64,000 nucleotides of DNA from a virus. The stretch is from IMG/VR virus record IMGVR_UViG_3300044712_000991, positions 32,001-96,000 of that record; one strand, 5' to 3'. Below the pieces are notes generated by a model that worked only from the letters and a program-made list of their open reading frames with translations, was not told where the DNA came from and searched no databases. A program made the translations under genes and the position numbers. Positions 1 through 64,000 of this stretch are shown here, piece by piece (positions within the stretch are counted from its first letter, which is position 1; every line of letters begins with the position of its first letter).

Positions 1-344
1 ATCGCCTTCACCGTGGGATCGGACACGAGTTTGGCGCGTGCGTGCCTCAGATGCGTGCTAGCGGTACCCAACAAGGACTCCCACTTGGACTTCTCGAACA
101 ACGCGCCCATGATGATGGTCACCACCTCGTTCTTCCTACGCTGTACCTCCTCCAACTGCGCCCAGAAGACTGGGAGGTTCGTACTCGGGTCGGCCATGAG
201 ATTCATCTGATCCATACCCGATATCTGATCCTCCCAAACATTCCAGACAATCTGTGCATTCTCACCCGCCTCGGACACCTTGTCGCAGAACGACTCGAAT
301 GCCACCTCATCGAAGTCAGCAATAGCGAATGGGGCTCTGTCCAT
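1..344 (-). CDS. Hypothetical helical protein, truncated by the window edge (possible recombination mediator)
   Basis: ATG at 344-342 overlaps the recA stop; my translation [22 protein letters not shown]... stays open to the window edge; function is guessed from position only. Confidence 0.6.
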   Translation of the reverse strand, partial: MDRAPFAIADFDEVAFESFCDKVSEAGENAQIVWNVWEDQISGMDQMNLMADPSTNLPVFWAQLEEVQRRKNEVVTIIMGALFEKSKWESLLGTASTHLRHARAKLVSDPTVKA

Positions 345-1432
345 CACGCGGTCTCCCGTGATTTGGCGAGGATGCCATCCCGCAGAACGCCGATGAGCTC
401 GGGTTTGGTCGCGAAATACACCTTGACAGCATCCATACCCTGACCGATTCGCTCCTCTTTGTAGGAGTACCAGGACCCCGACTTGTCAATCAGACCGAAC
501 TGTACGGCGGTGTTCACGATGTCCCCCACAGCATCGATGCCCTTGCCGTACATGATGTCCACGATGCACTCTTTGAAGGGCGGGGCGACCTTGTTCTTCA
601 CGACCTTAATGCGTGAACGGTTGCCGATCATGTCCGAGCCGTTCTTGAGGGTCTCGATGCGCCGGATGTCCAACCTCACCGAGGCGTAGAACTTGAGGGC
701 GTTCCCGCCCGTGGTGGTCTCGGGATTCCCGAACATCACCCCGATCTTCTGCCGTAGTTGATTGGTGAACATCAGCGTGGTACCCGTGCTTGCCACGGGA
801 GCCGTGAGTTTGCGCAAGGCCTGGGACATCAGCCGTGCCTGGAGACCCATCTGAGGATCACCCATTTCCCCCTCGATCTCTGCACGGGGTGTCAAGGCCG
901 CCACGGAGTCCACGAGCACGAGATCGATGGCCGCCGAACGAACCCACGCCTCCGCGATTTCAAGCGCCTGTTCTCCGCACTCGGGCTGTGAGAGGTAGAG
1001 TTCATCGGGGCGCACACCCAACGCCTGAGCGTACTTCATGTCCAACGCATGCTCGGCATCGATGAACGCCACGGTACCGCCCGCGGCTTGCACCTGTGCC
1101 GCAAGGTGCAGACAGATGGTGGTCTTGCCCGATGCCTCGGGTCCGAAGATTTCAACGACACGCCCACGAGGAACACCCCCGACACCGAGCGCAAGGTCGA
1201 GAGAGATGCTCGTCGTGGGGATGACCGCGATGTCCACCAACGGCTTGTCACTCATGCGCATCACCGACCCCTTACCGTGCGCCTTTTCAATCTGCTCGAA
1301 GGCGGTCTTGATCGCCGCCCTGCGTGCTTCCCTGTCATTCGCTGTCTTGGGGGGAGGGAGCGCCACGGATGGCGTAGATTTGGGTACGAGCGGTTGTTTG
1401 GGTGGTTCTGCTTCCATGACGAGTTTGGCCAT
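344..1432 (-). CDS. recA: RecA recombinase (bacterial type)
   Basis: Walker [69 protein letters not shown]. Confidence 0.98.
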
Positions 1433-2229
1433 TAGGATACCTTCATGTTCAATGCTTGATAGATTAGGTCGGGTCGCCCCAGGCGCACAGCCTCATCGGG
1501 GTCTTTCACTTCCTTCAATATACTTATTTGAAAATTGAGATGCAAATCACGCAGCATCTGGAGCACCTTGGTCGTCGCATTCCTGCCAGCAATGTCATTA
1601 TCAAGCATCAGCACGAAGTTCGGTGAGTACCGCGCTAGCCGTAGCAGGTGTGCTTCCGTAATGGCCGTACCAGCAACCGCAACAGCACTCCCCACCCCCA
1701 CCTGAAACATTGAGAGCACATCAGCATTGCCCTCAACCAACACCCAGTTCTCAATCTTCTCGTTACACATGAGAGCCTCCCTCAGTCCGTAGATCATGAG
1801 GCTCTTGTTGAACACCGCACAGTTGGCGGTATTGACGTACTTATGTGCATCGGTATCTTTGGTGAGAATCCTACCACTGTAGCCATACACGGTATCATCG
1901 ATATCCGAGAATGGAAACATCAGCCTGTGTTCGAACTTCAAGATTAGGCACCGACCATCCTCGGATATCCTCCAGAACCCCGTGGCCTCCACCTGCTCCT
2001 CTGTCCACCCCTGGGCAACAGCGAACTCGTATGGAAGCGCTCCCTCAGGACAGTACCCGATACGGAACAACTCCAACATCTCGGGTGAAAATCCTCTGTC
2101 CGCGATGTACCTGTGGACATCCCCCGCAGGATCACCGACCATCAATTGCTCTTGGAAGTACGCCGTGAACTGCTGGTTGATGTCATACAGCGGTGCCACG
2201 GTCGCCAATATTTGAGCGACATCATACAC
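1432..2229 (-). CDS. dnaG: DNA primase catalytic core (DnaG N-catalytic plus Toprim), lacking the zinc-binding domain
   Basis: [57 protein letters not shown]; likely GTG start at 2229 after GGAGA (ORF track start 2277). Confidence 0.9.
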
Positions 2230-2902
2230 CGCATGGTCTCCCGTGCATAAACGCATGCAAAGCGAGTAATATCGCATCGTACTGCTGTTTCAAGCGCTCT
2301 GCCTCATCCTCCACGGAGTACTTGCCTGTGCCTTGGAAGGACACCCACGTCTTGCTCGGGTTGTGGTGAGAGTTGTACAGGTGCCCGAAACAGAAGGCCG
2401 TTCCACCGTGCTTCACTTGGTTGTCGAGATTGTGTGGGGCATCATCGATGAGGATAGTCTCCTCAAACTGGTACTTCCCGACCAATCCCTTCTCCTTTGA
2501 GAACACGAGGGGGACATCCGCCGCTGGCAAAAATGCCTCCACCCACTCCATCGTAGGGAACATCGTACGCTCGTACTGTGTGGTGACCAACCAGACGTTC
2601 GGATACTCCTGAATGACACGCCTCAAGAAATCCACCGCGCCCACGTAGGGCTCTGCGTAGCGATAGACCATGTACGGCTGCTCTTCGAGATAGAACTTCC
2701 GATTGTCTGCCCCCGGGGGGAAAGAGGCGGCGATATTGAAGTCCGCGAACGGGTAGACCACCTTCTCTCCTGGATGCGCGGCTTCCCAATGTCGAATAAG
2801 TGAGGCGTTCCAGTTCCGCAGAACACCATCAATATCGACCTTGATGAGCGTAGTCGCCATCTTCCCCGAACAACTACAACTTGTAAAATGCTTGTTCCTC
2901 AT
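2222..2902 (-). CDS. HAD-family 5'(3')-deoxyribonucleotidase (NT5C-like)
   Basis: VDIDGVL HAD motif I, ILIDDAPHNL motif, HLYN near the C-terminus. Confidence 0.85.
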   Translation of the reverse strand: MRNKHFTSCSCSGKMATTLIKVDIDGVLRNWNASLIRHWEAAHPGEKVVYPFADFNIAASFPPGADNRKFYLEEQPYMVYRYAEPYVGAVDFLRRVIQEYPNVWLVTTQYERTMFPTMEWVEAFLPAADVPLVFSKEKGLVGKYQFEETILIDDAPHNLDNQVKHGGTAFCFGHLYNSHHNPSKTWVSFQGTGKYSVEDEAERLKQQYDAILLALHAFMHGRPCGV

Positions 2903-4065
2903 GCGTCTCGATCTTTCTTCTTGAGCAGAAACAGTGGATTGATGTACTTGAACTTCAACCGGCCGAACCGACCGAGAGGCTTGTCTGACAGCCCCACGAA
3001 GACCGCGCCCTCCGCAGGTGAGTGGTTCGGATACTCCAAGTGGTTCACCGAATCCATGTCGAACAGCCGTAAGGTCATCTTCCGCTGGATCACGGGCACC
3101 GTTGGCACCTCGTGACGCTCCATGAGCGACAAGAACTGATCGTACGGGAGATACCGACCGACCGCGCCCGTCATGACGTACACATCAAAGGCGAAAAATT
3201 GACGCCCCCGCATACCCATCGGGTTGGACTGGATGCCCTCCCCCGCAATCTCACCCTGTATGGCAACCCTCTCCACGCCCAACTCTTCACTCAATTTGTA
3301 CGCAAGCCATATGAGCCCATTTTCCTTGGCCGTACGCCAGTAGATGTTGGTCGCAAAACCGAACTGCTTCTCTTCTTCCCGCGAGTTACCGTTCACCACC
3401 GTATCCGGTGGCTTCAGTTCCTGATTGCGAGAGCACACTCCGACCTCATCACCCTTCCGAGTGGAATCGTAGAAGACCGTCAGGGATGTCCCATCGATCT
3501 TCATGCTCATCACGAACTCCTCATCAAGAAGAGGTTCGAGCAAGGTCTTCACGTTCTGATAGCGCTCGGCATCCGTTTTGGGACACCAATCGGGGTACAG
3601 CCCCTTGGCATCCGCCGAGAACACGGCCTCCTGCGGGGGTTCGTACTTCGTGACCCCGAGGTACTCCGCAAAATCGAGCCCAGGGACGAACAACTTCGAG
3701 GGCGGGTCGATGACCAACCCCTGTGAGATGACCCCGCGCAGACGAATCGTCCGAATACGGGCGATGGGGCGCTGCGCGAGGACAGTAAACTCACCCTTGG
3801 CTTCATCCTCGGGAGTGGCAAAGAACGGGGGCACACGGACTGTCCGCATCTTCGCCTGTTTGGTCAGGAACTCGAACTCCTTGCGGGAACAGTCCACCAT
3901 GGCATCCACTGGGATGTACACCACATGCTGCCCCACCATGCGCTTTCCCCGCACATCCTGGCAAACCCACCCGACCTCCTCGAAGGTGAGAATGTCGAGA
4001 TTATCGGAATTGGGGTTCGGTTCAACAGTCTTGATGGTGACTACAGGGCACTCGAACAGACTCAT
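2899..4065 (-). CDS. ATP-dependent RNA ligase, DRB0094/Rnl2-like family
   Basis: N-terminal domain VEPNPNSDNL...VVYIPVD; nucleotidyltransferase motifs KIDGTS, QGEIAG, FAFDV, EGAV, KFKYIN; ATG at 4065 follows AAAGGA. Confidence 0.88.
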   Translation of the reverse strand: MSLFECPVVTIKTVEPNPNSDNLDILTFEEVGWVCQDVRGKRMVGQHVVYIPVDAMVDCSRKEFEFLTKQAKMRTVRVPPFFATPEDEAKGEFTVLAQRPIARIRTIRLRGVISQGLVIDPPSKLFVPGLDFAEYLGVTKYEPPQEAVFSADAKGLYPDWCPKTDAERYQNVKTLLEPLLDEEFVMSMKIDGTSLTVFYDSTRKGDEVGVCSRNQELKPPDTVVNGNSREEEKQFGFATNIYWRTAKENGLIWLAYKLSEELGVERVAIQGEIAGEGIQSNPMGMRGRQFFAFDVYVMTGAVGRYLPYDQFLSLMERHEVPTVPVIQRKMTLRLFDMDSVNHLEYPNHSPAEGAVFVGLSDKPLGRFGRLKFKYINPLFLLKKKDRDA

Positions 4066-4069
4066 GGTG

Positions 4070-4294
4070 TTATCCTTTCTTTGGGGTATGTTTGGAACAC
4101 AGCCCGAATTTTGTAACACTTGCGTAGATGGCGACTGAATCACCCTGTTGATAGGTGGTCAAGCAGAAAAGACCTTCCATGTCCTGACCTAGATCGGCAC
4201 ATGTGCCACAGCACGGTGCCCCATCGTGATACCCACGCTCATCCCGCTTCTTATCCGCGAGGTCTTGCAAGTGTTGTAATCGAGCCTTGTCCAT
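4070..4294 (-). CDS. Small Cys-rich hypothetical protein
   Basis: 74 aa ORF filling the gap between polA and the ligase; CCGTC...C...C pattern suggests metal binding; a promoter lies directly upstream. Confidence 0.65.
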   Translation of the reverse strand: MDKARLQHLQDLADKKRDERGYHDGAPCCGTCADLGQDMEGLFCLTTYQQGDSVAIYASVTKFGLCSKHTPKKG

Positions 4295-4302
4295 ACTGCC
4301 CC

Positions 4303-4331
4303 AATATACAAACTCTTTCGGGAAAAGTCAA
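4303..4331 (-). promoter_or_regulatory. sigma70-type promoter TTGACT-N17-TATATT
   Basis: Minus strand reads TTGACT ttttcccgaaagagtttg-like 17 nt spacer then TATATT; intergenic; the ATG is 8 nt downstream of the -10. Confidence 0.7.
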
Positions 4332-4332
4332 A

Positions 4333-6594
4333 TCAGTTCATGCTCATGTTCAAAATAGCCACATCCGCTACAAGAGGATGGTGATCCTCGGTAAAATGCA
4401 CCTCTTCGAGCTTACCCCACACCCGACCGACCTTGACCTCACAGTCCAGACGAACATTGATCCACTCGGTCTTACGGAGCATCTCCGTGTGTATGAGTTC
4501 TAGCATCTCCTCCAACTCATTGGGCTTCACAGAGTAAATGAGGGAGTCATACACGGTGAGGACCATGCGCGACTTCAACCTCCTCCTCACAATCTCCTTG
4601 TCAATCCGTACGGCGGCCAAGAAATTCGTGTCGGATGCCCCTCCCTGGATAGGGGAGTTCACAGCCTGTCGTTCAGCCTTGGCCTTGATGCCCCGGATGA
4701 CCCGCACCGCCTCCTCGTGGTTCTCCTTCATCTGCGTAAGGTCTACCACCTCTACATCTTCAGCATCATCATCCTCCCACTGGCTGTCGTTGTACTCTCC
4801 CAACTCCCTGTCGAGCGTGGCTTTCATCCGCAGGATGTCCTTATCCGCCGAGACCAAGATGGGCAGGCGGCGCTTACGCCCGTAGAGGTTCGTGACCACT
4901 CCTGTCTGTTTGGCGAGATTGGTAGTCTTCGCCAACCACTTCTGTGCGGTCGGGTACCTCCCGAAGAAGAGGTTCACAATCTGACGCGCCTCGTTCAGAG
5001 TGATACCCAGGCTGTCCGCAATGGACTTCGCGCCACGACCGTACATCATACCGAACACCACGGTCTTCGCGATATTGCGCTCTTCCTTCGTTACATCCTT
5101 CGTCCACTCCTTGAACTGCTCGTACGTGATCTCCCCCATGGGGATGATGAGCCCCTTACCCATCGCGGCAGTGATTTTGTGGATATCCAACCCCGCGTTG
5201 ATGTCCTTCACCATCTGCTCATCGTTGGAATACGAGGCCCAGATACGGAACTCAATCTGCGACAAATCAGCCTCCACCAACCAGTCGCCTTGGTCGGCAA
5301 TGAACTGATACTTGATCTCAGCCTTCCGGCGGGGGATGTTGTTCAAGTTCGGTTGGAACGAAGAGGGTCTCCCCGTGACAGTCCTGAACAACGGGTAGTT
5401 CGACCGAATCTTACCATCCTCGTGGATGAAGTACGACAGACCATCCACAAATGTACCGTTGAGATACACGAGATTGCGGTAGTCCATAATCTGCTGCGCC
5501 ACTGGCAGGGTCTTCGCGTACTCCGCAAGGACAGTCTTGTCCATCGAGGCCGCTGCAACCTTGGTCTTCTTATTGGGCTTCCCCCACTTGAGTTCGGGCA
5601 TATGAAACTGCCCGAGCATGAGTTCCGAGAGATACTGCGCACTCAGACGAAACTCCCACTTATCTCGATGCTTGGTCACGAAGTCCTCTTGGGTCAAGGA
5701 CTTCCTGTTCTTCTTCTTCCCCGCCCACTCCGCCCTCAGGAGGTTCTTCCGAGCCTCCTCCACAGCCTGAATCTCGGGTACCGCGTGCAAGGCGTTCCAC
5801 GCTTCTGCGATCTTCTGCTTGTACTCCTCCCGCAGTTGAGCGTTGTACGCGATGTCCACCATGACCCCGCTGTACTCGACCTTCGCGAGCACCTTCTGCG
5901 TGGGCATTTGAATGTTATGCAAGACCCACAGCAGATGCTCCTTCTCCAGGAGGGGGTACATCACCTTGTGCGCCCTTAGAGTGGCATCCGCATCCATACA
6001 GGCATACTCGTAGAGCATCTGGCGAGGTATCTTCGCGTACGACCCAACTTCGATAATGATGAGTTCTTTCCGCTCAGCATCCCGTACCTTCATCCACCCC
6101 TCTTTGCCCTGTACCCGGCACATCCTCGGGTTCGCCTCCGGATTGCCCTCCACATACGCATCCAGTTCGTCGTGGTATCCACCCATATCCGTGTAGCGCT
6201 TGGCGATGAACTCCAAACCGTGTCGCTGGTTCTCATCCAACAGATGGTCTTCGAGAATGGTATCCGAGTACCAGTTGGCGAGTCGTACCTTGTTCGCCCA
6301 CAAGAACTTGATATCGAACACACCGTTCTGCGTGATCTTCCTCGATCCATTCAAAAAGACCGGCCGCAACGCATTCCACGCCTCCCGCCGCTCCTCGGGA
6401 GAAAGTTCATCGAACACAAGGCACGCACCCATCCCGTGAGCCCACGAGAAACTCGCGCAAATGATCTGGTCCTTGAGGAACCTCGTACCCGTGGTCTCCA
6501 AGTCATACGACCATTCGGGAAAGTGGTTCAACTGCTTGACCAGCCACTGAATCTGCTGCGGTGTACGGCAAATGAAGAACCGTGTGTGTGCCAT
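4333..6594 (-). CDS. polA: Family A DNA polymerase (3'-5' exonuclease plus polymerase, no 5'-3' exonuclease)
   Basis: Exo motifs YDLETTG, NGVFDIK, YACMDAD; TVTGRPSSFQPNLNNIP; motif A ADLSQIEFR; motif B RNIAKTVVFGMMYG; motif C variant TVYDSL. Confidence 0.96.
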   Translation of the reverse strand: MAHTRFFICRTPQQIQWLVKQLNHFPEWSYDLETTGTRFLKDQIICASFSWAHGMGACLVFDELSPEERREAWNALRPVFLNGSRKITQNGVFDIKFLWANKVRLANWYSDTILEDHLLDENQRHGLEFIAKRYTDMGGYHDELDAYVEGNPEANPRMCRVQGKEGWMKVRDAERKELIIIEVGSYAKIPRQMLYEYACMDADATLRAHKVMYPLLEKEHLLWVLHNIQMPTQKVLAKVEYSGVMVDIAYNAQLREEYKQKIAEAWNALHAVPEIQAVEEARKNLLRAEWAGKKKNRKSLTQEDFVTKHRDKWEFRLSAQYLSELMLGQFHMPELKWGKPNKKTKVAAASMDKTVLAEYAKTLPVAQQIMDYRNLVYLNGTFVDGLSYFIHEDGKIRSNYPLFRTVTGRPSSFQPNLNNIPRRKAEIKYQFIADQGDWLVEADLSQIEFRIWASYSNDEQMVKDINAGLDIHKITAAMGKGLIIPMGEITYEQFKEWTKDVTKEERNIAKTVVFGMMYGRGAKSIADSLGITLNEARQIVNLFFGRYPTAQKWLAKTTNLAKQTGVVTNLYGRKRRLPILVSADKDILRMKATLDRELGEYNDSQWEDDDAEDVEVVDLTQMKENHEEAVRVIRGIKAKAERQAVNSPIQGGASDTNFLAAVRIDKEIVRRRLKSRMVLTVYDSLIYSVKPNELEEMLELIHTEMLRKTEWINVRLDCEVKVGRVWGKLEEVHFTEDHHPLVADVAILNMSMN

Positions 6595-6602
6595 GGTTGT
6601 GC

Positions 6603-7451
6603 TTACTTCCCTTCGATAACGGTGGAGGGCACGCTGACAATAAGAGCGAACGCCCGAGGATCACCAACCCCCAGAGTGCTCGACCCGTTTTCATGCACGG
6701 TGCCAATGGGGATGGGAGTAAATGCGTGACGTTCACACAACGCGTTCACCCAGAACACCCCATCCGTGAGTTTGTTGCACCGCGAAGTCTCGGGCGTGTA
6801 ATGACGATGCCCGTAGATGACCATTCTGACAGACTTCGCTGCCAGAATCTTCTCCGTGAGTTCGTTGGGGCTCCCATCGTGGTTGAACGGAGGAATGTGC
6901 GACACGAGCACATCGGGAGACAGCGCGAGCGCCGTGTCCAGCCTCCGCGAGTACTTCTCCCACGACCGTGGGGTGACCTCGCCCTCCTTGTGACCTGGTG
7001 GAAGCAGATTAGCGGGGAACTCCCCCTCCATCGTCTGCGGAATGAACCTCTCCGTTCCCCGCGTGGCCGCCACGGTCAACCCCCGGTATCCGATAGTGAA
7101 GAGTTCCTGGTGGTCGGCAAAGTAAGTATTGTCCAACCCATTATCAAGCGCCCAGTTGGACATGAATGCCGCGCCCTTCTTACCCCAGTAATAGTCGTGA
7201 TTGCCGATGGTGTGCACAATCTTCACCCCGAGCGAATCCAACCACTTGAAGTCCGCAAGCGCCTCATCCCGACCAATCGCCCACGACGTGTCTCCCGCGT
7301 TGATGACCACCGAGTTGGGAGGTAGACTCCGAAAACCCTGCTCAATACGCTCCATCCACTGAGCGTACTGCTCCCCGAAGACCACCATGTCCTTAAACGG
7401 TGGCCGACCAGAGAGATGCAGATCGGAGATAGCAAACACGTTGGTTGTCAT
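6603..7451 (-). CDS. Calcineurin-like metallophosphoesterase
   Basis: ISDLHL, NAGDTS, IGNHDY, VSHIPP, IYGHRH motifs. Confidence 0.9.
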   Translation of the reverse strand: MTTNVFAISDLHLSGRPPFKDMVVFGEQYAQWMERIEQGFRSLPPNSVVINAGDTSWAIGRDEALADFKWLDSLGVKIVHTIGNHDYYWGKKGAAFMSNWALDNGLDNTYFADHQELFTIGYRGLTVAATRGTERFIPQTMEGEFPANLLPPGHKEGEVTPRSWEKYSRRLDTALALSPDVLVSHIPPFNHDGSPNELTEKILAAKSVRMVIYGHRHYTPETSRCNKLTDGVFWVNALCERHAFTPIPIGTVHENGSSTLGVGDPRAFALIVSVPSTVIEGK

Positions 7452-7990
7452 TTACGCGCCCTTTCGATTTTCGTTTTGATCTTCTTCAATTTGTTCATGT
7501 ACAGGCTTATGGTGGGGTTGGTGTACCCCGTTACCACGAGGTACCACGGAGAACTGTTGTCGTTCGCCTCTTCCTTCCACACCCCAAGGAAGAACACTAG
7601 ACCGTACGTGATCGTGGTACCCGTACGGGGGTCTGCGAGTTCGACATTCTGCTCATCCATGCCCGTGACGACCATATAGTGCCCACCACCATCTTCGAGC
7701 ACCACATGCACCATGGGGATGAGCCCCTTGCGAAGGAAGTCCTTCAGTTTCTGCTTCGTGCCCTTGGAACTCTCCTCATACTTGAACCCCAGGAGTTTCA
7801 GAGCGCGTATCAGATGATGCTCGTTCGTCCCATCCTGGGTCACACCCGTGAGCAGATTCAGTTCCCGCTGTGTCAGTTCCAGCCCATACTGATACAACAA
7901 GATAGTCCCCAACGCAGTGGGACCACAGTTGTACGAGAACTGTTGTTCGATAGCATGGACTTTGTAGCCCACGTATTCATCCGATGACAT
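7448..7990 (-). CDS. C39-family (papain-like) cysteine peptidase
   Basis: QQFSYNCGPTAL (Gln oxyanion plus catalytic Cys), GHYMVV, ADP; ATG at 7990 follows GGAGA. Confidence 0.85.
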   Translation of the reverse strand: MSSDEYVGYKVHAIEQQFSYNCGPTALGTILLYQYGLELTQRELNLLTGVTQDGTNEHHLIRALKLLGFKYEESSKGTKQKLKDFLRKGLIPMVHVVLEDGGGHYMVVTGMDEQNVELADPRTGTTITYGLVFFLGVWKEEANDNSSPWYLVVTGYTNPTISLYMNKLKKIKTKIERARK

Positions 7991-8522
7991 TGTGCTCTCC
8001 TTCCTCGATAATAGAGGCGGTAAACTGCTTGTACAGATTTTCATACACGTTCGTCGGGTGTGTCTCCTTGTCCCCGAGGACAAATATCAGCACCCGAATC
8101 CAACGGTTCACAAACTCCTGCGATAAGTTAACGTACGTCTTCAGGTCTCGCAAGATAAGACCTATGATGACATTCTTGGCCTTCTCATCCCCCACTATCG
8201 GGGCATCCTCATCCCGCCCCTTCGTAACCTCAGCGTACACCCGGAGAAACTCATGTTCCCGCGAACCCTCAAACAGCACGAAGTCGTTTGCAAGTAGTGC
8301 CTTGGCGATAGCGTAGGGCACCTTGTCCATACGCATCACGAACTGCTCTAGACCCCCACCTCCACAACCAGCGCGACAAACCCACACGCCTCGGTCGAGG
8401 TTCATGTCGAAGGATGGGTTGTGATCCTCATGGAAGGGACATAGACACCGCGCTTCCGACCCCATCTCCTCGGCTATCTTGAGCCCGTAGTGCTGCAAGA
8501 CACCCCTCGGTGATACTGGCAT
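7977..8522 (-). CDS. CHC2 zinc-finger protein (DnaG-type zinc-binding domain plus helical C-terminus)
   Basis: CLCPFHEDHNPSFDMN...WVCRAGCGGGG matches the DnaG CPFHxExxPSF...CxGCG motif. Confidence 0.85.
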   Translation of the reverse strand: MPVSPRGVLQHYGLKIAEEMGSEARCLCPFHEDHNPSFDMNLDRGVWVCRAGCGGGGLEQFVMRMDKVPYAIAKALLANDFVLFEGSREHEFLRVYAEVTKGRDEDAPIVGDEKAKNVIIGLILRDLKTYVNLSQEFVNRWIRVLIFVLGDKETHPTNVYENLYKQFTASIIEEGEHNVIG

Positions 8523-10055
8523 CTAGTCCTCCTCCACAGGCTGACCATACACGCTATCATCGAACGGCTCGCCTATCTGCGCGTCCGCCACCGGATCGGC
8601 TGCATCGCTCTCCGCCGCATTCACGGGGTGTGTATCCGTCACCGAAATTGTGCCCTGGGGCAGTGGTGCGCTCTGTACAACCATAGGCATGGGTGCCGTT
8701 GGCGGAGCATCCTTCGCGAGCATCCCCGTGACATGCTTGTGGGACACGAGCCTCGCCATGTCCCCGATGTACCCCACCTGCCAGGAGGCGTACAACGATA
8801 TCTTCCTGTTCCTCGCCCCGTACCTGTTCTTCTGCACAAAAATATCGAATCCTGAGTCGCTATCCTCAGGGCGATGGATGTAGCAGATCACATGGCAATG
8901 GGGTGCCACATAATGTGACTGCCCAATGCTGTCGAGACCGAAATCCGACTCCTTCTTCTTCAACTTGCCCGACCGACTCTCCTGAAGAGATGTGATGAAA
9001 CTGCACCGATACTGCGCAAAAATCTGACGATACTCGGAGAACAGGTAGTTGTACCTCTCGGAGGTCGTTGTATACGGACGCACGGGGTACGCTTCATTTG
9101 AGTAGTCAAAGAACACCACATCCGGTACATGCCCGAACTTCGCGGCGTACATGTCGATCTCCCTGCGTAAGTCCGCAGATGTCGCTAGACCTGTCCAGTA
9201 CACGATGTACGGTAGCTTGTTCTCCGTGTGTATCTGCGTGCATACATCACGCAGTTTCGACTCCTCCATGGATGTCAGCGTGGAGCGCTGCAACTGTCCG
9301 AAGTCCACCATAGCCGCACGGCTCAAAAACAAGCTCACAATGGTGCGCAGAGAGTCCTCAATCGAGATGTAGAGCACTCGCTTGCCCATCATGGCCATGT
9401 TGTACGCGAGATTCACCTTCAACCGCGTTTTGCCCGAGCTCGTATCCCCGTAGATGAGGGTGATGTGTCCTGGGCGTGTACCACCGCCTGTCAACTGATC
9501 GAGTTCGTAGATACCGTACCGCACCCCCTCTTGGTACTTCTCTGGGTGGTCACGCCTATCCTGGTAGACCTCCCATACCTTGGTCGCCTCATCCCCTGCG
9601 AACGCTCGCTCAATCTCACTGTTCATCAGAGGGTGCTTCAGAGCGGAGAGTTTGTCCTGCATCTCCCGCACGATATCCATCTCACCCTTCTGCGCACCCA
9701 CACTCTCCACCATCTCCTTCGCGTGGTCCACAATCCGCCTACGGGCGTACAACGCCCACAGTTTGTCCACCGCAGGGCGATATCCACTTGCAGAGAGCTC
9801 GATGGTCGAGAGCCCCGAGAGGAACATGCGTACCTCTAGGTCGGCCTCAGGGAAATCCTCCAGATCGGCCAACCGTGGTGCCTGCCCCCACTGCTTGTAG
9901 AAGTTGTTCAGTACCTGCTGGGCCTTGCTGTGCAGGGCGTACTCAAAAATGTCGGGGCTCAGCGGATGGAAGTACTCGCCCCCATCCGTGATGTGGTACG
10001 CAAGAACCTTACGCTCTACTCCCTCATCATCGTAGATAATCGGGTCGGCGCTCAT
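8523..10055 (-). CDS. dnaB: DnaB-like replicative helicase
   Basis: YGIYELDQLTGG, Walker A GDTSSGKT, VLYISIE, VFFDY, SLQESR, VQKNRYG. Confidence 0.88.
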   Translation of the reverse strand: MSADPIIYDDEGVERKVLAYHITDGGEYFHPLSPDIFEYALHSKAQQVLNNFYKQWGQAPRLADLEDFPEADLEVRMFLSGLSTIELSASGYRPAVDKLWALYARRRIVDHAKEMVESVGAQKGEMDIVREMQDKLSALKHPLMNSEIERAFAGDEATKVWEVYQDRRDHPEKYQEGVRYGIYELDQLTGGGTRPGHITLIYGDTSSGKTRLKVNLAYNMAMMGKRVLYISIEDSLRTIVSLFLSRAAMVDFGQLQRSTLTSMEESKLRDVCTQIHTENKLPYIVYWTGLATSADLRREIDMYAAKFGHVPDVVFFDYSNEAYPVRPYTTTSERYNYLFSEYRQIFAQYRCSFITSLQESRSGKLKKKESDFGLDSIGQSHYVAPHCHVICYIHRPEDSDSGFDIFVQKNRYGARNRKISLYASWQVGYIGDMARLVSHKHVTGMLAKDAPPTAPMPMVVQSAPLPQGTISVTDTHPVNAAESDAADPVADAQIGEPFDDSVYGQPVEED

Positions 10056-10456
10056 GCATCCTCAGAAAATAGGGTTGCGGAGGAACTGATGCGACCCCGA
10101 AGGGCCTGTTCCTCGCTGTCTGTCATTGGAGTAACCACATGTGGGCTGTTCTTCTTCAACAGCCTCATGTAGAGTTGATGCACATCAGGATTAACAACAC
10201 ACAGAAAATTCACATGGGTCTTGCCACACAGAAAATCGGGTGAAAACACCCAGTCAACGAAGTCCTTGTACTCCGCGTTGCTCAGATGGAGCTTGTTCAT
10301 AAACCGCTTGATGTGGGTACTATAGATGGCCCAGTCACGCGATACGTACACCATATGTACACCCGATATCTCCTCCAATTTCCGCATATAGTGCGCTGCG
10401 AAGTCCTTGGAGTTCCACTTTTCAACTGGTTCGCGGGTCATGATTACGACCGCCAT
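10052..10456 (-). CDS. Hypothetical protein between the two helicases
   Basis: 135 aa ORF coupled to dnaB; no recognised motif. Confidence 0.7.
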   Translation of the reverse strand: MAVVIMTREPVEKWNSKDFAAHYMRKLEEISGVHMVYVSRDWAIYSTHIKRFMNKLHLSNAEYKDFVDWVFSPDFLCGKTHVNFLCVVNPDVHQLYMRLLKKNSPHVVTPMTDSEEQALRGRISSSATLFSEDA

Positions 10457-10463
10457 ACAATCC

Positions 10464-11972
10464 TCACTTGAATGATTTCCGCACATCCTCCAACGTCCAC
10501 TTACCCACGTTTATTTCATGAATATCAAATCGAGGCTCACTCCGGTACTGCTTCTCCCGGAACTTGCTGTGAGACATAAGATACATCTCTTTGTGACCAA
10601 AGTCAATTAGCCCCCCGTAGGTCTTCTTCGGATCATCGGGGTTGGGCGTGATAGACCGAAGCCTCTGGAAGGTGTCCACGGGGCTCATGCCACCCGCCGC
10701 GTTGATAACAAAGTGAAGCCCCGCGATATCCACCCCCTCGTCCCACAGGGTAGAAATAACACACTTCACCCTCCCGGCATTCAGCGCGGCCTTCACCTGA
10801 TTTCTTTCCTCCAGAGAGGCCTCACCGTACAGCCGTATAGCGTGTGTGCGCTTGATGTACTTCGCAATCTCATTCCCGTGGGTCTTCTTATCGACCACGA
10901 TGAGCACGGTCATCCCCTGGAGATTCAGTTTCTCCGCGATACGGGCTATCAGGGTGTTCCTGAACTCGTTCTGGGATATAGCCTCCCGATAGATGGTCTG
11001 ATAGGAGGCCGCTGAGTACTTCACACGGGGGAGTTTGTAGATGTAAATCTTGGGAGGCAGAAGCCATCCCTGCTCAATCAGAAAACTGTAGGACACCCCG
11101 TAGATGATCTCCCCGAGTTCGGCCTCAATCTGCATATCCTCAGGACGACCATAGTTGGGGGTCGCGCTCAGACCGAACATGACCTGGGCGTGTCTGAATT
11201 TTCGAAAAACCGTGGATGCTATGGACGACTGTGCGTGGTGACACTCATCGTAGATGACTGTCTGCACAGTATCGACATACCTCTGAAGTTCCGCACGTTG
11301 GGCGTTCGTGACCTCATTGTCGCTACCGATCTTCTTGTACGCGTTGCCCTGCGACTCCCGCTTGGCCTTCCGGCGGTTCTTGTACTCAATCTCGTACGCA
11401 GAGACCGCAGACTGCACGGTCATGATGGTCACATCCCCGAGATCGAACTCTCCATCACCCACGAGCCCAATGTGCGCCCCTGGGATGAACTTCTCGAAGA
11501 CCTTGCGTGTCTGACTCGCGATGTCGATACTGTTGCACATGAACACCGCAGGAAACAAACGCGACTGATCGAGGAAAGCACACGCAATCATCGTCTTGCC
11601 ACTTCGCGGAGGAGACTGCACAATACCCCGTAGACGTTGGAACATCGTGCTCACACCTTCTTCTTGGTGTGGGCGAAGTTCGTACGCACCACGCTGCTCC
11701 CTGCGCTCAATCTCGGGAAACCCCAGAAACCGCAGTTCCTGTCCGTGACTCTCAAGAAATCGGATGACCTTTGAGGTCAGTCCCGACTTGAAACTGCGGG
11801 TCTTCATGGAATAGAAGTGCTGTTTACCATCCCATTCATTGGAGGCCACCCTAGGACTAAAAAACGCACCCGATGCCTCGTACGAAAGGTGTTCTTCAAG
11901 TGCGATTTCCAGCTCGCTAGGTATGTCACCCAACAAGTGTGTCCGGAGAGGGGAATATCGGATAGTGATCAT
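10464..11972 (-). CDS. Superfamily 2 helicase, UvsW/XPB-like
   Basis: LRPHQ, SPPRSGKT, DECHH, GLSAT, STLWDEGVDI, QRLRS. Confidence 0.9.
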   Translation of the reverse strand: MITIRYSPLRTHLLGDIPSELEIALEEHLSYEASGAFFSPRVASNEWDGKQHFYSMKTRSFKSGLTSKVIRFLESHGQELRFLGFPEIERREQRGAYELRPHQEEGVSTMFQRLRGIVQSPPRSGKTMIACAFLDQSRLFPAVFMCNSIDIASQTRKVFEKFIPGAHIGLVGDGEFDLGDVTIMTVQSAVSAYEIEYKNRRKAKRESQGNAYKKIGSDNEVTNAQRAELQRYVDTVQTVIYDECHHAQSSIASTVFRKFRHAQVMFGLSATPNYGRPEDMQIEAELGEIIYGVSYSFLIEQGWLLPPKIYIYKLPRVKYSAASYQTIYREAISQNEFRNTLIARIAEKLNLQGMTVLIVVDKKTHGNEIAKYIKRTHAIRLYGEASLEERNQVKAALNAGRVKCVISTLWDEGVDIAGLHFVINAAGGMSPVDTFQRLRSITPNPDDPKKTYGGLIDFGHKEMYLMSHSKFREKQYRSEPRFDIHEINVGKWTLEDVRKSFK

Positions 11973-12274
11973 GGGGGAGGAAGTATGAACCACCCTTTCG
12001 ACCGCAGCGCCTGGATGATGGCATCCGCGTGAAAATCTTGTGTGTCAAGGTCCTGCACCAAGGTCGTGTCCAACGAGGGGGTCATCAACCCGAGGATAGT
12101 CTGCGAAAACACCTCGTAGTCCGTGGCAGTCAAAGGACTCACAGGTACGACGACCATCCCTGCGGTCTCTATGTGCTGTAGAACAACCTCGATGGATGCA
12201 CGAAGAGAGGCATCAACCGTCGCCTCTCCCGTAGTCCCGAAGGTGCTCAGTATGGCTGTCGCCACATCGCTCAT
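11969..12274 (-). CDS. Hypothetical protein
   Basis: Overlaps the neighbouring stop and start codons on both sides. Confidence 0.65.
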   Translation of the reverse strand: MSDVATAILSTFGTTGEATVDASLRASIEVVLQHIETAGMVVVPVSPLTATDYEVFSQTILGLMTPSLDTTLVQDLDTQDFHADAIIQALRSKGWFILPPP

Positions 12275-12960
12275 CGCCGTTTCCACCCTATAGTGTGTCG
12301 CATGTCGGTTTTCAACACGACCCCCGTGTATTTGAGTTCCAAATCAACGGATGTAATATAGGCATCTCCCGTGAAAAAATCAAGTAGGGTCGAGAGGATA
12401 GTGTACGCGCTCTTCGCCCCCTCAAAGTGCTTCAGCAGTTCCATGCGTTCTTCATCGGTAAACGCAGGTTTCACAGGCTGAACGACTTTCTCGATATTGA
12501 ACAGAATGTCCTCAAAATACAGTTTTTCTTCCGTACCGAGCACGACCGTGAGATTCCCCAACACAAGAAGAACCTCCTGGACTACCACAGGCATGGACAG
12601 CCACATCATGCTCTTGACCCGCTTGCGACTGTATGTGCTCTGGAGCCCCGCCGTGAAGGTCGTAACAGCGTCCGTGAAGTCCACGATGGACAACCTCTCC
12701 TGCGGAAGATCAAACTCACACCCAACCTCTACCACGCCCACCTTGAACTCCTGCGCTATCTGCTGTGCAACCGATGCAAGCACGGAGGAAGATATGGTGG
12801 TGTTCGCTAACGTAAGAATAGGTCGCATGAGCATCTCGGGAGCAATATATCCCGAAGTACCTACGGAGAACTTGCCTGTGACCGCCCGATGACCCTTGCC
12901 CTTCCGTGCGAGAAGCACGGGAACGAGCAGGTTATCGAACCGTGATGCGTAATTTGCCAT
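12271..12960 (-). CDS. Hypothetical protein
   Basis: 229 aa ORF in operon context; no motif recognised. Confidence 0.7.
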   Translation of the reverse strand: MANYASRFDNLLVPVLLARKGKGHRAVTGKFSVGTSGYIAPEMLMRPILTLANTTISSSVLASVAQQIAQEFKVGVVEVGCEFDLPQERLSIVDFTDAVTTFTAGLQSTYSRKRVKSMMWLSMPVVVQEVLLVLGNLTVVLGTEEKLYFEDILFNIEKVVQPVKPAFTDEERMELLKHFEGAKSAYTILSTLLDFFTGDAYITSVDLELKYTGVVLKTDMRHTIGWKRR

Positions 12961-13001
12961 ACAGCGCTCTTTGGGTTACTCCACGAGGAAACGAAAGACC
13001 A

Positions 13002-15548
13002 TCAATCACACTTGGTATTCTCCTGCCCACAGGTTTCACACAGGTAGACCTCACACCCCGCACGGGTGATAACATCCACCTTGGGGCTCCCGCAGTTTGG
13101 GCACTTCCTGCTGATCCTGCTCTTGGTCTGCGCCTTGACGTACTTCTTGAGCACCCGCGCAATGGCCTTGCTGAAGTCCACGATGCTGTCGCCCGACTTC
13201 TGAAGTTGATCCACGATGAACGCGATGTCCGCGCCATGCCGGAGATTGGTGGATATCATACGGGTCATCGCCGCCTGCTCATCGTTCTCAAACACCTCTT
13301 GGATGTTCATGCGGGTACCGTTGGTCTCAAGCATGTACTTGTTGCTCGCGACCTTCACGATGCTCCCACTCGTGTACGAGTCGTCCAGTTCCACCTTGGT
13401 CTGCTTCCCGGCGAACACCTCGTACGGCTGATCGTGAAGCATCCCCACCATGACCACCCACACCTTGCCCTTGACCGTCGTGTGGTGGATGTCGCACCGG
13501 AGGACATCGGGTCGTTTCGGGGCATCGTGACGAACAATCTTCTGTGGCCGGATAGATGAGGCGGGGTTGGAGGTGCCATCGAGGGTCTCCAGAATCTGCT
13601 GTTTCGATCCATCGACGTAGACCGTAGTGCTCTTGATGTGCCCGAGTTCGTACGCATATTCGTACGCCCTCTTGACATCCGCCACCGTGGCCGAGCGGGG
13701 GAGATTGATGGTCTTGCTCACGCTACTATCGATGTACTCTGCGAACACATCCTGCATCAGGAGGTGATCCTTCCAAGAGATGTCGTGCGACCACTCGAAG
13801 TAGTCGGGGGTGTTCTTCTCCCCATGCTTCTCCACATACTCGATATAGTCAAAACAACCGTCTCGGTACGATCCAACACGGGAGTTGCGGGTGAACATAC
13901 CCGCGAAATGTGGCTCACAACTCGCGGATGTGCCCCAAATGGTGCCCGTGGTGCCGAAGGGCGGGATGGTGTTGACCGTCACATTGCGAACGCCGTAGAC
14001 CTTGATGTCCTGCTGAATATCCTCCGGCAACGACTTGAAGAACTCGCTCTTGGAGTACCCCTCAAAGTCAAACGCCGGAAACGCCCCATCGGTCTTAGCG
14101 AGTTCGATGGATGCCCTATAGGACTCGTCCCGCAGAAACTTCACCCACTGCCTCACCCACGCCCTGCCCTCAGGACTTGAGTACTTGAGTTTGTTGCGGA
14201 TGAGCGCATCGTGCCACCCCGTGACACCCAACCCGATACGGCGCTCGTTCAACACGCTCGCATCGATCTCGGGGATGCCCGTGCGGGTCACATCCGTTAC
14301 GAGGTTCAGCATGTACACCCCGTACTGTATGGCCTCCCTGAACAGGTCTTCGTTGACCGTACCATCTTCGTTCAAGCAGTAGTAGATGTTCACACCCCCC
14401 AGACAGCACACTCCGTTCTTCGGTAGAGGTTGCTCCCCACAGGGGTTGGTGCTCACAATGGGATTGAAGTACTCCCCATTGTGGTACTTCCGGATACGAT
14501 CGATGAAGATGATACCTGGGCACCCATCATCGTGCGCATTCTTGGCAATACGGTGCCACAACTGCGCGACCGTGAGATTGTAGTTAGCCTTCACGAGTTT
14601 GAAATCGGGGGGCTTGTTGTTGAACGGGAGTTGCGACAGGACTTTACCCTCGGCCATCGCCTCATCCACAGCAGTGACCTCCCAGTCCCTACCGTACGCC
14701 TTGTACTTCCAGACCTTCCAGGGGGTGCCCTGCCAGTTGAACTCCCACTCCGTGTCCGGAGCATCCTTGAGAAGCCCCATGAACTTATCGGAGAGCCCTA
14801 CGGAGACGTTGAAGTACTGCCACTCATAGGCGTTACCCCACTCAAACAGCTTGTACCCCTCCTGGTCGTAGATATTCGCGAACTGCTTGAACTGTTGAAT
14901 CCAGTTGTGATCTGTTTTCCAGTTGATGAAGTCGAGGAGATCGGGATGCCAGTCATCGAGTTTGCCCATGTTGGCTCCCGACCGATTGCCCCCCTGCTGT
15001 ACGAGGGATGCTTGCTGGGATATGAGACTGATCCACCCGATGGCACCACACGAACGGCTCTGATTACCGGCCACCCATGACCACCGTGGTCTCCACACCG
15101 AGGCATCAATGCCCGTGCCTCCTCCACCACTCTGGATAAGGAGGTGTTGATGCATGAGAGCCGAAATCTCCTCCCGGGTGTCACCACTACCGAGAACAAA
15201 GCAGTTGTTGAGATTCTGTACCCGTGTACCTGCCTGTGCGAGAATTCGCCCCCCACCCATCAACCGCCTGTCAAGCATGTTGCGTAACAAATCCATTGCC
15301 CTACGCATGGGTGCAGTAACCCCATTCGGCGTAGCTATCGGATGCGCAATGACCCATCCAATCTCCTCGGAGCGCTCTATCGTAAACCGATATCCCGTCA
15401 GGTATGCCACAACCCGCACGAATACTTCGGAAATGTCGGTCTCCACGGGTTCTCCCGTGGGACCTTTGAGATAGTAGCGATCTTGTGCGATTTCCGCATG
15501 AACTGGGTGGCGGAAAAACCAATGCTTATACGGGGTGACCTCGGACAT
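13002..15548 (-). CDS. nrdJ: Adenosylcobalamin-dependent (class II) ribonucleotide reductase with C-terminal TSCPD-like and zinc-ribbon domains
   Basis: GGGRILA, NNCFV, GGGTG, HPDLLDFI, TNPCGEQPL, RRIGLGVTG, TIPPFGT, SVSKTINLP, STTVYVDGS; C-terminal CPNC...CETC. Confidence 0.95.
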   Translation of the reverse strand: MSEVTPYKHWFFRHPVHAEIAQDRYYLKGPTGEPVETDISEVFVRVVAYLTGYRFTIERSEEIGWVIAHPIATPNGVTAPMRRAMDLLRNMLDRRLMGGGRILAQAGTRVQNLNNCFVLGSGDTREEISALMHQHLLIQSGGGGTGIDASVWRPRWSWVAGNQSRSCGAIGWISLISQQASLVQQGGNRSGANMGKLDDWHPDLLDFINWKTDHNWIQQFKQFANIYDQEGYKLFEWGNAYEWQYFNVSVGLSDKFMGLLKDAPDTEWEFNWQGTPWKVWKYKAYGRDWEVTAVDEAMAEGKVLSQLPFNNKPPDFKLVKANYNLTVAQLWHRIAKNAHDDGCPGIIFIDRIRKYHNGEYFNPIVSTNPCGEQPLPKNGVCCLGGVNIYYCLNEDGTVNEDLFREAIQYGVYMLNLVTDVTRTGIPEIDASVLNERRIGLGVTGWHDALIRNKLKYSSPEGRAWVRQWVKFLRDESYRASIELAKTDGAFPAFDFEGYSKSEFFKSLPEDIQQDIKVYGVRNVTVNTIPPFGTTGTIWGTSASCEPHFAGMFTRNSRVGSYRDGCFDYIEYVEKHGEKNTPDYFEWSHDISWKDHLLMQDVFAEYIDSSVSKTINLPRSATVADVKRAYEYAYELGHIKSTTVYVDGSKQQILETLDGTSNPASSIRPQKIVRHDAPKRPDVLRCDIHHTTVKGKVWVVMVGMLHDQPYEVFAGKQTKVELDDSYTSGSIVKVASNKYMLETNGTRMNIQEVFENDEQAAMTRMISTNLRHGADIAFIVDQLQKSGDSIVDFSKAIARVLKKYVKAQTKSRISRKCPNCGSPKVDVITRAGCEVYLCETCGQENTKCD

Positions 15549-15585
15549 ACGTAGAATTCCTTAGGAATGGACGCTGAATAGGACT

Positions 15586-15614
15586 AATATACACATATCG
15601 CAGGATAAAAGCAA
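15586..15614 (-). promoter_or_regulatory. sigma70-type promoter TTGCTT-N17-TATATT upstream of nrdJ
   Basis: Minus strand TTGCTT ttatcctgcgatatgtg TATATT in the sigma-nrdJ intergenic gap; same -35, -10 and TGTG as the promoter at 36550. Confidence 0.72.
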
Positions 15615-15621
15615 CTCACCA

Positions 15622-16323
15622 TCAGAAGTATCTACCGAGTTTCCCTTCCTTAGCGAGTTCCCGAAGATGTAGGAGAGCCTTGTCACGAATCTGCCGCACA
15701 CGCACGAACTTGATGTGTAGTTGCTGCCCTATGGACTCCAGAGTCTGGTTCTCTGAGTTGTTTTCACTGAGAGTGTAGTACAGGCGTAGGATGGCCGCCT
15801 CACGAGGTTCGAGATGGGACAGCAAAAACTCCTGGATATCGGCTGCCGCCACAGTATCTACCTCATGCGTGTCAGTACACATGTACGCCTTCGCATCCTC
15901 AACATCGATCTTTCGCCTACTGGAGGTGTCCACAGTCTCATCCGTGGACAACGCGGCCATCTTCTTGTCGTACAGGTTATTGACCGCCAATGAGTGCCTG
16001 ATGTAGAACCGTATCCAATGAACGACGTAGGAAAACAACTTTATCTCGGGGAATCGTACGGTGTCAAACTTCTGTACGCCCACCATGAGCCCCGTGTTGC
16101 CCTCCTGAATGATGTCCATGATGTCCATTGTCGGGGGGATGCTGTACTCCTTGAGGATGAACACCACGAAGCGCATGTTAGACATCACTAGCCTATCTAA
16201 CGCTCGTAGATCGCGAGTTTCCCTGTAGCGCATAAGTAGCGCTTTCTCTTCTTCGCGATTGGTGATGGGATTGTACTGCGGTTTGCCTAGTTCTTGCTTG
16301 TACGTCTCAAATTGCGAGAGCAT
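15622..16323 (-). CDS. sigma70-family RNA polymerase sigma factor
   Basis: Region 2 LVMSNMRFVV...DIIQEGNTGLM...KFD...FSYVVHWIR; region 4 REAAILRLYY...TLESIG...RVRQI. Confidence 0.92.
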   Translation of the reverse strand: MLSQFETYKQELGKPQYNPITNREEEKALLMRYRETRDLRALDRLVMSNMRFVVFILKEYSIPPTMDIMDIIQEGNTGLMVGVQKFDTVRFPEIKLFSYVVHWIRFYIRHSLAVNNLYDKKMAALSTDETVDTSSRRKIDVEDAKAYMCTDTHEVDTVAAADIQEFLLSHLEPREAAILRLYYTLSENNSENQTLESIGQQLHIKFVRVRQIRDKALLHLRELAKEGKLGRYF

Positions 16324-16328
16324 AAGTG

Positions 16329-17177
16329 CTACCTCCGAATGTCAACGCTACAGCGCCCCATAGAGAGGAACCTGTTGACTTTCCACTTCACATCGCACGC
16401 ATTGCACTCCCCGAACACAGCGCATGGGCGATACTCACTCGTGAGTTGAAGGTCGGGGTCTACAATGGATGCCACGGGGTTCTCCGCACAGTACAGATCG
16501 CGGTGACAACGGTAGATGAGCCCCTCGGGTCCTATGAGAAGTTCGGTGGTCTTGCATGTTACAGACTCCAGTTTCCCACTCAGAGCCTCGGGATACTTGT
16601 AGAACCCAAACAACTGACCCTCATGGGTGCCCAAGAAGTCCTTAATGAAGAAGTACACCTGGGCTTTGCGTGCGAGTTCACTCATCTCGATATTGGCGGA
16701 CATGTTCAGCGGGTGACTGATACCGAAGACACCGATGCTGAACCCCGCATCCTGCAAAATCTGGACTTTCCTGATGGTCGCCTGTGCATCCATCTCCGTA
16801 GGATGATAACTCACACGAATGGCCTTGTATGCTGGGTGCACCATCGAACTGAACCTCGCGGGGGACACCCTGCGAATGAAGGTCTCCGTATCGAACTGGC
16901 AGTTGGTCAGCAAATCGACTCCTATCGAGGGATCAAGGAGATCGAGGAGGTCGTAGAAGTCCTTGCGTACTGTGGGCTCACCCCCACCGATGGTCAACGG
17001 GACGGTACCGAAATCTATACGGTTCAGTCCCTCCGCCAAACGTGCTGCGGGCATCTCCCGCCTCCCCCTGCGGAGAGCCCCGAAGTCATTCATGCAGTAC
17101 TCACATGTGAGATTGCACCGGAGCGATGCGTAGAGCTCCGCGTAGTTAACATCGGGTGGTAGGGTTAGTTTACCCAT
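16329..17177 (-). CDS. Radical SAM enzyme with Cys-rich C-terminal (twitch-like) extension
   Basis: CNLTCEYC CX3CX2C motif, IGGGEPT, C-terminal C...C...CAVFGECNAC; start MGKLTL at 17177. Confidence 0.9.
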   Translation of the reverse strand: MGKLTLPPDVNYAELYASLRCNLTCEYCMNDFGALRRGRREMPAARLAEGLNRIDFGTVPLTIGGGEPTVRKDFYDLLDLLDPSIGVDLLTNCQFDTETFIRRVSPARFSSMVHPAYKAIRVSYHPTEMDAQATIRKVQILQDAGFSIGVFGISHPLNMSANIEMSELARKAQVYFFIKDFLGTHEGQLFGFYKYPEALSGKLESVTCKTTELLIGPEGLIYRCHRDLYCAENPVASIVDPDLQLTSEYRPCAVFGECNACDVKWKVNRFLSMGRCSVDIRR

Positions 17178-18909
17178 GAAGGTACTCCCGTATTTCTTGA
17201 ATCTGCTGTTCGGAGAACTCGGGAGATGCGTACTCCAAGGACTTGCCGAACACGAGTTTGGGGACAATCTTTTGCCCCTTGCCTATACCCACGGAGGTCA
17301 CGCACGCCCCCGACTCTCCAAGTGCACGGTCCACACCACCACGGATATCCGACCGCGACACAATACAATGTACGGCGATGCCGTACGCCTTAGCGACTAG
17401 CAGTTCGTCTCCGAACGGACCATCCACCGCCACGTGATGCCCCGCAAGCCACGTATCCTGTGTTTGCCGAATCATCCCGTAGCCAGCATTGTTCAGAACG
17501 AAGACCTTGATGTTGGTCTTCGCTAGAAGTGCTAGTTCTTGAATATTCATCTGAAAACTACCATCCCCGATAATGCAGATTACCTGCTTATCGGGATTGG
17601 CGTAGTAGGCACCGATGCTCGCCGGAAGAGCGTACCCCATGGGGCTGTTATTGAACGCGGTGAACAACCGCTGTCCCACTGTGACTCGCCAGCCCTGCAT
17701 CGTCCACACGACTGTACACCCCGCATCCGTCACTATCACCGCATCTCTCTTAGCAGCATCCGAAAGGAACTGCATGAACACATACGGATTGACATCCGTC
17801 TCGTGATGATAGTCCTTTGGGCAAATGGGAAGAAGGGAACGCAGTTGTCTCGCCTTGGTTGCCCACGCCGAGAAGTCGCAAACGGTGTCCTTCATGTACA
17901 CCACAAACATGTGGATGGGCGCACGAACAGTGATATCCACATGGTCGGCAATACGCTCCAACTCCGCTTCATCGATATCCACAACGACCTTCTTGGCCTT
18001 CGTAGCAAACGTCGAGAGTTTTGCCCCCACCTCGTGTGTATCTAGGCGTGTGCCAAGACAGATAAGGAGGTCTGCCTCTTGGATAACAAAGTTGGTGGCT
18101 CTCTGTGCGGTGACTCCGAAGTCTCGGAGGTTCAACGGATCAGCATCATCCATGATGTCCAGGGCACCCCATGTGAGTGCCACGGGCATATTCCACTTGC
18201 GTGCAAGCTCGATTACCTCCTGCTCACTGTTGGACAACCTTGCCCCCGCACCCACCACGAGCACCGGCCGCTTCGCCTCACTCAATAGTTCCTGGACTTT
18301 GGCGATTTTTTCGCCCACCGCATCCTCCGACAACTCGGACATCAAGATGCTCATATGATCTGGCTGGAATATTACATCCTCCATCTCCTGCCTCTGAACA
18401 TCATCACAGATGTCGATAAGGACTGGACCTCTGCGACCACTCCAAAGTTCCGTAAGAGCCGCTTCGAACGTTGGTACAACCTCCTCCACTCGCGATATAC
18501 GCCACGCACGCTTCACAACGGGTGTGAAGATACTCACCACATCCGTCTCCTGGAACCCAACCTGCCGCACGCTGTTGTATCGCAGTTGCTCCGCAGGCAC
18601 CTGCCCGGAGATGATGAGTACTGGAATGGAATCAAACCACGAACAGGCAGTACCCGTAAGGAGATTGGTCGCCCCAGGACCCGAGGTCACTACGACCACC
18701 CCGCACTTGTGCTCCGCTATGTTCAACCGAGCATACGCATCGGCCATCATGGCCGCGCCCTGCTCATGATTGGGTGTTACGAGAGCAAGCCCCTCGGTCT
18801 TAGCGATAGAGTCGAAGATGTTCGTGATGGCACCCCCGGTGATACCAAACACGGTGTCCGTCCATTTCTGGAGGTTACGGGCAATACAGTCGCTGACCTT
18901 TACTTTCAT
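17170..18909 (-). CDS. ThDP-dependent enzyme, acetolactate synthase-like (YerE-like carboligase candidate)
   Basis: HEQGAAMMADAY, TSGPGATN, GQV, GFQE, GTRLD, ThDP-binding GDGSFQMNIQEL...VLNNAGYGMI. Confidence 0.93.
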   Translation of the reverse strand: MKVKVSDCIARNLQKWTDTVFGITGGAITNIFDSIAKTEGLALVTPNHEQGAAMMADAYARLNIAEHKCGVVVVTSGPGATNLLTGTACSWFDSIPVLIISGQVPAEQLRYNSVRQVGFQETDVVSIFTPVVKRAWRISRVEEVVPTFEAALTELWSGRRGPVLIDICDDVQRQEMEDVIFQPDHMSILMSELSEDAVGEKIAKVQELLSEAKRPVLVVGAGARLSNSEQEVIELARKWNMPVALTWGALDIMDDADPLNLRDFGVTAQRATNFVIQEADLLICLGTRLDTHEVGAKLSTFATKAKKVVVDIDEAELERIADHVDITVRAPIHMFVVYMKDTVCDFSAWATKARQLRSLLPICPKDYHHETDVNPYVFMQFLSDAAKRDAVIVTDAGCTVVWTMQGWRVTVGQRLFTAFNNSPMGYALPASIGAYYANPDKQVICIIGDGSFQMNIQELALLAKTNIKVFVLNNAGYGMIRQTQDTWLAGHHVAVDGPFGDELLVAKAYGIAVHCIVSRSDIRGGVDRALGESGACVTSVGIGKGQKIVPKLVFGKSLEYASPEFSEQQIQEIREYLHG

Positions 18910-18919
18910 ACTTCCCCTG

Positions 18920-19537
18920 TCAAAGTGCGTTGATGATAGCCACTGTAGCCGGAGTGACCTCAAAGAACACTACCGCCGATCCACCGACATGCAGGATGTC
19001 CATTTGCTTACTCAGCCCGTCGATAAATACATCCACTCCTGGATTGGAGTTAAGGTAGTCATGGTAGGCTATGATCTTCGCACCCAACTTCACCGCGAGT
19101 TTTGTGTCGATCTTGACGTTCTCAGCGTCATGATTACCATCAATGAACACCATGTCGTACACCTCGTTACCGCGAGGCACATACTCAGAGGTATCTGCCT
19201 TCTCTAGCACGATGGGCGTGATGCCCACAAAGTACTTCCCATACCTATCGAGATTGGAATGATATCCGGCCCCTCCACCAACAAAGTCCTGGCAGATGTC
19301 TATGGACTTCTGTCTGTGCAGGTCGGAGTTCAACCAGAAACACAGTGATCCGTAACCCTCCCACGTACCTATCTCACACAGGGAGTGCACATTGTGGTTG
19401 TGGATAATCCACAGGATGGCCGCATAGTCGTTCACGATGTTCGGAAAATGCGGACCGTAGGTGTTCACAAAGCGGGTCAAAAAGTGCACGACCTGCATGC
19501 GTTCAGATTCATAACAGGGAGCTACTGGGCGTATCAT
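18920..19537 (-). CDS. Class I SAM-dependent methyltransferase (Methyltransf_24-like)
   Basis: CEIGTWEG, YDMVFIDGNHD, IIAYHDY. Confidence 0.88.
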   Translation of the reverse strand: MIRPVAPCYESERMQVVHFLTRFVNTYGPHFPNIVNDYAAILWIIHNHNVHSLCEIGTWEGYGSLCFWLNSDLHRQKSIDICQDFVGGGAGYHSNLDRYGKYFVGITPIVLEKADTSEYVPRGNEVYDMVFIDGNHDAENVKIDTKLAVKLGAKIIAYHDYLNSNPGVDVFIDGLSKQMDILHVGGSAVVFFEVTPATVAIINAL

Positions 19538-20640
19538 ATGAAGTTCACTCCCTTCGGCTTGTTCTTGTATGTGTAGGCGAACTCGTTACATTTGTCCTGC
19601 CGACAACAGCCGTGACACATGGTGTGCACATCGAACTCCTTGTCCATGAAGCGCACGATGTCCCAGTAGCGGTCGCTCGACCACATCTCTTCCAGGCTCT
19701 GCTCGTGGAGGTTACCAAAACGGAAGTCCTTCCACTGGGGCTTGCCGCCGAACATGTACCCACAAGGGTACCAGTCACCATTGCCACTCACTTCGGAGAT
19801 GAACGGTATGGAGGAGCAGTTCTCGTACGGCTTCTCCCCCTTCTGCTGAATAAGCGTCCACTTGGGGATGATCTGTGTCTGCTTGGTGCTCAGCGCCTCC
19901 ACCCGTTTGAGCAAATCCACTATCTCCGGCCGGTCGTAGTCGCTCATCTCGAAGTGCACCATCCCACTCTCCCCACCATCGGGCAGAGAACACTGTTTGA
20001 TGACATGGTAGTCCACTCCGACCTCGACCGCGAACTTCGCGAGCGCTTCCAGCTCGTTCGGCATGTCACCCGATGGTACGAACACCGTCTGCAACCCGAT
20101 GTCACAGGTCAGACCGTGCTTGTGCTTGTACTCGACCATCCTACGGATGTTGTCCAAGACCATATTCCGCGCCTTCTCGGACACCCGATGAATGGAGGCG
20201 TATCCCTCGACCGTGAAGGCCGAGATGTTGAAGCGCATCCACTCACAGCTCTCTAGCACGGTCGCAATCCGCTCGTCGGTGTTCAGCAGAATGCCCGAGG
20301 TGGAGATGCTCAGACTCAGCCCTTCCTTCTTACCCACTTGAAGAGCCTCATACAACGCAGGGTTCAGCGTGGGGTCGCCATCTCCGATGAACGCAAGACT
20401 CCTAAGACCTATCCGAGCGCCGGAGCGTACGAGATTCTCCACGAGCGCATCGCGGGACATCACCTCGCCCGTCATGTTCTGGAAAAATCCGTAGCAATAA
20501 ATACAACGCTCGTTGCACTTCTTGGTCAGCCCCGCATCGATATGCACGGGCGGCACGCGTTCCCCCCTGTCCAACCATGCCATGACCCTATCCATGTGCC
20601 ACAGCATCTTGGTATCATCCATCCGCCGTTCTTTATCCAT
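19534..20640 (-). CDS. Radical SAM enzyme with SPASM/twitch domain
   Basis: CNERCIYC, GDGDPTLNP, C-terminal CSS...GDWYPCG...FGNLHEQSLEEMW...CHGCC...C. Confidence 0.92.
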   Translation of the reverse strand: MDKERRMDDTKMLWHMDRVMAWLDRGERVPPVHIDAGLTKKCNERCIYCYGFFQNMTGEVMSRDALVENLVRSGARIGLRSLAFIGDGDPTLNPALYEALQVGKKEGLSLSISTSGILLNTDERIATVLESCEWMRFNISAFTVEGYASIHRVSEKARNMVLDNIRRMVEYKHKHGLTCDIGLQTVFVPSGDMPNELEALAKFAVEVGVDYHVIKQCSLPDGGESGMVHFEMSDYDRPEIVDLLKRVEALSTKQTQIIPKWTLIQQKGEKPYENCSSIPFISEVSGNGDWYPCGYMFGGKPQWKDFRFGNLHEQSLEEMWSSDRYWDIVRFMDKEFDVHTMCHGCCRQDKCNEFAYTYKNKPKGVNFI

Positions 20641-21596
20641 CAAAGAGGCCTCCATATTGGGCTTGTTTTAAGTTCTTCTAGTTCCTGAAGCGTAAGAGGA
20701 TAACTGTACTCCTCGCCAGGGAACACATTAGACTTCACATCGCGTACATAGGCCTCGATGGCCAGTCGAGCGAGTGTCAACAGACCATCCTGCCGGGTAT
20801 CCCGACCAAACGCCCTCACATCCCCCACTTTGGTGACCACCGTGCGGTAGGCATCGATCACTTGCGGAACATAGCACTTGGCAAACCACGGGCGAAACGA
20901 CTGGTAGAAGCCCATCAGATCATGCATGATGACCAACTGCCCATCCACACCCGCTCCCGCCCCGATACCGTAGATGGGAATCCGCAACTGCTTGGCGATG
21001 TTCTCGGCGGGAAGTGTCGGCATAGCCTCTAGAAGGATAGAGAACGCCCCTGCTCGTTCAAGAGCAACGGCATCGGTGAGCGTGTGCTCGAAGGATGCGG
21101 CGGTCTTACCCTGAATCCTATACCCTCCGAAGGAGGCGGCACTCTGCGGGGTGAGACCGAGGTGCCCCATCACGAGAATACCCGCATCCGCAATGGCCTT
21201 CACTCGGGGGCACATCCGTACCCCACCCTCAAGTTTCACAGCATCACATCCCGCTTCCTTCACGAACCTCAGAGCGTTTCGCACAGCATCCTCATCGCTT
21301 ACCTCGTACGCCCCCTGGGGCATATCCCCGATGATGAACGTGTTGGGCGCACCCTTACGCACGGCCTTGGCGAACTGAATCATCTCATCCATCGTCACGG
21401 GATTCGTAGTCTGGTACCCCAACTGCACCATACCGCCCGAGTCCCCCACCAGGATCATATCCACACCCGCTTGCTCAGCGGTGTACGCGAACGGATAGTC
21501 GTAGGCGGTTATCCACGCCACACGCTGCCCCTTCGCCTTCATCGCCTGTAGACCCAAAAGGGTCACCTTCTTCTTCGCGCTACCATCTTCAGCCAT
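20640..21596 (-). CDS. panB: 3-methyl-2-oxobutanoate hydroxymethyltransferase (ketopantoate hydroxymethyltransferase)
   Basis: ITAYDY, ILVGDS, IGDMP, VKLEGG, MGHLGLTPQS, GIGAG, DGQLVIMHDLMG. Confidence 0.93.
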   Translation of the reverse strand: MAEDGSAKKKVTLLGLQAMKAKGQRVAWITAYDYPFAYTAEQAGVDMILVGDSGGMVQLGYQTTNPVTMDEMIQFAKAVRKGAPNTFIIGDMPQGAYEVSDEDAVRNALRFVKEAGCDAVKLEGGVRMCPRVKAIADAGILVMGHLGLTPQSAASFGGYRIQGKTAASFEHTLTDAVALERAGAFSILLEAMPTLPAENIAKQLRIPIYGIGAGAGVDGQLVIMHDLMGFYQSFRPWFAKCYVPQVIDAYRTVVTKVGDVRAFGRDTRQDGLLTLARLAIEAYVRDVKSNVFPGEEYSYPLTLQELEELKTSPIWRPL

Positions 21597-22303
21597 TATG
21601 CACGCTCCTGTTGTTTTGCTGCCTCGATCTTGTCCCACTCGGCGTGCTTGCAGGTGCTCGCCCAGTTCTCAAACGCTGCCTGACCCACGGTGAACTGCTG
21701 CTGAGTAGCCGACCACGAGCTAAACGTCTCATCGGGAGGTGTACCGAAACACGGGTGCCTATGCTCAACCACCACATCAGGTACGTACACAAGGAGTCCC
21801 GCGTGCTCATACTCCCGGAGAACATTATCCACCCAAGTATGAACAAACATTCGGGGGAAATAGTGCCCCACTGTGCGCACGAGTTTGCCCGGGATGACAC
21901 CCGCGTACGGAAGTCCCATGGGGGACAAGATGGCACTCATGCACCACCCGTTATTGCGCGAATTGCATGCCTCGATCATCTTCGCATCCCACTCGGGGGT
22001 CATCACATACTGATCGTCGTTCAAATCGGTGTAGTACGGGACATCGGGGTACGCTTCGCACGCCAAGTAGTTCAAGACTTCCACCATGTTCAGCCGTGGC
22101 CCCACAATGTGCTTCACGCGTGCAAGGACAGGCGCATAGTCCGCTATTCGGGGGTCATCCTCCGCGACGTACACTACTAGTTCGGTGCCCTCACTCTTGT
22201 TGGCCTCCACACTGTCAATCATGTCGTTGAGTTTCTCGGGGCGACCTCTAGAGGAACACATGACAAGTAGGCGAGTGCTATCAGAAAGTACGGGGATACT
22301 CAT
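21596..22303 (-). CDS. Glycosyltransferase, GT-A fold (GT2-like)
   Basis: SRGRPEKL, VYVAEDDP, DLNDD (DxD-like), HTWVD, VEHRHP. Confidence 0.75.
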   Translation of the reverse strand: MSIPVLSDSTRLLVMCSSRGRPEKLNDMIDSVEANKSEGTELVVYVAEDDPRIADYAPVLARVKHIVGPRLNMVEVLNYLACEAYPDVPYYTDLNDDQYVMTPEWDAKMIEACNSRNNGWCMSAILSPMGLPYAGVIPGKLVRTVGHYFPRMFVHTWVDNVLREYEHAGLLVYVPDVVVEHRHPCFGTPPDETFSSWSATQQQFTVGQAAFENWASTCKHAEWDKIEAAKQQERA

Positions 22304-22353
22304 TGTAGGTGCTCCTGTGGTATAGCCATGTACAAGCAGTTGGTATGAAAGGG

Positions 22354-23094
22354 CTACCGTGTGACAACCGCAGTGTTGGTAGAAGGAAGAACAAGCCTCT
22401 CTAGGTCGGGGTCTACCCTAGCAATCGCGGCCTCAGGTGATCTCGTGGCTTGCACAAACCTGTCCACGGGTCCTGGACCTCCCCCCTCGCTCTCCATATC
22501 CGCCACACAGTACTGTCGGCGTGCACCGCGCTCCAACAACGCTGCATCCGAACTGATACGGCAAGAGTTCTCGAACAGTACGACCTCCGAAACCACAGGA
22601 ATACCCGAATGCTGTCCTTGCAGATGCACATGGTACTTCCGAGTCTCATCATACCGCAGACCACCCTTGAACAGCCGCATACTCGGACCAATCGGCCACT
22701 TGAAGAAGTGGTACGCATCCTTCACGGTGAACAGGAGCATCATGTCCCAGTAGTTGCTGATAACGAACACCCCGGTCTTCAGCCAGTCCGCGAAGTTGGT
22801 AGTCCACGTCATGTCCGCATCGGGTACAAAGATGTAGTCCCCCGTACACTGGTCGAGACCGTAGTTCATCTGCGCTCTCGTGAAGTCCCATGGGCGTTCG
22901 AACACACGCAACGGCACACGATCCTTATACTCCTCGACCACAGCCAACGTGTTATCCTTGCTCCCACCATCAACCAGCACGACCTCTTTCAAATCGGGGA
23001 AGTTCTGTGCCAGGTGAGCGCAGGATTCAAGATACCACCGGATGGGCTCTTCCTCATCCTGCATGATGGTCATGATGGACACTGATTGTCCCAT
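22354..23094 (-). CDS. Glycosyltransferase family 2
   Basis: VSIMTIMQDEE, VVLVDGGSKDNT, NYGLDQCTGDYIFVPDAD, VHLQ. Confidence 0.9.
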   Translation of the reverse strand: MGQSVSIMTIMQDEEEPIRWYLESCAHLAQNFPDLKEVVLVDGGSKDNTLAVVEEYKDRVPLRVFERPWDFTRAQMNYGLDQCTGDYIFVPDADMTWTTNFADWLKTGVFVISNYWDMMLLFTVKDAYHFFKWPIGPSMRLFKGGLRYDETRKYHVHLQGQHSGIPVVSEVVLFENSCRISSDAALLERGARRQYCVADMESEGGGPGPVDRFVQATRSPEAAIARVDPDLERLVLPSTNTAVVTR

Positions 23095-23097
23095 TGG

Positions 23098-23379
23098 TCA
23101 CCCCGCCTGAGGTATGCTACGCGGAGGTGCGCCGTTCTGCTCCATGGCAGCGACAGCCATACCACCTATCTTGCGCATGATGTCCATGACACGCACAGAT
23201 GCCTGGGGCTCGGACTCCCGAGTCGCGATATGCCTCGCCTGTAGCAGATAGTCCTCGATGAACACCAACCACTCGGTCGGAGAGTGCTTCCCTCCGCTCG
23301 TTGTGGTGGTCTCGTTCCAACGAGCATCCTGATACGCTCGTTCACCATCGATGAGTGCGTAAACTTCCTGACGTTCCAT
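23098..23379 (-). CDS. Small all-helical protein resembling degenerate MazG-like NTP pyrophosphohydrolases
   Basis: IDGERAYQDARW...H...EWLVFIEDY...RKIGGMAVAAME pattern; lacks the canonical EExGE, so the call is tentative. Confidence 0.45.
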   Translation of the reverse strand: MERQEVYALIDGERAYQDARWNETTTTSGGKHSPTEWLVFIEDYLLQARHIATRESEPQASVRVMDIMRKIGGMAVAAMEQNGAPPRSIPQAG

Positions 23380-23399
23380 GCAGACCTCCTGGATATGAT

Positions 23400-23468
23400 A
23401 AATTCAACCCCGAAGCGGCGGGTTCACGAGCTTAGGGTCTCGCTCCCCCACCGCTTGAGGTCGAAGTT
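23400..23468 (-). other. Long imperfect intergenic RNA stem-loop
   Basis: AAGCGGTGGG pairs with CCCGCCGCTT (10 bp, one G-U), inner GAGC/GCTC stem, outer CGACCTC/GGGGTTG extension. Confidence 0.6.
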
Positions 23469-23475
23469 CGATAGA

Positions 23476-24252
23476 CTAGACTTTCTGAAGCGTGGCCCAA
23501 TATCGCTCAGTGCCCACTCCTTCTTCCTCAACCACTACGAATGGTGTGCCTTTGATGGCCTCTCGAATCAGTTCGGGACCCAAACGGCACCCATGCCAAG
23601 TGTTACCCTCTGACGCGCCCCCAATGCCCGTGTAGATATCACGCCCCTGAAGAACGAACACGCCACCAAGTTTCAACACCCGGCAGACATCCCGTACATA
23701 GGACTTGATGACCTCTTCGGAGGATATGTGTTGGAATACGATGTACTCGAAGGCGAAATCCACAGAATCCACAGGGATTGCATCACCCAAGGACATGCCA
23801 TCAATCTCCAAGAACGACCCATACCTGACCTTCCCATCCGTACCGTGCTCCACACGATAGTCAGTCAAGCGTTTCATCGCGATATCGATGAGTTTGCCCG
23901 AAATATCCACACCGTAGTAGCGAACGGCATAGTCTGCGATAAACAGGGACATCCTACCCATACCACAACCGATCTCAAGGATGGTGTCGTGGGGGTAGTC
24001 TTTCAGTCGGGGAACGAACTCGCGCAGCGTATCTCCCAACCCTGAGTCCCGAAGACTTTTCTCGGATGCGTTGTGTTCTGCGCACACGAATAGGCTTGGG
24101 TCTTTGGTCGCACGCAAATCCCAGTCGGACTTGGCGGTCTTCACGAACGTCGTGGGGTCTACCTGGGGCATGTACTCGAAGTTGTTGCAGTGGATAGCCC
24201 GAGCATACTGCACGGGGGACACGGCGCTGCGTTGTTCTTCTGACAGACTCAT
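23476..24252 (-). CDS. Class I SAM-dependent methyltransferase
   Basis: ILEIGCGMGRM motif I, YYGVDISG, VDFAF...VFQHI, RVLKLGGVFV. Confidence 0.92.
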   Translation of the reverse strand: MSLSEEQRSAVSPVQYARAIHCNNFEYMPQVDPTTFVKTAKSDWDLRATKDPSLFVCAEHNASEKSLRDSGLGDTLREFVPRLKDYPHDTILEIGCGMGRMSLFIADYAVRYYGVDISGKLIDIAMKRLTDYRVEHGTDGKVRYGSFLEIDGMSLGDAIPVDSVDFAFEYIVFQHISSEEVIKSYVRDVCRVLKLGGVFVLQGRDIYTGIGGASEGNTWHGCRLGPELIREAIKGTPFVVVEEEGVGTERYWATLQKV

Positions 24253-25115
24253 AGAGGCTCTCCATGTCGAATAGCGAGGTCGGCCTTCACGCGGGACACA
24301 AACTGCTCGAACCCACCATCTTTGAACGCCGTTATGCGTGCGTGCATCACCGCAGGATGGGTGCCCTCAAACTTCTTGATCGTACCGTTCTTCACATGGT
24401 CTGCAAAGAGATACACATAGTCCACCTCGGGATGACCAAGAACCTGTAGCATCTCCTGCATCTTCGGATCGGGGAAGCCGATATCCACATACAACTGCTG
24501 GAAATCCCACTCCTTCTGCCAACCCTTCACGGGGTCTTTGACCTTCCCGTAGTGAAACACCTCAATCGGCGGTCCATCGAGCACATACACATTGGGCACA
24601 TACTGATCGTTGAATGCGAACTGCACCCCATCCCCGATGATCTTCCAGGGTGACCCCCTGCGTACAATACGCACGAGCGTCTCGTAACAGAAGGGAAACG
24701 TCGTCTCGTAGTTGGCCATGAAGTGCGTGTAGTGCACGCGTGCGGCAGACTTCCGAGCACCGATCGCATGCAGTTCCGCGACCGTAGCAAGAAGTGCAGG
24801 CAGACTATCTTCGTGCACCACCTCATCCGCCTGAAGTTGGAACATGTAGTCGGTCGTGAGATGACTTGACGCAAAATTCGCGACATTCTGGATGTCCGTG
24901 AAGTGCTGAACCCAGTTGCGGTGAACGACCTTGATCTTCTCGGGATACAGCGACCTCAACACCTCCACGATCTTCATGGTCTCATCCGTGGAATTGCATT
25001 CGCATATCACAAACTCGTCCACCACATCGATCACGGACTGCACGGACTCCACGAACGGGTAGTCGTAGGCGACCATGTTGTACACATATGTGAATGCTCC
25101 GAGCGTGGGCTTCAT
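24249..25115 (-). CDS. Glycosyltransferase family 2-like
   Basis: PFVESVQS...VICECNSTDET, YMFQLQADEVV, FHYG. Confidence 0.85.
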   Translation of the reverse strand: MKPTLGAFTYVYNMVAYDYPFVESVQSVIDVVDEFVICECNSTDETMKIVEVLRSLYPEKIKVVHRNWVQHFTDIQNVANFASSHLTTDYMFQLQADEVVHEDSLPALLATVAELHAIGARKSAARVHYTHFMANYETTFPFCYETLVRIVRRGSPWKIIGDGVQFAFNDQYVPNVYVLDGPPIEVFHYGKVKDPVKGWQKEWDFQQLYVDIGFPDPKMQEMLQVLGHPEVDYVYLFADHVKNGTIKKFEGTHPAVMHARITAFKDGGFEQFVSRVKADLAIRHGEPL

Positions 25116-25600
25116 ACTGGTACTTCCTTGGGCGTGGTTTCAAGGTTGGTCATCGCAGCATTCACGAACATCTGGACATCTCTGCGCCACAGACCATACC
25201 GGGACACCACGCGACCGAACTCTTCCAGATCGTGGTCAACGCAGGAGTACTTGTCCTTCTCCGCATCGTAGAAGATGTGGCAAAGTTCGTGGAACACAAG
25301 CGCCTCGCGTTCCCGCTCAGTCATCCTGGACCACACCTCGTAGTTGATGGTCATGATGAACTTGTAGGCGGAGGCGAACTCCACCTTCTCGGAACAGTGG
25401 GCAATGTTGCCCAGGTCTTTCATCTTGTCCACGAACAGATAAAGAATCGGAGTGTTCTTCGGAAACGTGAACGTGCCATCCTCACCGATGAGTTTCGTGG
25501 CGATCTCACGAACCTCTACGGCATCCCAGAATTTGTCCTTCTTGGTTTCCTTGGCTGTCTGCTCCGACTTCTGACCCTTCTTCGACGCGGTGTTCATCAC
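25112..25600 (-). CDS. Putative phage metallopeptidase (HExxH)
   Basis: EALVFHELCH, DHDLEEF...VSRYGLW. Confidence 0.75.
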   Translation of the reverse strand: MMNTASKKGQKSEQTAKETKKDKFWDAVEVREIATKLIGEDGTFTFPKNTPILYLFVDKMKDLGNIAHCSEKVEFASAYKFIMTINYEVWSRMTEREREALVFHELCHIFYDAEKDKYSCVDHDLEEFGRVVSRYGLWRRDVQMFVNAAMTNLETTPKEVPV

Positions 25601-25601
25601 T

Positions 25602-25997
25602 TCATCCTTTCAGTGCTTGACCTGCTTCTTGTTTTTTCTGTATGGCGCGTTCAACATCGGCACGCACATTACGCTCCTCGTGCGAGTATCCAGCGACCTT
25701 TTTCTTGAGTTGCTCATTCTTCTCACGAATCTTCTTCCCCGTGGGGACTCCATTGAGTTCCCCATCAATCTTCACATTGTATGTATCATCCTTTTGAGGC
25801 ACCGGGATGAACTTCCGTGGATCATCGAGAAGTTTCCACGCCACATCCTGGGGATGCCTCTCGATCTGGGAGGTCTCGACGTTCACTATGGGGATAAGAT
25901 ACACATTATTCTGCACTAATGCAAAACCACATCCGGGGCAGAGTTGGAGATGGTCTTCCTCAGTGGAAGTACCACATTTTTTGCAAAATCTGTTCAT
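25602..25997 (-). CDS. Zinc-ribbon protein
   Basis: N-terminal CKKC...CPGC; coiled-coil-like C-terminus. Confidence 0.7.
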   Translation of the reverse strand: MNRFCKKCGTSTEEDHLQLCPGCGFALVQNNVYLIPIVNVETSQIERHPQDVAWKLLDDPRKFIPVPQKDDTYNVKIDGELNGVPTGKKIREKNEQLKKKVAGYSHEERNVRADVERAIQKKQEAGQALKG

Positions 25998-26950
25998 TCT
26001 GCCTCCTGATACTTCTCCAACGCAAGTCGCAGTTGCTCCATCGTACGCGACTTTGAGTAGAACTTGGCTGTCCTGAGAGCGCTCTGCCGCATCCGGCGCA
26101 CATCATCCGCATGCATGTCGTTCACAAAGCCCAACATGACCGCCAAGGTCGTATAGTCGCCATCTGTGGGGGCAACCATGCAGTTGTCGCCATGGAACAT
26201 GAAATCCGAACCCCCGCCACCCGTGAAACCCACCACGATACACCCGCATGCCATGGCCTCCAACGGCGGTAGCCCGAAACCCTCAGGGTACGAATGCGCC
26301 ACGAACACCCTAGAGGCTCGCAGATTGTCCGCGAACTCCTGCTCAGGGCAGTCACGGAAGACTTCTATCTCTGTTCTACCATTGGAGTCTATCCATCGGG
26401 GCGCTTCATCTGCACGCATAATCTTCGCACGCGCTCCCTGACCATCCTTACGCTCTTGGAGCATGATAGCCGTACGTCGAGCCTCCCATGGATCGAGCGC
26501 GTCATATGTGGCTCCCTCGGGCAGATGAAACACCCGAGAATCGATGAAAGGGCTGACCATGAACAGCGTGTGCTCCCGAAACTGCGGGAGAGCGTTACGA
26601 TTGAACTCACTGCTCATCCACACATCCAACCCCCTGTAGGGATTGCTCCGGTTGATGAACACCTCACCCTGGACGTACATCACTTTGTTGAAGAACGCAG
26701 ACCGGAAGAGGGGCTCAGGGTCTTCCCAACCGACAATGAGGTCTCTCTTCTTGTCCGCGATGTTCAACATGTGCTGCCATGTAATCTCGGGCGCAGCGTG
26801 CGCAAACCACGAGATGTGGTGCTCCTGCCCATCGGCGTACACGATGTACGCCTCGTGCCCCAACTCGCGTTCAAGCTCTACGAGTTGATACACGACTTTT
26901 ATGCCACCAGAAGGAATAGGGTTGAATGGTAGACAATGAAAGATTTTCAT
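25994..26950 (-). CDS. Glycosyltransferase, GT-B fold (GT4-like)
   Basis: SGGIKVVYQL N-terminus; EGFGLPPLEAMACGC signature. Confidence 0.9.
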   Translation of the reverse strand: MKIFHCLPFNPIPSGGIKVVYQLVELERELGHEAYIVYADGQEHHISWFAHAAPEITWQHMLNIADKKRDLIVGWEDPEPLFRSAFFNKVMYVQGEVFINRSNPYRGLDVWMSSEFNRNALPQFREHTLFMVSPFIDSRVFHLPEGATYDALDPWEARRTAIMLQERKDGQGARAKIMRADEAPRWIDSNGRTEIEVFRDCPEQEFADNLRASRVFVAHSYPEGFGLPPLEAMACGCIVVGFTGGGGSDFMFHGDNCMVAPTDGDYTTLAVMLGFVNDMHADDVRRMRQSALRTAKFYSKSRTMEQLRLALEKYQEAE

Positions 26951-26973
26951 ACTGCGCCTGTGTCGTTGAATTG

Positions 26974-28926
26974 TTAGTCGAACATCACATCCGCTAGAAT
27001 TTTGCCCACGGGGACGATATCCGCTCTACGGGCTCGCTGTAGAGCAATCTGTCCCTTCTGCTTGACAACCTCGGGGTGCTCAAACGCGTAGCGCATGAGG
27101 CTCCGCAGGTGATCGAGTCTCGGCGTGGCCCACACAGACCCGATGTAGTTCCTGAAATACGGAAGCACTTGCAACGGCATCGGTTCAAGATCGAACTCTA
27201 TCGGGAAACCCGAACTTTCGTGAAGAAAGTCCGTCATACCGCTGTAGTTGGTCGCTATCGACGGTATCCCGCACGCACCGGCCTCCACGATGCCGTTCCC
27301 GAAGCCCTCACACCGCGAGGGCATCACAAAACAGTCGTGTGCCGTGTACATCGAGGGCACCACAGTCGGATGGAAGGAGTTGGATGTCACATAGATGGGC
27401 GCATGGGGAAGTTCCTGCCCGCCGAGGATGTTCGTTATCCATGTCTTGAGGTCCATCTGGGCCTGCTGAAGGATGTAGAACAGACTCAACGAGTGCAAGG
27501 AGAGGAACACATCCTCGGAAGGCTTGAATTCGAGGATGAACGCCTTGATAACGGCCTCCAGGTTCTTCCGCTCTCCGTACGCGCTCATCGCGAGGAATCC
27601 GAACTTCCTGCGGTTCTCGATTTCTAGTGGTTTTGCCTGGGGATTGAACAGCGTGGTATCCACGGGATTCGGAACAACCGTGATGTCCGTGCGAACACCA
27701 CGCTCTAGCAAGATGTTCTTGCAGAACGTACTGTTGACGACCACCCTGTCCACATGGTTCAACTGCTCGATCCACCGTTGAGGAGGATTGGTGCCCTCGA
27801 ATGTGGTGTGCGCCACCCGGCGCTTTCCTGGGGGCATCAAGTACTGATGGTCACCCTCCGCAGAACGAAGAATCGCCCTGTTCCAGTAGTCGTGGGGCTT
27901 CAGGATCATCTCCTTGATTTCCCAGTCATCCACGGGCATCGGTTGGTGATACTCCTCGGGAGCAATGGCAACATCCACCCCATTGCGCTTGAGACCCTTG
28001 GCGAGGTTCCTCAGTACGATGGAGAACGACCAGTCCCCGTAGATTTTACCACTGATGAGCGCCTGTCGGTCACTCGTCGGCTTGTATGTGAGAATGTCCG
28101 CATCGTGCTTGGTGTAGAACTTAATCTGATTGAACCTCGACAGACCACTCACCGCCTCGGGGCTCCCGAATGTGGCGTTCGCGGTCTTGTTCTCGTAGTG
28201 CACGGCTCGCGCTGAAGGCTGATAGTACGTCTTGAACCCCCATGTACGCGCCATCGTGCAGTAATCAACCTCCTCGAAGTACGCGGGGTTGAACCGCTCA
28301 TCCATACAAGGCACGACCTTCAAGCACCTGTTCGTGATGTAGAACAGAGCGCCCGTAACATACTCCTGTTCGGTGATTGCGGTCTCGATGCACTCCGTGT
28401 TCGGCACTCCGGCCATCTTGTGCTGCCCCCACCCGAAGACCCCGATGAACGCCCCCGCGTGCTGAATGCGACCATCAGGAAACATCAACCGACCGCCAAT
28501 GACGCCCGCATCGGGTGTCGTCTCGGAAGCCTTAACAAGTTCCTCAATACACTCCGGGAAGAGTTCCATGTCGTTGTTGGTGATGAGAATGTCGGCCTCA
28601 GGGAAGAGGGTTTTCGCAACCGAGATGCCATCGTTGCATCCACCCGCATACCCACGATTGGTTGGGTTCTGCACGACAAACCGAAATTTGATGGCATCGT
28701 ACGCCACATTCAACTTCTTGCCCCCGCAGTCCATATCCTCTTGGTACACCACACCCTTCTTATCAAGCCAAGATGTCTCCAACCACGCGGCTGTATCGTC
28801 CGTGGAGGCATTGTTGACCACCACGACCGCAAAGTCCTTCAAGGACTGCCCTTCCAGGCTCCGGAGGAACATCTTGGTGTAGAAAAGTTGATTCAAAACA
28901 GGTGTGACAACGACGACCTTGACCAT
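26974..28926 (-). CDS. Bifunctional GT2 (N-terminal) plus GT4 (C-terminal) glycosyltransferase
   Basis: VVVVNNASTD, NRGYAGGCN, ITNND, YFEEVDYC; then VMPSRCEGFGNGIVEAGACG. Confidence 0.93.
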   Translation of the reverse strand: MVKVVVVTPVLNQLFYTKMFLRSLEGQSLKDFAVVVVNNASTDDTAAWLETSWLDKKGVVYQEDMDCGGKKLNVAYDAIKFRFVVQNPTNRGYAGGCNDGISVAKTLFPEADILITNNDMELFPECIEELVKASETTPDAGVIGGRLMFPDGRIQHAGAFIGVFGWGQHKMAGVPNTECIETAITEQEYVTGALFYITNRCLKVVPCMDERFNPAYFEEVDYCTMARTWGFKTYYQPSARAVHYENKTANATFGSPEAVSGLSRFNQIKFYTKHDADILTYKPTSDRQALISGKIYGDWSFSIVLRNLAKGLKRNGVDVAIAPEEYHQPMPVDDWEIKEMILKPHDYWNRAILRSAEGDHQYLMPPGKRRVAHTTFEGTNPPQRWIEQLNHVDRVVVNSTFCKNILLERGVRTDITVVPNPVDTTLFNPQAKPLEIENRRKFGFLAMSAYGERKNLEAVIKAFILEFKPSEDVFLSLHSLSLFYILQQAQMDLKTWITNILGGQELPHAPIYVTSNSFHPTVVPSMYTAHDCFVMPSRCEGFGNGIVEAGACGIPSIATNYSGMTDFLHESSGFPIEFDLEPMPLQVLPYFRNYIGSVWATPRLDHLRSLMRYAFEHPEVVKQKGQIALQRARRADIVPVGKILADVMFD

Positions 28927-28929
28927 CGA

Positions 28930-29403
28930 TCAGCCTTCAGGGGTTGTTTCTGGGGGAAACCATGAGTTGGGGATGATACCGTGCGTGGAATCCAAATCAT
29001 ACATAGGGCGCTCTGCTCCCGAGACCTCCCTCTTCCACTGGAACATGGCGTTATCGAGTTTCACGGGTTTCGCGAGTTTGTACGATCGAAGCGTGTTGTC
29101 CCATACCGTGTCAACATCCGTACCTGCAAACGGCAGCCCAGGTAAAAAATTCGGCGCTGAGTAGTACCATCCGTTAGCAAGCACGAGGCAGGTAAATATA
29201 CGACCACCCACGCACTCCTGCACGACCTCCATGATGTGTGGAGCAACACTACATGTAACGGGTATTCTCTGCGTATGGTGCCGGAAACTGCGAAGATGCG
29301 CCACGTACCCATTGGGGAACTCCACGGCGTACGTGTAGGACATCACCTCCCCCGCTCCGTGCAGATAATCCTCGGCTTCCTTTGTTAGCCCAATGAAGTC
29401 CAT
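28930..29403 (-). CDS. Hypothetical protein
   Basis: Start MDFIG overlaps the upstream stop; no motif recognised. Confidence 0.65.
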   Translation of the reverse strand: MDFIGLTKEAEDYLHGAGEVMSYTYAVEFPNGYVAHLRSFRHHTQRIPVTCSVAPHIMEVVQECVGGRIFTCLVLANGWYYSAPNFLPGLPFAGTDVDTVWDNTLRSYKLAKPVKLDNAMFQWKREVSGAERPMYDLDSTHGIIPNSWFPPETTPEG

Positions 29404-30620
29404 TAGACCATCACCCGACCGAGGGTCGCGATGTTCGTCCCTGTGGGTCGTAGCGCGGTCTCCACGGTCTCCACGAGCATCTTGTCCGCCCGCTCCAGCG
29501 ACCATTCGGCGCGGATGACCTCTCCGAACTTCAGCGCCCTCTCGGTCGCCACGGGATACCGCTCGTAGCACCGCTTGAGCCTACTCTTCGCGTGCTCGTA
29601 GTTCGGATTCGCCCACGACTGCCCAGGACCGAGGAGTTCGGGAGCCCACATCGACTGCGGTACGGGTCCCATGTCGTAGTCCACGACCGCCGTGAGATGG
29701 GGGTTCACGTAGTCCATGTGCCCCGAGTAGCCCGTGACGATGATGGGGAGATTGCACGCAGCAGCCTCCGCTAGTGGGCGGAAATACCCCTCACCATGCG
29801 TGAGACTCACGAAGGCCTTGATCTGCGGGTGATGGTACAACCCCGAGAGCTCCTCGTTGGACATCGCGCCGTGTACGAAGTGCACTCTGCCCTTGGCGGC
29901 CGGTCCTAGAAGCTCGGACATGCGCTCCAGGAGAGCATAGCGGTCGGGAGAGGACTGGTTGTGCATGTACGTCTTGACCACGATGCCCACCTCGGGGTTG
30001 TCAATGAACGCATCGAGGACGGTCATGATGGTCGCAGGGATGTTCTTCCTGTCCATGCTGACCTCACCCTGCAACCACTGCCCCACGGTCAAAAAGTTGA
30101 ACTTCGTGGGGAACTCCAACTGCGAGATGGATGGTATTGCAGACACGGGGTCCACATCGTTGAAGACCTTGGTGTCCACCCCCTCGGGCACGACATACAC
30201 GGGGACTTTCACCCCGCAAGTAATGAGGCGATCCCGCACGAACTTCGAGGGCACGATGATGGCGGTCATCTGGTTGCAGTACTCAGCCCACTTCTGTGGA
30301 TACTGCTCCACCTCCAGACCGGCCGTGATCCCGATATTCGCCACAGCGGACACCCTGCGAAACTCGTGGGGGACGCCCACCTGTATCCAGGCGAACTCCA
30401 CGCCCTCTGCGATACGGTTGTTGCACATGAACACCAGTGCATCCGCCACATCCTTCTCGGGCGTACAGGTCGAACTGCCTCCCCACCCCACGGGTACCAC
30501 GGAGATGTTGAAGTTTCCGGAGTTGAACAGGGCCATGACGATGTCCCTGGCATGCGCTCCGTATCCGCTCAGGCTGAACACGGGGGCTTGGATGATGAGA
30601 TTCTTCCGATCGGTCATCAT
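29403..30620 (-). CDS. Glycosyltransferase family 4
   Basis: SGYGAHARDI, IIVPS, VPEGVD, THGEGYFRPLAEAAACN. Confidence 0.9.
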   Translation of the reverse strand: MMTDRKNLIIQAPVFSLSGYGAHARDIVMALFNSGNFNISVVPVGWGGSSTCTPEKDVADALVFMCNNRIAEGVEFAWIQVGVPHEFRRVSAVANIGITAGLEVEQYPQKWAEYCNQMTAIIVPSKFVRDRLITCGVKVPVYVVPEGVDTKVFNDVDPVSAIPSISQLEFPTKFNFLTVGQWLQGEVSMDRKNIPATIMTVLDAFIDNPEVGIVVKTYMHNQSSPDRYALLERMSELLGPAAKGRVHFVHGAMSNEELSGLYHHPQIKAFVSLTHGEGYFRPLAEAAACNLPIIVTGYSGHMDYVNPHLTAVVDYDMGPVPQSMWAPELLGPGQSWANPNYEHAKSRLKRCYERYPVATERALKFGEVIRAEWSLERADKMLVETVETALRPTGTNIATLGRVMV

Positions 30621-30940
30621 AACGGGGATACTCCTATAGCTTGGTATGGTTGAATAGAAATGTCACACTCTTCGATGTAATTCAGTACGAGGGGAGTCCG
30701 CGATGACCACGGGTCTCCCGGGCGCACGGTTTTTTCATGCTCGGTGCCACCAAAACGCACCTTGCGGGTGGCGTGGGTCAGATGGATACCAGTCCACGCC
30801 ATACCCTGGTTGCCATCCTCATAGAGGATAGGCTCGACCCCATCCGACAAAATCAGACCGATGAACCCCGATGAACAAGCAGCAATGGCATACTTGCGTG
30901 GTGGTCTCACCACGGTCTCCACATCCTTCTGGATGCTCAT
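30617..30940 (-). CDS. Hypothetical protein
   Basis: 107 aa ORF coupled on both sides. Confidence 0.65.
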   Translation of the reverse strand: MSIQKDVETVVRPPRKYAIAACSSGFIGLILSDGVEPILYEDGNQGMAWTGIHLTHATRKVRFGGTEHEKTVRPGDPWSSRTPLVLNYIEECDISIQPYQAIGVSPL

Positions 30941-31290
30941 CAGTTTCGTCCCTTCATACGCTGTGCGACCTTCGCGTAACTCTTTCCTTCCCCATCGGGA
31001 TGCACGAGCGTCACGACGTTCGTGGGCTTACCGAGAGCGAAGGCCATGCCGAGATCGAAATGGCTTCCCTTGCTCTCCACATCCCATATGACATGTACCT
31101 CATCCGCCGCCCTCATGGAATCCAAGTGCTCCACGCAGATGTTGTACCCCGTTGGATCGCCCTGATAGACATCGCGTACCGGGTTGTGCACCGAGTGCCC
31201 CTCGGCCTCTAGAGAGGCGACATAGAGGTCAATCATGCGCTGTACATCGGGCGCAACCCCCCGTACTGGACATATCAGATGAATACGCAT
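30940..31290 (-). CDS. Nucleoside 2-deoxyribosyltransferase / N-glycosidase superfamily protein
   Basis: IHLICP, VHNP, AADEV, GSHFDLGMAFALGKP (Asp at the usual catalytic Glu position). Confidence 0.75.
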   Translation of the reverse strand: MRIHLICPVRGVAPDVQRMIDLYVASLEAEGHSVHNPVRDVYQGDPTGYNICVEHLDSMRAADEVHVIWDVESKGSHFDLGMAFALGKPTNVVTLVHPDGEGKSYAKVAQRMKGRN

Positions 31291-31297
31291 TCGTGCC

Positions 31298-31468
31298 TCA
31301 TGTAGTTTGTTTTGCGAACATCGAGCGCCACAGCCGTTTTACCGCCCGCGCAACACCCCAACCTTCTAAGCACAGCAAGAGCATGAGGACTCCCCCAAAT
31401 ACTAACGCTATCCAGAAGAGAAACCTCCATTCATCTCCCGCCTTGGTGTTGCCCAGGTCTTCCATCAT
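31298..31468 (-). CDS. Small single-pass membrane protein
   Basis: 57 aa with hydrophobic FLFWIALVFGGVLMLLLCL segment; follows an AGGAG-type RBS. Confidence 0.5.
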   Translation of the reverse strand: MMEDLGNTKAGDEWRFLFWIALVFGGVLMLLLCLEGWGVARAVKRLWRSMFAKQTT

Positions 31469-31470
31469 AC

Positions 31471-32706
31471 TCACTCCTGTGTGTGAACAACCCACGACTT
31501 GAACGTAGAGGGCTTGGCGAGCACGGAGGTCAGCACCTGCTTCCACGCGGCAATCGTGTTGTCCGTGTGGTAGTTCTTGATGATGTGCTCCCGCCCCTGG
31601 AGACCCAGTCCACGCAGTTTGCCCGCCGCCTTCAGCGTGTACGCCTCCTCCATCGCCGCCTGGATGTCCTCTACGGATGTCCAGTCCTGGTTGATGTACG
31701 GATTGCCCACAACACCGAACAGCGTACGCACGGTGGGCTGAAGAAGAATGCCATTCACCGCACCATCATCGCACACCATCTGCTCCGTCAGACCTCCCGT
31801 GGAGACCGCGATGTTCGGTGTACCGGCCAGTAGGCTTTCCATACACGAGAGACCAAAGCCCTCGTTGTATGCCACGTTCAGCGTCACATCCGCAAGGTTG
31901 TAGAACCTATTCAGATCGCTCACGGAGACCTTGCTGCTGTTGATGATAACGGGGGCCGCGTTGCGCTCCACCTGCTTCATGATCATCCCGAGGTCGAACC
32001 CCTCGGCATCGACTGCGGCGGTGTTCATGATGAGCACCGAATCGGGATGCGTCTGCCAGAAGCGCCGGAAGGCGACCACGATGTCCGCCGTACGCTTGCG
32101 GAAGGTGTTGCGGTTGTTGTAGAACAGCACGAACTCGGGCTTCGTTGGGAGTTTGCCGAACACATTGCTCCTGATGGCCTCCACCTCCTCGGGCTCCAAC
32201 GGATAGAACTCCGTGGGGTCACCTCCGTGGGGCGCGAACATCACGTCCACACCGTTGTCCTTCATCAGATCGTAGGAGAACTTGGAGAGCATCACCACCT
32301 GGTCACAGGCCGCGTACCAAACCTTGTTGTACGCCGGGAACGGGCGATTGTCCCATGTGTGGTAGAACACGAGCTTGGTATGCTTCCTGATCTCATCGTC
32401 CATGATGAACGCATAGGTGAAGAACCTCGGGTCGGAGAAGAGCACCGTTATCTCGGGCTTCTCCTGACCGATGACTGCCCGGAGGAGCGAGGGGTTGCCA
32501 TACCCATCCGCCGTGGGATAGACCTTGATACCCTCGAACATCACGGGGCGTGGGTCCTGAGGGCGAATACTTCCGGCGATGGTCACAATCTCGTACTCGC
32601 CCGACTTGAGCAAGCCCTTCATGAGCATGTACGCCTGAATACCGACCCCTGTCTTCTCGCGGATATCATCGGTCACGAACAGTATCTTGGTTCTCTTCAT
32701 ACTCAC
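31471..32706 (-). CDS. Glycosyltransferase family 4
   Basis: KILFVTD...TGVG, LFSDPR, YNEGFGLSCMESLLAG. Confidence 0.92.
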   Translation of the reverse strand: MSMKRTKILFVTDDIREKTGVGIQAYMLMKGLLKSGEYEIVTIAGSIRPQDPRPVMFEGIKVYPTADGYGNPSLLRAVIGQEKPEITVLFSDPRFFTYAFIMDDEIRKHTKLVFYHTWDNRPFPAYNKVWYAACDQVVMLSKFSYDLMKDNGVDVMFAPHGGDPTEFYPLEPEEVEAIRSNVFGKLPTKPEFVLFYNNRNTFRKRTADIVVAFRRFWQTHPDSVLIMNTAAVDAEGFDLGMIMKQVERNAAPVIINSSKVSVSDLNRFYNLADVTLNVAYNEGFGLSCMESLLAGTPNIAVSTGGLTEQMVCDDGAVNGILLQPTVRTLFGVVGNPYINQDWTSVEDIQAAMEEAYTLKAAGKLRGLGLQGREHIIKNYHTDNTIAAWKQVLTSVLAKPSTFKSWVVHTQE

Positions 32707-33221
32707 CTCGTTAGTTCTGTTGGTACATCCTGAATGGTGTAATGATGCGGATTGCGGTCGGCATACAACGCCTTCAACCGAGCGACATCGGGAGTGAACT
32801 TCTGGACTGCCTCCTGGTAGCCACCCAGGAACATACGATCATCTTCCAGTTTTCCAGCAACAGTCGCATCGATGAGGATGGCAATACAGGCTATGGCGTG
32901 ACCAAGATGTGGTACGCCCGAATCTGGTGCAACCTCTTCACCCTCGAACCACGCACCCATGTGTCTCCACAGGGCATCGTAGTAGATCGAGGCACGCACC
33001 CCGACCGCACGCCAGTTGCACCGCCCGTACTTCAACGCCCCATCGAGGAGCCCGAGAGTACCGTAGATGGTCGCGGTGTTTGGCCACAAGTGCAGCGGAA
33101 GTTTGTTGCTCCCCACGATGTCTTTGGGGTTTGATGGTTTGCTGTCCGAAGGAAGACTGGTGTCAGCTACCCCTGGGTGTGACAGTCCCTCCCAGGGGCG
33201 CGAATCATTGGCAGAGGCCAT
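32703..33221 (-). CDS. dATP/dGTP diphosphohydrolase-like (DUF5664)
   Basis: KLPLHLWP, GALKYGRCNWR, YYDALWRH, DSGVPHLGHA. Confidence 0.85.
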   Translation of the reverse strand: MASANDSRPWEGLSHPGVADTSLPSDSKPSNPKDIVGSNKLPLHLWPNTATIYGTLGLLDGALKYGRCNWRAVGVRASIYYDALWRHMGAWFEGEEVAPDSGVPHLGHAIACIAILIDATVAGKLEDDRMFLGGYQEAVQKFTPDVARLKALYADRNPHHYTIQDVPTELTR

Positions 33222-33504
33222 CGCGAGAGTCCATGAAAAATTGTTTGATAGGATATGCGTAGTAGGTACCGCACCACAAACCGATCAGCCAGAAACTGAC
33301 GAGCCACTTATTGGCCATCATGCCATCGACCATCAGCCACGAACCCATGCCGAGTGCGACAGACCACCACGCGGCTCGCCTACGATACTTCCGCAGTCCC
33401 GCTGTACTCTCAACGAGCGACATGTTCAGAAGGTAGTACGCCCAAAACAGGTCAGCAAGTGCCCCGGCGAGGAACAACGTGATGATAAAAAACGCGGTCT
33501 CCAT
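33205..33504 (-). CDS. Small multi-pass membrane protein
   Basis: Three hydrophobic segments in 99 aa; ATG follows an AGAGG RBS. Confidence 0.65.
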   Translation of the reverse strand: METAFFIITLFLAGALADLFWAYYLLNMSLVESTAGLRKYRRRAAWWSVALGMGSWLMVDGMMANKWLVSFWLIGLWCGTYYAYPIKQFFMDSRDGLCQ

Positions 33505-33505
33505 G

Positions 33506-34282
33506 CTACCTCTTGCTGAACTGTACGAGATAACGAAGAATATGGGTGAAAGGTCTACGCAGATACGGGAACCCTGGAGTGGCATCCACTCCAAAGTCTA
33601 CAGGAAACGATGGATGAATATACCCATTATTTTTTTCAAATGCAAATCGAGCGTGGAAGTAGTTGAATTTACAGCCAGCATGCCACACCCGCAGGTTTTG
33701 AAAGTACTTCTCCCGTACCGCCCGCGGTGCCCACTGCATGAGATACGTCGAAGAGAACATGGTGTTCACAATGGACCGAAGTCCATCATCGGACAGCCCG
33801 AACAGTGCATCCGCATTTTTCGGCAGAGGGTGCTCGTTGTTCATCACGCACACTCGTGCGAGAATGGAGGCACAGTATGCTTCGTACTCCTCCCGAATGA
33901 CCACGGGGTTGTACACAGGGATCAGCGGGAGTAGGGCGAACAGCGTGAACCACACACTCATCGACCACAGGGCGACCCCCACGACCACGACAAGGGCGAG
34001 TAGATATGGCCATGTGCGGTGCAGGGTGAACCAGCGATTGTTCGCCCTCTGCCACATATGCACATACTCGTGGGCTAACACTTCGGTCAGCAGGGGGCTG
34101 TCGGGTCTGCTCTGCATAAGAACCTCTGGGATGTACAGGGTGTGCTTGCCGAGAATCGCCACCTGTACCGTGCCCCCTACGAGACGCTTCCACCACCGCG
34201 CCCAGCGTGAGTGCTCGATCAGTTGCAACTTGATAGTCGGAAACTCACGATGAACGACATGATGCATAAAGTTCTGGCTCAT
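33506..34282 (-). CDS. HExxH zincin-like membrane protein
   Basis: VLAHEYVHMWQ followed by two hydrophobic helices and EYEAY. Confidence 0.7.
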   Translation of the reverse strand: MSQNFMHHVVHREFPTIKLQLIEHSRWARWWKRLVGGTVQVAILGKHTLYIPEVLMQSRPDSPLLTEVLAHEYVHMWQRANNRWFTLHRTWPYLLALVVVVGVALWSMSVWFTLFALLPLIPVYNPVVIREEYEAYCASILARVCVMNNEHPLPKNADALFGLSDDGLRSIVNTMFSSTYLMQWAPRAVREKYFQNLRVWHAGCKFNYFHARFAFEKNNGYIHPSFPVDFGVDATPGFPYLRRPFTHILRYLVQFSKR

Positions 34283-35187
34283 AGCGTATGTACCTCCTGC
34301 CGTTCTTGGCGATAGTCCTTCATGCTCGTGTTGTTGATGTTGATCACCATGCCCTTATTCCCATCCGACAAACGACTAAACAAGCGTTCGTCAATCTGCT
34401 TGAAGTCTTCGAGGTGGAAGTTTGAGGTGAACACGGTGCGTTTGCCTTTGGTGTTCATCCGGTTCTCTAGAACGTTCAGCACGTTCTGCCGATTGAAGTC
34501 CGTGGCCTTGATGGAGAACAGATCATCCACAACAAGGAACTCTGCCTTGTACAACTCGTCCAAGATGTCCTTCTCAGTCACCCCGTTATCCTCGTTACCG
34601 AAGGTGTCGCGGATACGGAGAGCGATGTCTGCTTCCTGGGTGAATATCATGTACCCGTCAAACACATTCGGCGTGAGAAGTCCGTGCTCGTTACGGCGAG
34701 CGACCCCCGCGTGGTCGATAAAGTGCTGCGCCATAGCGGATATGGCGAGCCGTGTCTTGCCAATGCCCTTCTGCGGAGAGAGGAGCGCGAGAAAGGCCCA
34801 CTCGGGATTGCTCGACCAACGCTGAACGAGAGACAGTAGTTTCTCGTTCTTGCCCGTGAGCGCAAATGTTCCGAACGAGGCGTGTATTTCATTCTCGGGG
34901 ACTCCGGACACATACATCCAACGGGGAGCTAGCACGATGTTCTGTATACTCGTGTCCATACGTAAGAAACACTCGTAACAGATGGGGGCGGGATAGTAGG
35001 GCACCACATAGTTAGCCCACGCCAACTGTGCGATGATGTTCTCCCAGTCTCGTGCATCACTGGGTTCGCTATGAGTACACCCCTCGCAGTCGCAACCCAT
35101 CTGTCGAATGGTCTCGCACGCCTTAGTTATAGCCTCTTGTTCCGAATACGGAACCCGAGGAGCAACTTTGAATACTCGTTCACTCAT
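34279..35187 (-). CDS. DnaC/IstB-like AAA+ helicase loader
   Basis: Cys-rich N-terminus, Walker A SPQKGIGKT, Walker B LVVDDL, TVFTSN, RLFSRL. Confidence 0.88.
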   Translation of the reverse strand: MSERVFKVAPRVPYSEQEAITKACETIRQMGCDCEGCTHSEPSDARDWENIIAQLAWANYVVPYYPAPICYECFLRMDTSIQNIVLAPRWMYVSGVPENEIHASFGTFALTGKNEKLLSLVQRWSSNPEWAFLALLSPQKGIGKTRLAISAMAQHFIDHAGVARRNEHGLLTPNVFDGYMIFTQEADIALRIRDTFGNEDNGVTEKDILDELYKAEFLVVDDLFSIKATDFNRQNVLNVLENRMNTKGKRTVFTSNFHLEDFKQIDERLFSRLSDGNKGMVININNTSMKDYRQERQEVHTL

Positions 35188-36541
35188 GTGTTAGCATCTC
35201 CTGCTGAATGTTTTCACGCTCCTGTACATACGCATCCCAACCCGTATCGATGTCGGGGCGATAAAATCCCCCGCCACCATGAAGAACGATGCACGGGTGT
35301 CGGGTATCGTAGTATCGCTGCCGAGCCTGTTCCATGGTAAAGCCATCGTCCTCCAACGCCGCCGAAAGTTGTCGATTCATGCTCTGTAGATCGCGGGGCG
35401 GCCCCAGAGGGTTTTTCTGTAAAGCCTTGGCGACGTTCTTGCCCTGTGCGAGCCATGTTCTGTACAGATACGGGAGCCACGGAGTGGTCACCTTACCCGA
35501 TTCACCCGAGAAGTACTTGTCGGTGGTTGCAAAGAACCCAGGCATCGATCTCGAAAGTGTAACCAACGAGTATGTCTTGAACAAGTCCTTCCACACATCC
35601 ATCCTCACACTCTCAGCCATAACGAGATCGATAGCAGTGCCTGTTTTTGCCAAGTAATGCATGGCGAACTCACGGTCAACTTCAAGCATGTCTACCCGTT
35701 CATTACGCCTCTTCTCTGCCTCACTCATGGTATCCACCGGAGGTGGTGGTGGCTTTATTACCACCTCGTTAGATTTTTTGCGGGTCGGTAGTTTACTTTT
35801 ATTACCTTTCTTAGACGCCTGTAACGACTTGTCCTTCAAAGTGTTAGATGGGGTCTCCTGGTACTGTTGGTACCCAGTGCTTGGTACCGTTGGTACCAGG
35901 CTCTTGGTACCGTTGGTACCAGGCTCTTGGTACCGTTGGTACCAGGCTCTTGGTACCGTTGGTACCCAGTGCTTGGTACTGTTGGTACCAGGTGTTTGAC
36001 CTTCCTGGCTTGGTACCGTTGGTACCAGGCTCTTGGTACCGTTGGTACCAGGTGTTTGACCTTCCTGGCTTGGTACCGTTGGTACCAGGCTCTTGGTACC
36101 GTTGGTACCAGGTTCGGTGATGTCCTTCGAGTCTTCTCCAGCATCCGGGAATGGCCCGGGATTCAGTCGTCTGAATAGCAGTTCGATTGCCCGTTGATCC
36201 TCAGCCTCTGGTCTGCGCGGGACTCCCACCCACGTTTCGTGGTTTTTGTTGATGTACATGTAGTCATCGGGCTCGCGGACGAGGATGTTCTTGCGCACTA
36301 GTGAGTCAAGCGCACCCTTCAGTCGCTTACTGGGAATTCCTGTGTATCTCCGCAGGATGAACTGTGGAATGCGTGCTCGTTTTTGCTTGTACCACCCATA
36401 GGTGAACCGTAGGACGACCGAGATGATGTCCTTCTCCAAAACCTTGAGACCTGCTCGGTTGCTGAGTTCACATATGAGCTCGTTTGCGGTGGTCGTGAAA
36501 CCGTTCGCAAGTTGCACACCCTCTTCACGCTTCTTACTCAT
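35180..36541 (-). CDS. Lambda O-like phage replication initiator carrying an internal iteron array
   Basis: N-terminus LANGFTTTANEL...VLRFTYGWYK...GI...LVRKNIL...INKNHETW resembles Phage_rep_O; repeat array and AT-rich Lys-coding linker in mid-gene; coupled to the DnaC-like gene. Confidence 0.85.
   Translation of the reverse strand: MSKKREEGVQLANGFTTTANELICELSNRAGLKVLEKDIISVVLRFTYGWYKQKRARIPQFILRRYTGIPSKRLKGALDSLVRKNILVREPDDYMYINKNHETWVGVPRRPEAEDQRAIELLFRRLNPGPFPDAGEDSKDITEPGTNGTKSLVPTVPSQEGQTPGTNGTKSLVPTVPSQEGQTPGTNSTKHWVPTVPRAWYQRYQEPGTNGTKSLVPTVPSTGYQQYQETPSNTLKDKSLQASKKGNKSKLPTRKKSNEVVIKPPPPPVDTMSEAEKRRNERVDMLEVDREFAMHYLAKTGTAIDLVMAESVRMDVWKDLFKTYSLVTLSRSMPGFFATTDKYFSGESGKVTTPWLPYLYRTWLAQGKNVAKALQKNPLGPPRDLQSMNRQLSAALEDDGFTMEQARQRYYDTRHPCIVLHGGGGFYRPDIDTGWDAYVQERENIQQEMLTHE
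35751..35857. other. AT-rich tract next to the iterons (candidate DNA unwinding element)
   Basis: 40 G+C in the 100 nt 35751-35850 by my count, visibly lower than the flanking genes; lambda-like arrangement. Confidence 0.55.
35858..36109. repeat. Iteron-like array: 10 copies of a 17 bp core TTGGTAC(C/T)GTTGGTACC
   Basis: Cores start at 35858, 35881, 35904, 35927, 35950, 35973, 36010, 36033, 36070 and 36093 (spacings of 23 or 37 bp); linkers AGGCTC, CAGTGC or a 20-mer. Confidence 0.95.
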
Positions 36542-36549
36542 GGGTCTCT

Positions 36550-36578
36550 TTGCTTTTTCCAGAAAATGTGTGTATATT
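36550..36578 (+). promoter_or_regulatory. sigma70-type promoter TTGCTT-N17-TATATT driving the plus-strand RNA ligase
   Basis: TTGCTT tttccagaaaatgtgtg TATATT; hexamers identical to the nrdJ promoter. Confidence 0.72.
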
Positions 36579-36599
36579 GGGGATACGAAAACCGTGCTT

Positions 36600-36616
36600 G
36601 GTACCAACAGTACCAA
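36600..36616 (-). promoter_or_regulatory. Solo inverted iteron copy (candidate operator)
   Basis: GGTACCAACAGTACCAA is the exact reverse complement of the array core TTGGTACTGTTGGTACC (the 35973 variant). Confidence 0.75.
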
Positions 36617-36647
36617 GGTAAGCATAACTGGAGCGAAAATCAAATCC

Positions 36648-37724
36648 ATGAACGACCAGCATTTCCGCACATACGAGCAAAACTGGCTACGACTGATCTG
36701 CCCGGGCTACGAGCAGCACCGCGATGAGGTGTGGACCCCCGACACCCTGTGGTATCGCTCTCGTGTTGAAACATTGGGAGGGACGTTGGTGTCCCAGGGT
36801 TTCGGCAAGTTCTTCAACCTCGGTATGGGTCCTGAGTGGTGCAGAACAACCGCCGAGGATATTGCCACCGCCATCACCAAGGGAGATGCTTGGGCAAGTC
36901 TGAAACTCGATGGGAGCCTACTTATACGCTCGGTGTACGGTGGGCAGGTCATGTTTCGTACCCGCGAATCCCTAGGCTACGAGCAACAACCCAACGCATC
37001 GGAGGTCGGGGACATCTTCGTCGTGAAATCTCCAAAATTGCTCGATCCTGAACTCTACGCGCAGCACTCGCTCCTTTTCGAGTGGACTACTCCTTCGAAC
37101 CAAATCGTGTTGAAGTACGATGAACCACGACTAACGCTTGTAGGGGCCGTTAATCACGCCACGATGCGATATGAGCGCTTCCAGTGGCTAGAGGAGGTTC
37201 GGGCGCACCTCGATGTACCGCTGACTCCCCACTGGCGCTTAGATCGCGCTGGATTTGAGGACCTCATGCACTCGCTGGAGACTCGTACGGATGTCGAGGG
37301 ATGGGTGGTGCGCCTCCATGATGAACAACGCCTCGTGAAAATCAAGTGCGCCCCATACTTGCTGAAACATCGTCTGCGGTTTCATCTGACGGATGATAGC
37401 CTTGTGGATATGTGGCTGACTTCAGGGAGACCTACGCGGGAACAGTTCATGCAGTCCTTCAGGACAACCTTCGATGAGGAGATTCTCATGTGGGCGTTAC
37501 CGAAAATACTTGAACTGTTTGACAAAATTGATGACTTTAACACATCGACTGCAATAGCATTACATATTGCGCATAAAGCGAAAGATGATGGTGTTTCTCG
37601 TAAAGACTTTGCCATCAACATGTTAGAGCGTCACGGAAAAGGTGCTATTTTCGCCATTCACATGAAACTCTTTTCTGGAGAAATAATTGATGACTCTATG
37701 GTCAAGAAGTTCTTGATACCGTAG
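36648..37724 (+). CDS. RNA ligase, T4 Rnl1-like
   Basis: GFGKFFN, KLDGSLL, LLFEW...NQIVLKY, EGWVV, VKIK; only convincing plus-strand gene. Confidence 0.85.
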   Translation: MNDQHFRTYEQNWLRLICPGYEQHRDEVWTPDTLWYRSRVETLGGTLVSQGFGKFFNLGMGPEWCRTTAEDIATAITKGDAWASLKLDGSLLIRSVYGGQVMFRTRESLGYEQQPNASEVGDIFVVKSPKLLDPELYAQHSLLFEWTTPSNQIVLKYDEPRLTLVGAVNHATMRYERFQWLEEVRAHLDVPLTPHWRLDRAGFEDLMHSLETRTDVEGWVVRLHDEQRLVKIKCAPYLLKHRLRFHLTDDSLVDMWLTSGRPTREQFMQSFRTTFDEEILMWALPKILELFDKIDDFNTSTAIALHIAHKAKDDGVSRKDFAINMLERHGKGAIFAIHMKLFSGEIIDDSMVKKFLIP

Positions 37725-37737
37725 GTTGTAAGTCGTT

Positions 37738-38184
37738 CTATTTCATTATCTTCTCCTTGTCATATGCTTCTTTTTCTAGAGGCATGTGTTTAAGTGCTAG
37801 TCCAACAATACCCATGTATCGTAGGGTATATACAATGAATTGCCACCAGTAGATGATGAAGAACTTCACACCAAACCACCCAAGTCTGTACTGCTGTTCG
37901 ACATGCACCAACTCGTGACGAATGATTTCCGCACGTCTCGCAGTATCCGCCGTTAGGTCTTCACGAATGAATATGTACTGTCCCAAGTTTTGCCCCATGA
38001 CCGCCGAGGATAATGGGAACTTCTTGACCGTGTGGACTCGAATGGTTTGGGGGTGTTGAGCGAACCAGGAGGGTTGTGTTGGGTAACTCAATGGAAACTC
38101 CACGATCTTGGGGGCTCTCCAAAGAAGTCTGAAGAGCCACCCAAGAATATTTCCAAACACTGGCTTGTCACACAGGTTGCACAT
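37738..38184 (-). CDS. HExxH zincin-like protein (DUF4157-like)
   Basis: IIRHELVHVEQ, hydrophobic stretch, PLEKEAY; ATG follows GGAGG. Confidence 0.72.
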   Translation of the reverse strand: MCNLCDKPVFGNILGWLFRLLWRAPKIVEFPLSYPTQPSWFAQHPQTIRVHTVKKFPLSSAVMGQNLGQYIFIREDLTADTARRAEIIRHELVHVEQQYRLGWFGVKFFIIYWWQFIVYTLRYMGIVGLALKHMPLEKEAYDKEKIMK

Positions 38185-38195
38185 AGAGCCTCCTG

Positions 38196-39920
38196 CTAGA
38201 AGTTTTCTGTCCACCCAAGTAGCGAGACGGTCGTACCAGCATCAACCGACCCTGTGGCACGATAGTAGTGTCCTCGTGGTATGATCCCTACGATGGTGCC
38301 CACCAAGACCATCGTGTCCGCCAGGGGATGACCGCCACCGACACTTCCGAGCGTGTTGCCTAGGAAACCCTTCTGCATGATGGAGCCTGAGTTTGTAAGC
38401 AGTTCCACATACCCCTGGGCACCCGAGGCGCTTTTGTTGATCTGCGCAGTGACAGTCACGAGCATGTTGTTGTTCGTGGTGTTCTGGTATGTGGTGTTCA
38501 TTGCCCGTGTGAGGGTGCTTCCACCATTGCTCTGGAATCTTCCATTGGAGTTCCCGTAGTTGGTGTGGCTGTGATATGCGTCCGCTATACTTTGCGATCC
38601 AGAGGTCAGCGGGTTGTTGCCCGACCACATGCTGCCACTACCAGTAAGCGCCTTGCCTATTTGGAAGCGCATGCGGTTCATGTTGTCGAGCAAGGTGGCC
38701 GTGCGTGGCAAAGACCCTGTTGGATTAGAACCACTCTCCAGGAAGTCCGCTCGTATCACACCCGCACTCATGGTGTAGAAGTTTCGATAATCGTAGAAGT
38801 CACCTATGGTCTGCCCCACGGGGTTTACATCGTAGGCATATCCTAGGACTACCGATTGCGAGAGGGTCTGGGGGAACCTCGGGTCGAACCCAACAGAACT
38901 CACGGACACAAACGAAGCCTGGAGAGAATCGTTGACCACAACCCAGTAGTCACCCGTGCTCGGAGCAGAACTTGAGTACACGGGGACAGTGATGGAACCC
39001 GTAACAATACGTCCATTGACAGCTAGGGCCGCACCCACGGGTTGTGCAAAACTGATGTAGTCATCGGCACCCGTACCGAGCGTACCGAGGTAACTTAGCG
39101 GGGAGAAATCGTCACGATAGACCACAATACCGCTCACATGGGAGTCCTTGCGATGCGTGCTAGTGTAGTCAATGAACCCGAAGTCATCGAGAGTATTTCC
39201 GTGGGGATTCTTTGTCGAAGCAACTCCTGATCCAGCGGCATGAATGTGATCGTACAATGTACTCTGACCAGAAAATACAGCGGGTCCCTCAAGTTTGACG
39301 GAACTGTCCACGGTGTGTACGCGCATGAACTGCCGCATATCGGTCAAAGTCCCCGCAGTGATCATACCCGAACCATCGGATGTGAATTGCGCGAGAGGAA
39401 TTTGAGAACTTCCTGTCGGGGGAACAGCAGTAACAAGGATGCGATAGTCGCCTGTATAACGAGCGTATTCTGTGGTACCCGTGAGCGTCGTGCCCACGGA
39501 TGCAGAGGCCTCTTGGTACTCCGCCACAACATACATCGTACTGTTGGCCGTGGATGTCCACGACTTATTGAATGCCTGTTCAGTACGAAGAATAGACACA
39601 GATGAGGCGAGAGTCACGAGGTCCATGTTGTCTGTTATACCCCACCCCGCGTTAATCGCCAACTCCTCGGAGGACATTTCCGCCACCAACATAGCCGTAG
39701 ACCCATACTGCCCACCCACGCCACGGTAGGTGCCTAGCGTGGGAGAGGCATCCGCCACCGCCTGCCTGAAATTGACAGGTATGGAACCCGTGTAGTAGTG
39801 ACTAAACTTCGCGAGCACGAGGGCCGTAAGTTGTTTCATACCCAACGTTTTCGCAGTTTCGATGTAGTTGAGGTCTGATGACGTAACTCGTTGTCCATTA
39901 AAGAAGTTGGCTCTGTTCAT
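38196..39920 (-). CDS. Virion tail fibre / baseplate-attached protein
   Basis: N-terminal NFFNGQRVTSSDL, Ser/Thr/Gly-rich body, tail-fibre-like C-terminal RAMNTTYQNTTNNNMLVTV. Confidence 0.65.
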   Translation of the reverse strand: MNRANFFNGQRVTSSDLNYIETAKTLGMKQLTALVLAKFSHYYTGSIPVNFRQAVADASPTLGTYRGVGGQYGSTAMLVAEMSSEELAINAGWGITDNMDLVTLASSVSILRTEQAFNKSWTSTANSTMYVVAEYQEASASVGTTLTGTTEYARYTGDYRILVTAVPPTGSSQIPLAQFTSDGSGMITAGTLTDMRQFMRVHTVDSSVKLEGPAVFSGQSTLYDHIHAAGSGVASTKNPHGNTLDDFGFIDYTSTHRKDSHVSGIVVYRDDFSPLSYLGTLGTGADDYISFAQPVGAALAVNGRIVTGSITVPVYSSSAPSTGDYWVVVNDSLQASFVSVSSVGFDPRFPQTLSQSVVLGYAYDVNPVGQTIGDFYDYRNFYTMSAGVIRADFLESGSNPTGSLPRTATLLDNMNRMRFQIGKALTGSGSMWSGNNPLTSGSQSIADAYHSHTNYGNSNGRFQSNGGSTLTRAMNTTYQNTTNNNMLVTVTAQINKSASGAQGYVELLTNSGSIMQKGFLGNTLGSVGGGHPLADTMVLVGTIVGIIPRGHYYRATGSVDAGTTVSLLGWTENF

Positions 39921-39947
39921 ATTATCCTCTTGTTGAATTGAAACACA

Positions 39948-40979
39948 TTACACGCTACCCGACACACTACTAAATACGGGTAACACATATAAATCTGTTG
40001 TTCGCCCATCGAATACCGAGCCCGAGTTGTGTTGGAGTCCACGGAGAGAGAAGGAGTGAAGTTCAAATTCCTGACTACCGCTAGCGTAGACTGTGAAGCG
40101 TGCCTGGTGGAAGGGCTGGAATGACCCACTGACCATCCCAAGGAAACGGAGGCGTTCCTTGGTCGTCGTGTACCGATAGAACGCCATATTCTCATCGAGA
40201 GCCCCACCCCACATTGAGAACTCATCGACAAACATGGATTCCCCACCACGTACGGCGAAGCCCACGCTTGCCGACAGCACCCCTCCGGTGTATGGAGTGT
40301 ACATCGCTTGTCGGCCATCGATGTACACATAAATACCCTGACCCTTCACGAACGATCCCGCAAAGTAATGGTAGTTCGCGGGGTAGCCTGACTCAGCTAA
40401 GACGGAGGCTATGGAGGCCGAGGCGGTACCCGAGATGGATGCAGACCCCACGGTGAACTTGAGCAACTTGTTGGGGATGTCGAAGTTTATCTGATATCCT
40501 TGAGTACCAGTTGTGTGCGAGAACAGTAGTCCCGTTGTGGTTACCGTGGCATCCAATCCGTAGACGTACATCTCCCATGTGAAATCGCTGTTGGGTACGG
40601 CCAAAGAGTGTATGCTCGATGCAGCATCCAACTGATACCCCGTTGTGCCCCCACCTAGAATGGGATAAAGACTTCTGCGGGACACCCAAAAATCGGTGGC
40701 TTCCGCGGCCACTTTGGAGTTCACTAAGGTCGCCCTGTGACCGGAGAGATCGTAGATGGAGCCCGAAGGGTGTGTGGTCATGAACGACCAGTGGGCATAG
40801 TGCGTACTCCCCGAAGGTGGTAGTAACCACGGTATGGGTGTCGATGTGTCGTAGGGCTTCCACGGAATCGAGTTCGGGATGGATTGGCTGTTGTACTGTC
40901 GAACCTCAACAGTACAGCGTGCATCATTCTTCAGAATGGTAGACCAATCGTAGTACCAATATGGGGAGAGGGTGCTCAT
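39948..40979 (-). CDS. LamG/concanavalin-like domain virion protein
   Basis: FTWEMYV, YHYFAGSF, IYVYIDG, MFVDEFSMW jelly-roll pattern. Confidence 0.7.
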   Translation of the reverse strand: MSTLSPYWYYDWSTILKNDARCTVEVRQYNSQSIPNSIPWKPYDTSTPIPWLLPPSGSTHYAHWSFMTTHPSGSIYDLSGHRATLVNSKVAAEATDFWVSRRSLYPILGGGTTGYQLDAASSIHSLAVPNSDFTWEMYVYGLDATVTTTGLLFSHTTGTQGYQINFDIPNKLLKFTVGSASISGTASASIASVLAESGYPANYHYFAGSFVKGQGIYVYIDGRQAMYTPYTGGVLSASVGFAVRGGESMFVDEFSMWGGALDENMAFYRYTTTKERLRFLGMVSGSFQPFHQARFTVYASGSQEFELHSFSLRGLQHNSGSVFDGRTTDLYVLPVFSSVSGSV

Positions 40980-40994
40980 CGAAATCTCGTGTCG

Positions 40995-43900
40995 TTAGGT
41001 TGTACCGTGGTTGCCGAAGTTATCGATATTGAACTTGTCCACGAATGTCGTACCACCATCCGAAGAGTACGCAAACCACAATTTCGATATCGGGGTGTAT
41101 GTACCATCATACCCCTTGACCTCGTGAAGCTTCCAGTTACCTATGCGTATGGATGTGGCAACAACATCCTGGACAGCCACAGTAGACTCGCTAGCAGGAT
41201 TTAGAGATATCCTATCTATCGGAGAACTGTACGCTTTGATACCCGTCTGGTTGACCTCCACCTTGGGTGTCGTGTAGCGGGTGATGGCTATATTATCCAC
41301 CTTGAGATCACATGGTGCCGAGTTTGTCCAGTAGGCACCAAAAATAAACTTCACACTCGTGGCGCTCGCAGGAACACGAACACGTAGTGTTTTTGAAACA
41401 ACTGTACCCCATGTCGGGAACGTACCTATGACCGATGGTGTACACGTAGTCATCTCCAACACGGATGTTCCATCAATCTCTATCATACCCACAGAACTGT
41501 ATGGAAGCGTGTTACCATCTCCGATAGCATCAGACCGAGAATTGGTGTCCCATGTAACAACCAACGTCTGTCCTCGCACGTCATCTGCGCCCGTTACAGG
41601 CAACGTTTTGGAGTAGCGTATACCGAAGCCATTTCCAGGTGCAGTCTCCGTGGTTGAAGTGATAATACCTGTACTCGTGTCGATGGAGAAAGTAGCTAAC
41701 TGATCATAGTCTTCCGTCCATGTACCAAGACCAGACACGGATGTTGAGGTGTACGTTTCACTAGGGTTGTCGAAGTACCCCACACGGACTACATCTGAAC
41801 CCGATACCGTCGTACGAAGTTGCATGATAGACCCCGTGACTTCCATAGCCACGGTAGCAGAAGCCCCGACATCTTGGTACAATTTCTTGCTATCGAACGA
41901 CCATCCTGCTATCTGAGACGTTCCGTTAAGACGGAGCGCAAATGACTCGGCACCGCTTGAGGTGTACCCGTAGATACCACTCGTACTCGTCGTTCCAGTC
42001 TGTGTGACCTTGATAGCAGAATTAGCGGTACCCGTGATATTTCCGAGCATGATCTGGGAGGGTCGCAGGGCAAGTGCCGATCCCGAGGGACTAATGATGA
42101 TATTGCCCTTAAAGTATCCATTCTGCGTGTAGACACCGTAGCCTGTAAGGGCGGATGTACCGAAATCTGGGTCGGTGATGTTCGTAAGAAGACCGACCTG
42201 GGTTTTTATAGTCGCGAGGTCACCAAAGTTCGTACCCACGGTGCCACCACTGTATGCACTAACGCCATCGATGACCCGCATGTACGGAGCACCCACCTCG
42301 TCTGCCGTTAGATACACCGACCCTCTCCTAGCAGCATCGCTTGTACTACCTATGCGGACGTAGTCCATACCTGGACTAGGCGGTGTTCCGTACACCAACG
42401 CGGCCGACAGACTGCCCGTATTAGCAACCGTGGCGACCTGCATCACACTCCTCCACACCGAGCCCCCAGCGATATTCGTACGCTGGGCAAGAAGGAGATC
42501 GCCCGAACTGAAGGGGTGTCCTACACCATTGGATGACACAAACTCCATAGTCCAACGGTCAAGACCCACGCTGTACACACTCGCAGACACTTGAGCACAG
42601 GCTGTAACCCACACCGATCCGTTCGTGGCTCGAATTTGCTGTATAAGTAGTTCGAACACACGCATCGTGCCACGTACAACGAGTTCATCGAGTTCGAGGC
42701 GCGACACACCAGCCACCTCGGACTCCAACTTCCATCCCGACCCAGTGAACCCACCGACGAACGAGTTTGATCCCACCACACGATTGTCCTGGACAATACC
42801 GTTGGCTTGAAGGCGCGTCAGACCGTTAATGGTAGTGATTGCGAGTGTCGTCGTACCATCAACATCAACTGCGCTTTTGAATCTCGCTGGTGCAACGACC
42901 TCCATGATACTTCCCGATATGATAGTATATCCACTACCGCCACTACCTTCCCCTGGGCGAAGTATCACGTTGCCCCCAATTTCATCCTGCTCCGCCGAGT
43001 CACCGCCTTCTATGCGAACCTCTCCCAACGATCCGCCTTGAAGGGTGTCACCAGCACGAACTACCACGCGAGCGGAATTGTATTCGGCACCACTATCGCT
43101 AGGAATCCACCCCACCCGAAAATCTCGGACATTTGAGGAGATGGCCTTTCTATTGATATCCACTTGTTGCGTATCACCATACAACACCATCGAATTACTC
43201 GTAGAGATGCTTCCAGTGACCTGCACATCCGCGTTGAAATGATTGTTCGTCGTGAAATCGTTCATAGCGGACAAGCCGGGGAAACCTGTGTGCCCCGATG
43301 TAGCGTACGATAGGTTGTTCAGTTCATTGTGGTACTGCTTTATGGAAGAACTCACGGAGTTTACGCGGGTCACCATGTTCCCGCTGACAAACTGAGCGTT
43401 CACCTGTGATTCAAATCCCGTATGTCCACTGTTGGCATAAGCGAGATTGCTAAGGAGAGCATGATTTACAGTTCCACCATTACCCCCAACCGTGACCTCG
43501 CCAGCAGCTAGGAAAACTGGAGCGGCAGCAAGTTGGCACTTACCTGTGGTCGTGGATGTTGCGGTAGTCCATGTCAAACGATATCCGAAAACCATTTCAT
43601 CTAAGGGAAACCCCGTGTAGTCCCACGATGACAGGCTTTCGGCTTGAGCGGATTCTAACGATGTAAACGTCGCCCTTCCTGGAAGGACTACAAACCCCGC
43701 ATCTCCAGTCAAGGATGTGAATAGGATGTACGAATTGACCCACTTCACAGGATCGATGAGCGTAGCCACATCAAGGATACTACCATCCACGTCATACTGA
43801 ATCCAGTTGGTGAGGGTATTGTACTTGAAGGGCATGGTGCTATATTCCCATGCCCATGTCGTGGCCGCTGTCCTGTAGAAAACCACATACGGTGCTGTTG

Positions 43901-45095
43901 CGCCGTTTGTATCGGTAAGAGCAGCCACAGTATGCTGGATGTCTTCATCCGCGACGATTGCTTCGCTAATGGAAGGCGTTTTAGCGGCATCGGTGTCGGT
44001 GTTCTCTGTGTATCCAGACAATGTACCGGCCTCGATGAGCTTGGTACCTACAGTGGTATGAAGGTAGGAGTGCATCCCCCTATCGATGAGAACAGTGTGG
44101 CGCTCATCAGATAGCCAGTATTTCGGGGTACACGCGGAGTTCCATATGATCTCGGCTACAAACACCTTGGAGGATGATAGCGACCACGGAGTGGTCGATG
44201 CTTCTAGAGTACCGTTACCATCATCGATGTAGATGTAGTGCTTCCCCGTTGTCATCGGCGTCAGATCAACGGTTTTCGATCCAGTGATGGTGTACTTTAC
44301 CCCCAACCTCCAATAACTCCAGGATGTACCTGTAGGGGCAAGCGTGAACACATCCGTGGTGTCGTTAAACGCTATGGTGGTCTCCGCCTGATTAAGGAAA
44401 CCAAACCTCTGTATGTTAGAAAAATCGGCGCGTGACAACATGTTAGTTACGATGTTGCCAGACACGAACTGAGCGTTCGCTGACGACTCAAAACCAGTGT
44501 GACCCGATGTTGCGTACGCCAGGTTCTGAAACTCGTTGTGGTACTGTTTGATTGACGCACTAATAGCGTTCGTGCGAGTAGCAAAGTTTCCACTAACAAA
44601 CTGCGCGTTGGCGGAAGATTCGAAACCTGTATGACCAGACACTGCGTATGCAAGGTTGTTCATACTGGAATGATCATATGTACCAACGACAGTGCTAGCA
44701 GCCCATTCTGCGTTTCCATCAATATCTGACGATATGAGTACTCTACCGGCCGCCGCTCCTGTTGGCATTTGAAATGCGGATGTGGATGTTTTTCCAACTA
44801 CATTGGCATCCCCACTGATATTGAAGTCGGATATGTAGTTGACATCACCTACGACCGAACCTAGCCATATCTTGCCCCAGTCTGTCTTCTTTGTACCATC
44901 GACGTACCAGTACCCAAATTTTTCTTGTTCCACCCAGGTAGCGACATACTGTCCACTTGATGCTGGGGTCTCTACTGCTGTAGCAACAAGAGATGGTGAC
45001 CCCTCATCCGTCTGGATAGTCACTGTCCAACCCGAGTCGGGCTGGAAGTTACCACCCACGAGTTTCACAATCAGACGTGTTAGTGAACGTGACAT
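40995..45095 (-). CDS. Large tail fibre / central tail protein with internal NLxYAxSGHTGF repeats
   Basis: 1366 aa, beta-rich; four NL-x-YA-x-SGHTGF repeats; located distal to the baseplate genes. Confidence 0.7.
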   Translation of the reverse strand: MSRSLTRLIVKLVGGNFQPDSGWTVTIQTDEGSPSLVATAVETPASSGQYVATWVEQEKFGYWYVDGTKKTDWGKIWLGSVVGDVNYISDFNISGDANVVGKTSTSAFQMPTGAAAGRVLISSDIDGNAEWAASTVVGTYDHSSMNNLAYAVSGHTGFESSANAQFVSGNFATRTNAISASIKQYHNEFQNLAYATSGHTGFESSANAQFVSGNIVTNMLSRADFSNIQRFGFLNQAETTIAFNDTTDVFTLAPTGTSWSYWRLGVKYTITGSKTVDLTPMTTGKHYIYIDDGNGTLEASTTPWSLSSSKVFVAEIIWNSACTPKYWLSDERHTVLIDRGMHSYLHTTVGTKLIEAGTLSGYTENTDTDAAKTPSISEAIVADEDIQHTVAALTDTNGATAPYVVFYRTAATTWAWEYSTMPFKYNTLTNWIQYDVDGSILDVATLIDPVKWVNSYILFTSLTGDAGFVVLPGRATFTSLESAQAESLSSWDYTGFPLDEMVFGYRLTWTTATSTTTGKCQLAAAPVFLAAGEVTVGGNGGTVNHALLSNLAYANSGHTGFESQVNAQFVSGNMVTRVNSVSSSIKQYHNELNNLSYATSGHTGFPGLSAMNDFTTNNHFNADVQVTGSISTSNSMVLYGDTQQVDINRKAISSNVRDFRVGWIPSDSGAEYNSARVVVRAGDTLQGGSLGEVRIEGGDSAEQDEIGGNVILRPGEGSGGSGYTIISGSIMEVVAPARFKSAVDVDGTTTLAITTINGLTRLQANGIVQDNRVVGSNSFVGGFTGSGWKLESEVAGVSRLELDELVVRGTMRVFELLIQQIRATNGSVWVTACAQVSASVYSVGLDRWTMEFVSSNGVGHPFSSGDLLLAQRTNIAGGSVWRSVMQVATVANTGSLSAALVYGTPPSPGMDYVRIGSTSDAARRGSVYLTADEVGAPYMRVIDGVSAYSGGTVGTNFGDLATIKTQVGLLTNITDPDFGTSALTGYGVYTQNGYFKGNIIISPSGSALALRPSQIMLGNITGTANSAIKVTQTGTTSTSGIYGYTSSGAESFALRLNGTSQIAGWSFDSKKLYQDVGASATVAMEVTGSIMQLRTTVSGSDVVRVGYFDNPSETYTSTSVSGLGTWTEDYDQLATFSIDTSTGIITSTTETAPGNGFGIRYSKTLPVTGADDVRGQTLVVTWDTNSRSDAIGDGNTLPYSSVGMIEIDGTSVLEMTTCTPSVIGTFPTWGTVVSKTLRVRVPASATSVKFIFGAYWTNSAPCDLKVDNIAITRYTTPKVEVNQTGIKAYSSPIDRISLNPASESTVAVQDVVATSIRIGNWKLHEVKGYDGTYTPISKLWFAYSSDGGTTFVDKFNIDNFGNHGTT

Positions 45096-45096
45096 G

Positions 45097-45519
45097 CTAT
45101 AGTACTCCTAAGTTATCATCGCTAATGGGCTCCACGTACTCACGCGGACGTAACCTGCTAGATATCACAAACGATGGTGTTCCTGTATTACGACCGTTAA
45201 CGGATACTAAACCCGCACCGATGTTCCTTACAACCCTCACCGTAATCATCGATAGAGGTGAATCGATAACCTTGTCGGCGGGATCGTCTTCAACTACAAC
45301 TTCTATGGCATACCAGTAGGTCTCCGTGTAGTTACCAAACTCTACCACATACAGCGTATTGTCTCGTGTGGGAAACACCTTAGCCGATCCATTTGGCGGC
45401 ATCTTGCCCACACTTGTGACAATGGCGTATTCAGCGCCTGATGATTGCCACGAGAGAATACACTCGCCACCGTTGAACCCTACAGTAGATGGGGTAATAC
45501 TAAGGGATGCATCTATCAT
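45097..45519 (-). CDS. Small beta-rich (Ig-like) virion protein
   Basis: 140 aa beta-strand pattern (CILSWQSSGAEY); baseplate context. Confidence 0.5.
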   Translation of the reverse strand: MIDASLSITPSTVGFNGGECILSWQSSGAEYAIVTSVGKMPPNGSAKVFPTRDNTLYVVEFGNYTETYWYAIEVVVEDDPADKVIDSPLSMITVRVVRNIGAGLVSVNGRNTGTPSFVISSRLRPREYVEPISDDNLGVL

Positions 45520-45535
45520 TGGGATGTTCTCCGTT

Positions 45536-46501
45536 TTACGGTATTTCTACGACATCTGTCACATACATCGATCCCGTGACAGAGGTTGGGGTGGCGTTAT
45601 ATATCCAACCCAATTTACTAACGGCAAACACATCCGATCCTACGACCATAGCATCTACAATGGGAGCCACGGGTCGCCATGTAACAAAATCTGTGGAGTA
45701 CTGTAACACTGCCTGAATATGTGCAGGTACGACCCGCTGGACAGCCGTGGTAAGCGCGGTCTTAATTGCCGTAGTCTGTTCCACGGAACTAGAGGGAAGA
45801 AAGAAGTACAAAAGTACCCCCGAGCGGTAGAATTCCTCGTCGTACACAGTCGTGTTGACACCGAGGACACTGTACGACAAATTGATGGTGTCTCCGACAG
45901 AGTAGATGCTCGCTGTAACTGGAAGAACATGACCGTACCTACCTATGGAGGAGTTGACATAGATGTATCTCTGTGAATCACTACCGTTAGACATTGTGAA
46001 CCTCATAGACCCCGTAATATTTGTGAGATTCCATCCAGGGTAGTTGTCTATGGGTTCGAGTATGACGGGGCTCATTCCTGTATAAGCCTGCCCCACACGC
46101 GCAATGGCATCCACGGTCGATCCCTCAGTGTGTGCAAGGGTCAAGAACCTAAGTGCCGTGCGATAACTATTAAGCAGCGACCCAGTGTTAAACTGACCGA
46201 ACTCTTGGTAAGGTAGTTTGTTGGCACCCACCTGTACACCGAAGTTCTCGTACATCTTGCTATTGGCGTGGCCATCAATTACGCCCGAACGAACGGTCTC
46301 GATGGATAGATCATCGGATACCTGCGTGGTCTCCATAGACCCAGATGAAAATTCCATACCGTACATGGACAATAGGTCATACAGAGTTGACCCTATGATG
46401 TTCACGGGGTACCACCGAGAAGACAGGCTTGAGAACAGGTTCGCTATGAATCTATCCTGGGTGTCTTTGACTGTCTGAGACCATTTTAAGTAGAGTGACA
46501 T
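45536..46501 (-). CDS. Baseplate wedge protein
   Basis: Follows baseplate J; YRTALR...GSTVDAI...YTG and VQRVVPAHI resemble wedge subunits. Confidence 0.6.
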   Translation of the reverse strand: MSLYLKWSQTVKDTQDRFIANLFSSLSSRWYPVNIIGSTLYDLLSMYGMEFSSGSMETTQVSDDLSIETVRSGVIDGHANSKMYENFGVQVGANKLPYQEFGQFNTGSLLNSYRTALRFLTLAHTEGSTVDAIARVGQAYTGMSPVILEPIDNYPGWNLTNITGSMRFTMSNGSDSQRYIYVNSSIGRYGHVLPVTASIYSVGDTINLSYSVLGVNTTVYDEEFYRSGVLLYFFLPSSSVEQTTAIKTALTTAVQRVVPAHIQAVLQYSTDFVTWRPVAPIVDAMVVGSDVFAVSKLGWIYNATPTSVTGSMYVTDVVEIP

Positions 46502-46504
46502 AGG

Positions 46505-47908
46505 CTACACTATGGATACCGTGATTGTCCCTGCCGAGGCGTATGACTTGGAGGGTATAGTCAGATTATTGAACGAGTTTCGCACAACCGACCCATCGGC
46601 TGCTTGGAATGTGTTGAAGGGCAGAAAAACGTCATCGACACCTGCCGTGTTCAAAACTTCACGAGCAACGTCGGCCTGCTGAACCTCTTCCCCAATACCC
46701 ATAGTGCTGAGGAAGTCTGTCACAACAGAAACCACGGCATCGGCAACATCCGATCCTGAAAAACCATCGAGGATGCGAACATTCATGGATATGTTGATAG
46801 GTACTTCGGTGGCCCACTTGATGAGCGTGTCGGAGTTGAGGATGTCTTGATTATCCCTCGCCATCATGGATTGAAGGTCTTCCACAAGACCGTTGTACTG
46901 GTAATTGACCACAATAGACCCAGATGATGTTGGGACTGCTGTGTTCCATGCTAGGGAGTCTTGTCCTAGGATGGAACCCCCATATCCGCTACTATCCTTG
47001 GATAGCATCCACGATGCGGATGGCAATGTACCCGAGGCACTCGCGAGAACCGACGATACCGTGTTCGGTATGACAGGCTGCTTTGAGAACACGAATGCTG
47101 GGTATGGAGAGAACGGGTCAGAAAATTCATCCGTGAAGTTCCTATAGGTCTTTCCCTTCACATAGATATCCACAGCACCGATATCCGCTCTGTCTGTAGC
47201 ACCTCCTCCGACAACTAGCACATCCTCCACAGCATCCTGTTCGAGGACGAAAGAGGTGAGCCCTGCGGAAGTACCTATGGCCACCCCGGCAAGCGCCGTG
47301 CTTAGTCGTGCCTGTAGTTGTTGGGATGTCTCTTCTGGAAGACCACCTGTGGTTGCAAAAGGATTGTAGATACCGTTTATGCCACCCACAGAACCGTTGA
47401 CGATCAGAATCGTACCAGCACCGACGTTTCCAAGGATGCCCCCAGAAATAGCCTCGACCTCCACCGACACTTCGTACTTGGCGGTCGATGTATTGAAGTA
47501 ACTCAGCGCCTGGGTGTAGCGCATGGTAACCGTCTGGGTGGTGCGGAACTGTACGGGACTTGTCGTTCCCTCACTAACCGTGGTCACAATGGTTCCTGCT
47601 GGAATAGTGATGTCAGCGGTTGGAGCGGAGTTGCTGTAGAATCTGACAAGACCACGCGATCTCCGAGCACCCTTTTTAACCTTCGAGAAATTACGTGCTA
47701 TAGCATCAAGACCGACTTCACTAGCGGTGTCTATACCTTGGTCAGCAGACACCTGATCTATCCTGCTGTACAAGTTCTCGAACTCTTTGGCTGGGGCATC
47801 TATCACCACATCGCGTGTGAAAGTACCTTCGGATATCTCAATCTTGGAGTTCTTCGCACGAATGAAGTTCTTGAACCCCTGTACAATGGTTAGAAAGTCG
47901 CGTGACAT
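46505..47908 (-). CDS. Baseplate J/gp47-like wedge protein
   Basis: GLDAIARNF...GLVRF...IPAGTIV...VEVEAISGGILGNV...GGLPEET..LQARL. Confidence 0.88.
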   Translation of the reverse strand: MSRDFLTIVQGFKNFIRAKNSKIEISEGTFTRDVVIDAPAKEFENLYSRIDQVSADQGIDTASEVGLDAIARNFSKVKKGARRSRGLVRFYSNSAPTADITIPAGTIVTTVSEGTTSPVQFRTTQTVTMRYTQALSYFNTSTAKYEVSVEVEAISGGILGNVGAGTILIVNGSVGGINGIYNPFATTGGLPEETSQQLQARLSTALAGVAIGTSAGLTSFVLEQDAVEDVLVVGGGATDRADIGAVDIYVKGKTYRNFTDEFSDPFSPYPAFVFSKQPVIPNTVSSVLASASGTLPSASWMLSKDSSGYGGSILGQDSLAWNTAVPTSSGSIVVNYQYNGLVEDLQSMMARDNQDILNSDTLIKWATEVPINISMNVRILDGFSGSDVADAVVSVVTDFLSTMGIGEEVQQADVAREVLNTAGVDDVFLPFNTFQAADGSVVRNSFNNLTIPSKSYASAGTITVSIV

Positions 47909-47911
47909 TTT

Positions 47912-48400
47912 CTAGTTCCTTATGGGGATGTTTGATACGGCTGCGGTAGTCCCCGCCTTCGTCACAACAGCCACGGATACGTACATCTTACGAGGATCAT
48001 CGCTCGCTATATACGCATCGAGAGATGACACACTCGATATCTCCTCTGAAGGTATGTATGCGTACCCTTCAAGACGTTCCTGGTTCTGGATACTCATCAG
48101 ATACTGCATACAACGAAACACCTCAGATTTTACGGCCGTTATTGATGACTGATCTAAGGTACCAGTGAGAACCGATAAATCAAAACCGTAGCCCGTAGTG
48201 CGCTTTTTCTCGGTTAGTATTTTGGCTATCTGCTGCGCAAGTTTGTTAGAGCCCGCGACAACTACTATCTTTCCGTCATGCCCTATGGAGTACGCGTGGT
48301 ACTCGTCTGTGCCCAAACACCTAGGACACGTCAGCGTGCGAAGACGCTGCGCTGGGATACCAACCACGTGATCACACTGTACGGAGAACTTGGCGTCCAT
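47912..48400 (-). CDS. Baseplate protein, gp25/GpW-like position
   Basis: Directly upstream of baseplate J; KLAQQIAKILTE...YGF and DPRKMYVSVAV resemble gp25-like folds. Confidence 0.5.
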   Translation of the reverse strand: MDAKFSVQCDHVVGIPAQRLRTLTCPRCLGTDEYHAYSIGHDGKIVVVAGSNKLAQQIAKILTEKKRTTGYGFDLSVLTGTLDQSSITAVKSEVFRCMQYLMSIQNQERLEGYAYIPSEEISSVSSLDAYIASDDPRKMYVSVAVVTKAGTTAAVSNIPIRN

Positions 48401-48960
48401 TATTGTGTCCTAGAAAGTATGTCGAGATACTGATCCATGAGTTCCAACGCTCTGTCGAGCTCCGCAGACTGTTTGCTCAACCTATCGGATGCCGATAACG
48501 CCCGTTGAGAACGAAACGCCAGTTCATCAAGTTTATTGGTCATACTGTTGTAGTCCGTGACACCCGCGAAGATATCGAAACCATCAATGTTCGCCGCCTG
48601 TGAGATAAATGTAGAGGGAATCTGGGTGGGTAGCGCATCTATTATCTGACCCATCTCTCCCACAATGAGGGGGCAGTTTTCCGCCATTTGCGCAAAAGGG
48701 ATGGCTCCTAGAATGGTGTCGAAGGGTGCCATTGCCGCTCTACCTGCGTTGGCTACAACCGCTATCTGCTCGGCCACGACGTTTGCTTGAGAAATAAGCC
48801 CCACCAGTTTTGCTTTGTCCTGGATGAGGATAACACGGTAAGCATTGAAGAAAGCGATAAGAGCAGCCCTGAGAGGGAACGACAGACCGACCAAGGCCGA
48901 CACCACACACCTTGAGTATCCCGTCTCATCCACTATTTTGTCAACCAGAGTGTCTGCCAT
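48400..48960 (-). CDS. Hypothetical helical tail/baseplate protein
   Basis: 186 aa ORF coupled within the baseplate operon. Confidence 0.6.
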   Translation of the reverse strand: MADTLVDKIVDETGYSRCVVSALVGLSFPLRAALIAFFNAYRVILIQDKAKLVGLISQANVVAEQIAVVANAGRAAMAPFDTILGAIPFAQMAENCPLIVGEMGQIIDALPTQIPSTFISQAANIDGFDIFAGVTDYNSMTNKLDELAFRSQRALSASDRLSKQSAELDRALELMDQYLDILSRTQ

Positions 48961-49016
48961 ACAAAATATACCTCAAAGTACAAGAATTTGTAGTTGTTGG
49001 GGTCTATGATTCCGAA

Positions 49017-50171
49017 TTATGCATCACCCACTACGATATTCGGGGCACCCGAGGTGATCTCTCCCTGTAATTCAAGATTTCCAGACAAAAGTGCGGGGTT
49101 CAGGGTGCATGGAGAGCCCGCGGCGATGATTGCTCCCGCCAAAGATTGCAAAAATGCAATATTGTGCTGACTCTTGATGGAAAGTTGTGCATTTTCGCTG
49201 TCAGAGTAGCCAACACCACATGGTATGGTCACAGTATCGTGCTGACGAGCCACATGTTGCCCCTTGGTCCCCAAACTCGCGGTGTTGGTCTCAATTCCGA
49301 GCGCGACATCGGGGTCCGTGGCATCCACACTACCTCCGTTGATGTTCATTTTGACGTTCTTGATGCTCAAACGGCCTTCTTTGTCAATGTCTATCTGCAC
49401 ACCACTAGCTAGCGAGATGCGAGCCGCCAGTTGTTTCGTTGGGGTGGTGGCAGGATTGTCGTTTTTGTCAACCACAACCCCAGAGGAATCCACGATGGTG
49501 CCTATGGTCATCTTCAAGATGGGTGTGGTATCACCCTGCTTAGCTAGTACGGATACCGAGTGCTCGGTGTACGGGGTGCCGGAGGTGAAAACTGGGGTCG
49601 GAATACCATCGGTGATGATCTTAGAGTTTTCCCCGAAGACCCACCGTCTAACAACGCCCGCTGTTTGCACGCCTCCTGCCGTGGATGCCTGCCAGTTCAC
49701 GGACTTGCTCTTGACCTGGTGCATATCGGGATCAAGTTCGAGCATATCATCCAATGCGGAGGACATGATGATGCGCCCTTTGTCGGTCATGTACATGTAC
49801 GCACCACCGACACTCTCCCAGAACTTCTCACCAGGCTTTAGTTTTGGTAGGTCACCGTAGCCTTGTTCGGCCTTGGATAGAATTCTCTGCGCCTGGTTGA
49901 TGTTCGCGTAGCGCATTATACGCACACGATCGAAGAGGTCACACTGGCAGAACACAATGGCACCCTTCACCGGGACATGGTACTCCCCCCACGCTCCTTG
50001 GAGAAGTTCCACATCCTGCCGACCTCCTGGATTGTCCAACCATCGAATGGAGCACGTGCCCTTTTCTGGGCTGACAGTATCCACAACTGCCATACGGGTG
50101 TACTTCGACAGGTGTTGCTGCGGATGATGTGCATCGAACTCAAATGTGCGTTTGAATCGCATACGTGGCAT
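49017..50171 (-). CDS. Baseplate central spike (gpV/gp5-like OB-fold plus beta-helix)
   Basis: N-terminal AVVDTVS...PVKGAIV OB-like region; short beta repeats; VARQHD and ITSGAPNI tip-like C-terminus. Confidence 0.65.
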   Translation of the reverse strand: MPRMRFKRTFEFDAHHPQQHLSKYTRMAVVDTVSPEKGTCSIRWLDNPGGRQDVELLQGAWGEYHVPVKGAIVFCQCDLFDRVRIMRYANINQAQRILSKAEQGYGDLPKLKPGEKFWESVGGAYMYMTDKGRIIMSSALDDMLELDPDMHQVKSKSVNWQASTAGGVQTAGVVRRWVFGENSKIITDGIPTPVFTSGTPYTEHSVSVLAKQGDTTPILKMTIGTIVDSSGVVVDKNDNPATTPTKQLAARISLASGVQIDIDKEGRLSIKNVKMNINGGSVDATDPDVALGIETNTASLGTKGQHVARQHDTVTIPCGVGYSDSENAQLSIKSQHNIAFLQSLAGAIIAAGSPCTLNPALLSGNLELQGEITSGAPNIVVGDA

Positions 50172-50179
50172 AGGATTCT

Positions 50180-52114
50180 CTAGGATGCTGATATGTACCC
50201 GTTATACCCCGACCTCTGGGAAGATGTGTTGCTAGCCACACAGCAGGACATGGTTGCCCCTAGACCAGCAAGGTTCACAGTAGACACCGTCACTGGAGAA
50301 GCGATGTTCGTTATGTCAACGACGGTGATGTTCTTATTGGTTGTCCCCAAGAGATACGCGTACTTCGTCACACCGTCGTAGGTAATGATGAGGTCGGATA
50401 CAGGACTGTTTACACTACCCAAATCACACACAAACGAGGGGATTGCGGGGTTCTGAACATCCCATACCGTAACACCATAGGTTGTTCCTGTAGTAGCTGT
50501 TCTACAGATGAACATGTATCGGTTGTCCATGATGTACACCCTGCCGATGGCAGAACTCGCGGGGTTTCCACTAGTATTAAACGTCCCAATGACACTTCCG
50601 CCGGAGGTCAGTGGTAGTTCATATGATCTCCACCCAGCCGATGATGTGAGAGACCAGAGAATGTTGGGAGATGCTGGCATCCTACGCTGAACCACTTGGC
50701 GAGTTTGAGATATTGCCGTGGATATGCCAGCCACCTGTAACGGGGACACGTAAGTGGCCGCCAGCGGAATGCTTAGATTTTCATCAAGATGTGCGGAAGA
50801 GAATCTGTCTGTGACCGAGTTTCCATCACCGTAGATAGCCCATAGCACATGGTCATCGGGGTCGAAAATCATGGAATCGGGGTGACGGTTTCCTGTCATC
50901 GCCCCCACATTAAGTTGTTGTAACATCGTGGGAGATGAGGGATCACTGAGTTCCCACGCTTGGTACCCTGTGTTGTACTGCGTGACGACCAACAATGGGG
51001 CGGCTAAAACGACGCCATACCCATCTGTAGATGTTGGAAACTTACTCCTGTATATAAGCGACCCAGGTGTGGCTGTCCAATCAAATGCGTACACCTGCCC
51101 GGAGGATGCCGTTCCCACAGCCATGTATATCAACGAGTCATCGTGCACCATGCGTATGGGCGGAGAACTATTGGTAATCTGCGTAGTGAAGTCGTGATCC
51201 ACAACGAGCGATGGTGCGGCACGAGAACTGATGTCTATGACATACAGGTGCTTGTTGTTGCTCGCGGCATACATGTATGTCGGAAGACTCAATGGTGTTA
51301 TGGTTACCTCCACAGCGTTTGAAAACGGTCCAGCGCCAGAAATGGGTATCTGTGCACTAACCTCGTAGGAGTAGGTAGCCCCAAGAGAAATACTTGAGTC
51401 GGTGTACGTCGTGGATGCTGAGTCACCAATAAGCACGTAATCTCCATCAACACCTATACACTTTCGGTATACGCTGTATGTGGTGGCTGATGGTATGCTA
51501 GACCATACGAGAACAACGGAAGAAGTTGTTGCCTCCTGGATGTATAGAACGGGTGTCACGACAGGTGGGGGCTCATACGACTGTGGAATGTTGATAGATC
51601 GCAGTCCATCAAACAGTTTTCGAATCTCTAGTTTGGAGGGTACCATTCGCACCCCAGGACACGATGTACCAACGACATCGCTGTGAAACAGAACATCCAC
51701 AAGATTAGGTAATTTTGCCACAGCCTCAGCTATTATGGCCCTCACCGAGTTTTGCTGTGCTATTGTGGGAACACCATCATCAAAGTTTCCAATGATGAGC
51801 ACATGCATGGCCTGGTAATTCATTTGCTTCTGTTCACAGGAGTCCGACACATCATGTACGTTGTATCGAAAAATATTGTGCAGGGGGACATTCTTTTCAT
51901 ACTGTAGAGGAGTTCCTCCTCGAATCCACCGCGAGGAAAGATCGAATCTACCGTTGGTGTTGATGACCACATCCTGACCGAGACCAAAGAAGCCTTCCTG
52001 GACAGCCGACTTGTTCACATCTTCTCCCGTTACAGGATAGAAGTGCTCCGACTGATGAAGCATGATGTACCGGATGTCGCTATTGTAGCGTATGTTCCGA
52101 CTGAGTTGTGCCAT
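50180..52114 (-). CDS. Amidase_2/PGRP-like domain plus fibronectin type III plus LVIVD beta-propeller
   Basis: IMLHQS...IIGNFD...FHSD...SCPG; FN3 SVVLVWS...YSVYR...YSYEVSA; LYVIDISS, VWDVQNP and VVDITNIASP repeats. Confidence 0.78.
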   Translation of the reverse strand: MAQLSRNIRYNSDIRYIMLHQSEHFYPVTGEDVNKSAVQEGFFGLGQDVVINTNGRFDLSSRWIRGGTPLQYEKNVPLHNIFRYNVHDVSDSCEQKQMNYQAMHVLIIGNFDDGVPTIAQQNSVRAIIAEAVAKLPNLVDVLFHSDVVGTSCPGVRMVPSKLEIRKLFDGLRSINIPQSYEPPPVVTPVLYIQEATTSSVVLVWSSIPSATTYSVYRKCIGVDGDYVLIGDSASTTYTDSSISLGATYSYEVSAQIPISGAGPFSNAVEVTITPLSLPTYMYAASNNKHLYVIDISSRAAPSLVVDHDFTTQITNSSPPIRMVHDDSLIYMAVGTASSGQVYAFDWTATPGSLIYRSKFPTSTDGYGVVLAAPLLVVTQYNTGYQAWELSDPSSPTMLQQLNVGAMTGNRHPDSMIFDPDDHVLWAIYGDGNSVTDRFSSAHLDENLSIPLAATYVSPLQVAGISTAISQTRQVVQRRMPASPNILWSLTSSAGWRSYELPLTSGGSVIGTFNTSGNPASSAIGRVYIMDNRYMFICRTATTGTTYGVTVWDVQNPAIPSFVCDLGSVNSPVSDLIITYDGVTKYAYLLGTTNKNITVVDITNIASPVTVSTVNLAGLGATMSCCVASNTSSQRSGYNGYISAS

Positions 52115-52115
52115 G

Positions 52116-54260
52116 CTAGTTGGTAATTACCTTAGGAATAGGCGCGACCGTCGTGCGCGTGGAGGTGCGTTTTCCCTTGTTAGTAGTTTTCGGCTGGTTA
52201 ACCGATGTGTCGCGTTCGAGTTTGATGTGACCATCCGTGGAATGGATCATATCGAACGATTGAGTGATTATCTCGGGTATGACCTCCCACGGTTTTCTAC
52301 CGTAGGACAGATGCAGCACGGTCTCATACCGACCACCGAACTGCAAAGAGTGGTCAACGCTCTCCACCCAGTACACCATGTTCCTGAACGGTATGTACAC
52401 AGGATACCCAGGATCGATCTCTGCCCTGCCCGTGATGGTTATCTGCCCCTGCATCTTGTTCGCCAAGAGTTTCTGAAGCGTGGCCTTGGCATAGAACAGA
52501 GCCTCCTCGGATGAAAAGGTAGTTGATCCCCCACCGAGAGACGATATGAAGGGGTTGGATACCGTGATGATCTTCGTGCCAAACTTGTACATCAGCATCT
52601 CATCGACGTACGAACCACGGTTGTAGTCAGATGATCCTTCGGACACGTTCTTACGTATATCTGGCTCTGAGGACACAACACACGCAGAGTACACATTGGT
52701 GTCATCCTCGACAAAACCGTAACTGATGATGGAGTCATCATCGACAATGTACAACTTGTCATTCTCCTGCGTGAGTAGCCACGCGTTAGAGTATCTCGGG
52801 GGATGAAACCATATGTGACCCTTCCTATCCGCATAGAAGTTGAAATTGGAGTCCGCCGCAGCCGAGTAGCAAATCTCCCGCCTGTTCTTGAACTCCGTTT
52901 GTACACTATCGGAGGTCTTGTAATTCATGTTATACGCTAGATACACATCCATCCCCGTCTCTGTGGGATCAACGACATGCACAGAGGACTTTGAAAACAA
53001 CGACCCAAGCATACCCTTGAAGTCTATGATGGAAAAGGTCGAGACATCCGTGTTGTTTCGGCGGACTACGAACATCCCTGTTTGCGGGTCGAACACGATG
53101 TTCTCGTTGCTGGTGTTCTTGGTCTTAGCCGCAGTGTACGTACCTATCCCTCTGAGTTTGATGTTCTTCAGACCATGTAGTTTGGACTTGGAATTCCCTT
53201 CGAACCCCTCCGACCCTATGGTGAGGAGACGAATAAGGTCAGGTGTGGTAAGACCTTGAAAAAGATTGGTATAGTAGTTGATGTAGTAGTTGTCACCGGC
53301 CGCAAAACGGAGAACCCCACCCACCTGGTCTGTTTCTGGGATGGCTGTCGGACTAAGAGGCACCACGGATAGTCTCATCCACTTCGTGACATCCTCCCCG
53401 TTGACGGTCACAACATTTCCCGTGTCCGAATAACTCATCTGCACCGTATTGACCAACCCCGTGAAGGCCTGCACGAGTTCCGTACGGGCTTGTTCACACA
53501 CTTGGTACTTTCCATCCGAGGACTTCTGAAACCTTCGCGACAGGAAGATTACCACGCGATCCATGGGCTCGATCTTACACCTACCGACCATGTTCTGGTC
53601 TGTGACGGATGCTTGATATTTCGTAGAGAAGTCGGAGTTGCTGTACTTCAAGAAAATGAACGTCCTAGGATGTGAAACACCATCTTGGTTCTTGACGTTG
53701 ATTGTAACAGAACTTCCATTGCTTGTGGGGCTGGTGAAAAACTCCTCGTTGTAGGTATCGGAGAAGCGTATGACGCGCCCACGGGAGTCAAATGCCCACC
53801 TCTCAGCCACAGTACCGTTGGGCAACCGTCGATACTGCATCACGCAGCGATCTTGTGTTTCAGTGTCGATAAGCACACCGTACTCGAAGGATAGCCACGG
53901 ACTCTTTCCATCCTTGTACCCATCGAATTCGTAGTAGGATACACCACCGCGAGCCCGTAATTTGTATGAGCGCTGTTCCATGTCACGCTTGACTTGAAAC
54001 TCGGAGTTGTTCCTGATGTTGCTTACCTCTTGGACAGGATCATCTGGTACGGAAAACTTGTTTGCCACATCATTCAACGTCAGACTGAACGTGCATGGAT
54101 TAGCCCCCACGGTGGTGGATATCTGCACGGACATGATCTCCTTGGCATATCCTGATGCCGTTAGAAGGTCTTCGGGCTTGAAGTTCTCAACATCTAGGTC
54201 TTTGAAGGACTTGAGAAACACCACGAGTGCATCGGGGTAGTAGTGGATGGTGGAGCCCAT
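52116..54260 (-). CDS. Baseplate hub protein (gp27/gpD-like)
   Basis: MDRVVIF...FTGLVNTV...VNGEDVTKW; FYADRKGHIWF; ITITGRAEIDPG...YWVESVDH. Confidence 0.8.
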   Translation of the reverse strand: MGSTIHYYPDALVVFLKSFKDLDVENFKPEDLLTASGYAKEIMSVQISTTVGANPCTFSLTLNDVANKFSVPDDPVQEVSNIRNNSEFQVKRDMEQRSYKLRARGGVSYYEFDGYKDGKSPWLSFEYGVLIDTETQDRCVMQYRRLPNGTVAERWAFDSRGRVIRFSDTYNEEFFTSPTSNGSSVTINVKNQDGVSHPRTFIFLKYSNSDFSTKYQASVTDQNMVGRCKIEPMDRVVIFLSRRFQKSSDGKYQVCEQARTELVQAFTGLVNTVQMSYSDTGNVVTVNGEDVTKWMRLSVVPLSPTAIPETDQVGGVLRFAAGDNYYINYYTNLFQGLTTPDLIRLLTIGSEGFEGNSKSKLHGLKNIKLRGIGTYTAAKTKNTSNENIVFDPQTGMFVVRRNNTDVSTFSIIDFKGMLGSLFSKSSVHVVDPTETGMDVYLAYNMNYKTSDSVQTEFKNRREICYSAAADSNFNFYADRKGHIWFHPPRYSNAWLLTQENDKLYIVDDDSIISYGFVEDDTNVYSACVVSSEPDIRKNVSEGSSDYNRGSYVDEMLMYKFGTKIITVSNPFISSLGGGSTTFSSEEALFYAKATLQKLLANKMQGQITITGRAEIDPGYPVYIPFRNMVYWVESVDHSLQFGGRYETVLHLSYGRKPWEVIPEIITQSFDMIHSTDGHIKLERDTSVNQPKTTNKGKRTSTRTTVAPIPKVITN

Positions 54261-54265
54261 GAGGT

Positions 54266-55102
54266 CTAGTTCCCATACTTGGTGTACGGTGCCATGGTCT
54301 GTGTTGAAACGGCTACTTCGCCACGGATGCTCGGAGAGAGAGATGACACATTCATCTCGTTCAATATCTTCATAGTGAAACTATAGGAGAACTGGAATGG
54401 TTTTTCGGCATCATGTACTGGTCCCGTAAATCCCGTGAAGTATCCTACATAGAACGTATCGTACACGGATATGCCGAGAAGACTCAACTGATCCCTGTTT
54501 CTTACAGCATGGTCTACATCGTACAGTTGCCGAAGCTCCACGAGCCTATTCCACGCTTTTGTATTGGTTATGGACTCGAAGTTCTCGATACCATCTACGC
54601 CAGTAGTTATGTTCTTTGTAGACACCGCATCATTGGGGTTTGAAACAATGGCGACCGTAGATCGCCTGTGAGTTCCTCCGGACACCCCATCTATAGTGAG
54701 GTCTGTAAGAGCATCCCCCCAGTGCTGAACTTCCCAACCACCGCGTGTGCGTATCTCCGAGTGCAATTTTTGGTATGTGGGTGTAAGTCGTTGGGGGTTG
54801 ACATAGAACGTGAACACTTGGTATGTCTTATCCTCGGGCTTTCCTGTAGGGATATACAACTTCTCCGCCCCTCCGAGAATGACGTACTGCCCACGGAAGT
54901 CCAAGTATACCCTGGTAGGTGTAGAGGCTGCGAGTGGTTGCCCGACAGGCCGTTCCCCGAGGTCTATGGATTGCGTTCCGTCGCCATTGTCGAACACCTT
55001 GTCCGCCGTAACCCCCTGAAGATAGCGTGTCGGAGCAACATCGAGGCGACCATCGCTACCTCGGACGAGTTTGAATATCTTTATGGGGATGCGCTGTGGC
55101 AT
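54266..55102 (-). CDS. Tail tube initiator-like protein
   Basis: FYVNPQRL...RTRGGWEVQHWG...LTIDG...YVGYFTGF...FSYSF; directly after the tape measure gene. Confidence 0.7.
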   Translation of the reverse strand: MPQRIPIKIFKLVRGSDGRLDVAPTRYLQGVTADKVFDNGDGTQSIDLGERPVGQPLAASTPTRVYLDFRGQYVILGGAEKLYIPTGKPEDKTYQVFTFYVNPQRLTPTYQKLHSEIRTRGGWEVQHWGDALTDLTIDGVSGGTHRRSTVAIVSNPNDAVSTKNITTGVDGIENFESITNTKAWNRLVELRQLYDVDHAVRNRDQLSLLGISVYDTFYVGYFTGFTGPVHDAEKPFQFSYSFTMKILNEMNVSSLSPSIRGEVAVSTQTMAPYTKYGN

Positions 55103-55128
55103 GATTCAAGCCTTACTTGATATGCAAA

Positions 55129-57105
55129 TCATTTGTTCATGGTACGAGGAGTAACATAGTTCTGGCGAGTGGCGGCATCTTTCATAAGACTCGCTACATA
55201 CTCCCCATCGATGTAGTTATGCACCACAACATTCACCGATTGCCCAGCACTACCTCCGCCAGATTGATTTTGTGATTGTGCGCCACTAGATGGTGTGCCC
55301 CTAGGTGTCTGGACCCCATTACGTTCGGCTTCTTTTTTTAAGAATTCAGTCGAAAATCTATTTGTCTCATCCATGAAATCCTGATCCAAAAAACCGAGAC
55401 TCATACTACCAGCACCTTTGAATATTCTACCGAGAGTTCCCGCTATTTTACCTAGTATACCAGGTTGTTTGGCTACTTCTTCGGCTACTTTGGCTGCCTT
55501 GAGAGCACCTGTTGATGTCGAGGTGGTGGTTGCATCCTGTAGATAGCTTGGAGCGACCGTTGTGACTTTAGAGGCTGTCTCTGCTGCTGTCTCAGCGACT
55601 TTACCTGCTACTGCGGGGACTTTGGTTCTCCACTTTTTTACCATGCTCCATGCTATGCCACCGAGCACCATAGGTAGAGCACCAGACCCCAGGACTGTAT
55701 CGATACCTGTTCCAAGAACGTCCTGCATGGGACCCATCATTTTGAACTGCTTGAAGAACGCATCTAGAGCATCTTGCCACGATGCTGCTTTCGCTATCAT
55801 GTCATCAAGGGCTTTGGCAAAATCAGCTAGATTTTTATCCGCAATTTCTTTCATTTTGGCATCAATGCTTTGACCAGGAGTCAACTTCGATATGTCGATA
55901 TCCTCAGACATACCGAGTTGGAGCATGCTCGGTACATCATACCCCGGGGATACACGAGGTTTGAGAAAACTTTGATACTGGAAAGAACTCGCACGAGCGT
56001 AGTCAATTTTGCCATCGGGCGTTGTTGGTAGAAGACTCCGAGCATATTGTTGTTGCACGGCCGCAAGTTTACCGGGGTCTTGGGCTTGCATGGCACCCAA
56101 TGCATCTGCCATGGACTGCCCCTTATCCGTATACGGTTTGAACGCTGCTTTTATGACGGGGTTGTTTTTCAGAGGCTCCAAGAACATCGCTAGGTGTTGT
56201 CTAGCAGTAGCTGCCTCTTGTCCTTGCCCAACGAGAGTATTATTCCTCTCGTACATCTCAACCATACCCTGAGGAGACAACTTCAACTGCCTAGCAACAA
56301 GGTTGAGTTGCTGGATGTTCGCCATGGCCTGATGGGGTCCCATGTTCTTCCCCATATCTGTCATGAGACGGATATTGGTTTCCATGGTATCATTCAGGTT
56401 ACCCATAACAGAGTTACCGCTCGCCCACATATCGTGAAGCATCACGGTCTCCGCCAACGCCATCTCCATCGTGTTCCCGTACTGCGCAAACGTGTCTTGT
56501 AGTTGTGATATGAAACGACTGTAGTCGGCACCCGTGCGAGACAGACCTGCCACAAGTTCCAGATAGTCTTCTTTCCTGGAGGCTGTCATATCCTTTTCAT
56601 ACTTCAGCCTGTATCCGATATCGTTGACCGTCTTCATATACAATTGTACGAACTCCTTGCCGTACTTGTACTGAAGATCGAGGGTCTTCTTAGTGAACCC
56701 AAACGCCGCAGCAAATCCCCCCTCGCCCGACATATCACCGCCCCGTACAGCATAAAGGGACAACCGAGTCTGGTTTATCTCCTGCCGGAGAGTCTTGAGA
56801 TTCATGACTACGCCAAGAACGGCGGCGGAGACCATTGTGACGTTCTGTGAATTGAACGCCCCCTTGATACCACCTCCAGCGGCCTTGCTCTCGTCCCGCA
56901 CACGGCGCAGAGCACCGACAACAGTCTCCAACTGCTTGTTCAACTGGTACACAGCGAACGTGGCTGTCAGAGGGTTCTTGCTCATGTCATACAGAAGACC
57001 CTTCATCTGTGTCAGCAGGGATATTCCCGACTGCATGGATGCTAGGGTGGCTCCTGTGAGAGCAGCAGAGGTATCTGCACTATTTGGTTTTTCTTCTTCG
57101 GCCAT
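55129..57105 (-). CDS. Tape measure protein
   Basis: 658 aa, helical, Ala/Gly/Met-rich, between chaperones and baseplate genes; typical C-terminal VNVVVHNYIDGE. Confidence 0.78.
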   Translation of the reverse strand: MAEEEKPNSADTSAALTGATLASMQSGISLLTQMKGLLYDMSKNPLTATFAVYQLNKQLETVVGALRRVRDESKAAGGGIKGAFNSQNVTMVSAAVLGVVMNLKTLRQEINQTRLSLYAVRGGDMSGEGGFAAAFGFTKKTLDLQYKYGKEFVQLYMKTVNDIGYRLKYEKDMTASRKEDYLELVAGLSRTGADYSRFISQLQDTFAQYGNTMEMALAETVMLHDMWASGNSVMGNLNDTMETNIRLMTDMGKNMGPHQAMANIQQLNLVARQLKLSPQGMVEMYERNNTLVGQGQEAATARQHLAMFLEPLKNNPVIKAAFKPYTDKGQSMADALGAMQAQDPGKLAAVQQQYARSLLPTTPDGKIDYARASSFQYQSFLKPRVSPGYDVPSMLQLGMSEDIDISKLTPGQSIDAKMKEIADKNLADFAKALDDMIAKAASWQDALDAFFKQFKMMGPMQDVLGTGIDTVLGSGALPMVLGGIAWSMVKKWRTKVPAVAGKVAETAAETASKVTTVAPSYLQDATTTSTSTGALKAAKVAEEVAKQPGILGKIAGTLGRIFKGAGSMSLGFLDQDFMDETNRFSTEFLKKEAERNGVQTPRGTPSSGAQSQNQSGGGSAGQSVNVVVHNYIDGEYVASLMKDAATRQNYVTPRTMNK

Positions 57106-57106
57106 G

Positions 57107-57826
57107 TTAGACTATGATATCCAAATCTTGGGATGACTGTTCGTTACCTTCATCATCGGACTTCTTTAGTTCACGAAACACCTTCTTGTCGGACTCCGAT
57201 ACTCCAAACGTACCAGAGATCATGCGCGTTCGTGCCTCTTCGTAGTTGACGTTCTTACGCTTTCCGCCCTCGCTCTTTTGTTGTGCACGGTAGAGTTCGA
57301 TGTCCAACCACGGTTTAAGACTCTCCACGATATCGATGGTGAACTTGCGCTCACCATTCTTGTGGGTCATACTCGCGAAGGCTATCCACAGGCGCTGTTC
57401 CATAGACAGCGGTGGTGGCATAATGGTCGAAATACCTATGGATGTCGCTATCTCCCACTGGAACTTTGAGTACGTGGTGCTCACATACTCCCCTATCTCC
57501 TTTTGAAAGTAGGTATACCATGCGCCGTACTTCTCAACAACTGCCACGGATATCATGTCCACCACAACAACGCCCGAGGACAAAATGAACTCCCTAAGTT
57601 CATCCTTGCTGATACTAGACTCCTTGACCTTCACGACACAGTTCACAAGCTTGTCCACGGCATCCATGGTGTCCGCTACGGGAGCGAGGCTTATGGTGAA
57701 CCCCATGGACTGCAACGGACTCACGCACGATCCATAGAAGGGGTAAACCACCACCTGAGGGTAGACCCCGAAGAACAAGAACTGCTCAATGTCCCTATGG
57801 GTGAACTTCGGGTTCTGTGGTGTCAC
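57107..57826 (-). CDS. Tail assembly chaperone-like protein
   Basis: Second ORF between tube and tape measure genes; GTG start after GGAGA. Confidence 0.55.
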   Translation of the reverse strand: MTPQNPKFTHRDIEQFLFFGVYPQVVVYPFYGSCVSPLQSMGFTISLAPVADTMDAVDKLVNCVVKVKESSISKDELREFILSSGVVVVDMISVAVVEKYGAWYTYFQKEIGEYVSTTYSKFQWEIATSIGISTIMPPPLSMEQRLWIAFASMTHKNGERKFTIDIVESLKPWLDIELYRAQQKSEGGKRKNVNYEEARTRMISGTFGVSESDKKVFRELKKSDDEGNEQSSQDLDIIV

Positions 57827-58526
57827 CGCTGTCTCCGAGTTCTATGAGATACGTCTTATAGTCCTCAAGCGATGTGAAGTCAGCCTGAGTCAGGATGCGT
57901 GGGGTTGCCACTTCTGGTGCCGCACCCGCATCTTCTTTCTTGGGTGTGTCATCTACCCTTGGGGTTTCAAAATCAAACCCATCTTCATCCACGACAGTTT
58001 GATCACACGCCGCACACACGTATTCGGCGGTGTTGAAGCGTATCTTTCTATCCTTGTCTCCCAACGCCGTGGTCTGCTTCTTACACACCGCGCACTGGTG
58101 GAGACCCATGACCTTCCGTACCTGCTTGTTCTGAAGTTCTGTGTACAGGGTATACAGGTAGTCCAGAAAGTATTGTTCGAAGTCCTGGATGAACACCCGT
58201 TTGTACTCCACCTCACTTAGGAGGGTCTTGTGCGCCTGATTGTACGCATCGAGGTCTTCCTTGTTGGCCACGGTCTGACCATCTATCGCCCACAACGCCC
58301 TCGCCATGACTTCCTTCTTGAGAGCCTGTTCCTGAGCGGTTGCGGACACGGTGGACACCGCTTCTAGAGCGGACTCTATTTCCTTGACGTTCAGAAGGCG
58401 GAGACTCACCGTACGCCCGCGCCAGGATTCTATACCGTACCACGGTCGAAAAGGCTTTAGGACGGTGATGCCAGATGAACTGAGTGCAGTGAGTTCTGTG
58501 AGGACTTTGAGGATGGAGGTAGACAT
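57795..58526 (-). CDS. Tail assembly chaperone-like protein with C-terminal zinc finger
   Basis: VSLRLLNVKE, ARALWAIDG, CAVC...CAAC; start after AAGG, downstream of the terminator. Confidence 0.6.
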   Translation of the reverse strand: MSTSILKVLTELTALSSSGITVLKPFRPWYGIESWRGRTVSLRLLNVKEIESALEAVSTVSATAQEQALKKEVMARALWAIDGQTVANKEDLDAYNQAHKTLLSEVEYKRVFIQDFEQYFLDYLYTLYTELQNKQVRKVMGLHQCAVCKKQTTALGDKDRKIRFNTAEYVCAACDQTVVDEDGFDFETPRVDDTPKKEDAGAAPEVATPRILTQADFTSLEDYKTYLIELGDSGDTTEPEVHP

Positions 58527-58552
58527 ACGACGTACCTTATACTGTGAGGAAG

Positions 58553-58594
58553 AAAAACACCCGGCGACGTCTTGAGTCGCCATCGCCGGGTGTT
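58553..58594 (-). terminator. Intrinsic terminator after the tail tube gene
   Basis: 12 bp perfect inverted repeat AACACCCGGCGA/TCGCCGGGTGTT running into a T tract on the minus strand. Confidence 0.8.
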
Positions 58595-58643
58595 GTAGTG
58601 GTCATTGCCACGGGTGTAATGAGGGGGAAGTGTTTGAGGTGCA

Positions 58644-59102
58644 CTAGGACATGAAGATGCGCTCTACTTCGAGTGCCACGTTCTCCTTGGTGGTTATCTG
58701 ACCTTCCTGGATGGTCTTTGTCCACGAGGTGATCCAGCACCTGTCGTACGTGATGATACGGGACTCCCCATTGGGTCCCGTGAGTTGCTCGACGATGGTG
58801 ATGGGGTCGCGAATCTGCGCCATGGACTCCCCGAAAATGTTGAACCCGAGTGCCTGAGTGACGCTCTTGTTGTAGGTCTCGATGCGGTCGATGGTGATCT
58901 TGAACTCCGACCTCCCTGGCACAATCTCAAATGTGTCTTCCAGGGTGTTGAGAATCTCACGTACGCGCTCGACAGCACGACTCCCGCTCGGATTGAACCC
59001 CTGAAGGGTACCGATCTCCACGCCGTTCGCCTTGATCGTGTACGCATAACTCACGACGGACTGTGTGTTCGGGATGACTGTGGCTGGATGAATGTTAAGC
59101 AT
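58644..59102 (-). CDS. Tail tube protein
   Basis: Follows the sheath gene; IKANGVEIGTLQGF...EIVPG...IDRIE...YDRCWITSW...ENV T4 gp19-like pattern. Confidence 0.85.
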   Translation of the reverse strand: MLNIHPATVIPNTQSVVSYAYTIKANGVEIGTLQGFNPSGSRAVERVREILNTLEDTFEIVPGRSEFKITIDRIETYNKSVTQALGFNIFGESMAQIRDPITIVEQLTGPNGESRIITYDRCWITSWTKTIQEGQITTKENVALEVERIFMS

Positions 59103-59125
59103 GGGCTGTCTCCTATGATTCGATG

Positions 59126-60616
59126 TTAGACGTACGTGCTGACCGTGACGGTGATGTACTTCAACGGATACAGGTACTTGATGGAGCACGTGGCGTTGAT
59201 ACGCCGTGGCTCCTGCGGGTCCTGTACCGCCGTGATCTTGGTCTCACCTGTCGTGGGGTCATCCTTGGTGCCGTACCCGAAAATCTCACCCTCCGTGCGC
59301 ATAGCGTTCAGAATTGACCGGATGGTCGCCTCCACATCCCGTGGAGTGCTCGGGTTGATGGTCTTGCCCTTGTTCGTGTACGTCTCGAACAGCTTGGTCT
59401 CCAACGTACGTTGCACATTGCGCTTCTGACCAATGACACTCTGTTCTTGCGTATCAGCCGATGTGGAGTCGGTGGTGATGGCATCACGGATGGTATTCAC
59501 CCCCGCGACATTCTGCACGACACACACACCACCTGCTCCGAGGGAATCCATCTGGAACATGTCCCACTTCTCTTCCTCGATGGTGAAGCCCACAAGCGTA
59601 GCGCCTGTGATTGGTGTTGACCTCAGGTCTTCCGCCGAGCGACGACCACCGATGGCGCACGCAAGGTACGATGCATCGAGTTCGATGCGGTTGTTGTTCG
59701 AGTCAAAACGCCACACGTACGATGGGGCAGGGACGATAACATCTTCATGCCCGTACGCCGAGGCCTTGCCAAGGTACGATGCGGGAGTCGATGAGTCACC
59801 GATGGTGTCGAACCCTGTAGGGTTGTAGTACGGAGATGCACATCCGTAGAACATCCCGCGCCAGCGACCCTTCATACCCATGAGTTGGGTGTGCTGGAAC
59901 AGGTAGGTCTGCACATCATCCCTGAGAGTACTCGGTGTGAGCGACCCACTCGGGAAGATACACACGATCTCCTCGATGTTGCTCTTCTTGCGGAGTTTGT
60001 CGATGGCATCCCGATAGGCGGCAGCCGTGGGGTTCGTGGATGAGCCCGATACTTGGACACAGATGACTGCGGGGGCACCGTTCTCAAGTGCCAGACTACC
60101 GGCCACTGAGAGGCTTCCCGAGGTGTTGTTCTCTGGACCGAAGAAACTCACGAGGTCGTTTTTGTCGGAGAACGTTGTTGGCAGGAACTGTGTCGAGGGC
60201 ACGCTGTACGAGTAACTCACGTAGTACACACTGCCCGATGCAGGTACACTGCCTGTCGCGACCATCACCGGGTCTTGCGACCAATTGAGGCGACCATCAC
60301 CGACACTTCCGTACATCGATCCGCTGTACAGACTTCCGTACAGACCGGGAATGGCATCGATGTCGTTGCTCGATGATCCTGCGGTATACACGAGACCCGT
60401 GCGTTTGGCGATCTTGGAGATGACCACATTGGTCGTGGGGTATCCTGCGAGATAGTCCGTACCCCCGAGACCGCGTGTGACACTCTCGTCTACAACTGTG
60501 CGAAATGTCGGGCCTGTGCCAACGATGGCAAGAAGGCGTGCGTCCCCTGCGATGTTGATTACACGCGGATTGGGGACAACATTGACATCCACTTTCGGCG
60601 GCGAATATTGACTCAT
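59126..60616 (-). CDS. Contractile tail sheath protein
   Basis: YSPPKVDV N-terminus, FFGPE, LGAGGVCV, IRDAITT, C-terminal PRRINATCSIKYLYPLKYITV. Confidence 0.9.
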   Translation of the reverse strand: MSQYSPPKVDVNVVPNPRVINIAGDARLLAIVGTGPTFRTVVDESVTRGLGGTDYLAGYPTTNVVISKIAKRTGLVYTAGSSSNDIDAIPGLYGSLYSGSMYGSVGDGRLNWSQDPVMVATGSVPASGSVYYVSYSYSVPSTQFLPTTFSDKNDLVSFFGPENNTSGSLSVAGSLALENGAPAVICVQVSGSSTNPTAAAYRDAIDKLRKKSNIEEIVCIFPSGSLTPSTLRDDVQTYLFQHTQLMGMKGRWRGMFYGCASPYYNPTGFDTIGDSSTPASYLGKASAYGHEDVIVPAPSYVWRFDSNNNRIELDASYLACAIGGRRSAEDLRSTPITGATLVGFTIEEEKWDMFQMDSLGAGGVCVVQNVAGVNTIRDAITTDSTSADTQEQSVIGQKRNVQRTLETKLFETYTNKGKTINPSTPRDVEATIRSILNAMRTEGEIFGYGTKDDPTTGETKITAVQDPQEPRRINATCSIKYLYPLKYITVTVSTYV

Positions 60617-60717
60617 ACGAGGTCTCCTTACGGCTGTATTCGATGAATAGGGGCAACGGCTTACCATCCTATACTTAACCAAATACAGACCAAATTTATA
60701 GGGGGAGCACGTTTTTT

Positions 60718-61794
60718 CTACTGATAACTTGTGATGTCCCCACTCACATCGATGTCAAGGATGTGCTGTTCATCGTAATCCACAAACCACTCCGATCTGA
60801 GCTCGACGGTAACGCCCGTGGTGAACACAATGTCGTTGTCGCCACGTTTTCTGTCGGTCATTCCCAGTTTGTTGACCGATTTTACTGAAAAACCTCGGTC
60901 TGTGAGGTACTTCGCACCATCCACATACAACCTAGCGAGGTCTGTGCGCGTGATGTTCGTACTTGCTCGGTTGATGTCCCCATGTTGGGCGAGCCTAGTG
61001 TAGATTTCAGCCAAATCTGCCAAATCTTGAGCTTTTTTCATGCTATTTTTGGCAGAACACTTGATGTTCAGCAGGACTTCATGTGCGCCTCCCATGCGCA
61101 TCACGGGAGAGTACCGCACACCCCCCGCCAAACTGCCTGAGACGAGGTCTCCGAGGGGTGCTGGGGTGATATAACCGTATGTAGAGGTCGTGTCCACGGC
61201 TATTTTGTACACAGACCCCGACTGTGGCGTGAACACCACCCAGTACTCGGTGCCTCTGTTGAGATACACGTGGGGGTAGACCCCCGCAAAGAAGGTTTTG
61301 AGCACCTCGGTGTCGGTATTTTGGATACTTCCAGAGGAGAGTAAGACACTTCCTGTGGAAGTGTATCCTGAGTAGACTTCGATACCAATGTCATCGACAT
61401 TGTACCCCCGTTTCCAGATGAGATCGACCTCGAAACCACTGACAGACCCCGTGACTGTCGAAGGCAAACGAAACGCCACGGGCGCATCCGTGGAGAACTC
61501 CACGAGACCGAGTGAGCGCTCCCCCATGGGATACACCACATCGTACAAATTTTCGATCTGATTGTTGAGGCTCATAGGAACATTCTGCCCCGCGCCTGTA
61601 CTTACGGTCACCACGGGGTAGTGCTCGGCTTCTTCGAAGAATGCTTCGTATACGGTGTCCGTGACAGACCCACTGAGAGACACAATTTCGAGGTCTGTGT
61701 TAGCCCACGGGCCACCGTAACGGTACACCCTTCGCAGGAACTCCACGAATGTGTCCCTCGCCGTTTGTTCGAATCTGTAATAGAGTTTGCTCAT
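60718..61794 (-). CDS. Tail completion / terminator-like protein
   Basis: Immediately upstream of the sheath gene; HYPVVTV and VELRSEWF flank a beta-rich insert. Confidence 0.55.
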   Translation of the reverse strand: MSKLYYRFEQTARDTFVEFLRRVYRYGGPWANTDLEIVSLSGSVTDTVYEAFFEEAEHYPVVTVSTGAGQNVPMSLNNQIENLYDVVYPMGERSLGLVEFSTDAPVAFRLPSTVTGSVSGFEVDLIWKRGYNVDDIGIEVYSGYTSTGSVLLSSGSIQNTDTEVLKTFFAGVYPHVYLNRGTEYWVVFTPQSGSVYKIAVDTTSTYGYITPAPLGDLVSGSLAGGVRYSPVMRMGGAHEVLLNIKCSAKNSMKKAQDLADLAEIYTRLAQHGDINRASTNITRTDLARLYVDGAKYLTDRGFSVKSVNKLGMTDRKRGDNDIVFTTGVTVELRSEWFVDYDEQHILDIDVSGDITSYQ

Positions 61795-61796
61795 GG

Positions 61797-62693
61797 CTAT
61801 GCCGAGGTGACGTAAGGAATATTGTATCGAGGATCAGAGGCCTCGATGAGGTTTAGTTTGAAACGCTGACTCACTAGTTCCCTCTGGATGATGGAGTTCG
61901 TGGAATTCACGATTTCATAGCGATGTTCCTGACCATCCGGGCTATCATCAGCCGCTAGCACGAGAATGTCGAAGTCATCCACATAGGGATACCATATCAT
62001 CCACGAGTCCCTGTTCTCGATGACCGTGCGACCTTCATCCATGATCACGATGTCGTTGAGATTTATGGGGAACCTCACGAGCACCTGGTTCGGTCGCTGA
62101 AAGTCATCCCAATGGGAGGACTTGTACTGACTCCACCCAAACACAGACTGTGCTACGCTGTCACCCCGCTTGTTCGCCAAGTCTTCCACGCCATCCTCCC
62201 AAGTAAGGTAGTGGTAGGTGACGTTTGATGTGTCGGTAAACCCTCGATTGAACACCACTTCCACCCGCGTGGGAGAGACATCTCTGCGCTCGACCACTGC
62301 GAACTCGGTGTTCGCTATGATGTCCTCGGGGGTTAACACGCGTGTCATGGGTGTACCCGAGTAATACACATGGATATTGCCCCGACCATTGTTGACATAC
62401 TGCCGCATGTCGGGATGATTGCTACCACCCTCCCAGAGCGTAAGACGATACTGTGCATCCGATACCACCCACGCTGCGGACAGGGGAGTGATGCGAGCGC
62501 CAGGATATCCAACGGGCATCCCCCCTGTCACCTGCTGTATGAGATAGCATGGTGTGGGGGATATCCGCGACTGGATGATGTGCGACTGCTTGATGTACTG
62601 AATGTGCACAGGATCAAGACCTAGACCGTAGTCGTAGCCGAAGCCCGTTGTGCGCGGAGGTAGTTCACCAAGTCGATATGGTGTGTTGTGCAT
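61797..62693 (-). CDS. Neck / head-closure-like protein
   Basis: Positional; WMIWYPYVDDFDILV...RYEIV resembles head-tail adaptor barrels. Confidence 0.5.
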   Translation of the reverse strand: MHNTPYRLGELPPRTTGFGYDYGLGLDPVHIQYIKQSHIIQSRISPTPCYLIQQVTGGMPVGYPGARITPLSAAWVVSDAQYRLTLWEGGSNHPDMRQYVNNGRGNIHVYYSGTPMTRVLTPEDIIANTEFAVVERRDVSPTRVEVVFNRGFTDTSNVTYHYLTWEDGVEDLANKRGDSVAQSVFGWSQYKSSHWDDFQRPNQVLVRFPINLNDIVIMDEGRTVIENRDSWMIWYPYVDDFDILVLAADDSPDGQEHRYEIVNSTNSIIQRELVSQRFKLNLIEASDPRYNIPYVTSA

Positions 62694-62920
62694 TACTGTG
62701 CCCCATTGTTTTTACTTCGAGGAGAGTTCGTAGGGAGTTTCATATGCGAGAAGAGCACGCTCGCGGCGTTCTGGAGTTGTGCTTCCGTCACACTCTGCCC
62801 ATCCTTAGGTGTCTCCCATTCGTGTATATCCTGCCGAAACACAGGCTCATCACTGGTGCTTATCTCTTCGATTATCTCCACGTACACTATTTTGCGTGTC
62901 TCACCCATGGTGATCCTCAC
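62693..62920 (-). CDS. Hypothetical protein
   Basis: 75 aa ORF coupled to the downstream gene. Confidence 0.55.
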   Translation of the reverse strand: MRITMGETRKIVYVEIIEEISTSDEPVFRQDIHEWETPKDGQSVTEAQLQNAASVLFSHMKLPTNSPRSKNNGAQ

Positions 62921-62938
62921 TGTGCGCTGTATGTTGGG

Positions 62939-63313
62939 TTACGTCGGTGACGACCCACCGTTTGGGGACGACTCTCTGGCCCGTGTCTCCATCACAGACT
63001 GCGCCGCCCGTATACCGAGACCCACAAGGAAAAACGTGAGCCAGTTCGCGGGCATGTCGGGTATGATGGTGGCCTTAGTTGCGACCACCACACGCATAAA
63101 GGACACAAAGAACGCCCATGCACCAATGAGCATCACGAGGTTCTTGTGTGATGGTTTGTTCGGCTGCCCAGCAGTTTCCTCGAAGAAACCCTTGAACCAG
63201 TCGAATTGGGCTGACAGCCACGTGCGTGATCCATTGCCACGGACAATAATACCCACGATGGTCAGGAACAACGTAGCCAATATGAATGCGAATAACCAAG
63301 CTGTGATAGTCAT
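62939..63313 (-). CDS. Holin-like membrane protein
   Basis: Three hydrophobic segments in 124 aa within the late region. Confidence 0.5.
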   Translation of the reverse strand: MTITAWLFAFILATLFLTIVGIIVRGNGSRTWLSAQFDWFKGFFEETAGQPNKPSHKNLVMLIGAWAFFVSFMRVVVATKATIIPDMPANWLTFFLVGLGIRAAQSVMETRARESSPNGGSSPT

Positions 63314-63326
63314 GACGTACTCACGG

Positions 63327-64000
63327 TTAACATATGAAGACCCTGCGTTTTGTACGCACGGGTGATGCTGGTATGAATGCCGCTCCACACACAGACCACT
63401 GCTGAGTTCCACTCATATTCCAATTCAACTGATTGGTGCCAGCGGTGGCACTCTCGATATACACGCCACAACCTATTTCGTTGTCAACATCGTTGTACTG
63501 TAACCACAACTGGGTGTCCACGGCTGACAAATCAGACCCGTTACGAAGACACACCCCCGCTACAAAATCTCCCGCCAAGCAGTTTGGGACATCGATGTAG
63601 GGCACGACGCTCGACACATCATCCGTGGAGAAAGATGATTCAGTACCTGTTCGCACGGGTGTAGTTTGATTGACGTTGGCGAACGTAGATGCCCCAGCAG
63701 TGGCTCCAATAACGAAGTCCGAGAAGGTTACTTCAACATTCGCCGTTATCTCAGGCGGAGCTAACAGATACCACATCGCTGTCTTCCACGAGGTGGTGGT
63801 TATAGATTCTACAATCTTGGTAAGACCCACACCATTGAAGGTCACATTGGTGATTGTAGGATTACCAAACATAGCCACCTCTACAAGCAACACCTTCGAC
63901 TGTCCAGCCGCCACAGTATGGCTGAATATCAGAGATGTTGCATAGGCGGTCGTGTATCCTGTAGATGACGATCCGACAACAGATATGGGAGTAGATTGGT
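63327..64000 (-). CDS. Beta-rich virion protein, 5' end beyond the window
   Basis: Frame is open from the window edge (QSTPISVVGSSSTGY...SHTVAAGQSKVLLV...). Confidence 0.65.
   Translation of the reverse strand, partial: QSTPISVVGSSSTGYTTAYATSLIFSHTVAAGQSKVLLVEVAMFGNPTITNVTFNGVGLTKIVESITTTSWKTAMWYLLAPPEITANVEVTFSDFVIGATAGASTFANVNQTTPVRTGTESSFSTDDVSSVVPYIDVPNCLAGDFVAGVCLRNGSDLSAVDTQLWLQYNDVDNEIGCGVYIESATAGTNQLNWNMSGTQQWSVCGAAFIPASPVRTKRRVFIC

Follow-up and report, generated by a model that had tools for sequence, protein, structure and literature searches.

What does an uncultured soil phage build with eight glycosyltransferase (GT) domains, and on which acceptor? The glycan island that raises this question occupies positions 16329-33221 (about 17 kb, minus strand) of the 64,000-nucleotide stretch analysed here, the window, within a 194-kb genome that is 100% complete by CheckV. 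As the original prediction held, the island encodes seven GT genes with eight domains (four GT2-type and four GT4-type), all found on the minus strand by Pfam, PHROG and profile matches. The tailoring set of two methyltransferases, two radical SAM (rSAM) enzymes, an acetolactate synthase (ALS)-like ThDP enzyme and PanB is likewise present, PanB by TIGR00222 and the others by Pfam. The co-oriented genes are indeed mostly translationally coupled, with 12 of 19 junctions overlapping by 1-16 nt and just four intergenic gaps above 20 nt (23, 50, 96 and 180 nt). Several long ORFs have their true starts at internal Met codons, giving 282 aa for an rSAM enzyme, 579 aa for the ThDP enzyme and 318 aa for PanB; an ORF first listed as 213 aa is about 157 aa when started in this way. 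No early or late promoter was recognisable within the island, and its GC content is that of its flanks. In a genome-wide Pfam search, all GT2 and GT1/GT4 matches fell within it. The block also has non-glycan genes, which encode proteins of the PhageMetallopep and Zn-ribbon types, an NTP pyrophosphohydrolase resembling MazZ and a small deoxyribosyltransferase-like protein. The assignment of the phage to the myoviruses is plausible from Baseplate_J and an eCIS-core protein, the sheath C-terminal domain at 59126-60682 being a weak match.

A conserved glycosyltransferase core

Homologous GT cores, 39-73% identical, are present on about 87 contigs, each of at most 182 kb, and 13 of these are IMG/VR viral. 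We compared 15 distinct loci. Synteny across the related phage contigs held, one gene order being shared by L001-L005 and L012-L023, and the core keeps a fixed slot between tail-fibre genes on one side and sigma factor/RNR genes on the other. A captured cellular O-antigen locus, which would have spoken against the original prediction, is contradicted both by the lack of export genes and by this conserved order; the comparison indicates that the island is a feature of the phage lineage.

The core comprises a pair of GT4 paralogues, a fusion of GT2 and GT4, one more GT4 gene and two of GT2 type, together with genes for a methyltransferase and a Zn-ribbon protein. The first gene (31471..32706, 411 aa; PF00534, E 2e-9) encodes a GT4-type enzyme found in 15 of 15 loci, whose best family-profile match is the chlorovirus GT B736L (PDB 3oy2, E 9e-17). 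Its GT4-type paralogue (29403..30620, 405 aa) matches PF13439/PF00534 exactly at the Pfam cut-off and 3oy2 at E 3e-8, and is kept in all 15 loci. An intein interrupts the EX7E motif of the former in one relative, and the L001 copy of the latter holds an intein at the same motif. That inteins of relatives sit exactly at this catalytic motif in both GT4 paralogues argues for functional constraint. The third gene (26974..28926, 650 aa) joins an N-terminal GT2 domain (PF00535) to a C-terminal GT4 domain (PF00534/PF13439; best match 3oy2, E 4e-14) and has about 87 full-length homologues at 33-71% identity, every one on a contig of at most 182 kb. B736L is the best solved relative for all three GT4 families (PMC4691112). 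A further GT4-type gene (25994..26950, 318 aa; PF13692/PF00534) is present in 11 of the 15 loci.

The Zn-ribbon protein (25602..25997, 131 aa) accompanies the core in every locus compared, and its alignment (A4) displays four invariant or near-invariant Cys residues, an EKNExLKKK..GY motif and a conserved basic C-terminal helix. The remaining core genes are a GT2-type gene present in 12 of 15 loci (24249..25115, 288 aa; PF00535, E 5e-7), a class I SAM methyltransferase gene kept in L001, L004, L005, L012, L016 and L025 (23476..24252, 258 aa; PF08241/PF13649) and, as the last core gene, a GT2-type gene present in 11 of 15 (22354..23094, 246 aa; PF00535, E 5e-16).

Other genes in and around the core are less constant. 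Among the relatives, only the closer ones (L001, L004, L005 and L012) have the HExxH phage metallopeptidase-domain gene (25112..25600, 162 aa; PF18894, E 7e-23) at this position. The MazZ-like dNTP pyrophosphohydrolase gene (32703..33221, 172 aa; PF18909, E 8e-22) is a neighbour of the core, not a part of it, and this adjacency is shared by just the three closest relatives, L001, L004 and L005. The small nucleoside 2-deoxyribosyltransferase-like gene (30940..31290, 116 aa; PF05014 below cut-off) has no counterpart in any relative compared and, on this comparison, is a lineage-specific insert. On the upstream side, a 574-aa tail-fibre-like gene (38196..39920, minus strand) comes after a 1366-aa tail fibre (PHROG 33450); it precedes the core by at most eight genes in 11 of 15 loci and adjoins it directly in four. 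For the 574-aa protein, the Atlas leads weakly to receptor-binding proteins. The downstream boundary is a phage sigma-70-family gene (15622..16323, minus strand; PF04542/PF04545) with its own early-type promoter at 15549-15621, and the order island, sigma factor, RNR recurs in L012, L017, L019, L022, L009 and L025.

A variable sugar cassette

The GT core persists among relatives, but the distal end of the island differs. Depending on the relative, NDP-sugar dehydratases/epimerases, an FdtA-like isomerase, RmlD-like reductases, a B12-rSAM enzyme or a split transketolase are encoded there, and gene content identifies this end as a replaceable sugar-tailoring cassette. This phage and a sister contig share the order GT-like protein, PanB, rSAM/SPASM enzyme, methyltransferase, ThDP enzyme and rSAM enzyme. 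The GT2-like protein (21596..22303, 235 aa) matches PHROG 14945 "glycosyltransferase" (E 1e-19) and has no Pfam match itself, and its homologue L017:16911-17657 passes PF00535. Its gene is also found upstream of PanB in L009 and L025; in L024, which lacks PanB, a 232-aa ORF matched by size only precedes the rSAM/SPASM gene. The PanB-type 2-oxoacid hydroxymethyltransferase (20640..21596, 318 aa) scores 276 bits against the TIGR00222 equivalog cut-off of 207. It shares 67% identity with PanB-like genes of one Falkowbacteria and one Marinimicrobia genome; these lie immediately behind ALS-like ThDP genes in glycan loci, and the ThDP partners there share just 34-36% identity with the phage ThDP enzyme.

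The rSAM/SPASM enzyme (19534..20655, 373 aa; PF04055 and PF13186) is predicted to have a DesII-like fold. Its AF2 model (pLDDT 83) has DesII as the top structural match (Foldseek E 5e-16; VIA Z 22.5), followed by BlsE (Z 21.0). Both are sugar-nucleotide enzymes. The RiPP maturases SkfB and SuiB trail this pair by just 1-2 Z units. Homologues of the enzyme are fused to the C-terminus of a ThDP enzyme, and the one fusion examined lies within a polysaccharide cluster on a 222-kb contig. The next gene (18920..19537, 205 aa; PF13578) encodes a CmcI/sugar O-methyltransferase-like Methyltransf_24 protein, and such a gene occurs in the distal variable part of L001-L005, L009 and L025, the relatives with Pfam-annotated genes. 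The ALS-superfamily ThDP carboligase (17170..18909, 579 aa) has all three ThDP domains. It falls under every ALS equivalog cut-off; among PDB entries it scores 256 bits to ALS and 240 bits to the YerE-like JanthE (8rph). The ALS motif RFDDR reads RLDTH, and the residue corresponding to Arabidopsis W574 is Thr. The sequence thus places it with YerE-like enzymes rather than true acetolactate synthases. No YerF-like reductase was identified. A small rSAM enzyme with extra conserved Cys residues (16329..17177, 282 aa; PF04055; alignment A6) is translationally coupled to the ThDP gene, which it also directly follows in L009, L010, L024 and L025. The trio of rSAM/SPASM, ThDP and rSAM genes recurs in four other phage contigs, two of which also have PanB; in other phages an aminotransferase or B12-rSAM gene occupies the place of PanB.

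The acceptor and the proposed pathway

Then, where is the glycan assembled? The reported lack of nucleotide-sugar synthases and exporters extends beyond the window to the complete genome: PF00483, PF01370, PF01041 and PF01467 had no match, and no ORF has four or more hydrophobic segments, so no exporter-like membrane protein is encoded. A Gtr-type component, a flippase and an initiating phosphoglycosyltransferase are also missing from the complete genome. Since export and initiation genes are absent, the island belongs to the phage lineage and it carries methyltransferases and tailoring enzymes, cytoplasmic assembly on a non-exported acceptor is the best reading. We rate the chances as about even that an uncultured lineage of large contractile-tailed phages has in this island its glycan-assembly module, which would build a cytoplasmic glycan with one C-branched sugar on a phage-encoded acceptor. 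The slot near tail-fibre genes counts in favour of this reading, though the adjacency may mark no more than the edge of a module. Replication genes and the MazZ-like gene separate fibres from GTs in this phage and its nearest kin, so the GTs may not be transcribed together with late genes.

It is unlikely, though still worth weighing, that the host envelope is remodelled instead, with soluble GTs working on undecaprenyl-phosphate-linked intermediates, the host supplying the initiating transferase and flippase, and O-antigen, capsule or teichoic acid being replaced or decorated for superinfection exclusion or to keep progeny from sticking to debris. Lipid-linked acceptors are usual for GT2/GT4 enzymes of this type, the cassette enzymes have their nearest cellular homologues in surface-polysaccharide loci, and the core adjoins fibre genes much as seroconversion genes of temperate phages often adjoin tail-spike genes. 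However, besides the missing membrane components, the window showed neither an integrase nor a lysogeny module, the eight GT domains far exceed any seroconversion system known to us, and phages from many habitats, which share a seven-gene core at 39-73% identity, would all have to find the same acceptor and exporter in their hosts. An oligosaccharide on a modified genome base, blocking restriction and CRISPR nucleases, is improbable. To our knowledge, all DNA-glycosylation routes need a hydroxylated base from a thymidylate-synthase homologue or from a methyltransferase plus TET, and we know of no precedent on DNA for eight GT domains with C-branching chemistry. The island does lie among RNR, MazZ-like, deoxyribosyltransferase-like and replication-initiator genes, and phage DNA GTs derive from LPS-/teichoic-acid-type enzymes and add up to trisaccharides (bioRxiv 10.1101/2023.12.21.572611; PMC13326640). 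Two C5-cytosine methyltransferases are encoded elsewhere in the genome, but they are about 90 kb away with no TET-like gene beside them. No Tet_JBP, TET-like or 2OG-oxygenase match was obtained in a search run without a positive control, and a thymidylate-synthase homologue is absent from this genome and five relatives (two complete), which together disfavours DNA glycosylation by known routes; the nucleotide-pool genes, moreover, are not conserved with the GT core. The original prediction, which had allowed virion protein or DNA, is thus supported as to a complex modified glycan on a cytoplasmic acceptor, but not as to its DNA arm.

We give little credence to a soluble glycoconjugate, a small molecule or peptide matured by the rSAM/SPASM enzymes and decorated by the GTs. 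In its favour, RiPP maturation is typical of SPASM rSAM enzymes, the maturases SkfB, SuiB and PqqE score at most 2-3 Z units below the best structural match, and a metallopeptidase-domain gene sits inside the core. A C39 bacteriocin-type peptidase is encoded at 7448-8083, but it is 9 kb distant from the island, in the replication module. No precursor peptide or transporter was recognised, rSAM/SPASM genes are fused or adjacent to ThDP genes in sugar loci, and plain NDP-sugar enzymes replace the cassette in relatives while the GT core remains. An ordinary auxiliary metabolic role for PanB and the ALS-like enzyme, in the host's supply of pantothenate/CoA or branched-chain amino acids and with a chance position next to the GTs, is very improbable. 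PanB passes its equivalog cut-off and acetolactate synthases are the best sequence matches of the ThDP enzyme; yet the latter fails all ALS cut-offs and lacks the acceptor-binding Arg and Trp, and a Pfam scan of window ORFs revealed no ALS small subunit. Both genes belong to a translationally coupled set with two rSAM genes and a methyltransferase gene, and this set recurs as a unit in other phages, some with a different enzyme for PanB, and PanB-like/ThDP pairs lie inside cellular glycan loci.

For the favoured cytoplasmic glycan on a phage acceptor, a chemical precedent is erwiniose biosynthesis, in which a YerE-like ligase adds an aldolase-made gamma-hydroxy-2-oxo acid to a 4-keto sugar (PMC9306805). 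In the phage, PanB would take the place of the aldolase as keto-acid source. The DesII-like rSAM/SPASM enzyme would make a keto-sugar, from an NDP-sugar or a sugar within the glycan, with no 4,6-dehydratase; PanB would hydroxymethylate a 2-oxo acid to a gamma-hydroxy-2-oxo acid, which the YerE-like enzyme would decarboxylate, joining the acyl unit to the keto-sugar to form a C-branched sugar. The second rSAM and the Methyltransf_24 enzyme would finish this sugar, and the adjacent GT2-like protein would transfer it. Alternatively, PanB may simply act on ketoisovalerate, given its equivalog-level match. With the GTs drawing on host nucleotide sugars, the product would be a partly methylated hetero-oligosaccharide of roughly 6-8 residues.

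The description of the locus as an undescribed system is partly right. Giant-virus and mycobacteriophage glycosylation is known, and four GT orthogroups, with no function assigned, appear among the core genes of a lineage of large phages in a 2025 paper (PMC12619734). By analogy with virion-protein glycosylation in chloroviruses, mimiviruses and Che8-type mycobacteriophages, the most likely acceptor would be virion proteins, whether of the tail fibres or baseplate or of the capsid. Giant viruses carry out glycosylation autonomously, using many GTs and sugar pathways that are specific to each clade, and mycobacteriophages represent a small form of it.

Gene content and order of the glycan island

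The viral contig is a single piece of 194,278 bp with a completeness of 100% (CheckV), of which the window covers bases 32001-96000; the minus strand carries almost every gene in the window's first 62 kb. Scans with Pfam, NCBIfam and PHROG models bore out the gene inventory of the original prediction for the island (window 16329-33221, minus strand). In transcription order, the island begins with a MazZ-like pyrophosphohydrolase gene (32703-33221), a GT4 glycosyltransferase (GT) gene (31471-32706), genes for a 116-aa deoxyribosyltransferase-like protein and a 107-aa protein, a second GT4 gene (29403-30620), a gene for a protein of about 157 aa, a GT2-GT4 fusion gene (26974-28926), a gene for a GT4 of 318 aa (25994-26950), a Zn-ribbon protein gene (25602-25997), an HExxH "phage metallopeptidase" gene, a GT2 gene (24249-25115), a methyltransferase gene (23476-24252), a gene for a 93-aa protein and another GT2 gene (22354-23094). 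These are followed by the genes for a GT2-like 235-aa protein (21596-22303), PanB (20640-21596), a radical SAM enzyme of the SPASM type (rSAM/SPASM, 19534-20655), a Methyltransf_24 protein, a ThDP enzyme (17170-18909) and, as the last gene of the island, a small rSAM enzyme (16329-17177). A phage sigma factor and then a class II-type RNR are encoded downstream. Genes overlap at 12 of the 19 junctions within the island, and all GT Pfam matches of the whole genome fall inside it. The 235-aa GT2-like protein has no Pfam match of its own; since it matches a PHROG annotated as glycosyltransferase and its homologue in one relative passes PF00535, the predicted count of seven GT genes with eight domains stands.

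Several other genes of the window deserve mention. A DnaG-type primase seems to be split into zinc-ribbon and catalytic core/Toprim ORFs about 6 kb apart (1432-2277 and 7977-8522). A protein with a C39 (bacteriocin-processing type) cysteine peptidase domain is encoded among the replication genes (7448-8083), and a bacterial-type RecA at 344-1432 (PF00154, E 7e-127). There are two RNA ligase genes (2899-4143 and 36402-37724); one is Rnl2/PHA02142-like and on the minus strand, and the other, which is T4 Rnl1-like, is alone on the plus strand among the genes that separate the tail module from the island.

An early sigma-70-like promoter family has about 22 copies, all on the minus strand and most of them at genome 114-173 kb, a region of small genes; its consensus is ACTTGACTTT, a spacer of about 12 nt, and TGTTGTATAWT. 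Outside these 22 copies, the sigma-factor gene (window 15622-16323, minus strand) is preceded by a variant that consists of GTTGCTTTT, a spacer and TGTGTATATT. Genome-wide examples of the family or its variant lie, in window numbering, at 4300-4331, 15549-15621, 86940-87048 and 96671-96712. A late-like CCCCCTATAAATTTGG motif has three copies (window 60690-60703, genome 110135 and 111264), just upstream of the sheath-like gene (window 59126-60682) and two other large genes; these are candidate late promoters with a likeness to that of T4, TATAAATA. Neither motif was found inside the island, and a generic promoter scan returned fewer promoter-like sites than shuffles, so that promoter class was rejected as a clock for island expression. 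Among sequencing runs, only a rhizosphere metagenome, the probable source sample, contains the stretch, and no RNA run is listed.

Conserved core and modular end

The GT island is a feature of the phage lineage rather than a captured cellular locus. About 87 full-length homologues of the GT2-GT4 fusion protein were found at 33-71% identity, every one on a contig of at most 182 kb; none of them, with 13 viral loci from a profile scan of IMG/VR among them, is located on a cellular chromosome, and their surroundings hold baseplate, fibre, sigma and RNR genes. For a locus comparison, ORFs were called and clustered in 20 loci, 15 of them distinct. All of these 15 have both GT4 paralogues, the fusion and the Zn-ribbon protein, and most of them the 318-aa GT4 and both GT2 genes as well. 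The genes for baseplate-J and the long tail fibre are followed by a 574-aa fibre-like gene (window 38196-39920, minus strand), which is no more than eight genes upstream of the GT core in 11 of the 15 loci and directly adjoins it in four; the sigma factor and RNR lie downstream of the island in at least six. In this phage, replication genes stand between the fibre genes and the GTs. Searches of PHROG, Pfam and PDB gave no match for the 574-aa protein, and its Atlas leads are weak. The GC content of the island does not differ from that of its flanks. The case named as fatal to the original prediction, a captured O-antigen locus with export genes and no conservation in related phages, is contradicted by the absence of export genes and by the retention of the GT core in all distinct loci.

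No cultured phage is close to IMGVR_UViG_3300044712_000991. In a megablast search with the island as query, none of 50,697 phage records matched, and tblastn with the fusion against the same records found just 23-26% identity to single GTs of Streptomyces phages, whose gene context was uninformative. Its DNA polymerase shares no more than 27% identity with that of any cultured phage.

Inteins are unusual in glycosyltransferases. Two relatives of this phage have LAGLIDADG inteins, each about 395 aa long, in different GT4 paralogues (phage loci L001:7510-9951 and L003:6310-8784). The insertions occupy the equivalent spot of the EX7E nucleotide-sugar motif; one follows GEG(W)G and the other NEGFGL, and the Cys1 and HN/C junctions are canonical in each. 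Insertion in the EX7E motif is a pattern of highly conserved enzymes, and shows the GT4s to be among the most conserved genes of the lineage. The Zn-ribbon protein (window 25602-25997; family alignment A4) belongs to a family of about 95-145 aa that combines a zinc ribbon with four Cys at the N-terminus and a basic helix without variation (EKNExLKKK..GY..E..N.R); all relatives examined have a member of it alongside the GT core. Its role might be that of a regulator or scaffold, or even of an acceptor for priming.

At its far end, the island is modular. The relatives nearest to this phage, with 63-71% identity in the fusion protein, carry there a B12-rSAM, a Methyltransf_24, an FdtA-like isomerase, an RmlD-like reductase and paralogues of NDP-sugar 4,6-dehydratase/epimerase; those further removed also carry a split transketolase/E1-type ThDP pair. 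The far end of this phage and of a sister contig (L025) consists of the GT2-like, PanB, rSAM/SPASM, Methyltransf_24, ThDP and rSAM genes. At the opposite end, the MazZ-like gene is beside the core in the closest relatives only and the 116-aa gene is found in this phage only.

A putative branched-sugar cassette

The trio of rSAM/SPASM, ThDP and small rSAM genes recurs in three further phage contigs of other architecture, together with PanB in L009, with aminotransferase and RmlB/C/D-like genes in L010, and with a B12-rSAM in L024. Metagenomic contigs also hold homologues, at 42-44% identity, in which a single polypeptide fuses ThDP to rSAM/SPASM, and one such fusion gene adjoins Wzx flippase, DegT and GT4 genes. 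The fusions and this neighborhood therefore suggest that the two enzymes work together, and on sugars. Between this phage and the sister contig (L025:4742-5848), the rSAM/SPASM protein (window 19534-20655) is 97% identical, PanB 88% and the ThDP enzyme 80%, a spread within one cassette that points to uneven constraint or recent exchange. An IMG/VR single-protein scan with the ThDP enzyme found no relative.

The ThDP enzyme (17170-18909) has three ThDP Pfam domains with GDG...NN and HEQ motifs and intact cofactor motifs, that is, an ALS-superfamily fold with the ThDP motif and the catalytic Glu retained. By scores below cut-off and by the change of RFDDR to RLDTH, it does not qualify as a biosynthetic acetolactate synthase (IlvB/IlvI/IlvG). 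The best ALS equivalog score in NCBIfam was 357 bits against a cut-off of 538, and the 20+ ALS models were all below their cut-offs. Aligned with E. coli ALS I and Arabidopsis AHAS, the enzyme has His in place of the acceptor-binding Arg of RFDDR and Thr at the position of Arabidopsis W574; all four phage homologues examined keep the RLDTH motif, as G[TS]RLDTH. Against the PDB, the enzyme scores 256 bits with ALS I and 240 bits with JanthE (8rph), a characterised YerE-like ketone-accepting ligase. PDB entry 5ahk is probably PpYerE and has no part in this comparison. The gene context is always one of sugar genes (phage loci L009, L010, L024 and L025 and the fusion locus). Residues by which acceptance of ketones could be diagnosed are not known (PMC12247030).

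PanB (20640-21596) scores as a full-length equivalog, with 276.5 bits for TIGR00222 against a cut-off of 207.55 and 308.7 for NF001452 against 272. The DS, GD, KLEG and LEA motifs, presumably those of the PanB active site, are visible in its translation. It occurs with rSAM/ThDP/GT genes in three phages and in glycan loci in two cellular genomes, with no panC, panD or panE among its annotated neighbors. The cellular cases are contigs of Falkowbacteria (L035:6172-8987) and Marinimicrobia (L036:6172-8996), where a PanB-like gene lies directly 3' of a 600-aa ALS-like ThDP gene within a surface-glycan locus; the PanB-like proteins have 328-331 aa and are 67% identical to the phage PanB, and their ThDP partners are of another subfamily, with 34-36% identity to the phage enzyme. 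These pairs in glycan loci suggest a sugar-pathway role for a subfamily of PanB. More than 100 PanB-like proteins of about 315 aa (64-88% identity) were seen in metagenomes.

An AF2 model of the rSAM/SPASM enzyme (pLDDT 83) is closest to DesII (Foldseek E 5e-16; VIA Z 22.5 over 338 residues; 14-18% identity), followed by BlsE with a Z of 21.0; since the RiPP maturases SkfB, SuiB and PqqE score nearly as high (Z 19.7-20.6), the likeness to DesII/BlsE is a lead and not a result. Sequence searches of the PDB with both rSAM enzymes were essentially blank, and the small rSAM model reached a pLDDT of 59. DesII is the TDP-sugar lyase/dehydrogenase of desosamine biosynthesis, which turns a nucleotide sugar into a keto-sugar. 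It has a DesI-type aminotransferase partner, whereas this genome has none.

YerE-type enzymes add a decarboxylated 2-oxo acid to a keto-sugar, and in the erwiniose pathway the donor is a gamma-hydroxy-2-oxo acid from a neighboring aldolase, a class of donors that ErwE prefers (PMC9306805). Judged from its family assignment, the PanB product would belong to this same class. The pathways of YerE/ErwE (yersiniose, erwiniose, caryophyllose) and the cassette share an ALS-superfamily ThDP ligase without the ALS acceptor residues, a neighboring enzyme for the gamma-hydroxy-2-oxo acid donor (the aldolase ErwI there, putatively PanB here) and a place among glycan genes that include a dedicated GT (PMC9306805). 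The donor-forming enzyme, however, is a methylene-tetrahydrofolate hydroxymethyltransferase here and a pyruvate aldolase there. Whereas YerE/ErwE pathways have a CDP/NDP-sugar 4,6-dehydratase or 3-dehydrase, the cassette has neither, nor an identified YerF-type reductase; it has instead two rSAM enzymes, one of them fused to ThDP in the metagenomic homologues. PF01370-family enzymes, which would include a 4,6-dehydratase for an NDP-4-keto-deoxysugar, are absent from the genome, and the keto-sugar would be supplied by the host or by the DesII-like rSAM enzyme. We propose that the rSAM/SPASM enzyme makes a keto-sugar, PanB would make the hydroxy-acyl donor and the ThDP enzyme would join the two; the small rSAM and Methyltransf_24 enzymes might then finish the branched sugar, which the 235-aa GT2-like protein would install in the glycan. 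Our literature search found no paper describing an rSAM plus ThDP nucleotide-sugar pathway, and the cassette is probably undescribed so far.

The acceptor of the glycan

The original prediction had the glycan built in the cytoplasm, without an exporter or nucleotide-sugar synthase, on a virion protein or on DNA. The lack of both kinds of gene holds genome-wide by hydrophobicity count and Pfam searches. No ORF with at least four hydrophobic segments was found in the complete genome, hence no Wzx, Wzy, ABC permease, phosphoglycosyltransferase or Gtr component, and the Pfam listings of nine related loci (L001-L005, L009, L010, L024, L025) likewise contain no initiating phosphoglycosyltransferase, flippase/polymerase or ABC exporter. 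An exported cellular glycan is not a likely acceptor in a genome so lacking in membrane proteins of this kind. Nucleotidyltransferase, SDR epimerase/dehydratase, DegT and cytidylyltransferase genes are also absent from the genome, so that the nucleotide sugars must come from the host. Cytoplasmic, phage-owned assembly of the glycan is thus well supported. DNA as the acceptor is disfavoured. Like the island, phage DNA glycosylation (glucosyl-5hmC in T4, arabinosyl-5hoC in RB69/DLP3, and methyltransferase+TET+GT clusters) uses phage-encoded soluble GTs and host nucleotide sugars, and its glycan differs between related phages. To our knowledge, all characterised routes begin with a hydroxylated pyrimidine. 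These bases are made by a thymidylate-synthase homologue (5hmC, 5hmU, 5hoC; PMC13326640) or by a methyltransferase with a TET-type dioxygenase (bioRxiv 10.1101/2023.12.21.572611). Of these defining enzymes, the thymidylate-synthase homologue is absent in this phage and in five relatives: PF00303 was found neither in this 100%-complete genome nor in five related records, two of them complete, in a search whose control was positive in 10 of 14 genomes. The early region of small genes holds two genes for C5-cytosine DNA methyltransferases (genome 154677-156095 and 160351-161061), about 90 kb off the island and with nothing oxygenase-like beside them; their neighbors have no Pfam domain, PF13640 gave no match, and the negative Tet_JBP result is weak evidence because its controls were silent. 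They are probably anti-restriction genes apart from the island. The nucleotide-pool genes of the island (MazZ-like and 116-aa) are not kept with the GT core, and known DNA glycosylation adds one to three sugars (PMC13326640; bioRxiv 10.1101/2023.12.21.572611) as compared with eight GT domains here.

A phage-encoded protein ranks first as the acceptor, probably a virion protein, by analogy with known viral systems. With several virus-encoded soluble GTs, tailoring enzymes and no export genes, the island fits the pattern of virus-autonomous glycosylation. In profile searches of the PDB, all three GT4 families have the same best match, B736L of chlorovirus NY-2A (E 4e-14, 9e-17 and 3e-8), a GDP-mannose-binding GT-B enzyme with a presumed but unproven part in building the capsid glycan (PMC4691112). 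Giant viruses (chlorovirus PBCV-1/NY-2A and the mimivirus fibril clusters) resemble the island in their many soluble GTs, including multi-domain fusions, their methyltransferases, their clade-specific sugar-tailoring genes and the lack of a host-type export pathway (PMC4691112, PMC9614988). In contrast, this is a tailed phage of a bacterium with a remote similarity to B736L (profile E 1e-8 to 1e-17); it makes no nucleotide sugars, unlike giant viruses, and its virion proteins are predicted acceptors, whereas capsid and fibril proteins are proven acceptors there. Che8-type mycobacteriophages likewise have cytoplasmic phage GTs without exporters that are unneeded for DNA chemistry, and their glycans are placed on capsid and tail-tube proteins (Freeman et al. 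2023, as cited in PMC12619734). About two GT genes are reported for them (PMC11256854), as against seven genes with eight domains and a carbon-branching cassette here, and there is no detectable close sequence relation by tblastn. It is the match of the multi-GT core, the fusion, the methyltransferases, the rare-sugar cassettes, the lack of export and the fibre-adjacent slot to giant-virus and Che8 machinery that places a protein acceptor first. For attachment to virion proteins in particular, the one indirect sign is the position kept behind the tail-fibre genes. The "moraphages" (Perez-Hernandez et al. 2025) have four GT orthogroups among their core genes, with function left unassigned, and like this phage's relatives form a lineage of large uncultured phages in which GTs, a sigma factor and DNA polymerase I are widely shared; they are, however, 200-307 kb in size with predicted infection of Bacteroidota, as compared with 194 kb and the rhizosphere for this phage (PMC12619734). 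No identifiers common to that paper and these contigs were found.

A whole lineage of large phages may carry out self-contained, giant-virus-style decoration of its virions with a complex oligosaccharide, in which one residue here would be a novel acyl-branched sugar made by a dehydratase-independent combination of rSAM, ThDP ligase and PanB-derived hydroxy-acyl unit; taken as a whole, this is a tentative proposal that we regard as possible but rather doubtful. The island unites an ALS/YerE-type enzyme of full length, its DesII-like partner and PanB within a much larger conserved GT core. The cassette is a candidate for new carbohydrate chemistry, with a radical-SAM route to a keto-sugar and ThDP-dependent C-branching, and suggests a second job for a PanB-type enzyme that recurs in Falkowbacteria and Marinimicrobia glycan loci. 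If the glycan is on virions, environmental tailed phages can bear coats as elaborate as those of giant viruses, which would differ from phage to phage through swapped sugar cassettes and bear on adsorption, particle stability in soil, and recognition by hosts and predators.

Follow-up and report, generated by a model that had tools for sequence, protein, structure and literature searches.

What might a phage make with two radical SAM (rSAM) enzymes, a ThDP-dependent carboligase, a methyltransferase and a PanB-like hydroxymethyltransferase, encoded side by side next to an island of glycosyltransferase (GT) genes? The original prediction was a branched-sugar pathway feeding the adjacent GTs, with a bacterial LPS locus as its premise. 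The premise was mistaken: the window, by which we mean the whole stretch of 64,000 nucleotides analysed, belongs to an uncultured phage represented by a 194,278-bp IMG/VR record (CheckV 100%), and the baseplate wedge and tail sheath genes that it contains point to a myovirus-type phage. The five genes and their families were confirmed by Pfam and NCBIfam, all of them intact, translationally coupled and on the minus strand, but a sixth member, encoding a GT-A fold glycosyltransferase, had been missed. The resulting six-gene cassette (16329–22303) is listed here with its context.

16329..17177, minus strand: small rSAM enzyme with a C-terminal twitch/SPASM-type Cys motif (282 aa; PF04055, E 1e-9)
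17170..18909, minus strand: ThDP-dependent carboligase, AHAS/YerE-like (579 aa; TPP_enzyme_N/M/C)
18920..19537, minus strand: class I SAM-dependent methyltransferase, Methyltransf_24 (205 aa; PF13578, E 1.3e-7)
19534..20655, minus strand: rSAM enzyme with a SPASM domain, rSAM/SPASM (373 aa; PF04055 and PF13186)
20640..21596, minus strand: PanB-like hydroxymethyltransferase, 'QG' subfamily (318 aa; PF02548, E 3e-94)
21596..22303, minus strand: GT-A fold glycosyltransferase (235 aa; DXD motif D96-D97-H)
22354..33221, minus strand: upstream GT island (context; assigned by Pfam)

The GT-A and PanB genes overlap by 1 nt (TAATG), the PanB and rSAM/SPASM genes by 16 nt, the rSAM/SPASM and methyltransferase genes by 4 nt, and the ThDP and small rSAM genes by 8 nt; gaps of 10 nt and 5 nt separate the methyltransferase gene from the ThDP gene and the small rSAM gene from a sigma factor gene, respectively. 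The cassette abuts this sigma factor gene and a class II RNR gene. A scan for promoters and terminators within the block returned nothing above shuffle expectation. For the small rSAM gene, the ATG at 17177 was taken as the start in preference to the TTG at 17267. A longer TTG frame of the ThDP gene (to 18963) was rejected, as the 80%-identical homologue P0001 does not support it. The upstream island encodes GT2, GT2, GT1, GT2+GT4 fusion, GT4 and GT1 proteins, together with a methyltransferase, a phage metallopeptidase and a MazZ-like diphosphohydrolase; its proteins are all soluble, with no multi-span membrane protein among them.

The grouping of the genes is not due to chance, because the order unk235-PanB-rSAM/SPASM-MT24-ThDP-rSAM is kept in two other phage contigs, in which the ThDP enzymes have 80% and 54% identity. 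The trio of ThDP, rSAM/SPASM and small rSAM genes was found in 18 of 18 phage loci of the window lineage, with varying company: the methyltransferase slot is conserved in L003 and L004 and occupied by an aminotransferase in L005 and a B12-rSAM in L006, and a GT-A gene adjoins the module in L003, L004, L006, L015–L017, L019 and L020. Members of the ThDP family, recovered from 64 cellular and 13 viral loci, occur in sugar loci of phages, of DPANN archaea and of numerous bacterial phyla. An SDR-type NDP-sugar dehydratase or epimerase lies within 10 kb of the family gene in 59 of 79 loci and an rSAM/SPASM gene in 54 of 79; DegT, NTP-transferase, flippase and GT genes are further neighbours within this distance.

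The window ThDP enzyme shares with YerE, JanthE (8rph) and PpYerE the three-domain AHAS-like architecture, the catalytic Glu and the GDG motif, and the HEQ Glu and GDG...NN motif are invariant in its family. The AHAS motifs RFDDR and QWQ are changed to RLDTH and QTQ, the acceptor Arg and Trp of AHAS being replaced by His and Thr, which are invariant in the family. JanthE and the window enzyme both have M-I-[KR]-x-T-Q where AHAS has Q-W-Q. Unlike the YerE-like enzymes, to which its identity is about 34%, the window enzyme has His at the position of the AHAS Arg, which is Pro in JanthE and Arg in PpYerE. With TIGR00118 it scored 357 bits against a cut-off of 538, and it fell below every AHAS cut-off of NCBIfam. 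A search of the 194-kb phage record for IlvH, IlvC and IlvD found none of them. The sub-threshold scores, the lost acceptor Arg and Trp and the absent Ilv partners set the enzyme apart from the biosynthetic acetolactate synthases. When the family profile was compared with the PDB, the best match was JanthE (457.7 bits), followed by 5ahk, which we take to be PpYerE (425 bits). By single-sequence score the window enzyme stood equally near to AHAS and to the YerE-like enzymes, with 256 bits for E. coli AHAS I, the best PDB match, 252 for 5ahk and 240 for JanthE, and the pairwise identities in this comparison were 34% versus 32%. A phylogenetic tree, which lacked YpYerE, ErwE and MMAR_2332, split the family from AHAS with a support of only 0.52. 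From family, context and active-site motifs, we infer that the ThDP enzyme is a sugar-branching carboligase.

The PanB protein scored 276 bits with TIGR00222, above the family cut-off of 207.55, and it retains, as canonical PanB does, every metal-binding and acid/base residue; the alpha-keto-acid/Mg catalytic set is complete, with D/S, D, K..E, H and E all kept. It differs in motif, GDSLGM being changed to GDSGGM and DLPFM to DMPQG, and in a 29-aa C-terminal insert; the GDS-GGM/DMP-QG signature was present in 120 of its 120 closest database relatives. The members of this subfamily (PanB-QG) are 65–77% identical to each other across phyla and only ~40% identical to canonical PanB. The three substitutions in the pocket (L to G, F to Q and M to G) would suit a substrate larger or more polar than pyruvate, a point against the pathway favoured below. 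Unlike canonical panB, the PanB-QG gene never adjoins panC (0 of 80 metagenome loci) and usually adjoins ThDP and sugar genes; the phage record contains a single panB-like gene and no PanC gene.

In 12 of 12 IMG/VR phage contigs (L095–L106), a PanB-QG gene (60–68% identity) lies immediately downstream of a ThDP carboligase gene. These contigs also encode GT2, an RmlD-like SDR reductase, RfbH (471 bits versus a cut-off of 423) and a dTDP-glucose-type 4,6-dehydratase, with no rSAM, whereas the window cassette is the reverse. Their ThDP enzymes (437 bits for JanthE versus 262 for AHAS) are clearly JanthE- or PpYerE-like, and that of the window represents another clade. Among the 33 assessable PanB-QG loci of metagenomes, 19 had a ThDP gene within 1.5 kb and 13 had no ThDP neighbour. 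PanB adjoins ThDP also in Bacteriovoracales, Nanoarchaeota, Patescibacteria and Elusimicrobia. The copy next to ThDP is the sole panB of the two tiny genomes in this set, and Elusimicrobia have a canonical copy besides this divergent paralogue. In 67 related loci, PanB (17 loci) and an AspAT-type aminotransferase (25 loci) never occurred together beside ThDP, which fits alternative routes supplying a 2-oxo acid.

Steitz et al. (2022, PMC9306805) proposed a 'unifying scheme' for acyl-branched sugars, represented by the clusters ErwE/ErwI/ErwF, MMAR_2331-2333 and MyGE/MygI/MygF, in which an aldolase, a ThDP enzyme, a reductase and a GT, sometimes with a SAM-dependent methyltransferase, are encoded together. 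There, ErwE takes 4-hydroxy-2-oxobutanoate instead of pyruvate, and aldolases supply a donor of the 4-hydroxy-2-oxo-acid type to ErwE and MMAR_2332 (PMC9306805). Like these clusters, the cassette is set in a glycan locus and combines a C-C-forming enzyme able to give a gamma-hydroxy 2-oxo acid, an AHAS-like carboligase and a dedicated GT; its methyltransferase has a counterpart in the R. palustris cluster. Unlike them, it is encoded by a phage, has a ThDP enzyme of the separate 'RLDTH' family, uses a PanB-type methylene-THF hydroxymethyltransferase and not an HpcH/DmpG-type aldolase as donor former, and contains two SPASM/twitch rSAM enzymes instead of a 4,6-dehydratase, an RfbH-type 3-dehydrase and a YerF-type reductase, the last of which was not found anywhere in the phage. 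Because PanB retains its catalytic set and its relatives are fixed partners of YerE-type enzymes in phage loci with RfbH, 4,6-dehydratase and reductase, we infer that it would fill the aldolase slot of the scheme and supply the 4-hydroxy-2-oxo-acid donor. By the same token, the hydroxymethylation of the sugar itself, which the original prediction ascribed to PanB, most likely does not take place.

The two rSAM enzymes share a CX3CX2C core and a C-terminal auxiliary-cluster Cys motif with BtrN, SpeY, DesII, AprD4 and BlsE, and the small one is similar in size to BtrN. These five sugar enzymes, of which BtrN and SpeY are twitch dehydrogenases, convert sugar alcohols or diols to ketones or deoxy-ketones. 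The core of the small enzyme is at C21/C25/C28, and its C-terminal motif of seven Cys (C208-X10-G-X4-C224, C230, C252, C258, C261 and C276) is mostly invariant in 19 homologues; Pfam detected no SPASM domain in it, and its AF2 model (pLDDT 90) matched only SPASM/twitch-family folds in Foldseek (TM about 0.5). In every phage locus examined, its gene is found together with those of the rSAM/SPASM and ThDP enzymes. The fold search did not separate BtrN or SpeY from SuiB, anSME, MoaA and viperin for either enzyme (TM about 0.35–0.5 throughout), and neither sequence nor fold shows a specific affinity to sugar rSAMs. The rSAM/SPASM protein, whose best NCBIfam matches were far under their cut-offs, aligns end to end (residues 12–373, E 8e-49) with the C-terminal half of P0021, a 964-aa protein of the ThDP-rSAM/SPASM fusion type that exists among the relatives. 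This alignment, along with the proximity of the two genes in 54 of 79 loci, points to a functional link between the rSAM/SPASM and ThDP enzymes. Among 30 viral loci, the rSAM pair (18 loci) and the DegT/RfbH set (12 loci) were mutually exclusive; as the loci counted in the exclusivity tests are related, the p-values exaggerate how independent the observations are. Gene replacement in related loci and the ThDP fusion are what suggests that the rSAM enzymes may, like BtrN, oxidise hydroxyls of a sugar.

The GT-A protein had no Pfam match. It matched phrog_14945 'glycosyltransferase' (E 1.3e-19), its neighbours in the ESM Atlas belong to GT2-like clusters of phages, its AF2 model (pLDDT 90) matched WrtF fucosyltransferase, AvpGT and SpsA in Foldseek (E 1e-8 to 1e-9), and its N-D-D-H motif is invariant; it is probably the transferase for the cassette product. 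The Methyltransf_24 protein, which has no relative in NCBIfam, PHROG or the PDB, would provide a tailoring step.

These results favour, at about an even chance, a phage operon of six genes for an acyl-branched sugar, a variant of the erwiniose/caryophyllose/gastriose scheme. The predicted branching around a YerE-type enzyme is retained, given the SDR neighbours, the JanthE match and the missing Ilv and PanC partners, and the role of PanB is revised. With methylene-THF, PanB would place a hydroxymethyl group on C3 of a small 2-oxo acid of the host (pyruvate, 2-oxobutanoate or 2-oxoisovalerate), yielding a 4-hydroxy-2-oxo acid. The ThDP enzyme would then decarboxylate this donor and add the acyl-anion equivalent to a keto group of a nucleotide sugar, generating a tertiary alcohol that bears an acyl side chain. 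Radical dehydrogenation or dehydration of an ordinary NDP-sugar of the host would make the keto-sugar acceptor or process it further, the rSAM pair replacing the NDP-hexose 4,6-dehydratase, RfbH-type 3-dehydrase and reductase, as surmised only from gene replacement and the fusion. The Methyltransf_24 enzyme would methylate the branch or the sugar. No SDR or DegT gene of this kind and no nucleotidyltransferase or other sugar-making or sugar-activating gene was found in the phage record, and the sugar substrate is therefore assigned by way of the relatives only.

That lack of sugar-activating and sugar-dehydratase genes would also suit a product that is not a sugar, for instance an acyloin or amino alcohol as a small substituent, a molecule resembling a cofactor, or a modified peptide, attached to a glycan or independent of it. 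SPASM enzymes are often RiPP maturases, and the likeness of both rSAM enzymes to peptide-modifying members of the SPASM group is as strong as that to sugar enzymes; near the relatives' genes lie AspAT-type aminotransferases and HpcH aldolases, whose substrates are free acids. We consider such a product unlikely, however, since the cassette opens with the GT-A gene overlapping PanB and always lies among GTs, the ThDP-family context is overwhelmingly one of nucleotide-sugar genes and no precursor-peptide candidate was noticed. Somewhat less probable still is that PanB hydroxymethylates C3 of 2-keto-3-deoxy ulosonic acids of the Kdo or nonulosonic-acid type, with the ThDP enzyme then decarboxylating or ligating the product. 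This proposal resembles the earlier idea that PanB adds a hydroxymethyl group to a carbon next to a ketone. In its favour, the C3 of ulosonic acids, which are alpha-keto acids, is enolisable; three bulky hydrophobic residues have been lost from the PanB pocket; and in a Bacteriovoracales locus (L035), NeuB, a CMP-type cytidylyltransferase and SIS+HAD accompany PanB, ThDP and rSAM/SPASM. As a lead only, ESM Atlas structural neighbours of rSAM/SPASM include CTP_transf_3 fusions. MyGE and MMAR_2332 have been proposed to act on polyhydroxylated C6-C8 2-oxo acids (PMC9306805). Against this, the phage lacks NeuB, KdsA and CMP-transferase, and the sugar genes of the 12 phage contigs with PanB and ThDP are those of the 3,6-dideoxyhexose set (RfbH and 4,6-dehydratase), not those for ulosonic acids.

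With a similarly small probability, the same chemistry may put the modified sugar, or the acyl group, on the DNA of the phage, so that cassette and GT island together would form a DNA hypermodification system. The module lies between DNA ligase/RecU and dUTPase/RNR in L004 and L006 and next to the sigma factor and RNR genes in the window; the island proteins are soluble, and the MazZ-like enzyme, a dATP/dGTP diphosphohydrolase, has a counterpart near the module in L020. The 194-kb record nevertheless contains no thymidylate-synthase-type base hydroxymethylase, PurZ or TGT/DpdA, and so no known handle for a sugar on a base; cellular relatives are located in ordinary surface-glycan loci with Wzx/MurJ-type flippases, and the module adjoins tail-fibre genes in L008–L012. 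By far the least probable are ordinary auxiliary metabolic genes, an acetolactate synthase and a ketopantoate hydroxymethyltransferase that boost host branched-chain amino acid or CoA synthesis. While PanB exceeds its equivalog cut-off with all catalytic residues kept, and AHAS I is the top single-sequence match of the ThDP enzyme, the shortfall against TIGR00118, the replaced acceptor residues and the absence of IlvH, IlvC, IlvD and PanC speak against such a role, as does the interleaving of both genes with rSAM, methyltransferase and GT genes through stop-start overlaps.

In the acyl-branched sugar pathway that we prefer, the GT-A enzyme would finally move the finished sugar onto an acceptor built up by the neighbouring soluble GTs, most likely a virion protein. 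The radical-SAM version of this putative PanB+ThDP pathway is new here.

Pfam and NCBIfam searches confirmed the five families named in the original prediction, which had read the region as two radical SAM (rSAM) enzymes, a ThDP carboligase, a methyltransferase and PanB, joined by stop-start overlaps into a possible branched-sugar pathway. A sixth gene belongs with them. The cassette consists of the following genes.

Genes of the cassette (window coordinates, strand, product)
16329-17177, minus, small rSAM, 282 aa, the second radical SAM enzyme of the cassette
17170-18909, minus, three-domain ThDP enzyme (TPP_enzyme_N/M/C)
18920-19537, minus, Methyltransf_24 methyltransferase (MT24; Pfam)
19534-20655, minus, rSAM/SPASM, 373 aa (PF04055 and PF13186)
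20640-21596, minus, PanB (PF02548, E 3e-94; TIGR00222, 276.5 bits against a cut-off of 207.55)
21596-22303, minus, GT-A glycosyltransferase (phrog_14945, E 1.3e-19, and fold; no Pfam match)

Every ORF of the region lies on the minus strand. With the true gene starts set from an 80%-identical homologue and from the junction sequences, the coupling of the genes held, with overlaps of 1, 16, 4 and 8 nt and gaps of 10 and 5 nt. A promoter and terminator scan of the block gave no signal exceeding shuffle expectation. Taken together, the overlaps, the short gaps and this lack of signal make the block read as a single operon that extends to the genes for a sigma factor and a class II ribonucleotide reductase. 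The sixth gene overlaps the PanB gene by 1 nt on its upstream side; its product has an invariant N-D-D-H motif, and its AF2 model (pLDDT 90) matches WrtF, AvpGT and SpsA. By this motif, this model and the phrog_14945 match it is a GT-A glycosyltransferase and a member of the cassette. A dedicated glycosyltransferase is likewise found in the clusters of the unifying scheme, the published pathway logic for acyl-branched sugars (PMC9306805).

The original prediction had suggested a search of bacterial LPS loci for the cassette; the window itself is not from such a locus. The parent IMG/VR record is a virus record of 194,278 bp (CheckV, 100% complete), and the window carries genes for a phage metallopeptidase, a baseplate wedge subunit and a tail sheath; the source is a large myovirus-type phage. 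No cultured-phage relatives were found by tblastn of the ThDP enzyme and PanB against INPHARED, where the only matches were bacterial AHAS (acetohydroxyacid synthase) and PanB sequences, ~30-40% identical, from records that were contaminated or included host DNA; for example, the panB of 'Microcystis phage MaAM05' adjoins panC and sufBCD.

The order GT-A, PanB, rSAM/SPASM, MT24, ThDP, rSAM recurs in the two phage contigs encoding the closest ThDP homologues (L003 and L004). In L004, an HNH/RRXRR homing-type endonuclease gene (L004:8769-9743) splits MT24 from ThDP, the cassette being otherwise colinear. More distant phage contigs retain the ThDP enzyme together with both rSAMs, and most also the GT-A enzyme, with PanB and MT24 exchanged for a class I/II aminotransferase (L005, L013 and L015-L020) or for a B12-rSAM (L006). 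Extra sugar genes occur in L019 (GDP-mannose 4,6-dehydratase) and L005 (RmlB/C/D-like). A PDB sequence search with MT24 gave no match. A contig filed as a Candidatus Saccharibacteria MAG (L074, CAZNER010000008.1) is colinear with L015-L019, having in common with them a GroEL-like gene, the ThDP enzyme, both rSAMs, GT-A and a GT4, and is probably a phage contig mis-binned into a bacterial MAG.

We examined whether the ThDP enzyme could be a biosynthetic AHAS large subunit (IlvB/G/I). On TIGR00118, the model for biosynthetic AHAS, it scored 357 bits against a cut-off of 538.35, and it fell far under the cut-off of each remaining AHAS model. The RFDDR arginine and the QWQ tryptophan, through which AHAS binds its 2-oxo-acid acceptor, are replaced by His (RLDTH) and Thr (MIRQTQ), respectively, invariantly in 16 family members; four AHAS controls had RFDDR plus QWQ or QQQ. 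The regulatory subunit that the original prediction had asked about is missing, PF10369 and hence IlvH being absent from the 194-kb record, as are IlvC and IlvD (PF07991 and PF00920). We rejected the AHAS assignment on the sub-cut-off score, the replaced acceptor residues and the absence of IlvH, IlvC and IlvD. The enzyme shares with YerE-like carboligases of the DC superfamily the AHAS-like three-domain fold, the catalytic Glu and the ThDP-binding motif; H66-E67-Q68, containing this Glu, and G466-D467-G468...N492 are invariant in the family.

A family profile searched against the PDB ranked JanthE best (457.7 bits), followed by 5ahk (presumably PpYerE; 425), E. coli AHAS I (420) and eukaryotic AHAS (377-380). 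With the window sequence alone the scores were near equal: 256 bits for AHAS I, 252 for 5ahk and 240 for JanthE. JanthE is a characterised YerE-like enzyme (PMC12188165), and a PpYerE structure exists (review, PMC12247030). JanthE and the window family have an M-I-[KR]-x-T-Q stretch in common. A FastTree phylogeny, which the original prediction had called for, separated the family from AHAS, but the key split had a support of 0.52 with authentic YpYerE, ErwE and MMAR_2332 outside the tree, and we set it aside as evidence for a YerE-like placement. In view of this support value and the near-equal single-sequence scores, we call the enzyme just an AHAS/YerE-like carboligase, and ligation onto an NDP-keto-sugar is a prediction from its family, gene context and active-site motifs.

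The first IMG/VR scan, with the single ThDP sequence, returned no matches, and relatives were recovered with an alignment query. Relatives at 42-47% identity make up a large family that ranges over DPANN archaea, Omnitrophota, Planctomycetota, SAR11, Patescibacteria, Dehalococcoidia and others. Sugar genes were common around its members, where flippases and glycosyltransferases were also found within the same distance.

Genes within 10 kb of ThDP-family genes (79 loci)
SDR NDP-sugar dehydratase/epimerase, 59/79
rSAM/SPASM, 54/79
PfkB/SIS sugar-phosphate enzymes, 37/79
Class I/II aminotransferase, 32/79
Small rSAM, 25/79
Methyltransferase, 24/79
DegT, 14/79
NTP-transferase, 11/79

PanB itself retains all of the catalytic positions (D-S, D, K-x-E, H and E). 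Beside its two metal-binding Asp residues, GDSLGM is changed to GDSGGM and DLPFM to DMPQG, and a 29-residue insert lies close to the C-terminus. This signature defines a subfamily, hereafter PanB-QG, and was present in 120 of the 120 closest database proteins, which are 65-88% identical and come from several phyla; canonical PanBs are just ~40% identical to the window protein. Cellular members listed by NCBI include Marinimicrobia, Falkowbacteria and Bacteroidota. PanC was absent from the 194-kb record, and no panC lay beside PanB-QG in any of 80 metagenome loci. A role in pantothenate synthesis was rejected on these absences and on the altered pocket motifs. PanB-QG nevertheless scores over the 'equivalog' cut-off of TIGR00222 (window 20640-21596), so that automatic annotation and counts of viral AMGs will call these glycan-locus genes pantothenate biosynthesis.

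In 12 of 12 IMG/VR contigs encoding PanB-QG, a ThDP carboligase gene lies immediately upstream, and the neighbours include GT2, an RmlD-like SDR, RfbH (CDP-6-deoxy-4-hexulose 3-dehydrase; 471 bits against a cut-off of 423) and a dTDP-glucose-type 4,6-dehydratase. The ThDP enzymes of these contigs are clearly JanthE-like (437 bits versus 262 for AHAS) or have PpYerE-like motifs. Among the 80 metagenome loci, 33 were assessable, having at least 2 kb on each side, and 19 of these had a ThDP gene within 1.5 kb of PanB-QG. Most of 13 loci without ThDP have a 420-aa neighbour protein, and some have HpcH/HpaI aldolases nearby. The 420-aa protein (L175:8959-10221, with homologues in 8 metagenome loci) is conserved, directly follows PanB-QG and matches nothing in Pfam or NCBIfam. 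PanB also adjoins a ThDP gene in one cellular genome each of Bacteriovoracales, Nanoarchaeota, Patescibacteria and Elusimicrobia; in the last, the adjoining PanB is a divergent paralogue with the canonical copy beside it. In the patescibacterial genome, the gene that directly follows ThDP (L059:4692-6518) encodes a 608-aa fusion protein, PanB with a class I methyltransferase at its C-terminus. Its methyltransferase domain was considered as a relative of the window's MT24, and proved unrelated on comparison.

The branch of acyl-branched sugars comes from a gamma-hydroxy 2-oxo acid made by an aldolase, which a YerE-like enzyme joins to CDP-3,6-dideoxy-4-keto-glucose before a reductase completes the branch (Steitz et al., PMC9306805). 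ErwE takes 4-hydroxy-2-oxobutanoate, not pyruvate, and functionalised 2-oxo acids are alternatively made by transamination (PMC9306805). The chemistry of PanB, which joins methylene-THF to C3 of a 2-oxo acid, would yield a gamma-hydroxy 2-oxo acid, the donor class of this scheme. The 12 phage PanB-QG loci have all its other elements, with PanB in the aldolase's place; in the clusters of the scheme an aldolase supplies the donor, whereas the window has no aldolase and PanB-QG fills the slot by association. In outline, the branched-sugar pathway of the original prediction finds support in the occurrence of the ThDP family and PanB-QG amid sugar genes, with the role of PanB revised to that of a probable donor maker. 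Beside the ThDP gene, PanB was found at 17 loci and AspAT-type aminotransferases at 25, together at 0 of 67. The rSAM pair occurred in 18 of 30 viral loci and the DegT/RfbH set in 12, together in none. As the loci are related, both counts describe a pattern and do not amount to independent tests. The two mutual exclusions lend support to interchangeable slots.

The clusters of the unifying scheme encode a 4,6-dehydratase, a 3-dehydrase and a YerF-type reductase, in contrast to the window's phage, which has none of these acceptor and reductase genes. NDP-sugar 4,6-dehydratase (PF16363) and nucleotidyltransferase (PF00483) domains were absent from the 194-kb record, and tblastn found no DegT or SDR relatives in this phage. 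When 1,252 proteins of related glycan loci were searched against the record by tblastn, the matches were only to the cassette, the glycosyltransferases, the ribonucleotide reductase, the sigma factor and a MazZ-like gene. With such genes absent, sugar activation or dehydration encoded by the phage was rejected. The slot exclusions suggest that its two rSAM enzymes might supply or process the keto-sugar acceptor.

BtrN, SpeY, DesII and AprD4 are rSAM enzymes that convert sugar alcohols or diols to ketones or deoxy-ketones. Both window rSAMs have the CX3CX2C motif and the C-terminal auxiliary-cluster Cys motif of SPASM/twitch enzymes, the small rSAM with C21/C25/C28 and C208-X10-G-X4-C224...C252/C258/C261/C276. 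Their folds match SuiB, anSME, SkfB and BtrN; BtrN (TM 0.43) and SpeY (TM 0.35) rank lower than peptide maturases and MoaA. Just generic SPASM/twitch folds were returned for the small rSAM, and no specific function was assigned to it from this search. PDB sequence searches with the two proteins gave no matches. In several ThDP-family members the carboligase is fused to an rSAM/SPASM domain, which aligns with the 373-aa window protein over its whole length (E 8e-49); such a fusion would fit transfer of a labile keto intermediate. A search for long fused forms of rSAM/SPASM gave only one with an intein and one with an unknown extension. The former (P0242, 677 aa, 43% identical to rSAM/SPASM) carries Hint, LAGLIDADG and intein-splicing domains.

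As a first guess, the glycan acceptor would be a virion protein, since all of the glycosyltransferases are soluble and the module follows tail-fibre genes in five marine IMG/VR contigs (L008-L012). There, an rSAM/SPASM-ThDP-rSAM module lies downstream of the fibre genes, which hints at tail-fibre glycosylation. Directly upstream are three paralogous tail-collar-domain fibre genes and a gene for a 1,357-aa protein (e.g. L009:5716-8517). None of the proteins of the upstream glycosyltransferase island is a likely multi-span membrane protein; one of 650 aa (window 26974-28926) is a two-headed glycosyltransferase with an N-terminal GT2 and a C-terminal GT4/GT1. The main alternative is that the phage DNA is the acceptor, as nucleotide-pool enzymes lie inside the island and the cassette sits amid replication genes in two phage contigs (L004 and L006), but the record has no base-hydroxymethylase or other known handle for attachment to DNA. 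The island encodes the N-terminal domain (PF18909) of a MazZ-like dATP/dGTP diphosphohydrolase (window 32703-33221), and another phage contig has a homologue (L020:5137-5664) at a distance of 5 kb from its ThDP/rSAM module. Z-genome, 7-deazaguanine and hydroxymethyl-pyrimidine modifications were rejected, PurZ, TGT/DpdA and thymidylate-synthase-type hydroxymethylases being absent from the 194-kb record.

The following proposal, with a virion protein still the acceptor we would guess first, is tentative, and we think it rather less probable than its negation. The two SPASM/twitch rSAMs may make the keto-sugar acceptor straight from a common host NDP-sugar and pass it to the ThDP carboligase, to which one of them is fused in some organisms. 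C-branched sugars would then have a radical route that needs neither NAD nor PMP. The route would occur widely in DPANN archaea, Omnitrophota, Planctomycetota and SAR11, and large phages, in which a diverted PanB would supply the side chain, would employ it to place such a sugar on their virions or DNA.

C-branched sugars that carry a long acyl side chain have been described in just a few LPS structures of bacteria, and their pathway logic was unified only recently. In the searchable open literature, outside which lies the survey of Krug et al. 2024, we found no phage YerE-type pathway, no PanB in such a pathway and no rSAM version of it; that in-silico survey reportedly covers more than 200 YerE-like clusters. 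The enzyme trio of the rSAM version is a large, uncharacterised one that is spread over uncultured archaea and bacteria, and the six-gene cassette is compact and hence directly testable. Such carboligases make tertiary alcohols from functionalised donors and may be of interest for biocatalysis. If the branched-sugar reading holds, a version of the pathway would exist in which two rSAMs, at times fused to the branching enzyme, stand in for the dehydratase, the 3-dehydrase and the reductase, and a widespread, highly conserved PanB subfamily, which automatic pipelines and virome surveys assign to vitamin B5, would be a glycan enzyme. Large phages would then carry a branched-sugar pathway, which would point to the use of exotic sugars in glycosylating virions or in another phage-directed glycosylation.
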